Source: Raillietiella orientalis (Eukaryota). Taken from it: a stretch of DNA of 64,000 nt. Below are positions 1 through 64,000 of this stretch, piece after piece. The stretch's first letter is position 1. Each line of letters begins with the position of its first letter. The position numbers and the translations under genes were made by a program. The DNA lies in the NCBI GenBank assembly GCA_036172245.1, contig JAYWIR010000003.1, positions 3,782,001-3,846,000 on the forward strand, in the 5' to 3' direction. The notes below the pieces were generated by a model. It did not search any database, was not told where the DNA came from, and worked only from the letters and a program-made list of their open reading frames with translations.

Positions 1-555
1 AGTGCGACAGGTGCAGAAAGGAAGAGACGCTCCGGCATCTGCCGTAGGACTGTGTTGCCCTTAGACCCCTTTGGGATCGTCTCGCGATAGCCCTAGGCGA
101 CCCCAGCGACATTTCCAGACGCCTCTCTGTGCATGCCGTACTGCCGCTAGCCACCTCCCTCGCAGTTGTCTTCTGTCTTCGCGGGATCCTGGTGGTATGA
201 AACGGCAGAAGAAGAGGCCGAAATGACAGAGACGCCATCCGTTGGGCGCGGATCTTCCTGAAGGCCGTCTCGAGATGGCCCCACCTGGACGAGATACGAA
301 CGGAACTTGCCAGAATCCTGAACAGGATACAGAGAACGCCTGGCAGAATAGTGTGGTGTCTCCCTCGGTCCTTCCACCCTTCCCGTGTAAAATTTCCCCT
401 ATCCTGTTTTTGTGTCTTCATTTTATTCTTTTGTTTCCCCTCCACCCACGCTGCCGAAGCGAACCTCGCCGGTCTGCATGTCGGTCTTCGGCAGGTTCCA
501 AGCACCAGCGTTTCTACCGCACCAATGTTTTGTTTTATTACTTCATGTAATAAAT
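1..555 (+). mobile_element. 3' end of a degraded Tx1/L1-like non-LTR retrotransposon (CCHC knuckle, C-terminus, 3' UTR)
   Basis: Frame from nt 3 reads CDRCRKEETLRHLP*DCVALRPLWDRLAIALGDP...CLRGIL...DAIRWA...SRWPHL...ILNRIQRT. It aligns by eye with the LINE C-termini at 55565-56020 and 54012-54524. In-frame stops; AATAAA at ~549. Confidence 0.75.
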
Positions 556-959
556 TCCCCAGTATGACAGGGCACTAATCATCTAAGGCTAATAGCAACG
601 ATCACCCCGTGAGGTTGCTGCAGGCCTTTTTTTTAGAAGAAAAAGAATGATGTTCCTGGCATATGCATGACGATCACCTGTTCGTCAAGGTTTCTGAATA
701 TCTCTAGACCGATGAAGGAAGGGTCGGGCCAATCAATCAACTCTTTGAAATCGAAACTTTGGATCACTTGGACATTACCATATTAGCAGAGGGAATCCTA
801 GTGGTTGACACAATGAGATATATTAAACAGAAAATGATACATCAGTATAACACGCAGGCTGGCTTTGTGATATCTTCCCATCTGTGGCCTAGATATCCTG
901 GGATCCCTTCTTCAAGACTCTCTCTATCTCGCTGAACATTTCCGTCATCGGTTTGTAGC

Positions 960-3900
960 TCACGCATATCTTGCTGCTCTGTATCTCCTTGAAATGATCG
1001 GCGTCATCCGGGCAAGTCGATGAGTCCTATAAACATCTCGGCTGCGCTGAGTACATGAGGCTGCCATGAAGTGCTCCATTTTTTCGGAGTGTAGGATTGG
1101 GGACTCCAATATCCCGAAGGACTCCATCGTTGTTTGGATCCCAGCACCCCTCCACTGATCCCACAATGAGGGCATGGACCCCTAGTAGGCAATCCTTTTC
1201 GACTCAGCTGTGAGCAATATCTCCGTGTTTAGTTTCTTTCTGTTGTCTAGGAGTGCTGAAATCGGTGTACTCTCCCCGTTTTCCAAACAGCAGGCGACTT
1301 CCCAAGTTGCCGGACGACTGCCCTTCTAAACTGCCGGATCCGGATGCAGGTTGGAATCAATTCCGGGGACGCACTTGGATTTCAGAGATCATCTTCTATC
1401 CAGCTGTTGTGGTAGCGGCAATGGGGAGTCTTTCTACTGTTGCATCGCGTCTGGCAGCGAACCGGGGAGGCTATTTCATGCAATGATTTATTGCACGAGG
1501 CGAGGTCCCCTCCCACAGTCCACATCTGCGGCACGAGAGACCCCTAAGTAGTCTTCCGGCCGTTTCACATATGGGAAGCAAGTTTAATTTTGCTGCGTGG
1601 ATGAAATGGTTGTCCTCAGGTCGAAGGTAGTCTACGGAAGCAATGGAGTAGCTCGGTCGGCGATGAAGACACGGCGCATCCTCAGTCTCAAGGGCAAGTT
1701 CTTTCCGTGCGCGTCTACATTGAGTAGCCCGCAGCACAGCAGCAGCAAACTTCCTTCTTGAGACGGGCTCGAAAGGGATTCCTCTGAACCTTCGTTTTCG
1801 TCAAAAGAATGAAATTCCACTTCGCGGATGCACGGGAGGAGGTTCGCCTCCCCAGCCGTCCACGTACTCCTGATACGTCCACTAGCTCGAGCAAATTTCT
1901 CGTTCGTTCCAGCAGACAGGAACTTTCCCCAACACCCCCCCTCAGAAGGTGGTTGCAGAAATCTTTTTTCAAAATCACACCCCGGAAGGTGTCTATCTAT
2001 AGCAACTCTCTTGATGGTGATGTCGGAGAGGTGAGCAACTTAAGGCATGATGGAGGTGTATCCACTTCATCGGGCATTCGCATGAGCTCCAGGCAGCCCT
2101 TTTTGCTGTCTCCATACAAGTACTGATTTGCTGCTCTTGATGGAATATGTAGAAGATCCTTCACCATTCTTTGAATTCCACGATCTTACTAACATCTATT
2201 GGATGCTTCTTCGGCCTCAAATTGTACATGAGTGGAGCAAAAAAACTTTTAAATGCATCCAGCTGCTGCCGTGGGGAGTAGAATATTCCCGGCTTTGGAA
2301 AGAATGTCTTCTTTAGAGAGATGGATATTGAACACTTCAATCCCGAATGGCTTGTCTAGGTATTTGTAAGATTTCCACTGTGGTTAGGTTCGGCACTGTT
2401 CTGCCTTCCACTACCAGCATCACCAGTTTCAACCCACAGGGAGTCTCCAGAGCATAACAAAAAGAAGCATTTAGCGGATTAATGGTGGGACCGGCACGTC
2501 TACTAGGGTCTTCAAAATGAAGCAGCTATGTCTCTTCAGTTCATCCTCGAAATCTGCGAGGATCACCAGATCATCGGCATCGCCATGAACGAGGCCGTCG
2601 TCGCTATAACTCTCTTTTATGACTCGGAGGCCTTATGGCAATGGTGAATATCAGGGAGCTCACCGAACAGCCTTTCTTGACCTCCAGTCGCAGAATGAAC
2701 GGTCTCGCCAATTGTCGGATCAATGAATGTGGATACTTTCTGAATTAATATCCTCCATTAGCTCCTCAAAGGACTTGCTTATTCCTGCTTCTATGAGCGC
2801 TTGCAACGACAATTCGTGCGAGATAGTACCAAATGCATTCTTTAGATCGACAAAGACAATTACGATGTCTGGTAGTGCTTGGAGAAGAAAATTCTAATCA
2901 AATGCTCCATCAAAATGTAGGAAATCTTCCTGCTGAGCAATTATCAGATTGTCCTCAATTATCCCTTTTTTGAGTTCAACTGAGAGACATCTCTCGTACA
3001 CCCTATAGATGCTGTTCCTTATAGAAATAGGCTTCCTATCCTTGAATTTTCTGAGACCTCTCCGAGACCTTCGGCGCCTTGGAGAAGCAAGATGCCCCTT
3101 CTGCATTTCCACGATATAAATCATTTCTTGTGCTTTACCAGAATCTTAAAAATAGGGGTCAGGATACCAGAATTGGGATCGATCATTTTTCCAGCCGGAA
3201 TAAGTGATCCCATCCGTGCCGGGTGAGGACTTTTCGGCTTTTCTCAGCCATCCGGGGACTTCTTCCGCTGTGGAAGGCATTTATAGATCTCTTCAGAATT
3301 ATATTTTTGGAAAATTCCCTACCAATAGGATTAAGAGCTCACATTGGTAATAGAAATGATCCTCGAGCATTTCTGGATTTATGAGACAGCGGACGGACAT
3401 CTTCCTATTCCCAAATAACCATTATTGCTCTTCGACGATTCGTTCTGTACAGATTCCACTCTTATCAGTAGAGTCTAGTCTAAAGCGTTTCGTATACGAA
3501 TTAGGGGGCTTAATCTTCTGGATATCATGCATTTTTCCTCTCAGGCTTCCGTAAGATTCTTCAAAAGTGTCCCAAAGCAAATTATCAGATGTTGACATGG
3601 CTTCGAAAAGTTCTTCTTCTTCCTGGAAATGATCCGAAAAATCAACCACGCGCCCTCTCGATTTTTGAGATCCTATTACTTCCTGTACATTAGACTGAAC
3701 AGTTGGATCTGGTTCTGGATGTTCCAAATTATTTTTGTCCTCGAACAGTGGTATAGCTCCAGGCTTTTCTTGTTCACTAATTCCATCATCAATTATTAGA
3801 CTTTCTTCTAGCTCCAAGAGTTCTCCGTCCTTCTCCACAGGAGTTTCAGGCGATTCCAAGTATTCCATAGCTGGTGGAAGATGAAGGGCGGAAAGGCGCG

Positions 3901-4400
3901 TAGAAAGGAAGGATGGAAGACGAAATCTCCAGTCGTACCCGGCTTTAGGCAGGACCAAAAGCTTTGCCAATCACATTCTGCGGAATTACTCCGCGAAGCG
4001 ATGTACACATTGAGGTACTTGGAAGTCCACATCAGAGAAGCCTCGGTGCCGACAGACTGTCCTAGAGAAAGTGGCAGAAGAAGACAGCTGGTCGGACTTC
4101 TTGAAAAACCAGATTGTGGATCAGCGTTTTCCTGCCGAAGATTTGAACTCCTGGTTTTGAGTTCAAGTATGGTTGAACTGAAAATAAGCAGTGTCTCCAC
4201 ATCGAAACAGAAGTATGTGCTACGGGGTTTTGAAGGAGAATGCGCCCAGCCAATTGAGTTATTTGAGCAAAGTTTCTTTACTGAGCTGGATAGCTTTCTT
4301 TGTCTGTCGTTTTCTGAAGTACCTTCTTCAAGAACTTCTTCATTCAAACATTCCACTCATTGCCTAGTCAGAATTTCCATTTAATAAGACTGCTGACCAT
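960..4400 (-). mobile_element. Degraded RLE-type non-LTR retrotransposon (NeSL/Utopia-like): RT, CCHC and restriction-like endonuclease remnants
   Basis: Minus-strand motifs in the expected order, broken by stops and frameshifts: SSPGTDGITYSGWK (~3200), KPISIRNSIYRVY (~3020), VFVDLKNAFGTISH (~2840), GVKKGCS (~2675), DADDLVIL (~2570), FIHAAKLNLLP (~1590), CRRCG...NHC (~1500), HPD..EV (~1330), IVGSVEGCWDPNND (~1150). Boundaries approximate. Confidence 0.75.
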
Positions 4401-5899
4401 ATTTGGATATGGGATTGGTTGGCTGTTTTGCTGTATAGTTCCTTTCCCCTCCAGTACTCTCCTTCTTCAGTTCCTTTTTGCAGAAGTACCTTCTCTCTCA
4501 TACTCTTTGAGGATTGGATTCTTGACTTTCCAGCATGGTTCAGGGTTAGATCAACTGTAAATGAAATGAAAGCCGCGTTCCAGTGGCAGCCTTAAAATTC
4601 ATTCTGTGGAAACGGTTATCTTTGGCATCGAAAGACCTGTCTCTTGAAATAAAGCAATGTCTAGAAAACTGAAATTACATTGCATGTAATGAAATGCCTT
4701 GTGCCAATTTAGTTTTTTTTTTTTTTTTTTTATCAGATGCGCACGAATTCATCTTATATGTCGCAGCAGCGATGAATTTTTCATGTGTTCGGGGTAAAAG
4801 ACAGAACAAGAAAGGATGATATTCTCCTCTGTGGTTTATGGATTTTTATTTTGGTGAATATGTGGTTTTCGGTCGACGCTATCTACATTCAGATGTACCC
4901 AGAGATTTTGGGCTTGCACATTGATGCTCAGATGATTTTATGCTGCATGCTCTGTGCTGAGAAAATATGGTGTATTTTCGAGTTGTCTGTAATGACATAT
5001 TTGTTGTATTTTCTAAGGAGACCGAATATTGTTTTGGCTATCGCAGATGCACATGAGGTGTACTGTTATCTCAGTAGAGTGCTTTCCTACATAGGGTGTG
5101 TTGGGGTCGCGTGGGCTGTCCGAGGCACACGCGACACTGTAAGAGGGTCCGCAAAGGATTACCTACACCGACACTCTCTGTCGACCTTAAGCTTCATGTG
5201 TTTTTACTATTATGCAAAGTTATATCCCGATTCTTGGAACAGATTCTATGCATTCTCACACAGAGCATGCGTTTCGATTTTGATTGTTTACTTGCAGCAA
5301 AAACAGACATATATTTGAAAGTCACTCTCACCTGCTGTGATTCCTCAGCAAGGAGCTACACTCACTGCAAGAACTTGCACACGCGTATCTGGACCGTCGC
5401 TCAGAGTCCTTACCATTGGTCATTACCTTACCATGATTCTCATCCACTGGTCTCAGTGGCGGATCTAGTTTCTCGATCCGTTCACGCTATGGCGTGAGTT
5501 AGCTCCAGAACGCTCCAAAAAGTCCGGAAGCTGACACCTCCGCGGTACCCTTCCTTCCTACCTGCGCCCTAAGTGTTTTTCTTGATGTTTTTCAAGTACA
5601 TGGCAACTGTTAGATCCGTCTGAGTTGCCGCAAATCTCCACTCTCGACGTCGCCTACCACAAAGTACCCCCACGGAATGTCCCTGCTGTTCCACAGGCTT
5701 ACCGAGACTCTCATGACACATGACCATGGTGAAATCAGATGGCTAGACCAGCATCCAGAAAGTAGGAGTAAGTGGATGCAGTTTTTGGAAGGAAGGCATA
5801 ATTTTCGCTAATTAACAACGTGCGAGAGACGAGACTCTCTATTCATAACCTAGATACAGGGCTAGGTAACCTACACGTCCAGATAACTGATAAAGTCCG

Positions 5900-6520
5900 A
5901 ATTCAGAATGGACTCGAGGCAATCCAAGATCCTTAAAAACTATCTGGAAGCAGCAACGAAGTCGGAGGAAGCTCTTGCCTGCCCTCAATCATTCACGATC
6001 AGGACCATTCGACTGGCTGCTGGAAGTGCAGGACGAACTCCTGATGCTATCATTCAAGGATTCTGAGCAAAACTAGATCAGACACTGGTGGAGAGACCCA
6101 GATGATGAGCCCTCTGCAGCCTATGAAAACATGCTCTGCATCTTCACTTGCCGAACCTTTACCCTCAATTGGAAAGCAGTAAGACATACGACTGGCCTAC
6201 AGAGATATACTATACTAAATACTAATAGATGCCTCCGGTCATAACTATGGGATCTCCTCCCTGGTTGTGACCAAATGGTGAGAGAGACCATTGCCTTCTT
6301 CATCTGGAGCATCCACATAAATTCCGGAGGTGTGCACTAACAGCAAGGAACATTCTGATGACACTGCTGAAGAAAGAGGCTGGCATCCGCGCATGTGATA
6401 AGGTTCCTTCCTGGACCTACCACTGTATCCATTCAGAAGATTCAAAAATTCTCCAATCATCTTCAGAACAATTACCAAGTGCAACTCAAAGTATCGGGTG
6501 AACAATAGAATAAATTTAGG
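5900..6520 (+). mobile_element. Possible 3' remnant of an RLE-type (R4-like) retrotransposon
   Basis: Broken frame ENMLCIFTC...VRH...LWDLLP..DQ resembles the degenerate CCHC-RH-WD region of RLE elements. Weak. Confidence 0.35.
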
Positions 6521-7971
6521 TGTAACGCAGGATGATCGACTCCAAACCATAAATTGCTTTGTCTGTTAGGAGTGGAGAATTTATGTTCTTTTTATGTTTC
6601 CGGGTTTATAAATCATCTCCCAGCTCGCGGGCTGGGGAAAGACTTAATGGGCTGACAGCCAGCAAGCGGAAGACGAAGGTGTGAGCAGGCAGAAAATACG
6701 ATGTTCTGATAGTTCGGAAGTGGACCACAGCAGAGGATCACATTTATGCGATGGAGGAAGGTAACAGGTCCATTTACGGGCTATTGCTTACTGTTGCGTT
6801 TTTGTAGGGGCGGTGAAGGGAAGGAATTCGCACGTTCAAGCACTTCGGGGATAAAGTCGTTCTCCTCTTCAGGGTGTGGAAGATGGTTCAGGCTGCAGAG
6901 GAGCACAGCAAGCACTGCTTGGAGGGGGCAGCGGAGAAAGTTAGAAGTTGGGAAATATGCATCATCAACTTCCCTGGTTTATTCTTGCAGACAGATACTA
7001 CAGTGTGTGAAATTACGCACTCAAACGCGACGCAGAGGCCAGCAAAGCTGTGACAGATACACATTAGGACACACTTCTCGCCATCAAAAACGAATGCACT
7101 TGCTGAAATCTACTCAGTCACTTAAGTGTAGAAATGTCAGCAAGAAAAATGACAGCAGACCATGCCTTATGCTCCAATGTGCTTCAAGGCACTTTCTGTC
7201 AAACTGAATACAATTCCATGTTTGTTTTGGGCTGCCTACTGTGCTTAGGATTTCTTAAGACTATTAGTGAACCTCATAGGAACTGCGTTTGTTCATAATC
7301 GATTTTCAGAAGAAAAAAGAAAGGATTCCTTTATTTGGCATCCAGCATACAGTTGAGTCCCATAACAGTCTTTCAAAGAGGGGAATATTTTCAGAGGATG
7401 ACATTACAAGCATTCAAAAGCTCATTAAGTAAAGCACATAATTTTGAAATCCACTCACAAGCATTGACATATATTTTTGGATGAGAGAGTAAGAAAAAAA
7501 ATTAAAATACATCTATCTTAGAAAGCATGGTTGTATTAATCAGTAAACTTTAAGAATGTGGATTTGTGATTTTAAAATTAAAGGAATTTTTCTTGCAAAT
7601 TGAAGCACAGAATAATAACTGTTGAAGAAACAAAACTAGTAAAGTGGTTTCAACTTAAAAACTAAGTATTGAAATAAGCAACCACAGCACAGCACTTAGC
7701 AATCTCTTAAGTCCATTTTATACTGCTCTTACTGTCTCCTTTCCTCCATAACAAAATTGAGAACAAGATGATATGACAATGTCATACTATTTGCAAGCTG
7801 AGTACCTTGAAGAGTCTAGCTGCAATGTTATTACAAAGGTGTAAAGTGAAGAAAAAAAATACAGCAATGTATATTTATCTGAAAGAGATTCTAAATAATC
7901 AGCAAGAACAAGCACTATGGGTGAAATAAATATTTTAATAGAAACGATCTTCAATTGACAGCAATACAGAT

Positions 7972-9797
7972 TCATCCATGATGTGGCAGAGAGTCTTTGG
8001 TCCATGGATCTGGTTCCAGTAAATTTGTTATCACACTACAAAGATGAAATCATTAACATGAGCAATTTCCAGTACAAAAACTTGCATTTTAGAAATATAT
8101 TGTGTGGATTACTTACTAGTACACATAGGTGAAAAACAACAAAAAGTAAAATCCAATGAGATAAAATACTCTGTACAGGTGCGAATGCAGCTTACTACTA
8201 TTATGTATTTCCGTGGGATCAAATACTCCTAAGTTACCAGCAGGTACCTTAAAATGCCTGCAATCATATAAGTAAGCAATCAGGTCGCAAAATAAAATTC
8301 CACATTTTGCACATTGAGAAACAGATTTTTTCAGTAGATGACTAATGAAGTGATTAAAATTTCAAAATGAATGCTGATATGATTGATGTAAATGATTAAT
8401 AGCAACTACATGATCAAAGCTTTTTAATATTAACCCCATTATATGTACATTTCAAAATAGATGCACCTTCATTTTAAAAAATTTAACTTTGAAACCTTAC
8501 TGTGTGCTTATGGAAAATTTACAAAAACATCCATAAAAAAACTATTAGATATGGAAAGTCTTAAAAAAATAAAACCCTGTAAGGAACTTTTCAAGAATGT
8601 AGGTTGATCAAACAAAAAACTGGAAATTTACATTAGTCAATAAGAACATTACAGAAAGAATGCCAAACCCTATTACTGTACTACACTATGATTAAGCAAT
8701 AATCAACAAAACAGTAAAATCCCTGAAGAAATGGGCAAAACAGTCCAAAGGCAGAAACTTAAAAAGCATCAGAAATATCATCCATGTTTTTAATGGCACA
8801 GTTTTACAGCAAACTTCAGAAGTTCAGCATTTGGAACAAAATTTCACACAGCCAAGCAATTCTTCAAATGAATATTCAATATCAATATCTTATATAGAAA
8901 AAGAACATTATGTTAGCACACTTCTAAATCTGTACACCAATGGAAGAAATATCCAAAAATGAAAATGAAAATCACAAAAAATACACCATGAAAACATAAA
9001 ACAAATTCAAATGCAAATGGGAAACGTAAAAAAGGGGAAAAAATAGAAGCAATACAGTTCTTTCACAGGTTATTATTAATCATGGCAGCCTTAAAAACTG
9101 ATGTGCAAATTAACCCTCACACTTGCTAACACAACGGGATGTTTTTAATTGAACCCATATCGATCATGTCCAGACTTAAGCAACGCAATTAAGTACTTAC
9201 TCCAGACAATTCCAGATTAAAACAGGCACGTTCAGAAGAAACAGATACCAATGCTGCGTGACCAACAGCAATGTACAGAGTAAGCATTCAACAGCTAACT
9301 TGGGTACAATCCACTGAAACAAACTTTGCAGCTCAACACGAACCCGATCCACAACTTACTTTGTTAAGCAGGCTACAGCACTCTTGTACGTTTATGTAAT
9401 CACTTTCCAAATCGGAAAGTATGATGATCTACAATTCGTTAAGGAAGTCAAACAGCTGCCATGTAAAGGAAGCGCCAGGTTTTCGTGTTGGCGCCATTTG
9501 CCCCGCGCAAAGGAAGGGACGCGTGCCCCAACCTCTCTCCCTTCTTTGCAAAAGAAATTCAAAAACGAGCTGCCAGCAACACTCCGGAGGTGGACGGCTC
9601 TCTTGCACGGTGGGACCACGGACTCCAGCCACGGACGGTTGAGCCACGACGCGGCCGATACCGCGGGCATTTCCCACGCCGGCCACACGTACCTGCGAAA
9701 GCTGCCGCGACACGCAAAAGGATACAAAATAGACGTGTAGGAACACCAACAGGGCGGCGAAAACCAATGCGAGCACGAACACCACCACCTCACTCAT
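7972..9797 (-). CDS. CNIH4: Protein cornichon homolog 4 (ER cargo receptor), 152 aa, 5 exons: complement(join(7972..8035,8117..8257,9201..9313,9360..9428,9726..9797))
   Basis: Spliced translation: MSEVVVFVLALVFAALLVFLHVYF|IIILSDLESDYINVQECCSLLNK|WIVPKLAVECLLCTLLLVTQHWYLFLLNVPVLIWNCLE|HFKVPAGNLGVFDPTEIHNSSKLHSHLYRVFYLIGFYFLLFFTYVYY|VITNLLEPDPWTKDSLPHHG*. Contains the cornichon motifs LSDLExDYIN and GVFDPTEIHN. All four introns are GT-AG with consistent phases (72+69+113+141+64 = 459 nt). Confidence 0.95.
9429..9725 (-). other. U12-type (minor spliceosome) GT-AG intron 1 of CNIH4
   Basis: 5' splice site GTATCCTTT and branch point TTCCTTAAC immediately upstream of GAATTGTAG, with no polypyrimidine tract. 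Matches the U12 consensus. Confidence 0.9.
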
Positions 9798-10697
9798 CTC
9801 GGGCCGTGGGGTCTTGCGCTCGAGACGATTCCTTCACAGGACCCACATCCCTGTCGCCGTGGGTGCCTCCACGGCCGCGTCGGTGAAAACGCTCGGCAAG
9901 TGCATCCCCTACGTTTCACAGGACTCCCCTGCCTCCCACAACGAGGGCAGCGATTGGCAGCTCTTTGCGGGAAGAATCTGGAACGGAGGGGGGCGAATTC
10001 AAGTCGAACCGAAGATCGCGTGGACGGGAAGTGGGGGGGGGGGAAGGTTGCAGTCCGCCAGCAGGGTTGGACCCAAATGCGAAAGCATTGGTTCCAAGCA
10101 TCCGACGAAGGCCACCACCACGCACACCAAGCACGCGACTGCTACATCCCTCATGCAACTCGGAACACCATTTTGGGGCATCCCTCCGAGCACTCGCGTT
10201 TCCCGAGAGAGAAACACCGAAGAAGTCAGCCTACCACGTTCCCCACGTTATCCGTTGTGGATAGGCCGCTGCGAAGCCTCAAGTTCTCTTTGAATGCTTG
10301 CTCGCTTCCTCGCCTAGCAGCAAATCGTACCTCTTTCGGATGCCGGGAATGCAGCAGGGAAGATGGCAGCCTATTTTTATCCGCAGATGTTTCCGTTCAG
10401 GTGAAGCTCGAGCTTTACTCCCACTAATCTGTGTTTTCTCTCTCCATGTTTACACTCTCCATTCAAAGAACCATCAAGCGAAAGGTAATTTCATATCCTT
10501 ATAGCAACGACGGCATCGAGGACTCCCTAATTGTTCCAGCAGAGGATATTGTTCCATCTCATTGGCAACGGAAGAACTTTAAAGTGCAACCAAACATGCT
10601 GCACGGATACTTGCAAGCAGCCAACCGCCTTTCTGCTCCATCATTTAACATTCTGAAATGCCTCTGAGATAGCACACGTAGCATTTCCAATAAGTGA

Positions 10698-11060
10698 AGC
10701 GCGACACCAGCAAAATAGGGGAGATCACACGAACCAGACGAGCGCTTTCACTTCCCTGGAATCTCCAGCCCGTTTCCCTTCTCTGGAAGAACGCCGTCGC
10801 GAATGAAGGCAACCAAAGTCCTTCCGCGCTGAGCCTACGGTATCCCTACAAGCTTTATGGGGGAGAGAACCCCGCGCGGTCACTCGCCGACCGGAGCGGA
10901 GCTTCCTGCTAACCGACGGGCCCATTCGAACCCGAGTGGGATGACCATCCGAAACCGCACCACGCCCGCATCCTTACAACATCGCTCCTGTAGCCGCATC
11001 GCCTTGCCCCTTGGCTGGCAGCGTGGGCAACGCTTCGCATCCCGGGTACTCGAGATGCGT
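10698..11060 (+). repeat. Tx1-like LINE fragment; diverged inverted copy of ~54680-55046
   Basis: About 330 bp align with the reverse complement of 54680-55046, with ~22 differences counted by eye (~93%). Confidence 0.85.
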
Positions 11061-12099
11061 GCACATCCACGCCTCCACTTTCCCACATCAAGTGGCGTCG
11101 TCACGCAGCTGCTGCACGCGGAAGCGCAGAGCAAATCCCACGCCCACACCGGCCCACCCGTAATTCAGGAGCACACCATTGCTTCGAGCCGGTGCTACCA
11201 CGACTCACCACCGCTCCTTTCCTCGCTTACCCTGCACTCTGCGGAAGGAACTCCCACCATGCTATAACGAGGGGAGCGACTGCAAAAGGACACCCCGCAC
11301 ACTCCCGCGCAACATCCCTCCCGCGAACTCCCCAGCCGTCAACCACGCAGCGCGAGCACCTCCAAACGGCGCCTGCCCATTCTTTTTTTCTTTTTTTTCC
11401 TCTCGCGACTTGATGACTGTCCGTTGGCGCAGGTGAACGACTCCCGCTCCCCCTTCCCTCCACTGCAGAACGCATCCACACGGCTGCGAACGGAGGAATG
11501 CGAGAGGACGAAGACACGCGCAACGGACGAAAGTGGAGTATTCTCGCGACAGGCTGGACACGCTCGCCTCCCGAAACGCGTGCCAGAACCGCCGCGCGTT
11601 CTCCACACTCTCGTCCCACCAGCCAGCGACGGTCATCCGCCTCGCCACGGTCCTATAACCGAGACCGCCCAAGCACCGCCATCCCCATCCTGGCACCGCC
11701 AAGTTTCGCCTGCACTGTCCGGCGAAGCGCCGGGCGTACCGCCGTCCTCCCACCGGCTTTCGTACATCGTCCGCCCAATCTTGTCTCCGGTTGTCACCTA
11801 TCTGCCGTTCTGCACGCTGCGACCACTAGCCAAGCTCTCCAGCAAGCAGCAGCCACAGCCTCAGGGCGTCGCCTTCCATCCACCCCTCCCGCTAAGCAGC
11901 ATCCGGACCGACTTCTCCTTCCCGTGAACCCGAGTCCACCGCCAGGCTCCTGCGCTCCCACACGCAGCGGCACCCACCGCAGTCGCATGCGGGACCACGT
12001 CGGACCGCTCTCGCGCCACAGAGAAAGCGATCCACCGGTGCAGCACGCTGCTCCCTGGATTCGCGCGGCGGCCGGGAGAACCCCGGAAGGAGAATCCCG

Positions 12100-13100
12100 C
12101 AAGGTTCCGCAGGACGGCGGTGCACAGGCGACGCGAGATCAAAGCCTCCCGGAGACTAGCTGCGCCACGGCGTCTCTTCAAAGACGAAGAACCCCCACGA
12201 ATCGGTGGCAGCAGACCAGAAAGAGACATCAAGGATGTCGCTGCCAGGCGACGCAGCCAGGAGATCGACAGCAGACGGCTCCTTCGCTACTGCCTGCCGG
12301 TTGCCAAGTAGTCGTTTCGCTACCAGAAATGCGCGAACAACTCCCCCGTCACGCTTCCCGGCAGCCAGGACCTCACCAGCCGAAGTGCGGAACTCTCGGG
12401 CGTGCGCCCAACCACCGCGCGCACCAAAAACCAATCGCCGCGATCCGTACAAGGGGCGCGCCAGCCGCCCTAGCCCACGTTCGCGAAGGAGAGCGCCGCT
12501 CCGCGGCACCACGGACACAAGACGGGACGGCACGAAGGCGACTGCATCCACGACGAAGACATCGGAAGAGGGAGCGCGACCCCGGTCGGCCCAACGCAAG
12601 GAAACGCTCCAACAACATGCAAGGACTGCGAAGCCATCCGCCACCTGCAAACCGCCTGACGACGCAAGCCAACGCAACTCGACCTCGCGGGCACTCGCGG
12701 AAATTCCCGCTCAACGGGAGGCAAAGCGACGCCCTGCCGCCCGTATCGCCCCTTTACCGAATGGCGCACCAAAGTCCGTAAACACACCAACCCTTCGCAG
12801 CCATCCCACGTTCCCCTTCGCCGTTGCCTGGCAACTACCGAGCTCCCAGATCGCCTGCCAGCTGAAGAGAGCCTCCGACTGTCTCCCTGAACCAGAGAAT
12901 CCAATGAGTCAGCGAGGCAAGAACGGCGACAGAAAACTGGAGGGGAGAGCGCGCACGCATGCCGTCTGCGCGGGACGAACCAGACGCAACCTCGCCTCCA
13001 GCAAATTCCCGCCCGCTGCAATTCCCCGCCTTCGGGCGAGCGGTGGCGCGTGATCCACGAGTGGCGACCCGATCGAAGAGCTGCGCCTGCGAAGCCACCG
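12100..13100 (+). mobile_element. Highly degenerate, GC-shifted Penelope-like element (RT plus GIY-YIG remnants); mirror copy at ~51914-52914 (-)
   Basis: Frames RLFKDEEPP...RLLRYCL..SF (PLE RT-like) and TFPF...SQIA.QLK...AVCAGRTRRNLASS (resembling LPY...YxGxTxRxL of GIY-YIG). Similarity judged by eye. Confidence 0.45.
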
Positions 13101-14260
13101 CGTCCAGGACGCGCAGCTGGCGCGCGAACGATGAACGCCACGTTCCCGCCAGCGGTCCTCGCGGGAGACCCAACTACGACGAAGGCCGTGCAGCACCATC
13201 CACGCACCCACACCTGCCAAACGGAACGGAACGCACTTGGAAAACAGCATCCGCTCGGCTGCTCCGACCGAGCCGGTCCCTTGCAGTTGTCATCACCCGC
13301 CGGCGCGTACCAGGGATTGGTCGGGCCGGCCGCCCCCGGGAGCAACCCTCCGACTTCCGCAACCTCTGCGACAACCGCGCGGGCGCCCCCGCAGCCAGAC
13401 GATCCGCGCGACACTCGCAACGAGTCCCACGACACACGACCCCTCGTGCTACCGCGCCTGCGCCGCTTCCTCAGGTGAGTACCGATCTCCCTCTCCCGGT
13501 CTTCGCCACGCGTCCTTCGCCTCCCCCCCCAGTGCCCGGGCACCAGGTGCCAGAGACGTCGCCCACCACCAGAGTGGCGAGCCGCGAATATCCCACCGGT
13601 GGACCGCATCTTCCCTGCGCTCCCGCCGCCGAACCTCACCGAGCGACCGGATCTCCGGCCGACGGATTTGCGTCCGCGGTCACCGCCACGGACGACGGCA
13701 TACGCGACGCTTTCCTTCCGAGTGGACACCTCGCGCTCGGCACCGCCGCAGCCATGCGCGTAACCAGCATGCGCCGACACCAAACTCGACGTCGGGTCAG
13801 GCCCCTCTCGCTGCTGTGCTGCTGCTTATGCCACGCGCCCGAGCCCGGAGAGGCGACGCCCCGTCCGACAGCCACCACGGCAGCTCGACGTCGGTGCGAA
13901 CGAACTCGCGAACCGCCCGCGACCCCTGCCGAGAGTTGAAAGACCTCAGCGCGCGACCTCGCGACTCCTCGGCCAAATCCACTCCCTAGCGTCAGTGGAT
14001 CGCGCGCACGACGACGACCGCGAGTGACGTCCACCGCGCCCTTCCACACCTCCACCCGCGTGCCAACCACCCTGCCAGGCGCGCCTCATTCGCGCCAACG
14101 TCTCTCCCGGGAAGCCCGAGGCCCCTGCGCCGCTCCGCGCCCACGGCGGGCATGCCGATACCCGCGGCAGCGCGCTCACCCCTCCTCTCCCGCCCGCCGC
14201 CACTCATCCATCCCTTCCAGAATCCATCCCCGACAGAACAGCGACGCCTGCAAGCCGGCC

Positions 14261-15829
14261 ATGGCCTCGACCGCCTCTCCCTTCATCCGCCCATTGGGCA
14301 AGCTGGAAACCATGGCCCTGCGTATCCACGAGCACTGCGGCTCCCTCACCATCGTGTACTCCCTGCAGGTGCAAAGCAAAGTTCCCATCCGGGACGAGCA
14401 CCTGAAACAGGCGCTCTCCATACTCTTCCGGTAATGGCCGCGACCTGTCAAGCACGCCCAACCGAGTCGCCCACCCTTCTTTTCGAGGGCGCGACGCGCG
14501 AGCAGCGGCAGCAGTCGTCGATAGCGCGCGCGCGCGCGCGCGCACGAGCACGTTATGCAGCATGCGCCCTTCTTTCCTTGTTCCCTTCGCGCACCCAGGA
14601 AGCTGCAGCACCTCCGCTGCTGCATCGACGGCGCCGTCTTCCGGGAGATGTCGTGCGAGACGATCGACTTCGAGACGCTGCAAGCGGACGACTGGAAGAA
14701 AGAGTACGAGGCGCTGCTCGAGCACCAGTACGCCCTGCGCGATGGGCCGCTCTGGTGCTGCAGGATGGTGCGCTCCAAACACGCCACGCCTGACGAACAA
14801 CATGCCCAGTCCGAACAACGCTCTCCTCACGTCTTCCTGTTCGCCTTTCTACACTGCATCACCGACAGCACGTCCGACATGAGCACCTTCCGCCACTTCC
14901 TCCGCATCCTCAACAACGTCCTGCAGGGGAACCCTTCCGAGGAGCCGCCCATCACCATGCAGCCCAGCATGGACGACCTGGTGCCCTGCGCGCAAAGGCG
15001 CCTGCGATTCGCTGACGCCGCCGCCCTGCTCACCGAAGCCTGGCACCTGCTCACCAAGAGGTGCCCCTTCTACGAAGGACACCCGCCCGCCCAGCTGCAC
15101 GGAGAGCCCGTCACCAGGACCATCCACGCCATCCTCGACGCACGGCAAACCAGTCGCGTACTGCGCAGGTGCAAGCAGGAAGGAGCCACCGTACACGGCG
15201 CCTTCTGCATCGCCGCCGCCTTCGCCATGCTCGCCATGACCGACGAGTTCCGCAAGCACAAGACCGCCGCCCTGCGCGTGGGGCACGCCGTCAACCTGCG
15301 CAGGTTCCTAGGCCAACCCAACCTCGACACATTCGGGCCCTGCCTCGTCCTCCTCAACCACACCGTCAGCATACCAGCCAACTGCACCGACACGTTCTGG
15401 ACCCACGCACGACAGTACACCCACTTCCTGCACCAACAGCTACACCACGGCAAGCCCTTCCAGGCCAAGCGCGTCATGGAGGCCTGCTACAGGAACCCCA
15501 TCCCCATCGTCGACTGGCAGAGGGACCCAAAGCGCCACAACTGCCTCTACGACTTCGGCACAAGCAACATGGGCAACATCGACCACCTCATCCACGGAAA
15601 AGAAAGCCTCCTCGACCTCACCTCCCTACACCGATCCACCTCCTACCAGAACATGGGCTCCGGATTCACCCACAACCTGCAGACGTACCGAGGAAGGCTG
15701 CATTACACCCTCGACTACTTCACCAACGTCGTCGACACGCGCGCCGCCCAGGACTACAGCGACCGCGTCGTCCACGTCCTCACCCGCGTCAGCAGCAGCG
15801 ACGCCGCAACCAGAGACCCGCACGCGTAG
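14261..15829 (+). CDS. CoA-dependent acyltransferase, condensation-domain/alcohol-acetyltransferase (AATase)-like, 466 aa; join(14261..14430,14599..15829); arm copy 1
   Basis: ATG in GCCGGCCATGG. Phase-2 intron CG|gtaatg...cccag|G (168 nt). Motifs RPLGKLE (N-terminal), GPLW, FLHCITDS (HxxxD), TVHGA, VNLRRF, TSNMG. Homologous with the paralog at 30902-36674, with the same intron position. A possible 5' UTR intron at 13475..14220. Confidence 0.9.
14524..14543. repeat. (GC)10 alternating tract in the acyltransferase intron (mirror 50471-50490)
   Basis: gcgcgcgcgcgcgcgcgcgc read directly. Confidence 0.95.
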
Positions 15830-18800
15830 CCGCTGCCCCGCCACGCTCCTGCCGTGCCTCCACCGCAACCATAAAGATTCCTCCTCCCGAAACCAAGCTT
15901 CATCTCGTCACTGCCAACGGCGCCCACCGTCTCACCGACATACAGCCTTCTTCCACGCCTCCTTCGCACCACCCGACCATGCGTCCCCTCCCAACAGCTC
16001 ACACGCGCACCGCCAACACCTTCCCTTTCCCTCCTGGAAGCACTAGCAGGCCCCAGCACCACCGCTTTCGCGGAACTCGTGCTGCACCTCTTCCCTTCGC
16101 GCAGCCGAAACGCTCTCGTTCGACACCGCCTGCAAGCCAGCCCTCTCTTCCCATTCGTCCAACTGCCCGGGCACGCAGCCGCCTTCGCCATACCAGAAGG
16201 CTATCGCGAAATCGAGCACTTCCCTGCGAGGGAAGCACCGCTCACCCCCATACCCGGAAAAGCCACCCGCGCAGTGCACGTCGGCGCAGCAAGACCCATC
16301 CGCGTCCATAGTCCGCTCGCGCACCAACACCTGAAAAGCACGCATCCGTTCAGCACCTGCGACTCGCTCGCACACTCACGTTGGCTGCCCAACCAACTTG
16401 CCTTCCTTCCTCCATCGCTTCTTTCCTCGCTCGCAGACCACCTTCCCACGCGCCTGGCCTCGTCGCGACCTCAACTCTTGCCCTTCGCATCCAGTCCCAG
16501 CCACCGCGCACAGCCAGCCGCTTCCTACCCTGCACACGCCACGTGCATCGATCCCGGAAGACCGAAGCTGCTACGCGCAGCAAACACATCCGTCCCTGCC
16601 GAAGAGCGCTTCAGCCGTACCACCGCACGCTTGCCATCCTCGCTCCACATGACCCCTGAGCAACGCGCAAAACCAACCAACACAACGAGCTTCCTCTTCT
16701 CCTCGCAACCTTTCCAAGCACTGCCATTCCGAGCCACCGAGCCTACGATCTCTTCACGACCAGCACACATCCCTTACGACCACTCCCCTTCACCCATACT
16801 ATTGGCAACGTTGCTCTCCGACAAAAACCCCACTACGCCCACTCATCTTCATTCAATCGCCCCCCTCGCCCACAATTCGGCAGACCACGCCCAAACACCA
16901 TCCGCTCCTCCACAGGCCACGTAACCCGTCGTCGGCGATCGCCTTCGCACCGACTCCACCTTTGCACCACGCACACCACCTGCCACGCCCAGCCTCACAC
17001 GATCGGATCGGTTGCCCGCAGCCTTTGCGCTCCCGGTCACGACAGCACGCTCTCCTCTTGCCATGGCCAGGTATCCATCAGCATGCCTCTCCGCTTTCAT
17101 CCTCGCTCACCAGCACGAACTGCCCGGCGCACCAACACGCCGTCTTCACTTTCCAAAACCGACACTCTTTCGCCCATGCCCTGGAAATACGTCAAATACG
17201 TGCCCGCTGACCTCTCAAAAACGCTCCATCTACGCCAACTTCTTCGTGTGCGAAAGCGAAGCATCGACGCAAAAACAGCTCCGACGGAAAAGTGTCCTCG
17301 CACGCAACTCGAACTGACCGCTCGACGCCTAACGCTCTCACCCAACCACCACGCATTCCCGGATGTTCCTCCATCCCTTCCGGCATCCTGCTGACGGCAG
17401 CACTCCGCCCCTGCTCCAGCCATGCAGCTGCACACAAGGCAGCGAAACGAGGCGCCGTTTCGCAGCGTGCAGCAACTTCCCCCTACTTCCAAAAAAGGCA
17501 CCCATACCCACCCACCCTCCCCTTCAATCTGCGGACAATGCGCAACCAACACCAAATACACCAGTCCCTTTATTCACGAGCAGCATGCCACACACTCCAC
17601 AGTTGGCACGTTGCTAGGGCAAACGCTCGAAAACGTAAAGCAGCCCAACAGGTCACCAGCACCGGGTGCGCCTGCAGCAACGAACAGCAGGTCATCTTTT
17701 TCCTGCGCTCAAGGCACTCAGCAAAAAGCCACTCCCTCAGGATGTTGGCTCCCATCATGGAGGCGGTTCAATCCTAGCTACCACCTGCAGCCTCCTTCAT
17801 CTCCAACCATGCTTTCTTCTCAGAAGCTGCTTCCCTTCCAACCTTCACAAGCGTGTCCATCCAACACAGTGCTGAAGCATCGCAGTCTCCTTCCAACTAC
17901 CCACACATTCAGCACTTCTGCTCTGCCGCAAGCAACAGACACCACCTAAAAACACTTTCTTCAACCACCTTCAACACGCTTCAGCACTCTGGAGAAAAAA
18001 AGCACAAGCAAATGCAGCTCCATAAACAGAAGACATGCAGCAATAGCTTTGAAAAATCAGCTGGCAAAATCTCCCACATCTACAAATTCCCTGCCATGGC
18101 ACTTTTGCAGCTACTGCAGGGAAAGGTTCAGAGCTGAAACATCTCTCAGGTGCACTCCTTTGCTCCATGCCCCAAACCGTTTGCCATCCTGTCTACATTT
18201 ACATTGTAAACATGCACAAGCAGCCCAATTCACCCTGCAGCCTCTTGGCTACCCAAGCAAGCAAAATTCACACCCCATCCACTCCCATGCCATCACCCCA
18301 TTCCGTACCCTGCAACAGCAACCTGCAAAGTACTTTCGCAGCAGCCCTACACTACTTGCCACCAAACATCCTATGCTTCAAACAAAACAAACAAATCCAC
18401 CAACACACGGTTCCAAGGAATGCACCACCAGACGGTAGGAAACTTTGGAGAAGCACCACATCAATTTCTGCATTCAACACCTCATGCTCAACAGGCACGA
18501 TCAAAGGGTGGAGAGTAAGAAGCACAGGCAGAGCAGGCCAGCAACACGCGTGCAGCTGCAATTCCATGCTTCCCACAAACACCAGAACACCAACTGTGCA
18601 GCAATCAAAACCCAAGTCATGTCCAATTCGCGAAAAGGCATGCAACCACATTCGCAGATGCCAGTGGGCAACTGAAAAAGACTAGTTTCGTTCCCCAACC
18701 TCACCTTGGCCCTGGACAACAAAAACGCTGCCACCAGCCGCCGGTACCCGGCACCAGCACCGCTGGCGCAGCACATCGACTTGGCAACAAACTCAACAAA

Positions 18801-21800
18801 CCAAAATACCATCCGAATACAATTGCCTACCAATGCATTTCCAATCTCAAGCAGTGCACAGCCGTCCAGGAGAACGCCATCGTACCCGCAAACACGCGCT
18901 CATTCTGCACACGCAAAACGCACGTCCTCAGGAAGGAAAACCAAAATGAATGCAAAATCACCCGACGCTCCTTCCAAGAATCCAATTTTTGGCCTCCCTC
19001 GGCAACTTCCGATTTCACCACGCATTCAACACGGCGTGAGAAAGGAGGCACTCGCACAACCCCGCAGGCACGCTTCCGATGATGCTTGCACTGCAAAACA
19101 ACGCCTCTCCCCTGCCAAACAGCAGACCTGCAAACACCAGCCCACGCTCCGACTCCCTTTCCACGCCTGCGCTCGCACGGTTGCCAGAACACTTCCGGCA
19201 AACGCTGCTGCCATGCCGCTCGCGTCCGTTTGTGCCGCGATTCCGCAACGCGAAAAGTCCGCGATCGGGTGACCACTGGCCGCCACCTCCTCCCATCGCT
19301 CGTCCAATGCAAAACGCACTCTGCAAAACGGACTGCTCAGCCTGGCAACTCCCTGCTCCCGACCTCGACGGCGGTCCCATCCTACTCTCAGCAGCACGTC
19401 TGCACCTTGCGCAATGCCTCCTTCATCGACCGGCGAGGCAATCCAACTTTCTCGACGCGGTCGTTCCGCTTTCCCGGGGTGCCGATCGCGCGCGCAGCGT
19501 GCGGGGCATTCCGCGCGAACCATCGCGCTCCCTTTCCTCCCTCGCTTCGTGAGAAACAGCAGGCCCTGGTCGCCTTTCGGCGTGCGCTCCCAACCAAAGC
19601 ACCCGCGTTGCCGTCTACTTCGATCGCGTCTTCCGCTTTCCGACGCTCAGAAGGGAGGCAAGTCCACCAACCAAACGGCGTCTCCTCCATCGACCAGCGA
19701 CGGTCGCGTCCACTGCTTTCGCGCGATTTCCCATCGCCCAGTTCCTCTTTCTCTTCCTCTTACCGAGTTGGCTGTTCGAGTGGTGAGTCGGAACTCGGTG
19801 CGCGCATGCATTCCTTGAGGAAGCAGCTGGCGTCCAACCGACGCGCGGAACACGGTTCGAACGCCGTTTCCGGATCCGAGAGAGCCCCAACGCTTTCGAG
19901 TCGAGGGCGGCGCGTCGTTTCGGTTGCTCCCCATTCCGCTCCCTACCGATGTCCTTCCATTCTTCGGGGACTTCCTCTCGCGAGGATGGCTCCTCTGCAG
20001 TGCGCTTCCAGTCGCCACACGCATCCTGGAAAGGACAACGGAAACGAGCAACCTCACCTGGTTCGCAAAAGCGCCCTCCTCTCCTTCCCTGCATTCCTGC
20101 CGTGCTTGTCAGCGTCAACAGCGGACTTAGAGCAAGCCTCTCCCCGAGATGCCTGCCTGTCGTCCTGAGGGTGCTGCTGGAGCAAGCCTTGCTTCCTGGA
20201 AGCAGTCCTGCACGCGCATACGCTCCGTCCGCTCTGCGTCCTCCGTTCGGCAGACGTGCCGGGTGGCTCGCAGCAATTGCATCCGGGAGCAGTTCGGGCC
20301 TTCAGCAACGGTGCGATGAAAATCGGAACAGATGAAGAAGGGAGCCGGGAAAGCGCGACGGGAGGCAGTCGTCGTCGCTGTTGGTTCGTCCGGCATGGGG
20401 GGGCACCACCGCACGCCGTGCCGCGCTTCCGGATGATCGCAGAATTCGCTCCAAACGCGCGCCAGTTGCCGTCCTCCAACCGAAAAGGGAGCGCGAAGGC
20501 TGCAGGCCGTCCCCTGGAATGCCGAACGTTGGAAGAAGACGTTCACGCAGAACTGAGCGCACACGAACGCAGGCGCATCCTCTACGTATGGGCTTGCCCA
20601 CCGCTCGTGGGAAATCTGCGGTGACGAGAAAGCTGCGAGCTCCGCATGCGCGTGCAGCTCAAGAGCAGGAGCACGCAGGCGCCCATCCCACCGGAAGACC
20701 TCCATCTGCAGCGGAAACGGTGCGAATGCGGGCAGAGAGCGAGGAGGACGATGCACGTATCGTCCTCCTCCCGCAGACAGCGCGCAGCAACAACCCTGCA
20801 GGGAAGAAGCGGTGGTTGCTTGACGCCCCTGCGGGTGGCGGTGGCTGCCCATTGAGGAACTGCGTCTTCTTCCTGGTGCGGGGCAGAGCGAGCCAAATCG
20901 ACGCGCTTTCCAACCCAAGGCAGAAAGGAGTTCGATGCCCGCGCAACGGATCGGCGGAAACGTGGGCTGCCTCCGCAACGCGCTACCCCCCCCTACCCCC
21001 CCCCCCCGAGCGTCTACTTTCCGGACCACGCGGGGCGAGAACTGGTGTTCAGTGTCTGGACGCCGGCACGGTCAGCTGGTCATCCCGCAGATGCTACTGC
21101 AAGTGCTCCTCCAAAGTATGGCACTCGGTGAGCACCTGCGGTCCTCTGCACGGTGTGCCACTTTTTTCCACGTTGCATTCTTCGGCGACACGCTGCAAGA
21201 CAAGGAGTTGTTCCGCTAGCACAACGCTGCTGACGCGCGACGTCTGCATTGCGCATTCCGCTGAGTCAAATGTCCCAGTCGAGGGTGGAATTCCGCCCTG
21301 AAATCTCCCGGTGATCGCAGAGCAGAAGACATACCTGGCGACAGGAGGCTCCCGAGTCCTGGGTGACCAGAGAAACCTCGTACGCTGCCAAAGCTCCTTT
21401 GCGATTCGCCGAGAGATCTCCGGTCTGCGGGACAGCACGCAGTGGCCACGGATACCCTTCGCACTCCTTCGCGCAACACCATATGCCCTCAGGGTAGCCG
21501 ATCGGAAGCGCGGAACGCATCGCGCACCATTGCAAGTGTCGCCAAACACCTGCACGACTGCACGACGAGCGCGTTGGCGAACGCCGCCACTCCACGTTGC
21601 CGGCAGAAGCAACTGCTTCGGCGACGCCGCTCCAGCTTCTTGCGTGCCCGTGGAACTACTGGTTCTTCCCTCCCTCGCGTACGTACACCACGGTGCTCCT
21701 GCGGCTGCGTAGGGAACGAGATGTCCTGCAGGTTCTGCTGCTCTGGGGATCCCGGTGCAACGAGCACCCGGTATTCGACAGAGCTGCATCCATGCACTGT

Positions 21801-22412
21801 CTGAGACGCCTTGGTAAGCGCGGAGCCAAGAAGTCGGCATGGAGACGGCGACAATTCAATGTTAGCTGCAAGAAGGGAGCTTCCAAAGATCCGTGCCCCT
21901 ACCCTTCCTCCGTTTGCCGCGTTCGTTGCCTCCTCTTGCCGCTACTCATTCTCTATCAAGCCGACTTCCGACCTGGTGCTGACTCCCACACAACTTCTTT
22001 CTCCCTTTCTTCCTGCTTCGTGGCTGTTTCGTCGCCTCCGCTTTGTAGTTTCTTTGTCTGCAAGGAACGTCCCGACATCCTCCGGCAGCTGCGCACAGCA
22101 TCCGCTACCTGAGCCTCGTGCTGATGATGCATCGTGTGGTTCGTCTTCCTGCCAGCGCGTCGCCGCCAGAGGGGATGCTCAGGCGATCCGAGGGGGAGGA
22201 TGGATGCGAGGGCGATCTTGCGGCTCGACTGCGGCTTCGCGTTCTTTCGAGGGTTCGTGCACTTCCAGATGGGGAGGGGAAACCGAGAACAGCAGGCACG
22301 GCTGCTCATTTCGGAAAAGGACGTGCATGTCGAGGGGGGAGACTCGCGGTCGCAGGGCGGCACAGGGGGGGTGACGACGAAAGACGTGTATCTCGTGATC
22401 ACGCGTGTGGCG

Positions 22413-25313
22413 ACGAGGCTGGCCTCAGTGATGAAGGTGAAGAAGAACCGATGCCGTAGGGCCAGTTGGGATCGGGATCCTGAACGAGGGCAGTAGAGCT
22501 GCACAGTAAGAGGGCTAATGCGGACTATCGCAGTGGCGCCCTCCTCTCGCGAAACGAACGCCCCTCGTGGTGGAAAGATGAAGGTCCGAGGCGACCTCCC
22601 GCGGAATGCTGCGCCCACAACTCTGTTCCTCCTCCCTTCCGCGATGCTCGTTGCGGCGCGCATCGTGCGGACGAAGAGGTTCCCTTGCGGAGGGCCTGTC
22701 GCCTCGGACGGCGAGATGCTGGGCAGAGCAGAGCCGTGCGATTCCAATTCGCAAGAAGTTCGGTGCTGCGATCCCACCCTTCCTACTGCCCGGTTCTTCT
22801 CTTGCGATCGTTTTTCCCGCCAAGGGGAGAGATGGTTAGGGGTGGGGCTGCCATCTGACGGGGGGCACCCGCAGCACGCGGCCTGCCCCGTGCGGAGCGA
22901 CCTGTCCAGTAGCGGAGGTGCACCTGGAATTGCCCAGCACTCGCTGGACAATTCCATTCCACCGCCCCCATCTTCTCCCACTTTTTGTCTCACGCGTCCA
23001 GCCGCTCCCACCCGGAAAGCCGCTTCCGAGTGGCTTGTCGCGGTCGGCCGCTCGTTCCTTCGAGAGACGACAAGCTGGACGCTCCGCTGCGCAACTGCGC
23101 GTTGCACCTTCAGCAGCGGCAGCGTTGGTGCCGTTGGATGATCGCAGCCGTGCGATGGTTTCGGGCGCGGTCTCTTGCAGCCCAGCGGCGCACTCCCCGT
23201 GTTCTCCTGCTTCACGCCCGCCTTGCCTGCCAGCGCGGGGAGCGAACGTCTTTGCCGACGGCGCTTCGCTCATTCGGAAGACTTTGCAGAGAAGCTGCTA
23301 AGGTGGGTTGGTACGCGCAGGAACAAGTGGACGCGACCGGGAGCCGCCGCAGGGCCTGCTGACGGCACGCCGGTGTTGCGCAGCCGACGCCGAAGAGGGG
23401 GGCGACGCGTTCCTTCCGGATGAGCGGCAGGAGTGGAGTGCGCTTCTGGCGAGGGCACGACTGGCGTCCGCTGTCCTCGGGAGGGCGGAAACGGCAGGCG
23501 CTGGCACGGTGGTGGCGCGTCGCTCCGTGCAACCGGCTTCCGGACCTTGTTCGCTCGCCTCACCCACCTCTGCCCTCCGCCCTTGCTGCATCGGTCTCGG
23601 TGCGGAAGGCGTTGCGAAAAGCACGCGTGGCGCCTTATCGGCATGGGCGCTGGCGGAAGGGGGGTGGGCTGAGGTTCAGAGGCAGCTTTGCTCCTGGGAA
23701 CGAGCGGAGGTGCCGCTGGTGCACGTGGGCGGCTCGCGGAAATCGCGCGCCATCGCGAGGATCGCCAGTGCGGGCGCTGGGTAGGACGGCATGTGGCGGA
23801 TGCGGATGCGTGAAAGTGCAGAGTATGCAGCAAGCGTTCCGGGAGCAGGTGGGCGTGGCTAGGGTGGGCGCAGGGTGCCCGAGTCGCAGGGTCGCCGTCG
23901 CGGATGTTTGCTGTGTGTGGAGGGGGTGATGAAGCGGGCGGCTCATTCCTCGCCGTGCAGGGGGGATGGGGTGGCGTCGGGGCTGCGGCTGAGTTTCTGG
24001 CGCGCGGTGCTGCGCAAGGTTGGCTGCACCGGGGGCGATAGAGTCGAGGGAGTTGGCGCGTTCGCAGGTGGCCTGCTGGGGACGGATGGAGGCCTCCGGA
24101 AGGCATAGGCGCGCAGTGGCTACCGGGTCCGCCGCGTAGCTGTTGCTTGCGCCGTCGCCGCCTCGCCCTCCAGGGTGCGATGCGGCAGAGGAGGAAGCGG
24201 GTGCCGACGCGGCTCACCCGCTCTCTCCTCTGCCGCATCGCACGTTCCCGAAGACGTTGGGTACGCGCCTATGCGTGCGTCCGTGCGTTTGCCTTCGGCA
24301 GCCACCCGGATGCATCTGCCGGAGCGTTCGCGGTCTCAGCGGCTTGGCGCGCGCGCGCGCACCCCGTTGCTCGGGTCCGGCGCGCCGGCGGTTCGTCGAA
24401 CCGTGCACGCTCGCTCGCCTCTCCTTGCGTTGCGGAGGGTCTGTCAAGGTGCGCCTGCGTAGGTGCCCCCGCTGGTGCGACAGGAATTCGGTTACTGCTT
24501 CGCGAGGGCTGCTGCCGGCGCTAAAGGAAGGGGGAGGGGTGAAAGCCAGTGGCCGCATGGCTGTGCCTCAAGCATCCCAGTCCAGAGGTTGCTAGCGGGA
24601 ATGTGCGCTTTCGACCACCGGCGGAGGGCTTTCCGCGGCGCGGCCCGCTTTCCCCTGTCTGGTCGTCGCCGTGCCGTGGCGGCAAAGCACCGGTGCGTCG
24701 AACGGCCTACCTGATGGCCTATTTTCCGGAGACGGACCGCGTGCTGCGAATAGGGATGGAGGGTGCCGTGGGTTGTGCGCTCGAAACTTGCGTTGAGGAT
24801 CGGTCTGAGGGTGCACGAGGCGGAGATTGCGAGTCCACGCGGAGCGACGCTCGCCCGAGGCGTTCGCGGTGGTCAGGTGGGTACCGGGCGGCGAGCCGGG
24901 ATCGCCGTTTCGTCACGGCCCCATGCGGCGCGGTGGTCGTTCAATCGAACCCTCGTCCAAAGGGTGAGGTGGGAAAGAAATGGTGGCCCGCGGGCACGCG
25001 TGGTGCGCCGCATCTCGGAGGCGCCCTCGGGTTGTCGTCGCGACTGCCGGTGGCGATTTCGGGTCCGATCGGAAGGCGGCTTCTTCTTGCGAACGGATCC
25101 AAAGGAGTGCCGCTGAGCGGAAGGCGTGGGATGGGCGGGGTCGGGAAACAAGAAATCCCTCGGGAACGCTTGTCTCCGTTTGGACGTACCCGGGTCGCCG
25201 GGATTAGTCTTCCCGGAATTCGCATCTGAATCCCGAAACTATGAAATTCGGTCGCGAGCGCGTTGGAGTTTGCTGGAAAGGCGGTTGCAGCTTTTCCCTG
25301 TTGATGCCATTCG
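22413..25313 (-). mobile_element. GC-shifted Tx1/L1-like LINE remnant (mirror of 39700-42600), truncated at the left inner arm boundary
   Basis: Mirror of the element described at 39436-42600. Confidence 0.5.
24175..24243. repeat. Local hairpin, 29-bp stem with 2 mismatches (mirror 40770-40838)
   Basis: GTGCGATGCGGCAGAGGAGGAAGCGGGTG ... CACCCGCTCTCTCCTCTGCCGCATCGCAC. Confidence 0.9.
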
Positions 25314-26599
25314 GTCGTTGCTCCAAACGTTCGGTCGCTGAGCTTTGATTTGATTCTTTTCTTGTTGATCTTCCGAGGTTAATGTTGTGTGACGATGAGA
25401 GGTGTGTTTTCGTTTGCAGATCCGAAGTTACTTTCGTGAAAGTCTTCTCATTTCAAAAGGGAAATAGGAGAGTCATTTTTTTCTTTTTTCCTTCTTGTTC
25501 TTTTGGGAAACGATTCTCCGCCGATGTGGATCACGTTGTTTGTGACTTTCTTGTCGGTTCTTGGAATCGTGGTTATCAAAATTTGAGGAAGTAGTGCGGA
25601 AGGAGGGCGGAGGGGTGGCTTTCCTAAGGCGGTGGTACGAGCTGCGTGCATACTGAGGGTATGTCCGGGAATGCCGAAGGCAGTGCTTCCTGTACGAATG
25701 CCGTCTCATGGCTCCTTTCTTTCGGAAAAGGAATAGGGAACTTGGGAGTTGTGGGATCATGGGAAATCTGGACGTTCAAGCTCAGCTCGGAGGAGAATTT
25801 TTTCTTCCCTTGATGGGTACGGTCGACTGGAGATGCGAACGTGCGAAGTGATCCTTCGATTCCGAAAGAGATTGCAGAGTTCTGATGCCCACGTAGAAGC
25901 ACCCTCTATACTTTGGGGGTACGCGTGTCAGGATGTGTCTGGGGTGTCGGCTGTGACATGACATATCACGCGAGCGTTAATCTAGCTAAACTGCTCGCGC
26001 ATCTGGGTGGGTGGAAATTCGCATGCCGAAACACTGGGTTCGTTGCTATCGTCACCCCAATGCCAAGTTCAAGGTGTCCCCGTCATCACTTCGAATGCAC
26101 TGATGCCAGGTACAAATCGTCGATAGGTGTACCGACGACCATGCCATGGATGTTGAATAGTGAGATAGGAATTCATTAATGCACGTAAATGATGCAAATT
26201 TTCGATAGAAGGAAGTTCCTTAGAATATGTTGAAATTATTGTTGGTGAATAATAAGCAGTCTTTTTGGGGAACGTTGGTCCTGTGGGAATTTCGTGGCTA
26301 CTTGACTTCTGTTTCACGAAATTCTTCCGTGTTGTTTATGACCTCTGAATCATGCGTCTTCGTCAGGGGCAGAGATTTCACAGTATTTGGTTCGTCTGTT
26401 TTCGCAGCTGCTTGTAAAGACCTGTGCAGGTGCCCTGGTAGCTCGATAATACGAAGTGTTGTCTCTTCGCCAAGGTTCAGCGATATTCGTTGTCAAGAAA
26501 GCGCATTCTCAGAATTCTGATTTCCAATGGAGAAAGCAAGGATTTCAAATGAATTCCTCACATGCGAGATGCCTATTGGTGCAGGAAGCGGAAGGGAAA

Positions 26600-27445
26600 C
26601 AGGCATCGGTAGTGGCTCACCAACTGAAGATAATGCCTGGGAATAAGGAATTCTGGGACAGGAGGGACTGGCCATGGCGATTCCTCATTTCATAATGGTC
26701 CCTCGAGAGACCTGGAAATGACCGCGAATGACCATCGTTGACTGCGAACAGTTCGCCACGAGAGGCAGTTGCCTCAGAGTGCGACTGCATCACTACAACG
26801 CGAAGATGATGGGAAGATTCAGCCACAGGACCCGAGAGCTCTGAAAACATCAAGCAATGCGTGAGTGCCTGATCACCAGAACCAGCATCCGACATGAAAC
26901 AAAGGGTAAACAGAAAGATGACTCCCTCGACATGGCCTCCAATCGCTACGGGGTGCGAAAGGTGAACCTGCTAAAGGTTGGCTCAAGGAACGACCGGAAG
27001 AGCGACCTACCACCGGACGCTCAGGATGACCTACTGATGTTTTACCATAGAGAAACACTGATTGGCTTCCAGACTGAAGTATTGGACAGGAACCAGCCAT
27101 GACAAGCTCTGCAAGGCACATGGAGCCAGGGAAACCCAGCTTCACGTTCTCATCTTCCCAACGCTGCACCAGGATTGGGTAACACCGAAGGAGGTGACCA
27201 GCCTGCAGGCGAAAACAAAGATGAAAATCTTGAACGGGTTGTTTGAAGGGAGCAAGAATGTTCCCCGATGCAATCCCATGGTCCGTACCACCATCGCCCC
27301 CTTCATCACAAACGTCGTGACAAGAACGGCAAAAATGCAGAACAGCAAAACACGAGTGCCTGCCACGACCATCCTCCGAAGAGCACTGCAGAGAGAAATT
27401 GGAACTGTGGCAGAGTACCCTCCTGGACGTACCGCTACCTCTTGA
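26600..27445 (+). mobile_element. Degraded LINE 3' region (zf-RVT-like)
   Basis: LPPDAQDDLLMFYHR / LASRLKYW...LCKAHGARETQLHVL resembles the L1/Tx1 C-terminal zinc-binding region; frameshifted. Confidence 0.45.
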
Positions 27446-30400
27446 AGAGAAGATGGCGAATGTTGCCCGAGTGAGCGGACTGCCTACCAGACCCAAGTGA
27501 ACCCCTGGCAGCGAGGGGGATCCCGAACGTGGAGAAAGAAAGTGACGCTCAGCGCTCAGTGACGCGTGCAGAAACACTCAACAAAGTGCCTGCACAAGTG
27601 AGATTGTACGAAAGTGGTACAGTAAATTCACCTTACCGCAGGTCGGTCTGGGGACAGCTGCAAGAAATGAAAGTGTGAAAGCGTTAAGTAAGAATAACAA
27701 TTAGAATAATAACTATATTGTTACTAATAAAACGTTTTAAGCAACAAGGATATGTGGTCGTAATTACAACGGGCGTTGCACAGAAGTGCATTGGTGATTA
27801 ATGATTAGTAGTAAGTACGAATCGATGATGAAAGTGTGTACATGACTTTGCGCCGTCGACGAGTTCCGCATCGATCTTTAGCAGAATTCAGAGATGCCGC
27901 TTCAGGCAGGCGAAATGTCGTGTTTCCCTTCTAATTTAAAGGCGCACCAAAGGTCACCGAGAATGATGTCAGCTGCGTCATGAACAAAGGCCCTTCAAAA
28001 CGATGAATCAGTCCATAAACGTTTTTTTTTTTTTTTCCAGCAGACTCTTTTTTGGAATGGAGTAAAAACAGAAGCACAGTAGAATTTTGCTTTTCTTTTT
28101 ACTGTGGCGTGCACCCTTCGTGAATGCTCCAAAACAGTGGTGCAAATCTCCAGAATAAGGACTCTAGAAGTGCAGGAACAGTTGCCAAACTTCCCGGTCC
28201 ATTCGGGCATTTCTGCCGACGCCCGTTAAGTGAAATAGAGAGAAGGAGGGGATAGAACGGGGGATAGGGGGATTCAAGAGTGGCAACAAACGGGATGGTT
28301 CCATCCGAAGGAATCCCCCGGGACTGCTTGAGAAGGGACAGGTGGTTACGGTGGCGACGATGTGCCACGTGCAGAAGCATTTTTTTTTTTTTTTTTTCTT
28401 CGCGCTTCGCACACTCGAGGAAGCGATGAAACTTCGGGCATACGGGGAGCACGACGGCTGCCAGGAGAAAGAGAGGAAAAAAAAAAAAAAAACCTCAACT
28501 ACCACACCAAGAATTATTGAATTTTAATTAAGGAATGGTGGTGGATCGCTGAGATATCTGAAATTGCCGTTTCTGATTCCACTCGTGTTGAATTCCAGCG
28601 ACCAGCAGCTTCGAGCTCGAGAAAACTACGTTCAGGACGGTGTGTGCACAGACATCCTCAGCGAGGCCAACTCGCAAGGGCAGCACAGTAATCTTCTTCT
28701 TACGTTTCGACGGCCCAAGAAGCCACGCTACCACACAACGTGGTTTTCTTTTGTTTCCGAACATTCCTCACCGACCACCTGCTACCGCTCTGTTTGGAAA
28801 AATCGCATTCCGGCCTGGCTCGAGTCAGAAAGCAAATTTAGCTGAACGTCCTTCAGGCAAACCCAGTGAAAGTCTTTTTCAAGGTTGGAAGAGAAGCTGC
28901 TGATTCGGCGGCGTAAACAAATGACACCGCATGTACCGCAAATCATCGATTTTGCCGTGGCGTCTCGTGATGAATCCCTTTAACCCTACTCCGTGGCACA
29001 CGCGATGATCCACACGCTCAGTGGCTCGCGTCCATGCGGGATTCTGCCGTGAGCCACGGGGAAAGCTCTCGATGGGTCGCAAACTCCGATGGGACTGAGG
29101 TAACGGGAAAGTCGCTTCACCAGAGCAGCTGCCTCTGGAATGTGTGTCATCAGGTGCTCATCAGCCGGAAAAAAACAAAATCTCATTTCTGGTGTATTTT
29201 TATCTGCACGAGCACGCTGAAATGCCCCGCGCAGATCGTGCACCATTTCGACACGGGCTGAATCTCCGTGGTGCCACTCTTCCTCAAAGGAGCACTTTCT
29301 AAGGCTCGCCTGAAACGACCAGAATCTCCGAGGAGCCTGCTCAATGGACCACTGATCGAATATGGTACAGAGTCTCGTCTATTGCCTTCGCCGCAATCTG
29401 CTCAACGGTGCGTCTCTCGACTCGCTCGGATTACGTCATGTGCCACAGGGATCATAGGTGATTTTGTAGTCCATGGGTAAATTCCAATGCATGCTGCAGG
29501 CGAAAGGAGAGCAAGAAGGAATTTACACGAAATTCTGCTGACCCTGTTTGGTGATTGCTGTTGATTGTACAAGAATCATTAACTTCTTGGTGCTTTGCGG
29601 CTCCGTTTCGCTCGGTCAGAACGCTCGGAGTAATTTCCGAGGAAACAGCACGCTGGATTTTTTCTTCTTTATTTATTCCAGGGAAGCTGACGTCTGCATC
29701 CAACCGCGAGCTTTCACTTTTCATGATAACAGGAAAGTTTCACTTTCACTTCAACCCTCATTCTCCTCCTTTCTCCTCCTATTAAACCTGGAAATTTCTC
29801 CGATTATTGTTCCAGAAGTTCCAAAATTTTCCTGGATTGGATCCCTATGCGCACGCGAGGCCGCCAGTTTCCTGCAGGACAGGACGCCATTTTACCATCT
29901 GGCGTTTCGAAGGACAGGCTGGCCAGAAGGACCCTGATTTCGCAGACTCGTGGCCTTTCTGCAGGCCACCTCCTTCCGATAGTGAAATGTCTCACCTCAA
30001 ACTGCATCACTTTTTCCGAACGACAACGAAGCGCCCACAAAATGCTTCCTTCCCCTCGGTGAAGTCATGATGTCCAAGAACCGCTGCTCGAAGGAGGGCA
30101 GCTGAGGAAGAAGCCGGGAGCGATGGTGTACAAGTCGATGTCCAGATGGCCACATCGACTGGTATCGTAGCATCACAGTTACATCGAAAACATAAACTAA
30201 AATAAAATCTTCAAAATAATTGCGTGCTCTCGGCTCGCTAATTCCTAAAGAGAGTAGTGAATCATCACAGGAGGTTTGATCAGCTGCCCGGAAGTCATTT
30301 ATTTCCCGTGCTTTAATAAGTTTCTACAGGAACAGAGAGTCAACAGAATGCCACGTTCAGGAGGCTGGGAGAGTCCCGGCACCGTGATGGAGAGATGAGA

Positions 30401-30503
30401 TCGCTTTCCGCCTTTCTCCGTTCCTTCTATTCGGAGGAGCGTTAGTCCTGTCCCTTATCTCTGCTTTCCCAACGCGTTAATGCCTCTTCAATAACTCAAG
30501 GTT

Positions 30504-30534
<31 letters not shown>

Positions 30535-30901
30535 GCAGCGAAGTGCACGGGCAGCAAAATACAAGCTCGCGTTCACACTTGGAAGCCTGTGACGTCACGA
30601 AAATCACCCTCGGGAACGCGATGTTTCTTTTTCGTATGCCGCGAAAGGTGATGTGCTGTTCAAGAACCTCTGGACAGCCACTCGGCAGCAGAATATGTAT
30701 CTGGGCGTATGTAGGCTGAGGAGCGGTCCGTGCAGCGGAATGGCAGCCTAGGCAACCGCCGTCGGACGACTTTCTATGCGGGCATCTTGGCGGGAAGTGC
30801 CACCTCGAATAAGAATTGCATCGGTCGGTGCATGTGAGCTTACGTGAGTGTGTGCGTCCCCTGGAACAAGCGTCACCAGCGTGCAGTTCTGTCTCCAAGT
30901 G

Positions 30902-33900
30902 ATGGGTAAGTAGTGACGTCCAGTAGTCTTAGCTCGCTATTTAGAAAAACGTGACGCTGTCCTTCGAACGTGGGTGCTTTGCGTGCCAAAACGGCGCGCC
31001 GCGAGCCGCGAAACTGAGAATCCGCTTCCCGTTTCGTTGCCGCCGCCGACCACTGTTACAGTGGCTCTCCAGAACCGCCCTCTTGCCACCCCAGAAGGTT
31101 TGCACAAAGTCACGACCCCCCGCCCACCCCGTTTCCCCTCTTCGACTCATTTGCGAGAGCTTTTCAAATGGTGGTTCGGATGCTGGAGAACCCGAAAAGT
31201 TCCTCGGGGTTCCGTGTCACCTCTCTTGGGGAGTCGGCCGGACTTCTTGTGGATTCTCACTTGTCCCTACTGTGGCCGCGTCACGGCGAGACGAAATTCG
31301 CAAGAGGTCGCTCCCGGATCGAAATCGAAAGGCTCCAGGCTCCAGTCGTGGCAGGGGATCTCCTCGTTGGGTCGGCGCCCAGCCATCCCGTTCAAAGCAC
31401 GGAGCCGAGATCGAATCCTTGCATCGTGTCCTTAATCTGTTCCTCTTTCCACTTCCCAGAAGATCGAAATTCGGAACCTGCACGCGCGCGGCAGTGGCGG
31501 AACGCTCAGGAACGTGAGGAAACCGTTATCCGTGCTCCGAAACATCACTCCGAGATCCGCACTCTTGAGCGCCGAATTCAACATTTCCACAGGAACCGAA
31601 GCCGGTCGGCGTCGTCGGTTCTTCCTTTCTTATAGGTAGCAGAAGACCGAGTTGTCGCCGGCCTTCGCGGAGGTCGATGTCTGTCCACGGAACCAAGCAA
31701 AAAAAACTTGTTATAAAAATCAGAGAATCACCTCTTCGTGGTGGAAGACGGTAGAGGTAGATGCTTGTAAGAAAGATGGACTCGACGGCACATCTCGGAA
31801 GTGAAACCCAAGTCCTCAACTTTTCAAACGACGGATGGTGTCGATTGGAATTGGTAGGTTTCGTGTTGTCGAGGACACCAGTCAGAGTGTCAACTGTAAG
31901 TAAAAGTGGCTCTTTCCACATGGTGTTTCATGTGTAGAACTGTAATTCCGTCGATGGAAATGACAATCCGCCTTACTCTTCGGTAACAGCACGACGCTCT
32001 CAGCATTATCAATGCTACAAAGTGGAATCGCAGTGGTGAATCGTAACTCCATTTGAATGGATGCGTGCTTTGGTTCCTATTTAAATATGCAGGAACTTGC
32101 AGTGTCAGCAAGCATGAGGAGGCTCCAGCACTCCGACGATCGACGTCGGGTGAATCTGGAAAATGCATCCCTTGTCTCAGTGCTAAAGAGTAGCCTGTCT
32201 TGCTTGTGTAGTATCGTTCTTTCCTATTTGAAGATCAACTCGGAAGGGGAGGGAGAAAGAAGGGTGCTGTTTGTTGATCCCGGTCACTGATTTCGAAAAG
32301 CAAAGGATTCAACACACCGCTGCGGTATGAGGTTCCGGCACAAGGACGGGAAGAAAAAGGGCAATGGTGTCATTGGGGTTATTTAATCGTTCGAAACGAC
32401 CGTTTCCTGTAATCGCGTTGCCCTCTTTACCTGACTCATTTGGGAGAGATGATGCAGGGAAGCTGTGCGATTTTCACTTCATGATTCGGTTGAACGAGTG
32501 AAACTTCTTGCCATTTGAGTGGCAAAGTTGAAAGCTGCGTGCGGTATGTGGTAAAAGAAGGGAATGTCTTCTGCATAACAGCACTGCATCCGTGGAAATT
32601 CTTTCCATTCGGTTGTTGTTGTTTTTTTTTTTTTTTATTTATGCCAACACCGCCTCAATTGTCATGCTAAAAGGCCTTTGTCTCCAGCCACCACCGTGGT
32701 TCAGCAGCCCCAAAGCACCCTGTTACGATCTCTTGGAAAGATGGAAACGATGGGAATAAACTGCCACAAGTACTGCGGATCTCTGGTTTCCGTGTACTCT
32801 CTTCACGTCCGAAGCAAAGAAACGATTTCAGACGACCACATGATGGAAACTCTGTTGGGGATTTTCAGGTAAACCCTACAAGTAGGGAAGTTCGATAGGT
32901 GGCTGCTTTAAGAGAGAGATGCGTTGTGGGGAAAAGCCGACGCGAGCTTCGATGTGTCGATGGTTTTTTGGTTACGCCGTCCCTCTTTGCGAGGTGCCAG
33001 CGATGCGTTTCACGTCTTTTAAATGCACGTCTTGCGGATTCGCGACTGGCATCCCTAGTGGTATGCCGAACAAACTGGCAAAGCTGGTAAACAAAAGATC
33101 GAAGAAGGCAAACGTGGGAACGCCTGGTTGCCAAAGAGAGAGGAGGCAGAGAAAAAAATTCTTTTTTTTTTTGCAGCAGTATTTTTTTTTTTTTTGGCTT
33201 TCTTGATAATTCTGCAAAGGTGAACAGCATGATCAGGAAAGCGGCTGCTCTTTAGAGACCATTCGGAGCTGAACGCCGTAAAGGCATCTGCATCTGTTCA
33301 GCCACATCCGAGCTGCTGTATTCCTAATCCTTCATTAGGATGATGGTTTAGAAGCGCTGATGATGATTCACGATCCACGTTGCATCTGCACATCGAAAAC
33401 GCGTTAGGAAAAAAAAAAAAGAATTTCTCCAGATAGCAAAAGAGATGAATGCCGCAGAAGCTGCCCGGAACGGTAGGTCGAGTTGGGGTCATTTTGGGTA
33501 CGAAAGTTTTCAAAAAAAAAAAAAAAAAAAACGGATGTGTCGTCAGAAAGCAAGCGGAATTCTGACGACATTCAATCCAAGATCGCCCTTTTCCGGAAAT
33601 TCCGTTGGTGCTGTCGCAGTGAAAATATTGGGGACTTCGAAAAAAACGCGGCATTCCTCGTGATTGGCTGACCATTGGTCTAAGGTGGCCTTCCCGAGAT
33701 GAATGGGAAAATCCAAATCGCGTTCGCGAACTGCTCGATTTCTCTTTTCTCGCGAGAGCATTGCTATCTTGGAAAGGGAAGGGGAGGGGGAAGAAAATGC
33801 AGGCAGCCACCGCGTAAGTCTTTAGAGAGCTTCTCCTTTCACAGATGCCCCAGAGGAAAAATCTTTCCGAAGGTCACTCCGTTTCCTGATGCTCGTGTTG

Positions 33901-36674
33901 TATCATTGCGTGATTAAAAGGGAAAACCGAATGCTTCGCACCTTAGGAGCCATTGGTTACCACTCACGAAGTCCCTGCGCGGTCTACTGCATCTCTCGAA
34001 GAGCTCGGGAAACCTTCCCCCCCCCCCCACTTTTTACATAGGTCGGAACGCTAATCTGAACAGAGAAGCAGCGCTTACTTGGTGAGGTTTCATTGCTAGA
34101 TCTTCGCCAGACGTTTGCAACTGACAGTGCCCTAGAAAGCATCTTCCTTTCCTTTGGTGGGCAAGATCAGGTGGCTGAGATAACGAGGAACATTCGGGTG
34201 TTTATTTAAAGCAATCATTTAGTACGATGCTGATTTTTGGGTCAAGGTTAATCAGATAAAGTTCTGCAAGGCTGTTCTCTGCCTTGGTGCAGCTTTCTAG
34301 AAAAAGTTCGGGAAAGCCATGTCGGCTGGAGTCCCTTTCGGATTCCAAGATTTCATCCAAATTGATCTGAACCGTACGCCGACTCCCCTGTCGTGGTCGA
34401 TACGAAATTTTGGAATCGTTTCGTGGAATCCACGAAGTCTGAACATCACAAAAACATCAGGATGCACGTCTCCTCCCACCTAGGGCAAGCCAAGCGTGTT
34501 AAACGGGCACACCACCCTCCGTGGCCGCCTCGGAACTTCCCATTTGCGCCGTTTGTCTCGCGACCAAGTTGCCAAAGATCGTCGCCCTCCCCCCCCACTA
34601 TGTAGCGAACGCATGCAGCGCGCTGGCACGCCGGGGCGTGGAAGAGCCCTCGAAGGTGCATGTCGAACACGACCGCGTTGAACACGTGTCCTGAAGAAGC
34701 ACGTCAGGAATTTGCATCGCCGAGGCAAACGTCACGGGAGTCTGTGACTGCGAAGCTGGCCGGAGTGCACGGATCCAGTTTCCGGGAACGGAGAACGGTG
34801 GCCCACCAGCATAATCGCTTTAGACATCCCAGTTTTAGAGATGTCGTTGAGATCACGATTGATGCTGATTTCGTGTATGTGTGTGTGTGGGGGGGGGGGG
34901 AGAGGGGTACGGATGCGAAGTATGAAAGAGCAACATACCCCTATACGAATACGCTGGGAGCATGCCAAAGGCAAAAAGACTTCAAAGCTCACAAGGAGCG
35001 GATTTGTTGGTAACCTTATTTAAACAAAAAAAAAAACGAAACAAAACAAAATGCAAAATTCCAATGTGCGAATTCTGGGAGGAAGAGTGTACACATTAAT
35101 ACAGTGGAGCAAACTGTGGTACTGTTTTGATCTGTTCGCCTTTCGCTAACCGCTGCTAAGCTGCCGGAGATTGGTTTCGGGAAATCGGGATTCGAAACAG
35201 AGTGGTCCAGAGAGACGAAATGGATGAAACTCTTCGCACCTGCTGCCTGTGCGGCAGCAGCTTGTTCGGGAGCCGTGCAACCGAAAAATCCAGCCAAGGG
35301 CGTTTCGCACGCGCGAAACCGACCGGATGTGTGATACGTGTGTGTGTGTGCATGTGGAACACGCTCAGGGACTGTTTCGTCGTTTTGCCCCGTGCACTAA
35401 GAGTAGCCGACTGATAACTTCAGAAAACGACCTCTCGTTTCAGGAAGTTCCAGCATCTCAGATGCCGCCTCGATGAGATAAACGGAAGATACTACTTCCG
35501 CGAAATGCAGTCAGCGAAGATAGATTACAAAAGGACAGACGAATACAACTGGAAGAGCGCTCACGAGCAGCTCCTGTGCAAAACTTACGATCTTTATCAA
35601 GGCCCCCTGTGGTGCTGTCGCCTGCTACCCATGCTGCCTGGATATCTGGAGGACACGGACTCTTGTTTCACGGACACGTTGTCGTACGTCGTGATGTTCG
35701 CATTCATGCATTCCATCACTGATGGAACGTCGAACGTGAAGATGCTCGGGCATTTCATGCGCATACTCAACACTGTGATGGAAGGGAAGATCCACGAAGA
35801 ACAAGAACTCCTCTTGTTTCCCAATATGGATAAGCTACTGCCTCCAGAAGAAATCAAGATTCACATCACCGATATATGGTGCATAATTAGAGAAGTCTGG
35901 AGTTTCATATTCCATCGCAGGACACCGTTTTACGAAGCCTATCCTCCTCCTGCCGGAGAGAAAGGAGCAACAAAGATGGTGTACAAAATTTTGAGCGAGG
36001 AAACCACCGCGGGTCTCTTGAGAAGATGCAAGGAAGAGAAGGTGACGGTGCACAGCGCATTCACCTTAGCAGCGTCGTGCGCTATGGTCGACATGATAGC
36101 CGAAGAGACGGGCAACCGCGGCGACATCTACCTGAAGATCGGGCACGCAGTGAACGTACGCCGGTTCATCCAGAGAGACATGAGCAACGCCTTCGGCGCG
36201 TATTTCGTGCTGCTCATTCATGGGCTGACCGTCGAGAAAAACTCTTGGGAAGCCTTTTGGAGCCACGCTCGAGACTACAACGAACGGTTGCACCGCGAAC
36301 TGAACAACGGGTCCACCTTGCAAAGCAAGCGCGTTCTCGAGCTGTGCTTCAGCAACCCCGAGATCGTCATAGAGAGCCAGAGAGGTCAGGGACAGAACTG
36401 CAAGTACGAATTCGGAACCAGCAACCTCGGGCAGATAGACCACATGCTAAAGTCCACAGAAAGTCCTGTAGAATCCGTGGCCGTTTGCCGTTCCACCGCA
36501 TTCCACTTCATGGGCTCAGGGTTCACGCACAACTTGCAAACTTATCGTGGCAGACTCAATTACACCCTGGATTATTTCACCAACGTTGTCAGTCAAGTTG
36601 TTGCCGAAGAATACAGTAGAAGAGTTGTCGAGTTGCTTTGCAAGATAGGAAACGGCAAAAAGACAGACGTCTGA
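30902..36674 (+). CDS. CoA-dependent acyltransferase, condensation/AATase-like, spacer paralog, ~471 aa; join(30902..30905,32688..32868,35444..36674)
   Basis: Exon 32688-32868 (TTVVQQPQSTLLRSLGKMETMGINCHKYCGSLVSVYSL...IFR) is homologous to exon 1 of the arm copy. Phase-2 intron AG|gtaaac...tttcag|G leads into KFQHLRC...GPLWCCR...FMHSITDGTS...TSNLG...MGSGFTHNLQTYRGRL. The putative start exon ATGG|gtaagt is phase 1 and matches the acceptor tctccag at 32687; this first exon is less certain. Confidence 0.88.
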
Positions 36675-36757
36675 TTGCAAGAATACGGAACCGACTACTT
36701 AAAAAGGCACGGGGACTGAGCCCCATCGCTTCAGCAATCTCGGTTCCTTTTGCAATC

Positions 36758-36763
36758 AATAAA
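36758..36763 (+). promoter_or_regulatory. Polyadenylation signal of the spacer acyltransferase
   Basis: AATAAA ~85 nt after the stop codon, followed by a T-rich tract. Confidence 0.6.
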
Positions 36764-39435
36764 TAATTTATTTTTCCCACATTGCATTAGGCCGGAGGCG
36801 ATATTTCTCGGTTCTTGAGGAGTTCCATAATTTGTGCGAACGTAGGCGCCGAATTCAAAGCGCAAGGCTAACAGCCGCGCTCCACCTTGGTCCACACCCC
36901 AAGGTTCCTTCAAACTGCAAAACGGATGTCAGTGGATGCCATGCCTGGGACGACCCCTGGAGACCTTGCGCTTGTCCAGTCTCTGAACAGTTATGAAATC
37001 GCCAATCCTAGGCGGAGTGCAAGCTCTTTTCATATTCCTCACGTCCCTAATTGAAGGAGCTTATTGGTGAAACACAGCACGGTGATCCTGGACAGACTGA
37101 TAAATAATCCTTTATCGATGCACGATCCTTTCTCATGGTAACGGTTTTCCTAACATTCTGCTTATTTCAATGCGAATAATCAAAGTCAAAAATAAAGTGA
37201 TATTCCCAGGTCACAGTCTTAGGGTTTTGTTTTTTTTCCCTTCATGTGTTTTGAGTCTTCGAAAAAAGGCCCTACCACAACAAGTTGGACGACAGGAGCT
37301 CTTTGGTATGTTAGCTAAGGGTAAGAAGCATTTCGGCAACCCTTTCGACTCTCCCATTCTAAAGAGGTATTATCAAGTGTCTCTGATTTCCGATGACCTC
37401 TGCAGTTTTCTTTCACTTCAGGTGAGAATGTTCGAGAATTCAAAAACACTAAACAATGACACAGATGCATCTTTATCCTTCATCTTTCTTCACCTTGAAA
37501 GCTCTTGTGAACGGGAGAATAATTTGTACAGGAATGAACTCTCGCATCACTTCACAGCTTAGAGCGTTGCCTGCTAAAAAAGCCCAAAAGTTTTGGTGCT
37601 AAAGAGAGAGTTGGCTGACCTTACATCACAAAAAAGTACGCTGAATCAAATGCATGCAGAAGGAGTACGAATCTCTAGTGCGTACCTTCGACTTTGGAAG
37701 CGTCTGAGTACAGCCATCACCCTATGGTTTCAGGACACGTACACATAAAGTCCTGGAGACGTTCAGAGAAACTCAAGAAAGCTTTCCAAGCACCCTATTT
37801 CTGAAAAAAAATGCCCCACTTTCCAGGATTTTCAACATGCGTATCCGGAAACAGCAGGGCGCCCGCGCTTTTCGGACGCTTACAGAGGTCTTTCGAAGAA
37901 TGACAAGCAGACGCACTAGCAGATTGCTGAGTAGCACGTTATGGCGAGGATCCTGACAAACACACTTCGTACAAACATCCGCAAAAAAATCCCACACTAT
38001 CCTGCGTTTATCGGCCTTAGAATTGAGGCTGACTACGTGGTCATCGCACTTACGTGCAAGAACGGTCCTGAAAATCATTTTCTACCGAGAAACTTCGCTT
38101 TCACTTCCACTCGAAGACACTTAAGGGAATCCGGAGCCGTGGACTGAAACGTAAAACCATCAGCTTCCTTCCACGCTCGAAGAGATACAGTACTTTAAAT
38201 CGTACTTTAAACTGATCATGCGCTTTCCATGTTTGAAGACGGACCTCGATAACACACTTCAACTGCGCCGCAAGCGACGGAGTCAGCCGTAATCCCCAAG
38301 TGGAGAAACCCAAACTCTCTGAGAATAAATTTGAACAGAAAAGTCAGAGTCATAAGAATTACGCAAATAAAAGAACCCGATAGCTTAGGGTCATGGTTTG
38401 AAATAATATTAATATCTGATCAAAGGGTCGTTCCTTGTGAGAATCAAGAGCCTATTCCTGTTGACAAGAGCATGAGGAGTGCTCTAAAACAAGACAAGGG
38501 GGATTTCCCCTTGCTTTATCGAGGATCCACACGATACTCAATTGCTGAACTACCTATGGCCCAGACAGAGACAAGAAAAGAATGACTGTTGATATGCCAA
38601 TGATTCTACAAATCCACTGTCCATCTGAAATCCAGCTCGTTCACAAGCATCCAGTGGTGCCAATCGAATTCTCTGCAACTAGATATGCTAAGAGAAGAGG
38701 AGCTATTTTCAAACTGCTCATTTCTTGGTCCGAGGCTTCCTATCTAAAATTTAAAAACAGCATAGTTGGATGTTCATTATTGTGGCTAACACTTCTCTTT
38801 AACTTAAACACACCGAACGATGTTTTCCAATGCAGATGAAACAAGAAAAGAATGCAGCAGGGGCGTCGCCCTCTGTTCGGATGAGACTTCCATAAGAGTT
38901 GGCGGCCGGTTCCATGAAAGCTCCATCCATTCGCTTAACAAAAGAACGAACGTCCCTGCTCCATGAAAGATGCAGAGGCACTTCTAAAGACTGACGTCTA
39001 CGACGGATGCTGGAACACTCCTGTGGCAATGAAATCGCGATGATTTTTACGGGGAAGGACGAATACCGTGTGTTCAATCTGGTGACACGATACGTGATGA
39101 CCTGTGCTGCTCCACACTACGGAAAAGGGTTGGGATTAGGTTGGGCAAAGGAGCACCTGTTAGTGCACACTGAAATCCTGAAAACCGAACGGACAGCCAT
39201 GAAATGGTTTTCATCAAACCAGGTGAATCTGCGAGAAGATGAAGCCGCACCCTTTTTCCCACTCGAATCAGCCTCGCCCACAACAGACAGAGCCATCCCA
39301 AGACGCAAAAAATGTCAACGACAGTCAAGGTTGTTTCCACTGGAAACTCCTGACAGAGACCGGAACCAGAATTCTTTCAGGAACACTCTGAGAAAAATCA
39401 AGTTTTAGTTTGGCGTATCAGCAATCTCACGTCCC

Positions 39436-42400
39436 ATGAAAACCATCACCTCTCTGTGTGTTACAGGAAAGACGAAACACACAAACGAACGTTCCACCCT
39501 TCCGAAAGAGCCACACGACTTCTTCCTTCAAGACACAACCATAACCTTGCATTTACAAACAGCCTCACCAGCATTCCAACGAGTAGGCAAACCTACAAGA
39601 TTCACCATCTTGAGGAGACAAAAGACTTCCATCTACTCCGATCACATGCAACATCTCAAAAGACCTACACCCTCACATTCCGCCCCCACGCGCTGCAGTC
39701 GAATGGCATCAACAGGGAAAAGCTGCAACCGCCTTTCCAGCAAACTCCAACGCGCTCGCGACCGAATTTCATAGTTTCGGGATTCAGATGCGAATTCCGG
39801 GAAGACTAATCCCGGCGACCCGGGTACGTCCAAACGGAGACAAGCGTTCCCGAGGGATTTCTTGTTTCCCGACCCCGCCCATCCCACGCCTTCCGCTCAG
39901 CGGCACTCCTTTGGATCCGTTCGCAAGAAGAAGCCGCCTTCCGATCGGACCCGAAATCGCCACCGGCAGTCGCGACGACAACCCGAGGGCGCCTCCGAGA
40001 TGCGGCGCACCACGCGTGCCCGCGGGCCACCATTTCTTTCCCACCTCACCCTTTGGACGAGGGTTCGATTGAACGACCACCGCGCCGCATGGGGCCGTGA
40101 CGAAACGGCGATCCCGGCTCGCCGCCCGGTACCCACCTGACCACCGCGAACGCCTCGGGCGAGCGTCGCTCCGCGTGGACTCGCAATCTCCGCCTCGTGC
40201 ACCCTCAGACCGATCCTCAACGCAAGTTTCGAGCGCACAACCCACGGCACCCTCCATCCCTATTCGCAGCACGCGGTCCGTCTCCGGAAAATAGGCCATC
40301 AGGTAGGCCGTTCGACGCACCGGTGCTTTGCCGCCACGGCACGGCGACGACCAGACAGGGGAAAGCGGGCCGCGCCGCGGAAAGCCCTCCGCCGGTGGTC
40401 GAAAGCGCACATTCCCGCTAGCAACCTCTGGACTGGGATGCTTGAGGCACAGCCATGCGGCCACTGGCTTTCACCCCTCCCCCTTCCTTTAGCGCCGGCA
40501 GCAGCCCTCGCGAAGCAGTAACCGAATTCCTGTCGCACCAGCGGGGGCACCTACGCAGGCGCACCTTGACAGACCCTCCGCAACGCAAGGAGAGGCGAGC
40601 GAGCGTGCACGGTTCGACGAACCGCCGGCGCGCCGGACCCGAGCAACGGGGTGCGCGCGCGCGCGCCAAGCCGCTGAGACCGCGAACGCTCCGGCAGATG
40701 CATCCGGGTGGCTGCCGAAGGCAAACGCACGGACGCACGCATAGGCGCGTACCCAACGTCTTCGGGAACGTGCGATGCGGCAGAGGAGAGAGCGGGTGAG
40801 CCGCGTCGGCACCCGCTTCCTCCTCTGCCGCATCGCACCCTGGAGGGCGAGGCGGCGACGGCGCAAGCAACAGCTACGCGGCGGACCCGGTAGCCACTGC
40901 GCGCCTATGCCTTCCGGAGGCCTCCATCCGTCCCCAGCAGGCCACCTGCGAACGCGCCAACTCCCTCGACTCTATCGCCCCCGGTGCAGCCAACCTTGCG
41001 CAGCACCGCGCGCCAGAAACTCAGCCGCAGCCCCGACGCCACCCCATCCCCCCTGCACGGCGAGGAATGAGCCGCCCGCTTCATCACCCCCTCCACACAC
41101 AGCAAACATCCGCGACGGCGACCCTGCGACTCGGGCACCCTGCGCCCACCCTAGCCACGCCCACCTGCTCCCGGAACGCTTGCTGCATACTCTGCACTTT
41201 CACGCATCCGCATCCGCCACATGCCGTCCTACCCAGCGCCCGCACTGGCGATCCTCGCGATGGCGCGCGATTTCCGCGAGCCGCCCACGTGCACCAGCGG
41301 CACCTCCGCTCGTTCCCAGGAGCAAAGCTGCCTCTGAACCTCAGCCCACCCCCCTTCCGCCAGCGCCCATGCCGATAAGGCGCCACGCGTGCTTTTCGCA
41401 ACGCCTTCCGCACCGAGACCGATGCAGCAAGGGCGGAGGGCAGAGGTGGGTGAGGCGAGCGAACAAGGTCCGGAAGCCGGTTGCACGGAGCGACGCGCCA
41501 CCACCGTGCCAGCGCCTGCCGTTTCCGCCCTCCCGAGGACAGCGGACGCCAGTCGTGCCCTCGCCAGAAGCGCACTCCACTCCTGCCGCTCATCCGGAAG
41601 GAACGCGTCGCCCCCCTCTTCGGCGTCGGCTGCGCAACACCGGCGTGCCGTCAGCAGGCCCTGCGGCGGCTCCCGGTCGCGTCCACTTGTTCCTGCGCGT
41701 ACCAACCCACCTTAGCAGCTTCTCTGCAAAGTCTTCCGAATGAGCGAAGCGCCGTCGGCAAAGACGTTCGCTCCCCGCGCTGGCAGGCAAGGCGGGCGTG
41801 AAGCAGGAGAACACGGGGAGTGCGCCGCTGGGCTGCAAGAGACCGCGCCCGAAACCATCGCACGGCTGCGATCATCCAACGGCACCAACGCTGCCGCTGC
41901 TGAAGGTGCAACGCGCAGTTGCGCAGCGGAGCGTCCAGCTTGTCGTCTCTCGAAGGAACGAGCGGCCGACCGCGACAAGCCACTCGGAAGCGGCTTTCCG
42001 GGTGGGAGCGGCTGGACGCGTGAGACAAAAAGTGGGAGAAGATGGGGGCGGTGGAATGGAATTGTCCAGCGAGTGCTGGGCAATTCCAGGTGCACCTCCG
42101 CTACTGGACAGGTCGCTCCGCACGGGGCAGGCCGCGTGCTGCGGGTGCCCCCCGTCAGATGGCAGCCCCACCCCTAACCATCTCTCCCCTTGGCGGGAAA
42201 AACGATCGCAAGAGAAGAACCGGGCAGTAGGAAGGGTGGGATCGCAGCACCGAACTTCTTGCGAATTGGAATCGCACGGCTCTGCTCTGCCCAGCATCTC
42301 GCCGTCCGAGGCGACAGGCCCTCCGCAAGGGAACCTCTTCGTCCGCACGATGCGCGCCGCAACGAGCATCGCGGAAGGGAGGAGGAACAGAGTTGTGGGC

Positions 42401-42600
42401 GCAGCATTCCGCGGGAGGTCGCCTCGGACCTTCATCTTTCCACCACGAGGGGCGTTCGTTTCGCGAGAGGAGGGCGCCACTGCGATAGTCCGCATTAGCC
42501 CTCTTACTGTGCAGCTCTACTGCCCTCGTTCAGGATCCCGATCCCAACTGGCCCTACGGCATCGGTTCTTCTTCACCTTCATCACTGAGGCCAGCCTCGT
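39436..42600 (+). mobile_element. Degraded Tx1/L1-like LINE ORF2 straddling the inner boundary of the right arm
   Basis: APE-like start MKTITSLCVTG...HDFFLQDT at 39436, outside the arm. Inside the arm are degenerate RT-like segments (SASAHADK ~41360, cf. VSAYADD) and the post-RT motif SRKGGIAAPNF (~42230). Confidence 0.55.
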
Positions 42601-45600
42601 CGCCACACGCGTGATCACGAGATACACGTCTTTCGTCGTCACCCCCCCTGTGCCGCCCTGCGACCGCGAGTCTCCCCCCTCGACATGCACGTCCTCTTCC
42701 GAAATGAGCAGCCGTGCCTGCTGTTCTCGGTTTCCCCTCCCCATCTGGAAGTGCACGAACCCTCGAAAGAACGCGAAGCCGCAGTCGAGCCGCAAGATCG
42801 CCCTCGCATCCATCCTCCCCCTCGGATCGCCTGAGCATCCCCTCTGGCGGCGACGCGCTGGCAGGAAGACGAACCACACGATGCATCATCAGCACGAGGC
42901 TCAGGTAGCGGATGCTGTGCGCAGCTGCCGGAGGATGTCGGGACGTTCCTTGCAGACAAAGAAACTACAAAGCGGAGGCGACGAAACAGCCACGAAGCAG
43001 GAAGAAAGGGAGAAAGAAGTTGTGTGGGAGTCAGCACCAGGTCGGAAGTCGGCTTGATAGAGAATGAGTAGCGGCAAGAGGAGGCAACGAACGCGGCAAA
43101 CGGAGGAAGGGTAGGGGCACGGATCTTTGGAAGCTCCCTTCTTGCAGCTAACATTGAATTGTCGCCGTCTCCATGCCGACTTCTTGGCTCCGCGCTTACC
43201 AAGGCGTCTCAGACAGTGCATGGATGCAGCTCTGTCGAATACCGGGTGCTCGTTGCACCGGGATCCCCAGAGCAGCAGAACCTGCAGGACATCTCGTTCC
43301 CTACGCAGCCGCAGGAGCACCGTGGTGTACGTACGCGAGGGAGGGAAGAACCAGTAGTTCCACGGGCACGCAAGAAGCTGGAGCGGCGTCGCCGAAGCAG
43401 TTGCTTCTGCCGGCAACGTGGAGTGGCGGCGTTCGCCAACGCGCTCGTCGTGCAGTCGTGCAGGTGTTTGGCGACACTTGCAATGGTGCGCGATGCGTTC
43501 CGCGCTTCCGATCGGCTACCCTGAGGGCATATGGTGTTGCGCGAAGGAGTGCGAAGGGTATCCGTGGCCACTGCGTGCTGTCCCGCAGACCGGAGATCTC
43601 TCGGCGAATCGCAAAGGAGCTTTGGCAGCGTACGAGGTTTCTCTGGTCACCCAGGACTCGGGAGCCTCCTGTCGCCAGGTATGTCTTCTGCTCTGCGATC
43701 ACCGGGAGATTTCAGGGCGGAATTCCACCCTCGACTGGGACATTTGACTCAGCGGAATGCGCAATGCAGACGTCGCGCGTCAGCAGCGTTGTGCTAGCGG
43801 AACAACTCCTTGTCTTGCAGCGTGTCGCCGAAGAATGCAACGTGGAAAAAAGTGGCACACCGTGCAGAGGACCGCAGGTGCTCACCGAGTGCCATACTTT
43901 GGAGGAGCACTTGCAGTAGCATCTGCGGGATGACCAGCTGACCGTGCCGGCGTCCAGACACTGAACACCAGTTCTCGCCCCGCGTGGTCCGGAAAGTAGA
44001 CGCTCGGGGGGGGGGGGGTAGGGGGGGGTAGCGCGTTGCGGAGGCAGCCCACGTTTCCGCCGATCCGTTGCGCGGGCATCGAACTCCTTTCTGCCTTGGG
44101 TTGGAAAGCGCGTCGATTTGGCTCGCTCTGCCCCGCACCAGGAAGAAGACGCAGTTCCTCAATGGGCAGCCACCGCCACCCGCAGGGGCGTCAAGCAACC
44201 ACCGCTTCTTCCCTGCAGGGTTGTTGCTGCGCGCTGTCTGCGGGAGGAGGACGATACGTGCATCGTCCTCCTCGCTCTCTGCCCGCATTCGCACCGTTTC
44301 CGCTGCAGATGGAGGTCTTCCGGTGGGATGGGCGCCTGCGTGCTCCTGCTCTTGAGCTGCACGCGCATGCGGAGCTCGCAGCTTTCTCGTCACCGCAGAT
44401 TTCCCACGAGCGGTGGGCAAGCCCATACGTAGAGGATGCGCCTGCGTTCGTGTGCGCTCAGTTCTGCGTGAACGTCTTCTTCCAACGTTCGGCATTCCAG
44501 GGGACGGCCTGCAGCCTTCGCGCTCCCTTTTCGGTTGGAGGACGGCAACTGGCGCGCGTTTGGAGCGAATTCTGCGATCATCCGGAAGCGCGGCACGGCG
44601 TGCGGTGGTGCCCCCCCATGCCGGACGAACCAACAGCGACGACGACTGCCTCCCGTCGCGCTTTCCCGGCTCCCTTCTTCATCTGTTCCGATTTTCATCG
44701 CACCGTTGCTGAAGGCCCGAACTGCTCCCGGATGCAATTGCTGCGAGCCACCCGGCACGTCTGCCGAACGGAGGACGCAGAGCGGAAGGAGCGTATGCGC
44801 GTGCAGGACTGCTTCCAGGAAGCAAGGCTTGCTCCAGCAGCACCCTCAGGACGACAGGCAGGCATCTCGGGGAGAGGCTTGCTCTAAGTCCGCTGTTGAC
44901 GCTGACAAGCACGGCAGGAATGCAGGGAAGGAGAGGAGGGCGCTTTTGCGAACCAGGTGAGGTTGCTCGTTTCCGTTGTCCTTTCCAGGATGCGTGTGGC
45001 GACTGGAAGCGCACTGCAGAGGAGCCATCCTCGCGAGAGGAAGTCCCCGAAGAATGGAAGGACATCGGTAGGGAGCGGAATGGGGAGCAACCGAAACGAC
45101 GCGCCGCCCTCGACTCGAAAGCGTTGGGGCTCTCTCGGATCCGGAAACGGCGTTCGAACCGTGTTCCGCGCGTCGGTTGGACGCCAGCTGCTTCCTCAAG
45201 GAATGCATGCGCGCACCGAGTTCCGACTCACCACTCGAACAGCCAACTCGGTAAGAGGAAGAGAAAGAGGAACTGGGCGATGGGAAATCGCGCGAAAGCA
45301 GTGGACGCGACCGTCGCTGGTCGATGGAGGAGACGCCGTTTGGTTGGTGGACTTGCCTCCCTTCTGAGCGTCGGAAAGCGGAAGACGCGATCGAAGTAGA
45401 CGGCAACGCGGGTGCTTTGGTTGGGAGCGCACGCCGAAAGGCGACCAGGGCCTGCTGTTTCTCACGAAGCGAGGGAGGAAAGGGAGCGCGATGGTTCGCG
45501 CGGAATGCCCCGCACGCGGCGCGCGCGATCGGCACCCCGGGAAAGCGGAACGACCGCGTCGAGAAAGTTGGATTGCCTCGCCGGTCGATGAAGGAGGCAT

Positions 45601-48600
45601 TGCGCAAGGTGCAGACGTGCTGCTGAGAGTAGGATGGGACCGCCGTCGAGGTCGGGAGCAGGGAGTTGCCAGGCTGAGCAGTCCGTTTTGCAGAGTGCGT
45701 TTTGCATTGGACGAGCGATGGGAGGAGGTGGCGGCCAGTGGTCACCCGATCGCGGACTTTTCGCGTTGCGGAATCGCGGCACAAACGGACGCGAGCGGCA
45801 TGGCAGCAGCGTTTGCCGGAAGTGTTCTGGCAACCGTGCGAGCGCAGGCGTGGAAAGGGAGTCGGAGCGTGGGCTGGTGTTTGCAGGTCTGCTGTTTGGC
45901 AGGGGAGAGGCGTTGTTTTGCAGTGCAAGCATCATCGGAAGCGTGCCTGCGGGGTTGTGCGAGTGCCTCCTTTCTCACGCCGTGTTGAATGCGTGGTGAA
46001 ATCGGAAGTTGCCGAGGGAGGCCAAAAATTGGATTCTTGGAAGGAGCGTCGGGTGATTTTGCATTCATTTTGGTTTTCCTTCCTGAGGACGTGCGTTTTG
46101 CGTGTGCAGAATGAGCGCGTGTTTGCGGGTACGATGGCGTTCTCCTGGACGGCTGTGCACTGCTTGAGATTGGAAATGCATTGGTAGGCAATTGTATTCG
46201 GATGGTATTTTGGTTTGTTGAGTTTGTTGCCAAGTCGATGTGCTGCGCCAGCGGTGCTGGTGCCGGGTACCGGCGGCTGGTGGCAGCGTTTTTGTTGTCC
46301 AGGGCCAAGGTGAGGTTGGGGAACGAAACTAGTCTTTTTCAGTTGCCCACTGGCATCTGCGAATGTGGTTGCATGCCTTTTCGCGAATTGGACATGACTT
46401 GGGTTTTGATTGCTGCACAGGTGGTGTTCTGGTGTTTGTGGGAAGCATGGAATTGCAGCTGCACGCGTGTTGCTGGCCTGCTCTGCCTGTGCTTCTTACT
46501 CTCCACCCTTTGATCGTGCCTGTTGAGCATGAGGTGTTGAATGCAGAAATTGATGTGGTGCTTCTCCAAAGTTTCCTACCGTCTGGTGGTGCATTCCTTG
46601 GAACCGTGTGTTGGTGGATTTGTTTGTTTTGTTTGAAGCATAGGATGTTTGGTGGCAAGTAGTGTAGGGCTGCTGCGAAAGTACTTTGCAGGTTGCTGTT
46701 GCAGGGTACGGAATGGGGTGATGGCATGGGAGTGGATGGGGTGTGAATTTTGCTTGCTTGGGTAGCCAAGAGGCTGCAGGGTGAATTGGGCTGCTTGTGC
46801 ATGTTTACAATGTAAATGTAGACAGGATGGCAAACGGTTTGGGGCATGGAGCAAAGGAGTGCACCTGAGAGATGTTTCAGCTCTGAACCTTTCCCTGCAG
46901 TAGCTGCAAAAGTGCCATGGCAGGGAATTTGTAGATGTGGGAGATTTTGCCAGCTGATTTTTCAAAGCTATTGCTGCATGTCTTCTGTTTATGGAGCTGC
47001 ATTTGCTTGTGCTTTTTTTCTCCAGAGTGCTGAAGCGTGTTGAAGGTGGTTGAAGAAAGTGTTTTTAGGTGGTGTCTGTTGCTTGCGGCAGAGCAGAAGT
47101 GCTGAATGTGTGGGTAGTTGGAAGGAGACTGCGATGCTTCAGCACTGTGTTGGATGGACACGCTTGTGAAGGTTGGAAGGGAAGCAGCTTCTGAGAAGAA
47201 AGCATGGTTGGAGATGAAGGAGGCTGCAGGTGGTAGCTAGGATTGAACCGCCTCCATGATGGGAGCCAACATCCTGAGGGAGTGGCTTTTTGCTGAGTGC
47301 CTTGAGCGCAGGAAAAAGATGACCTGCTGTTCGTTGCTGCAGGCGCACCCGGTGCTGGTGACCTGTTGGGCTGCTTTACGTTTTCGAGCGTTTGCCCTAG
47401 CAACGTGCCAACTGTGGAGTGTGTGGCATGCTGCTCGTGAATAAAGGGACTGGTGTATTTGGTGTTGGTTGCGCATTGTCCGCAGATTGAAGGGGAGGGT
47501 GGGTGGGTATGGGTGCCTTTTTTGGAAGTAGGGGGAAGTTGCTGCACGCTGCGAAACGGCTCCTCGTTTCGCTGCCTTGTGTGCAGCTGCATGGCTGGAG
47601 CAGGGGCGGAGTGCTGCCGTCAGCAGGATGCCGGAAGGGATGGAGGAACATCCGGGAATGCGTGGTGGTTGGGTGAGAGCGTTAGGCGTCGAGCGGTCAG
47701 TTCGAGTTGCGTGCGAGGACACTTTTCCGTCGGAGCTGTTTTTGCGTCGATGCTTCGCTTTCGCACACGAAGAAGTTGGCGTAGATGGAGCGTTTTTGAG
47801 AGGTCAGCGGGCACGTATTTGACGTATTTCCAGGGCATGGGCGAAAGAGTGTCGGTTTTGGAAAGTGAAGACGGCGTGTTGGTGCGCCGGGCAGTTCGTG
47901 CTGGTGAGCGAGGATGAAAGCGGAGAGGCATGCTGATGGATACCTGGCCATGGCAAGAGGAGAGCGTGCTGTCGTGACCGGGAGCGCAAAGGCTGCGGGC
48001 AACCGATCCGATCGTGTGAGGCTGGGCGTGGCAGGTGGTGTGCGTGGTGCAAAGGTGGAGTCGGTGCGAAGGCGATCGCCGACGACGGGTTACGTGGCCT
48101 GTGGAGGAGCGGATGGTGTTTGGGCGTGGTCTGCCGAATTGTGGGCGAGGGGGGCGATTGAATGAAGATGAGTGGGCGTAGTGGGGTTTTTGTCGGAGAG
48201 CAACGTTGCCAATAGTATGGGTGAAGGGGAGTGGTCGTAAGGGATGTGTGCTGGTCGTGAAGAGATCGTAGGCTCGGTGGCTCGGAATGGCAGTGCTTGG
48301 AAAGGTTGCGAGGAGAAGAGGAAGCTCGTTGTGTTGGTTGGTTTTGCGCGTTGCTCAGGGGTCATGTGGAGCGAGGATGGCAAGCGTGCGGTGGTACGGC
48401 TGAAGCGCTCTTCGGCAGGGACGGATGTGTTTGCTGCGCGTAGCAGCTTCGGTCTTCCGGGATCGATGCACGTGGCGTGTGCAGGGTAGGAAGCGGCTGG
48501 CTGTGCGCGGTGGCTGGGACTGGATGCGAAGGGCAAGAGTTGAGGTCGCGACGAGGCCAGGCGCGTGGGAAGGTGGTCTGCGAGCGAGGAAAGAAGCGAT

Positions 48601-51600
48601 GGAGGAAGGAAGGCAAGTTGGTTGGGCAGCCAACGTGAGTGTGCGAGCGAGTCGCAGGTGCTGAACGGATGCGTGCTTTTCAGGTGTTGGTGCGCGAGCG
48701 GACTATGGACGCGGATGGGTCTTGCTGCGCCGACGTGCACTGCGCGGGTGGCTTTTCCGGGTATGGGGGTGAGCGGTGCTTCCCTCGCAGGGAAGTGCTC
48801 GATTTCGCGATAGCCTTCTGGTATGGCGAAGGCGGCTGCGTGCCCGGGCAGTTGGACGAATGGGAAGAGAGGGCTGGCTTGCAGGCGGTGTCGAACGAGA
48901 GCGTTTCGGCTGCGCGAAGGGAAGAGGTGCAGCACGAGTTCCGCGAAAGCGGTGGTGCTGGGGCCTGCTAGTGCTTCCAGGAGGGAAAGGGAAGGTGTTG
49001 GCGGTGCGCGTGTGAGCTGTTGGGAGGGGACGCATGGTCGGGTGGTGCGAAGGAGGCGTGGAAGAAGGCTGTATGTCGGTGAGACGGTGGGCGCCGTTGG
49101 CAGTGACGAGATGAAGCTTGGTTTCGGGAGGAGGAATCTTTATGGTTGCGGTGGAGGCACGGCAGGAGCGTGGCGGGGCAGCGGCTACGCGTGCGGGTCT
49201 CTGGTTGCGGCGTCGCTGCTGCTGACGCGGGTGAGGACGTGGACGACGCGGTCGCTGTAGTCCTGGGCGGCGCGCGTGTCGACGACGTTGGTGAAGTAGT
49301 CGAGGGTGTAATGCAGCCTTCCTCGGTACGTCTGCAGGTTGTGGGTGAATCCGGAGCCCATGTTCTGGTAGGAGGTGGATCGGTGTAGGGAGGTGAGGTC
49401 GAGGAGGCTTTCTTTTCCGTGGATGAGGTGGTCGATGTTACCCATGTTGCTTGTGCCGAAGTCGTAGAGGCAGTTGTGGCGCTTTGGGTCCCTCTGCCAG
49501 TCGACGATGGGGATGGGGTTCCTGTAGCAGGCCTCCATGACGCGCTTGGCCTGGAAGGGCTTGCCGTGGTGTAGCTGTTGGTGCAGGAAGTGGGTGTACT
49601 GTCGTGCGTGGGTCCAGAACGTGTCGGTGCAGTTGGCTGGTATGCTGACGGTGTGGTTGAGGAGGACGAGGCAGGGCCCGAATGTGTCGAGGTTGGGTTG
49701 GCCTAGGAACCTGCGCAGGTTGACGGCGTGCCCCACGCGCAGGGCGGCGGTCTTGTGCTTGCGGAACTCGTCGGTCATGGCGAGCATGGCGAAGGCGGCG
49801 GCGATGCAGAAGGCGCCGTGTACGGTGGCTCCTTCCTGCTTGCACCTGCGCAGTACGCGACTGGTTTGCCGTGCGTCGAGGATGGCGTGGATGGTCCTGG
49901 TGACGGGCTCTCCGTGCAGCTGGGCGGGCGGGTGTCCTTCGTAGAAGGGGCACCTCTTGGTGAGCAGGTGCCAGGCTTCGGTGAGCAGGGCGGCGGCGTC
50001 AGCGAATCGCAGGCGCCTTTGCGCGCAGGGCACCAGGTCGTCCATGCTGGGCTGCATGGTGATGGGCGGCTCCTCGGAAGGGTTCCCCTGCAGGACGTTG
50101 TTGAGGATGCGGAGGAAGTGGCGGAAGGTGCTCATGTCGGACGTGCTGTCGGTGATGCAGTGTAGAAAGGCGAACAGGAAGACGTGAGGAGAGCGTTGTT
50201 CGGACTGGGCATGTTGTTCGTCAGGCGTGGCGTGTTTGGAGCGCACCATCCTGCAGCACCAGAGCGGCCCATCGCGCAGGGCGTACTGGTGCTCGAGCAG
50301 CGCCTCGTACTCTTTCTTCCAGTCGTCCGCTTGCAGCGTCTCGAAGTCGATCGTCTCGCACGACATCTCCCGGAAGACGGCGCCGTCGATGCAGCAGCGG
50401 AGGTGCTGCAGCTTCCTGGGTGCGCGAAGGGAACAAGGAAAGAAGGGCGCATGCTGCATAACGTGCTCGTGCGCGCGCGCGCGCGCGCGCTATCGACGAC
50501 TGCTGCCGCTGCTCGCGCGTCGCGCCCTCGAAAAGAAGGGTGGGCGACTCGGTTGGGCGTGCTTGACAGGTCGCGGCCATTACCGGAAGAGTATGGAGAG
50601 CGCCTGTTTCAGGTGCTCGTCCCGGATGGGAACTTTGCTTTGCACCTGCAGGGAGTACACGATGGTGAGGGAGCCGCAGTGCTCGTGGATACGCAGGGCC
50701 ATGGTTTCCAGCTTGCCCAATGGGCGGATGAAGGGAGAGGCGGTCGAGGCCATGGCCGGCTTGCAGGCGTCGCTGTTCTGTCGGGGATGGATTCTGGAAG
50801 GGATGGATGAGTGGCGGCGGGCGGGAGAGGAGGGGTGAGCGCGCTGCCGCGGGTATCGGCATGCCCGCCGTGGGCGCGGAGCGGCGCAGGGGCCTCGGGC
50901 TTCCCGGGAGAGACGTTGGCGCGAATGAGGCGCGCCTGGCAGGGTGGTTGGCACGCGGGTGGAGGTGTGGAAGGGCGCGGTGGACGTCACTCGCGGTCGT
51001 CGTCGTGCGCGCGATCCACTGACGCTAGGGAGTGGATTTGGCCGAGGAGTCGCGAGGTCGCGCGCTGAGGTCTTTCAACTCTCGGCAGGGGTCGCGGGCG
51101 GTTCGCGAGTTCGTTCGCACCGACGTCGAGCTGCCGTGGTGGCTGTCGGACGGGGCGTCGCCTCTCCGGGCTCGGGCGCGTGGCATAAGCAGCAGCACAG
51201 CAGCGAGAGGGGCCTGACCCGACGTCGAGTTTGGTGTCGGCGCATGCTGGTTACGCGCATGGCTGCGGCGGTGCCGAGCGCGAGGTGTCCACTCGGAAGG
51301 AAAGCGTCGCGTATGCCGTCGTCCGTGGCGGTGACCGCGGACGCAAATCCGTCGGCCGGAGATCCGGTCGCTCGGTGAGGTTCGGCGGCGGGAGCGCAGG
51401 GAAGATGCGGTCCACCGGTGGGATATTCGCGGCTCGCCACTCTGGTGGTGGGCGACGTCTCTGGCACCTGGTGCCCGGGCACTGGGGGGGGAGGCGAAGG
51501 ACGCGTGGCGAAGACCGGGAGAGGGAGATCGGTACTCACCTGAGGAAGCGGCGCAGGCGCGGTAGCACGAGGGGTCGTGTGTCGTGGGACTCGTTGCGAG

Positions 51601-53850
51601 TGTCGCGCGGATCGTCTGGCTGCGGGGGCGCCCGCGCGGTTGTCGCAGAGGTTGCGGAAGTCGGAGGGTTGCTCCCGGGGGCGGCCGGCCCGACCAATCC
51701 CTGGTACGCGCCGGCGGGTGATGACAACTGCAAGGGACCGGCTCGGTCGGAGCAGCCGAGCGGATGCTGTTTTCCAAGTGCGTTCCGTTCCGTTTGGCAG
51801 GTGTGGGTGCGTGGATGGTGCTGCACGGCCTTCGTCGTAGTTGGGTCTCCCGCGAGGACCGCTGGCGGGAACGTGGCGTTCATCGTTCGCGCGCCAGCTG
51901 CGCGTCCTGGACGCGGTGGCTTCGCAGGCGCAGCTCTTCGATCGGGTCGCCACTCGTGGATCACGCGCCACCGCTCGCCCGAAGGCGGGGAATTGCAGCG
52001 GGCGGGAATTTGCTGGAGGCGAGGTTGCGTCTGGTTCGTCCCGCGCAGACGGCATGCGTGCGCGCTCTCCCCTCCAGTTTTCTGTCGCCGTTCTTGCCTC
52101 GCTGACTCATTGGATTCTCTGGTTCAGGGAGACAGTCGGAGGCTCTCTTCAGCTGGCAGGCGATCTGGGAGCTCGGTAGTTGCCAGGCAACGGCGAAGGG
52201 GAACGTGGGATGGCTGCGAAGGGTTGGTGTGTTTACGGACTTTGGTGCGCCATTCGGTAAAGGGGCGATACGGGCGGCAGGGCGTCGCTTTGCCTCCCGT
52301 TGAGCGGGAATGTCCGCGAGTGCCCGCGAGGTCGAGTTGCGTTGGCTTGCGTCGTCAGGCGGTTTGCAGGTGGCGGATGGCTTCGCAGTCCTTGCATGTT
52401 GTTGGAGCGTTTCCTTGCGTTGGGCCGACCGGGGTCGCGCTCCCTCTTCCGATGTCTTCGTCGTGGATGCAGTCGCCTTCGTGCCGTCCCGTCTTGTGTC
52501 CGTGGTGCCGCGGAGCGGCGCTCTCCTTCGCGAACGTGGGCTAGGGCGGCTGGCGCGCCCCTTGTACGGATCGCGGCGATTGGTTTTTGGTGCGCGCGGT
52601 GGTTGGGCGCACGCCCGAGAGTTCCGCACTTCGGCTGGTGAGGTCCTGGCTGCCGGGAAGCGTGACGGGGGAGTTGTTCGCGCATTTCTGGTAGCGAAAC
52701 GACTACTTGGCAACCGGCAGGCAGTAGCGAAGGAGCCGTCTGCTGTCGATCTCCTGGCTGCGTCGCCTGGCAGCGACATCCTTGATGTCTCTTTCTGGTC
52801 TGCTGCCACCGATTCGTGGGGGTTCTTCGTCTTTGAAGAGACGCCGTGGCGCAGCTAGTCTCCGGGAGGCTTTGATCTCGCGTCGCCTGTGCACCGCCGT
52901 CCTGCGGAACCTTGCGGGATTCTCCTTCCGGGGTTCTCCCGGCCGCCGCGCGAATCCAGGGAGCAGCGTGCTGCACCGGTGGATCGCTTTCTCTGTGGCG
53001 CGAGAGCGGTCCGACGTGGTCCCGCATGCGACTGCGGTGGGTGCCGCTGCGTTTGGGAGCGCAGGAGCCTGGCGGTGGACTCGGGTTCACGGGAAGGAGA
53101 AGTCGGTCCGGATGCTGCTTAGCGGGAGGGGTGGATGGAAGGCGACGCCCTGAGGCTGTGGCTGCTGCTTGCTGGAGAGCTTGGCTAGTGGTCGCAGCGT
53201 GCAGAACGGCAGATAGGTGACAACCGGAGACAAGATTGGGCGGACGATGTACGAAAGCCGGTGGGAGGACGGCGGTACGCCCGGCGCTTCGCCGGACAGT
53301 GCAGGCGAAACTTGGCGGTGCCAGGATGGGGATGGCGGTGCTGGGGCGGTCTCGGTTATAGGACCGTGGCGAGGCGGATGACCGTCGCTGGCTGGTGGGA
53401 CGAGAGTGTGGAGAACGCGCGGCGGTTCTGGCACGCGTTTCGGGAGGCGAGCGTGTCCAGCCTGTCGCGAGAATACTCCACTTTCGTCCGTTGCGCGTGT
53501 CTTCGTCCTCTCGCATTCCTCCGTTCGCAGCCGTGTGGATGCGTTCTGCAGTGGAGGGAAGGGGGAGCGGGAGTCGTTCACCTGCGCCAACGGACAGTCA
53601 TCAAGTCGCGAGAGGAAAAAAAAGAAAAAAAGAATGGGCAGGCGCCGTTTGGAGGTGCTCGCGCTGCGTGGTTGACGGCTGGGGAGTTCGCGGGAGGGAT
53701 GTTGCGCGGGAGTGTGCGGGGTGTCCTTTTGCAGTCGCTCCCCTCGTTATAGCATGGTGGGAGTTCCTTCCGCAGAGTGCAGGGTAAGCGAGGAAAGGAG
53801 TGGTGGTGAGTCGTGGGAGCACCGGCTCGAAGCAATGGTCTGCTCCCGAA
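39700..53850 (-). repeat. Right arm of the ~14.1-kb inverted repeat
   Basis: Reverse complement of 11164-25313; 9 substitutions and 1 homopolymer indel detected in the core. Confidence 0.98.
49185..50753 (-). CDS. CoA-dependent acyltransferase, condensation/AATase-like, 466 aa; complement(join(49185..50415,50584..50753)); arm copy 2
   Basis: Mirror of 14261-15829 with the same protein; one synonymous GGC/GGT difference seen (15574 vs 49440). Confidence 0.9.
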
Positions 53851-53869
53851 ATAGGGACGGGCATGTGTT

Positions 53870-55046
53870 GTCACCCGGTCACTCCAGGGCGTTCATGGGA
53901 AAGTCTCTACAATTGAAGTATGAGGCTCCATTACTGCCAACATAACAGTGGACCTGCAGAATCGCCGGTGCGCAAACAATCAGGTCTCACCTCGGTAGCG
54001 GAGGGGGAGGGTTAAAAACAAAAGGAAAAACTGAACATAAAAAAGAAAAAAGGATAAATAGAAGTACTCTGGAGGGTCGGCAAGGGATCACTGCTTGCTG
54101 GAGAGAGTGTCCATCCTTTGCAGTTGTCGGCGAGGTTCTTCTGCATACTCCTAAGATGGGGCCATCTGGTTGCTATCTGCAGGATGCGAACTGCATATTC
54201 GATGGCATCCCTTCCGTCGTATCCTTCTTCCTTGGCTTTGCTCCAGGCCGCTACAATCCCACGGATGTAGCAGAGTGCTGTTATGGCTGCGTCTGGCTGC
54301 AGGGCGTCCCGTACGAAGAGGAGCCGAAAAACGTCCCTGTGGAAGGCTGCAAGTCGGGATCTGCAGTCCGGGATCCTAAAACGCTCCCCCAGAATCCGGA
54401 GGACAACACAGCCGACTAGCAGGTGCGGGAGCGATTCCCGTTCCTTGCAGTTTTCTTGGCGCACCCACCCCAGTGTGCAATGGTGTCGGCGGGCGTCGCT
54501 GGGGAGACCCCAGTGCAACAGCAAAAGCTCCTACTCCTGCCATTTCAGGGAGAGCATGCTCGTACCTTTCAGCACTGGGGTGTACTTTAGGTCTTCGGAT
54601 GGAATGCCGAGCAGCTTGCTCCAGCGCTGTGGTTCTTGTGGATGGACTCTTTAGGTCGTGGCGTCGGCCAGATGGCCCATGGTCCATGCACCCAGGATGC
54701 GAAGCGTTGCGCGCGCTCCAACCGAGGGGCAAAGCGATGGGGCTATAGGAGCGATGTTGTGAGGATGCGGGCATGGTGTGGTGTCGGATGGTCAGCCCAC
54801 TCGGGTTCGAATGGGCCCGTCGGTTAGCAGGAAGCTCCGCTCTGGTCGGCGAGCTGACCGCGCGGGGTTCTCTCCCCCATAAAGCTTGTAGGGATACCGC
54901 AGGCTCAGCGCGGAAGGACTTTGGTTGCCTTCATTTCCGACGGCGTTCTTCCAGAGAAGGGAAACGGGTTGGAGATTCCAGGGAAGTGAAAACGCTCGTC
55001 TGGTTCGTGTGATCTCCCGCGCCCGTGTTTTTTCTGGTGTCGTGCA
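53870..55046 (-). mobile_element. 3' portion of a Tx1/L1-like LINE
   Basis: RWSKLLGIP...LHWGLPS...CKERESLPHLLVGC...CYIRGIV...RWPHL is homologous to 55565-56100 and 1-400; T-rich 3' UTR. Confidence 0.75.
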
Positions 55047-55329
55047 TAGCGAACGTCGGCCCCGAACCGTCCATGTGGCGTCATGGGACTGTGGGGATTC
55101 TTCCGCAGGGCAGCTGATTTTGCGACTGCGTCGTCAGCAACCGAAGGATTTTTTTGGAGGCGTCTGTCCTCACTGCAGTCTCTGAGGAGGATACCTGTCT
55201 ATCCTGAGGATGCGCGATGTTGAGGACCTGAGGTGATCCCTGAGGCGTATGTGGATGTGCGTTTCAGCTTGGGCTCGTCTCCAGCGTGCCTCGAGGGAGC
55301 ATCCGCATACTTTGATTTATCATCCGGAT

Positions 55330-58300
55330 ATGACGGGGCATTTATTATTAAAATTTTTGCATAATAAAAATTTCATAATAAAGTCTGGTTTAGGCAGAAC
55401 ACGTGATTCTGCCTATCTTGACACACTTGCCGCTGCCAATTCGCAGGCCTCAGAGATTCTGTCCGGATGCGATGGGGAAGGGAAAACCACAAGCAAAAAC
55501 AGAAAAATCAAATAAAAACCAAGGGGAGGGAAATGTTTTGAGGTAAGGGAGGGCAGGAAAGGGATCACTGTTTGCTCCGAGTGGTTCTCTGCATCCTGTT
55601 CAGGATGCGGACAAGTTGCGGACTTAGTGGTCTTAGCAGGGACCATCGGGAAGCTTTCTCAATGTTGAGAGCCGCCCAGTGGATGGCTTTCCGGCTGTTA
55701 TGTCCTCTCCTGGACGCAGTCCATTGTTCCAGGATCCCACGTATGCAGCAGAGAACTACCATGCACGCGGCTGCTGGCAGGACGTCCTGCATCAGGAGGC
55801 GACGTAAAATATCCTTCGGGTCGCCCCCGGGAATGTTCAAGGTCGCCGACAGTCGATCCCACATGGGTCGGAGGGCAAACACTCGATGATGAGGTGGGGG
55901 AAGGTCTCCCGTTCCCCGCATCCTGCACAATGGGCATCCACAGTCCCTGATGTCCAATAGAAGAGGCGTGCTTTGCAAAGAAGTCCCCAACGGAACACTA
56001 GCAGCGCCGTCTCCTGCCATTCCAGGGACAGGGTGCGACTATCTCAGCACGCTGGGGGCCACTTCACCTTCTCCGGAGGTATGCCGAGCAGCTCGCCCCA
56101 GCGCACAAGTCCTTTAGACGGGACGCTCGGGTTCGCAGCGTCCGCTATCTCCCGAGTCGTCCACGCACTCAGCGGATTTCTCCTGCCTCGGATGAGGCAG
56201 GACACTTCCCACAAGGTTCGCTCGTTGCTGTTCCTAATGTTCTTGGGGTAGGACAGCACGGGGGCGAGGGGGGTCAAAGAAGCCCACAGAAACTTCCGCG
56301 GGTTGTTGATTATCTCTGCAGGGCTGTCGAGCGTAGGATCCTCTACGGAGACAGTTGTACTCCGCCTCGCTCGTGCCGTTGATCTTGGCCCACGCAGAAA
56401 CTGACTGCTGAAGCCAGGCTGTGCAGTTCGCGGGGAGGCAGGAGATCCAGGTATTCTCCCTCATCAGGGCGACCATCTGGCGCAAGTCACGGCCACAGTT
56501 GTTGAGGCTGCGCTGGTATGCCACGAGGATGGAGGACAATCCTTCGCAGCCGGTCGCTCTCCTGGCGAGGATCCGTGAGGGTTCGCATTAAGGCGTCATC
56601 CAAGACTTCGCCGCAAGGGCGAGTCTTCTGAATTGGAGCTGCCGCTCAATGCGCTCCATCGTCAGGAGGTGCAAGCCACAGTCCATGTGTGGAGCGCACA
56701 TGTCTTTTAATCGGACATGGGACCTCCCTGTGCTCCAAAGGGCTTTCCTTAGGATGACCTCGGTCCTTCTTTTCATGATCGGTGGAGGGGGGCAAACAAA
56801 AAGTAGGGTGAGAAGGAGAAGGCCGCGAAAGCGTTCCACTTCGCGGCCCGTTCCGGCAAGTAAAACTTGCCATTCTGGAACGGGCCGATCGCCAATTCCA
56901 CTTTTTGGAGACGGTCGGACCAGGTATCTGCAACGCAGAAGTCCCCAAACGGAACGCCAAGGTACTTGATGTACCCGCCCATGGGGATCCCCAAGCGGAT
57001 CCAGTCCGGCAGTCCGCCCCACGACTGTTCGTTGGAAGTAACGACGATTTCTCCCTGTTTACCTCCAGGCCCGTCCCGCGGCGCAGCAGCTCCAAGAAGT
57101 TTCCGAGCGCCGATGGCGGGGTGGACCTGGTTAATAGGAGCAGAAGGTCGTCGGCATAGGCCGACACGGCAGGCGTACCGGGGCACGAGCTAGGAAAGGT
57201 TGCCAGAGTCTCCCTGTATGCCCTCAGCAGCAACTCGAAGTAGATGCTGAAGAGCAGGGGGCTAAGGCTGTCACCCTGCCTTATGCCGCGGCGAACCGGT
57301 ACGCCGTACACGTGCCGGCCGCTGAAGGTAATGTTGATTAGTGCGAAGCGCCAGCAGGAGCGCAGGTAAGCCAGGAAGACGACCTGAAATCCCAAGCGTT
57401 CCAGGAGCTCCAGGAGGAGTTCGTGGTCGACGCAGTCGAATGCTTTTCGCAAATCGACTGCGACCGCTAGGGCTCCGGACGCTGTTTCTCCCCTTCGGCC
57501 TTCCTCCCCCGGTCAGTGGAGAGTCCAGGACTCTCTTGACCTAGTTGTGCTTCGCTTTGTTGCAACTGCCACCATGTACTGGCGAGGAACAGATTGGCCT
57601 CCATGGATCGTCTTGGAACAGCGTACGTCTGCTCCGGACTCACCACAGATTCCGCCACCCGTCCCAGTCGCTCAGTCCATAGTTTGGCCAGCAACTTTGC
57701 ATCCGCATTCACTATTGTAATGGGACGCCAGTTGCCTACGTTGCACACATGGGGTGTGTTTTGCAGTGTTTTCTTTGCTCATCCCGGCTTGCTGCGACTT
57801 CTTCGAATACTTTTACATCCACGCGATGGCCTGGGCGACTCCGGCACGAGGGACGGTGCGCAATCCACCCGAAAGGCTATTGAGGCGTCCTCTGGAAGGG
57901 CGTCGCTCGGATCGCCTTCCCAGAGGACCTCCGGCGAACCAGCCGCGGTCCCCGTGCGCGCGTTTCTTCACCTTCCAGGTCCCGGAGGCGTGCACCGCGG
58001 AGTCGCTCGCGCGACCAGGTTCCACTCCTTCCGCCTTCGCGCGCTTCCCGTTCATCGCAGGCTGCCTACCTGGAAGCTGCTTGGAAACCGCAGGTGATCC
58101 CGGTCGCTGGCGTCGCGAACCTCGTCGACGAGCATCCGGGAAAGATTTACGACCGCGGAGGAGTCTCAGCGCTTCTCTGGGATTGCGAACCGGGAAGATG
58201 CCTGCTCCACGAGCGCGAGAGGCCTCAGCCGGAGTCACACAATGAAGCAACTTCTCTTGAAGAACGGCGGCTCCCTTCATGCCAGGCTGCGAACGGGAGA

Positions 58301-58600
58301 GCGGAAGACACGGAGGGATTCGCATGTCTTCGATCAGTGTTTGCTACAACGCGTCCAGCGTGCACGCAGGCTCCTCTCCGGCCTTTTTGGATGGGATCGA
58401 AACGCGCATGCGCGTGCGCACGTAGAGTGTCGCGACGCAACCTGGATGCACGCCTATCTTCGCAATGAGGTTTTCGGGAGATCTCTTGTAGCGCCTCGGG
58501 AGAAGATGATCCGCGTAACTGGGAGTTCAGGGAAAAGGAAAAAGAATCCCGTTGAGAGAAGAACATGAGACCAAGGAACGCCACTCGGAAGAAGAGAACT
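55330..58600 (-). mobile_element. Tx1/L1-like non-LTR retrotransposon ORF2 pseudogene (RT plus C-terminal zinc region)
   Basis: NWRPITIVNADAKLLAK, PEQTYAV, DLRKAFDCVDH, GIRQGDSLSPLLF, AYADD, GLEVNREKS, IKYLGV, CPLC. Frameshifts and stops; 3' tail AATAATAAA at ~55345. Confidence 0.92.
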
Positions 58601-58839
58601 GCCCTTCGTAAACCTTCAAAGAGGAAACTCGTGTCCTCGGTGATAGTCTCTGCTCGCAGCCACCAAGTTCCGATACTATTAATTTGAATATTTCATACTG
58701 TATTATGCGGAACCTTATTCATAATTGACATCGAATTATGTGGGTAGTATTACAGGTGTTTAATCATGGATTTGGCTCAAAATCTCGAACGGTCCAAATG
58801 TTGAATGTCGAAATCACAAAAGTTCGTACGGTGGTTTTT

Positions 58840-59058
58840 CACCCGGGTGAGCCGGGGCTGTTATTATTAAAAATTTTTACAAAGGAAAAATTCCATAAAG
58901 AAGTCTTTTTTTCTTGTCATTCTCATTTTTTGTTTTTCAGCCAGAACACACGTTCCACCTGTCTTGGGGCACTTGTGAAAGAGGACCTTACGGTCCTCTT
59001 CACCTCTTCAGAGGCGGGAAAAACAGGGGGGAAAAAAAAAGGAAAAACGCCTGGGGGG
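58840..59058 (-). mobile_element. 3' tail fragment of the same Tx1-like family
   Basis: 58840-58965 resembles 55320-55420 (...GGGGC..TTATTATTAAAA.TTTT...CAGAACAC). Confidence 0.6.
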
Positions 59059-59059
59059 A

Positions 59060-59141
59060 CAGTGGTACCTCGGTACCCGTAGGCAATTTGTTCCGGAACT
59101 CGTGACGAGTTCCGACACCGTCGAGTGCCGGGGTACCACTG
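59060..59141. mobile_element. 82-bp pogo/Tigger-like MITE
   Basis: TIRs CAGTGGTACCTCGGTACCCG / CAGTGGTACCCCGGCACTCG (reverse complement). TA on the right flank (left flank is GA). Internal palindrome GGAACTCGT-G-ACGAGTTCC. Confidence 0.7.
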
Positions 59142-59502
59142 TATATATGTAAACTAATAATCTCGATATACATATATATAAATGTATATAATAAAAAGTA
59201 TATATGCAAAAATAATACTGCTACTAATAATATGTATGCTGAAATGAGTTTGTACGTTAATCTACACATAAATATGAATACAAGCATATATATTTGCGTC
59301 ATATAACCTTTATAATATATATGGATCTATATATAGACGTATATATTCATATCTACAATAAACATACTAATTATATTTTTAATATGTGTTGATAAATATG
59401 TAAACTTTACTATTGATATTGTGTATATGAATGAACACGCATATTAAGTAAATCCATTCATATTTAAACGTACATATTGATATAAATAATAGCCATCTGT
59501 TT

Positions 59503-60436
59503 TTATTTTTTGATGATCTTTCGAGATTTCGGCATGCGGGATCTTGACCGGACTTTCTGTTGTGCGAGCGCACGGCTAAAGCGTGAGGAGACGTTGGACC
59601 GCCCTTCCAGGAGACCGATCGAACTTCCGGGTCCGTTCTCCAGGCGCTCGCAAGCCACTTCCATAAGCAATAGTAGCTCGGAATGGATGCACCGGGCATC
59701 CAAGAGGTCCCGGTTTCCCGTCCCCACCAAGGACGGAGGTACGAGGCGGCTGAGCGATGCGTTCCTCGGGAAATCCAAGAATCCGTGGACAGGGCACGTG
59801 GTCGTGCACCCTACATCGGATGAACCACAGCGGTGATTCCTAGTTATTTCAGACAGCTGGTGACACGCGATCCTCTGGCTGGTGAGCCGACCCACAAGGT
59901 CAGAGTCCACCAGCTGCCACTTGATGGCGGCTGCAAGCGTTCAGAATGCCAGAGTTCTACCTGAGGCTTTTACACAGCACGTGCCCCTCCCGCCCTCCTC
60001 CTTCGCGGCACGGGATGCGTAGTTTCACATCTCACCTTGCAACAGGAACCACCGCGAGCAGCATCTTCCCGTCGTTCGTACGAGAGCGTGTGGACTGGAC
60101 CGTCCAGGAAACAGGCGACTGTTTATACCCTAAGATAATGCCTGAGGGCATCAAAAGAGACTGCAATCACGAGAAGAAGGATGAGGACGTTGCTCACCTC
60201 ATTCAGGAAGCACGAAGAGCCCTAGTCTTCGTGGGGACCGGTGGAAGACGTGTTCCGTCATGATCCAAAGGATGTTTGACTACCACACGTCGACGACGAA
60301 GTGCTTTGTTGTCACAGACATCACCCGGGTAACCGTAGGCGCATCGATGCTCTCGCATATTCTTCACTCTCCCGATCTTGGTCTGAGCTTCCGGAATGAG
60401 CATTGGTGCACCGCAGCTCAAAGACAAGTTCACCAA
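59503..60436 (-). mobile_element. Penelope-like GIY-YIG endonuclease remnants (two fragments)
   Basis: CGAP...QTK...REHRCAY...KAL...HPLDHDGT and CGSSDVGCTT...GTGN...HSE resemble the PLE GIY-YIG domain. Confidence 0.5.
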
Positions 60437-60899
60437 GGACCATTTCTGAGATCTTATGCACGACTTATGGAGCCAGTTCTGATCGTTCGGTGCTCGTAAA
60501 GAAAAATTCTAGAATGCTATAGAAAAAAAAAAAAAAGCTGATGAGAGAAAAATCCCCATTCTCCCCATTATTTTCCTGCTACCTGTTTTCTAAAGGTTTC
60601 TAAAGACGGTCGCTCATCATCTGAGGAAGCACCTCAGATGGAATGAGACCCTGACGTGGAAACTTTTGCTGGGATTCTCCGTTTCCTTAGAAGTCCGACG
60701 CTAGTTTGCATTCTATGCTTTTTATCCCGCTGGCATCCGAAAGAGAAAGAGAGCTTTTAGTAAAATGCCTTCCCGCTTTGTTTCTAAGAGTGGCAATAAA
60801 AGGAGTGTGAGTGAAGGGTAGAGTGATTTCTGCACAGCAGCTGTACCAGCTCGTGCCTGATCGCGCGCTGCTCGATGGACTGCGATGATTTGAGCCACG

Positions 60900-62994
60900 G
60901 CGACTTCAACCTGAAGCTGCCGTTTGGTGAGGGCACAACCACACGTGCGTCGTTCCACGAACACGCCCGTGGAACGACACACTTACCACCGGAGTGTTCT
61001 TTCGTCCGAGGCCGACTTTGAGGAACAGGAGCTCTCTCCCGCCTGGACCGAACGCCCCAGGCTCTGTCTTGAGAAACCTATCCGGCAAGTGTCACCTTCC
61101 GTGGATCATTAAGGAATTCAAGCCTTTCAAAGATCTGAAAAGCAGACTCTCATTTGCAGGTCAGGTGGATGTCCACAGCTGACCTCCATTATCTGAAAAC
61201 CTGCTTACATAAATTTCATAGTGATGGATGTATAGGAAGGGAAAGAGTTTCGAAAAGACATCAACCAAATAAAAGGTTCAAAATCCCGAAAGACCTTGAA
61301 AATAAATACACGTGTGCAGTATATATATTAATGTACAAATTTATTTATAGCTTAAAGTATATAATAAAGATTTTCAAAGAATAGTTTATTAAATATTTTA
61401 ATATATTTATTGTGTATCTTAAGATAAGCATATAAATCAATCAGTTTATATATATATATTGATCATATATTATTGATACTTATATATTAAGTTTTACATA
61501 CATGTAAAATTAACTGATTTATATGTATACACATAAATATCAAGATTGACATACACTATTGAGATAATAATATATGTGTGTTTATCATAGATACTAGAAT
61601 AATTAAGAACGTGTTTATTAATGATGTTCATATATAGATTGATATAGAAATATATATTAAAAAGATTATAAAAAATAAAAACACGTTTACTGTATATATT
61701 AATGTATATTGATATATAAATTAACATATAGATTCACAAATTTATTTTAACGTACATATTTATTAATAATATGTGTTAATACATTGTAAATATATAGTGA
61801 AGATTAAAAGTAGACGTTTATTATGTACATTGATATATATATATATATGAAATGAATGTATAACTATAGAATTTTAAAAAGTAAAAATAACGGTTGCAAT
61901 TAAAAGCAGTGGGAAGGCATAAAAAAGCAAAGATATTAAAAAGAGAGAAAAGATATTTTGTATTTCATTTTCGATACTCAATAAATGGAAGAAAATGACG
62001 AATTCTGTTTTCGGCATTTGGATCGATCTATAAATACATATATTTACAATTTGGTATTTATGTATCCATTTCATATATATTTATTATGTGTAAAGATATC
62101 TACATACTAAACACGTATGTATATTTATTTTTTATAATCTTCATCACATATATTGATCCTTTCATTAATCCCTGCATAAATTTACATATCCATATGTATG
62201 TATTTTAAGATCTTTTGGGATTTCGAGGGTGCGGTGGATTTCGACTTTCGGGCTTTGGGCCGACACCGGGCTGCACCCTCCTCTTGCCAGTGTCCCTCCG
62301 ACCAGGAGCTGGTAAGTGTTGAGCCCTTGTTGATCCTTGGGTCAAAGTTGTCAGACAGGGGGACTGAACAGAGGAGACAGCAGTTTTGGGTGCTTCCTGC
62401 TCAAATTTTCTGTCAGTATCTGTCGAGTTCTCTGGAAGAGAGGGCGCGTAGGTGTGCGCGGAGGCACATTTTTGCCCTTGAGGGCTGCTGAACGAGTGGC
62501 AACATGCCCGAAGGATGGTACGAGTCGGATGGAGGAGGAAACGCTCCCGGAAGAGGGATGAAAAGAAAGCAGTTACTGCATGAGAAGCTTCCCTAAGGTC
62601 GCACCCTCAGGCAATGAAGTGATCGGGTCGTTCGGGCGCTGAGACACAGGACAGGCCACAAAGGCGCGAACAGCGCCGCTTTACAAGGATAATGCAAAAA
62701 AGCGTACACGTCAGGAAAATGCTACAGATGTTTCGAAACCTGGAATTCCTTCGTGAGGAAATCCCCCCTCGGGCCCGCTGCACAAACGAAGAGGAAAAGA
62801 AGATGCCTTTCAAACCGGAATGCTGCTTACGGGCAGCTCAACTAATGCTTGGAGCGCGGATTCCTCTTTCAAATTTTCGTGTTCTAAGAGAGTTGACCTC
62901 ATGTGCCGCTCTCCATCTGATGGTGGCAGTCGGATTCGACGAGGCGCCGACCGAAATCCCGAATGCGGAAATCCCGGGGGATCATAAAAAATGA
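60900..62994 (+). mobile_element. Penelope-like RT/linker remnants interrupted by AT-rich DNA
   Basis: LKLPF...VFFRPRPTL (~60915-61020); QTGGL..G, AQIF, RCARRHIF (RYVDDIF-like) and LEFL..IPP..CTNEEEKKMPF (62340-62810). Confidence 0.45.
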
Positions 62995-63480
62995 ATACGT
63001 GTTTATTATATATGTAAATATATGAATATTACAAAAATAAACATGTTGCTCATCGTGTAAAGATCAATATATAAATTTATTCCAACATGCATACTTACTG
63101 ATATTTATTAACACACACATTATTAATATAATTCATAATATGCGTAGAATTTAATTAATTCTTCAAAATATGTGTATACATGTTTTGAAGAACATTGCAA
63201 GTGAATACATATGCCTATTATAGATATATAGATATATTTCTATGTACATTTCTATATGTAACGAATGTATATTAAGTGAAGATATAAATATCGAATTATA
63301 AAATAAAAAAAACAGTGGTAACAATGAAAGGTGGTGGGGGAAGATAAAAAAGCAGGCAAATTAAAAAGACAAAGAAGAAACTTTGCATTTCATTTTCCCA
63401 TCATTTCCAACAATCAAAAAATGACACTTCCTCAGTAAATGATGAGTTCTATTTTGGGGATTTTGATTGCTTGATAAATG
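61870..63480 (+). repeat. Two diverged direct copies of a ~170-bp AT-rich unit (61870-62030 and 63300-63480) within very AT-rich, TA-laden blocks
   Basis: Shared AAAAAAGCA..ATTAAAAAGA..TTTG.ATTTCATTTTC..AAATGA.GA.TTCT.TTT. Confidence 0.6.
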
Positions 63481-64000
63481 GATGTGTTGATAATAGTTTA
63501 TGATCCGATATTTATATATTCATTTGATATATATTTATCATATATATTAATGTATATTCACATATATAATGGACACATATGTTTGCATATTCTTTATTTT
63601 ATGTATTATCAGTATCTCAATGATATTATTAATTACATTAATAAGATATATATGCCAATCAGTGCTGACAACTGTATATGCTAAAATCATATTCCTATGA
63701 ATGACACATATGTTGATCAATTAATACATACTAATAAATAATATCCTCAAGTAAATATTGATAAATATGAGCGTTTGAAAGAAATTTGTATATTGATCCA
63801 TACAAAAATATATTTATTAATACACGCATTAAGCGTATATGTTTACTTTTTCTGATCCTTATAACATATATAAACCTACACGCTAACATATGTAATAAAC
63901 ATACAAATTTATTTTCGCTGATCGTTCAGGATTTTGAACCAAACCCTCTTTGGGGATGTGTAAGCACGGAAATACAGATTTGTCTGCAAGAGAAGCCCAT

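Follow-up and report, generated by a model that had tools for sequence, protein, structure and literature searches.

When two inverted copies of an enzyme gene are identical and a related gene lying between them has diverged, have the copies been kept alike by copying from one arm to the other, or are they simply young? Inverted copies kept identical by intrachromosomal conversion are an ordinary and widespread outcome of inverted duplication, and the inverted Hsp70 gene pairs of Drosophila are homogenised through gene conversion. Among invertebrates, palindromes were reportedly found in Folsomia candida, in work ascribed to Faddeeva-Vakhrusheva et al. 2017. Invertebrate palindromes such as those of Adineta vaga are described as collinear gene blocks, and the authors admit false positives that stem from misassembly (Jaron et al. 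2020, PMC7953838). The large palindromes of the primate Y and X chromosomes, for their part, are reported to be maintained through arm-to-arm gene conversion (Rozen et al. 2003; Hallast et al. 2013, PMC3723533; Jackson et al. 2021, PMC8981503). Here we describe a palindromic locus in a 64-kb stretch of Raillietiella orientalis DNA (the window), in which the same question arises.

Architecture of the palindrome

Two near-identical inverted arms lie on either side of a unique spacer (Table 1). The repeat search returned two abutting inverted pairs, 11146-21007/44007-53868 and 20986-25313/39700-44027; the two pairs are a single arm, split in the match by a 1-bp difference in poly-C length at 20995. 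Self-megablast aligned 11157-25313 with 53856-39700 at 99.887% over 14,158 columns. Counted over their whole length, the arms differ by 13 substitutions and 1 indel (about 99.90% identity), and 4 of these substitutions fall within the outermost 50 bp. The core of the arm, 11214-25313, accordingly carries 9 substitutions and 1 poly-C indel in 14,100 bp, that is, 99.93-99.94% identity. Self-alignment and difference count agree with the sequence-only reading of this DNA, which had claimed inverted arms of about 99.9% identity around a unique 14.4-kb spacer.

Table 1. Features of the palindrome, in order of position within the window
Feature	Position	Strand	GC	Structure and remarks
Left outer block	10719..11047		0.617	inverted homology to 54690-55018
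Left heterology	11048..11163			right-side counterpart undetectable; global alignment score equals shuffled-sequence score
Arm 1	11164..25313		0.628	CpG o/e 1.07; outermost 50 bp (11164-11213) 92% identical to arm 2
Arm-1 acyltransferase gene	14261..15829	+		exon 1 14261-14430, exon 2 14599-15829
Spacer	25314..39699		0.485	14,386 bp, unique
Spacer paralog	32741..36674	+		exon 1 32741-32868, exon 2 35444-36674
Arm 2	39700..53850			mirror of arm 1
Arm-2 acyltransferase gene	49185..50753	-		exon 1 50753-50584, exon 2 50415-49185
Right heterology	53851..54689			between arm 2 and right outer block
Right outer block	54690..55018		0.605	diverged mirror of 10719-11047

The only arm-like sequence in the spacer is the coding sequence of the paralog (77.7% identity over 103 nt by blastn); tblastx of arm against spacer gave translated matches along both exons, plus weaker scattered ones. 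The inner border of arm 1 is sharp, and neither BLAST nor alignment detected diverged inverted homology between the two ends of the spacer. The inner borders have no frayed zone, an observation that we counted against a history of conversion. On the outer side, either end of the palindrome has over 10 kb of unique flank of its own. The flanks are mutually non-homologous, and no homology between them was found beyond the outer block.

Diverged homology outside the core

Past the core, the inverted homology continues at only 92-94% identity, a newly recognised feature of the locus. It consists of the 50-bp arm edge and, separated from it on both sides by heterologous sequence, of the outer blocks, which are 93.6% identical (309 of 330 columns, with 2 gaps). 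The edge, 11164-11213, shows 4 differences in 50 bp, compared with 9 in the 14,100 bp of the core (Fisher p = 1e-7), and the outer block shows 19 substitutions in 328 bp (p = 2e-25, again relative to the core). No difference in divergence separates the edge from the outer block (p = 0.53). Because inverted homology outside the core is only 92-94% identical, we take the core to have been homogenised after an older inverted duplication.

What separates the right outer block from its arm? Positions ~53983-54689 are a diverged copy of a dispersed repeat, other copies of which lie at 55460-56166 and, weaker, at 5-448, and the similarity to this repeat stops exactly at 54689/54690. The right heterology is consistent with a transposon-derived insertion that would have parted the outer block from arm 2. 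No residual homology was found between a left 98-bp part and the right non-repeat part of the heterology.

The substitution spectrum of the outer block is ordinary, with 14 transitions and 5 transversions. All 9 substitutions between the arm cores pair a weak with a strong base (A/T with G/C), and 7 of the 9 are A:C / G:T transversions, as against 5 transversions among the 19 substitutions of the outer block (p = 0.017). Some of these arm-arm differences could be consensus or polishing errors and not mutations. The single difference that falls in the arm genes is synonymous (GGC/GGT), with position 49440 mirroring 15574.

Acyltransferase genes of the arms and the spacer

Each arm bears one intact, inward-pointing gene of two exons, which in arm 1 are separated by a GT..AG intron of 168 bp (14431-14598). 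The exon models give identical 466-aa proteins, bearing out the earlier claim of an intact, inward-pointing acyltransferase in each arm, and the HxxxD motif of the product reads HCITD at residues 142-146. The product of the spacer paralog has 452 aa and the motif HSITD; the intron of its gene, also GT..AG, is 2,575 bp long and shares position and phase with that of the arm gene. Its start codon is uncertain, with homology running upstream of the first in-frame ATG. That this paralog is intact and diverged was rightly seen in the sequence-only reading, but the share of identical residues, put there at roughly half, proved somewhat lower when measured: 42% by BLASTP (161/387, E 7e-113) and 43% over 446 aligned columns.

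What do these genes encode? The Pfam profile PapA_C (cutoff 30) matches the arm copies at 37.1 bits and the spacer copy at 30.6 bits, and the spacer copy also matches AATase at 27.8 bits (cutoff 22). All 52 aligned family members have the H85 and D89 of the HxxxD motif. The AlphaFold model (pLDDT 89.7, pTM 0.90) displays a two-lobed, chloramphenicol-acetyltransferase-like condensation fold, for which Foldseek against the PDB returned 8s6l as the top match (E 3e-18, TM 0.72), followed by NRPS E, C and Cy domains. The arm and spacer products are predicted stand-alone condensation-fold HxxxD acyltransferases. Profiles, HxxxD motif and two-lobed fold are common to them and to the PapA5-like HxxxD acyltransferases (PF16911 PapA_C, PF00668 Condensation, PF07247 AATase; 8s6l), whereas the enzymes of this locus form a eukaryotic, arthropod-type branch. 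Their nearest database proteins are from arthropods and only 30-32% identical. We know of no characterised member of the arthropod-type branch of condensation-domain acyltransferases, and a literature search for characterised arthropod members of the family gave nothing relevant. Scans of metagenome contigs, one with the arm protein and one with an alignment of the two paralogs, returned no relatives of the locus.

Other coding content is sparse. Three-base periodicity in the arm is confined to the acyltransferase gene, and the long overlapping ORFs of the arm are taken as GC-rich noise because they lack codon periodicity. The 3.5 kb that follow the arm gene downstream are strongly C-rich and may be a 3' UTR. 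All 171 ORFs that run from stop to stop over 110 aa or more and lie outside arm 2 were scanned against Pfam; above the curated cutoff this returned only the acyltransferase ORFs of arm 1 and spacer and one RVT_1 in the right flank. Matches to YcaO (17 bits) and protein X (16.6 bits) lay below cutoff and were dismissed. Rfam matched nothing in the window, where the only tandem repeat found is a short AT-rich array at 63508-63568. Inverted repeats of a herpesvirus- or poxvirus-like or organelle kind were considered and dropped, as viral, rRNA and organelle genes are all absent.

Base composition of arms, spacer and flanks

The arms are richer in GC than the spacer (Table 1) and than the far flanks, which lie at 0.39-0.43. 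GC drops at both ends of the spacer: values of 0.65-0.72 give way to 0.41-0.54 no more than about 250 bp from the arm border. GC1/2/3 is 0.60/0.43/0.87 in the arm gene and 0.49/0.37/0.65 in the spacer paralog, and intron GC is 0.67 in the former and 0.49 in the latter. In a comparison with 30 outgroup proteins, the arm lineage gained 7 GARP residues and lost 2, while the spacer lineage gained 2 and lost 6; this contrast between the lineages is marginal (p = 0.057). The arm enrichment and the GC step agree with GC-biased gene conversion as their proposed cause, and we count the weak/strong pairing of all 9 arm-arm substitutions on the same side. For primate X palindromes, 46.3% GC is given for the arms and 41.2% for the flanks (Jackson et al. 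2021, PMC8981503). That contrast, of arm with flank, is roughly 5 points, whereas the one found here, of arm with spacer, is about 14.

Could the arms have been GC-rich from the outset? The GC-rich zone reaches past them, on the left over 9500-11146 at 0.44-0.64 and on the right over 53869-58500 at 0.55-0.60, the latter extension being partly a LINE, and further sharp GC transitions occur at about 9400 and 58600. Because the GC-rich domain overruns the arms and other sharp transitions lie nearby, the GC richness may predate the duplication.

Origin of the palindrome

Which history would leave such a locus? The explanation that we favour with modest confidence, its history included, is that of a genuine palindromic segmental duplication, with an old extent of at least 10719-55018 (about 44.3 kb), whose arms were then homogenised by intrachromosomal gene conversion. 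An ancient duplication of the acyltransferase would have founded the arm-gene and spacer-gene lineages, now 42-43% identical. A segment no shorter than 14.6 kb, with one of the copies in it, would later have been duplicated in inverted orientation, across the paralog. A transposon-derived insertion may then have severed the outermost 330 bp from the right arm, and the severed block, together with the 50-bp arm edge, would since have drifted to 92-94%. The remaining 14.1 kb would have kept being copied between the inverted arms by intrachromosomal gene conversion; because this conversion is proposed to be GC-biased, the arms alone would have been pushed to 63% GC, a GC3 of 0.87 and more Gly/Ala/Arg/Pro. 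The outcome would be two identical, intact arm genes and a spacer paralog that, outside the conversion tract, evolves separately. We infer the order of these events, the repetition of conversion in place of a single round, and the GC bias behind the GC step from the pattern that the locus presents. The sequence-only reading had already proposed a gene-bearing palindrome with arms kept alike through arm-to-arm copying, and the identity step between core and border and the GC enrichment of the arms both support such a palindrome and a copying that made its arms alike; its further claim, of a spacer paralog evolving independently, is in line with the position of that gene clearly outside the homogenised tract.

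Would one recent event have sufficed? Old inverted copies, namely the outer blocks and the arm edge at 92-94%, would beforehand have lain about 28 kb apart; a broken end would have invaded the other copy and, through synthesis of the break-induced or template-switch type, copied inward some 14.1 kb of adjacent single-copy DNA that was GC-rich already, before being rejoined beside the spacer. The age of the palindrome would then be that of its 0.06% divergence, with no history of concerted evolution. We regard such an inverted duplication in one step, with an older short inverted repeat as its seed, as unlikely, though it has to be reckoned with. The switch from 92% to ~100% takes place inside contiguous homology at 11213/11214, as it would at a strand-invasion point, and homology breaks off abruptly at both inner borders, past which no diverged stretch follows. 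The left GC-rich domain, which begins near 9500 and continues through the arm, could be a pre-existing island, and the unconverted outer block is still at 0.61 GC, which shows GC richness to be older than the isolation of this block. Mirrored homology of 92-94% outside the core and 99.94% inside is likewise the pattern expected from a single recent copying event; recurrent conversion is not demonstrated by the identity step, because a single event that starts from such a repeat gives an equal one. Against this scenario, the end of copying at 25313 must match a pre-existing GC boundary within about 250 bp, the spacer must be low in GC at the second, new junction too, and the old short repeats must lie mirrored exactly at the future arm ends. 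In addition, the transposon-like heterology adjoins the outer block, as it would if an older and longer arm had received an insertion. We hold none of these objections to be decisive.

That the assembly itself created the palindrome, through a false inverted duplication or a mis-resolved repeat path with polishing noise for differences, seems improbable to us. Misassemblies do occur among the published invertebrate 'palindromes' (Jaron et al. 2020, PMC7953838). The near-identity of the arms would suit an artefact, as would the concentration of 7 of 9 differences in one unusual transversion class and a further difference in homopolymer length, next to an outer block that is rich in transitions. 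Foldback assembly artefacts have little or no spacer and are located at contig ends. Here, however, the spacer is 14.4 kb of unique sequence with a gene of its own, two different unique flanks adjoin the arm ends, and these are not alleles of each other, their homology stopping at the outer block; moreover, no assembler can produce mirrored homology of 92-94% beyond the core. Very improbable, finally, is a giant mobile element whose terminal inverted repeats are 14 kb long, or a pair of inverted insertions of a 14-kb element, with the acyltransferase as cargo. It would account for identical inverted arms of a composition unlike their surroundings, but no transposase, integrase, polymerase or other mobile-element domain was found in arms and spacer among the 171 ORFs, the sole reverse transcriptase lying in the right flank. 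Moreover, coding periodicity in the arm is limited to the acyltransferase gene, the outer border frays into diverged homology where an element would have a clean terminus, and BLAST found no terminal inverted repeats of the arm itself.

Comparison with known palindromes and implications

In structure, the locus is a palindrome of an already known kind, bearing genes. As in the primate Y and X palindromes, the arms are more than 99.9% identical, the spacer is unique and the arm genes are intact; the arms are also GC-richer than spacer and flanks, and homogenisation would again postdate duplication. Unlike them, it has arms of only 14 kb with one small gene each, and concerted evolution, classically shown against an ortholog for palindromes of the Y and X type, is here a possibility suggested from within the locus. 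The published invertebrate palindromes are also gene-bearing inverted duplications on one scaffold and have been discussed as substrates of conversion; what sets the present case apart is evidence at the nucleotide level and an internal identity step that no assembler can make. Compared with the Hsp70 pairs of Drosophila, the tract that we read as homogenised is 14 kb long and nine-tenths non-coding, with an old third paralog in the spacer.

What follows for the biology of the locus depends on its age. Because current long reads can span 14-kb arms, it offers a clean test of assembly validation either way. If the duplication is only recent, it would rank as an ordinary case of inverted segmental duplication, its effect being a doubled dose of an arthropod-type acyltransferase that is uncharacterised. 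A more far-reaching reading, possible though we put it forward tentatively and with some doubt, is that of a long-lived palindrome in an arthropod-like invertebrate, in which recurrent GC-biased conversion would have brought 14 kb of DNA, most of it non-coding, from ~48% to 63% GC, driven an enzyme gene to a GC3 of 0.87 and shifted its amino-acid composition, while a paralog 17 kb away stayed at background. If this is true, the compositional footprint is far stronger than in primate sex-chromosome palindromes, and the effects of conversion on non-coding DNA, codon usage and protein composition would become readable outside vertebrate sex chromosomes. Converted and unconverted paralogs, side by side, would then constitute a natural experiment on GC-biased conversion in an invertebrate.

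Architecture of the palindrome

An inverted-repeat search returned two abutting inverted pairs, 11146-21007/44007-53868 and 20986-25313/39700-44027, which are a single arm split only by a 1-bp poly-C length difference at 20995. Self-megablast aligned 11157-25313 with 53856-39700 at 99.887% identity over 14,158 columns, and gapped alignment of the core (11214-25313, 14,100 bp) left 9 substitutions and 1 indel. Repeat search, self-megablast and gapped alignment all confirm what the sequence-only reading had described, an inverted palindrome with near-identical arms around a 14.4-kb spacer, and homology does begin at the outer coordinates it gave, 11164 and 53850. At the inner border identity falls abruptly to random level, at 25313/25314 and 39699/39700. 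This is the arm structure of the Y/X class of palindromes. No tandem arrays were found in the arms. Each arm also has a local imperfect palindrome, ~1.1 kb away from its inner end.

Coordinates of features at the palindromic locus (window positions)
Feature	Position	Strand	Description
Arm-1 gene	14261-14430 + 14599-15829	+	168-bp intron, 466 aa
Arm-2 gene	50753-50584 + 50415-49185	-	mirror image of arm-1 gene
Spacer gene	32741-32868 + 35444-36674	+	2,575-bp intron, 452 aa
Spacer	25314-39699		14,386 bp
Heterology	left 11048-11163; right 53851-54689		non-homologous
Outer block	10719-11047 vs 55018-54690		330 bp, 93.6% identity (309/330)
Dispersed repeat, three diverged copies	5-448; 53983-54689; 55460-56166		first copy weaker
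Local imperfect palindrome	24175-24243 (mirror 40770-40838)		70 bp, 85.7% self-complementary
LINE reverse-transcriptase fragments	56387-57763; 2768-3292	-; -	degraded, non-LTR
Direct repeat, far right flank	61822-62087 vs 63241-63541		AT-rich, diverged, 67.5% identity
Short tandem array, far right flank	63508-63568		23-bp period

Does homology end with the arms? Inverted homology goes on beyond the near-identical core, at much lower identity. In the edge, which is the arm's outer 50 bp (11164-11213), 4 positions are mismatched. Next comes the heterology, whose left and right stretches align no better than shuffled sequence, and then the outer block, a further mirrored segment. Differences number 9 in 14,100 in the core versus 19 in 328 in the outer block (Fisher p = 2e-25); the core likewise differs from the edge (p = 1e-7), and edge and outer block do not differ significantly (p = 0.53). 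The outer-block differences, 14 transitions and 5 transversions, form a normal spectrum. Most of the right heterology, from ~53983, belongs to a dispersed repeat of which it is a diverged copy, and its similarity stops exactly at the outer block; the two right-hand copies share ~70% nucleotide identity, with 34-50% at the translated level. This stretch has the look of a transposon that inserted into a once longer arm.

Acyltransferase genes in arms and spacer

Each arm carries one protein-coding gene, a predicted acyltransferase. The gene order, arm gene (+), spacer gene (+), arm gene (-), means that both arm copies point inward, and gene models and strands bear out the earlier claim of an intact, inward-pointing acyltransferase in each. 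Between the arm coding sequences there is a single, synonymous difference, which leaves their proteins identical. The intact, diverged paralog reported in the spacer is present too, with "roughly half" of its residues identical now put at 42% by BLASTP (161/387, E 7e-113) and 43% across 446 aligned columns. Three Penaeus relatives match the locus only from their residue ~68 onwards (tblastn); the upstream exon is common to arm and spacer genes (tblastx, arm vs spacer), and splice sites are canonical and of the same phase in both paralogs. The start codon of the spacer gene is uncertain, because at 32579-32760 homology to the arm protein extends ~11 codons upstream of the first in-frame ATG, in sequence that follows a long poly-T tract. 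Either the N-terminus is shorter or there is a further 5' exon.

A Pfam scan covered every stop-to-stop ORF of 110 aa or longer outside arm 2, 171 in total; only the acyltransferase ORFs of arm 1 and the spacer, together with a single right-flank reverse transcriptase, scored above the curated cutoff. Three-base GC periodicity in the arm occurs only at 14214-15829, and Rfam gave no match. Judged by these scans, the arms look free of coding-like sequence besides the acyltransferase gene. Both flanks hold LINE fragments; that on the right carries a frameshift and is 68% identical to its best relative, on a metagenome contig.

The PapA_C profile scores above cutoff in all three copies, and AATase does so in the spacer copy as well. 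The arm copy has HCITD at the HxxxD motif and the spacer copy HSITD; across 52 aligned family members the H and D do not vary. An HMMER scan of 1.84 billion representatives yielded 500 relatives at E <= 0.001, none more than 32% identical; a word-indexed protein search found only three Penaeus proteins (30-31% identity), and the nearest clusters in the ESM Atlas are in Arthropoda. One sequence relative was found in PDB, 8s6l (E 7.6e-7). An AlphaFold model of exon 2 only (pLDDT 89.7, pTM 0.90) matched 8s6l and NRPS condensation, epimerisation and cyclisation domains in a structure search (E 1e-13 to 3e-18). Profile, motif and fold agree, and on this basis the product is predicted to be a stand-alone HxxxD acyltransferase with a condensation fold, from an arthropod-type branch that is uncharacterised.

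Base composition

GC content is 0.628 in the arms (CpG o/e 1.07), 0.485 in the spacer, and 0.43 and 0.39 in the far flanks, an enrichment of the kind seen in Y/X palindromes. Values of 0.65-0.72 give way to 0.41-0.54 at both spacer ends, within ~250 bp of the border with the arm. The difference extends to the genes: GC1/2/3 is 0.60/0.43/0.87 in the arm gene and 0.49/0.37/0.65 in the spacer paralog, and intron GC is 0.67 and 0.49, respectively. With replacements polarised against 30 family members, Gly/Ala/Arg/Pro residues were gained 7 times and lost 2 times in the arm lineage, and gained 2 and lost 6 times in the spacer lineage (p = 0.057). All nine arm-arm substitutions pair A/T with G/C. 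Such a pattern is what GC-biased gene conversion would predict. The GC richness may nevertheless be older, wholly or in part, than the duplication, since the GC-rich domain overshoots the arms (9500-11146 left; 53869-58500 right, including the frameshifted LINE at 56387-57763), the genome has further sharp GC transitions, and GC is still 0.61 in the outer block, which is unconverted.

Within the otherwise 0.6-0.7 GC arm, a dip to 0.48-0.53 at 17500-19000 (mirror 46000-47500) may be a younger insertion copied to both arms. The non-coding part of the arm (11000-25313; mirror 39700-54000) has strong strand asymmetry. The + strand is C-rich and A-rich at ~11000-19500, including ~3.5 kb downstream of the arm-gene stop codon, with GC skew to -0.48 at 16500-16999; it is G-rich at ~22000-25300, and the skew switches near a poly-C run at ~20983-21007. 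This could reflect a long 3' UTR together with a non-coding transcript running convergently.

Origin of the palindrome

How did the arms come to be so similar? Because diverged mirrored homology flanks a 99.94% identical core, we infer an older inverted duplication, after which the 14.1-kb core would have been copied from arm to arm. Non-uniform identity argues against a single simple duplication, which would yield uniform identity. The step at the outer border and the GC enrichment lend partial support to the earlier interpretation of a palindrome with homogenised arms. A recent one-step event is a somewhat doubtful competitor: the broken end of one old short inverted repeat would have invaded its partner, so that 14.1 kb of unique, already GC-rich DNA was copied. 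The step in identity and the sharp inner borders would both follow, but the end of the copied tract must then coincide by chance with a compositional boundary.

An assembly artefact is improbable. The arm-arm spectrum is odd, with A:C / G:T transversions at 7 of the 9 substitutions (11671, 11961, 12702, 17453, 18593, 19496, 20227, and mirrors) besides one homopolymer length; transversions make up 7/9 here versus 5/19 in the outer block (Fisher p = 0.017). Either the raw mutation spectrum is rich in G:C-to-T:A or these are consensus errors, and some may be polishing noise. Misassemblies also occur among published invertebrate palindromes, according to passages of Jaron et al. (2020, PMC7953838). 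However, a false inverted duplication fits poorly with a gene-bearing spacer of 14.4 kb and two different unique flanks, and mirrored 92-94% homology beside the core would not be of an assembler's making. A mobile element with giant terminal inverted repeats is least credible of all: among the ORFs scanned, arms and spacer carry no genes of mobile elements, and the termini are not clean.

Relation to known palindromes

According to Jackson et al. (2021, PMC8981503), primate X palindromes have arms of 46.3% GC and flanks of 41.2%; the effect has the same sign at this locus and is much larger. By analogy, the structure would work like the primate sex-chromosome palindromes kept by conversion; an ampliconic, Y-like character is conjectural. 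Inverted gene pairs homogenised by conversion are also numerous in other eukaryotes, and the locus resembles these. The structure is genuine and neat, of a kind already known and not categorically new, and it stands out for its unusually strong arm-specific GC enrichment. The unconverted spacer paralog is a built-in control for the arm gene. Tentatively, this may be a long-lived invertebrate palindrome in which GC-biased conversion has remodelled an enzyme as well as non-coding DNA.
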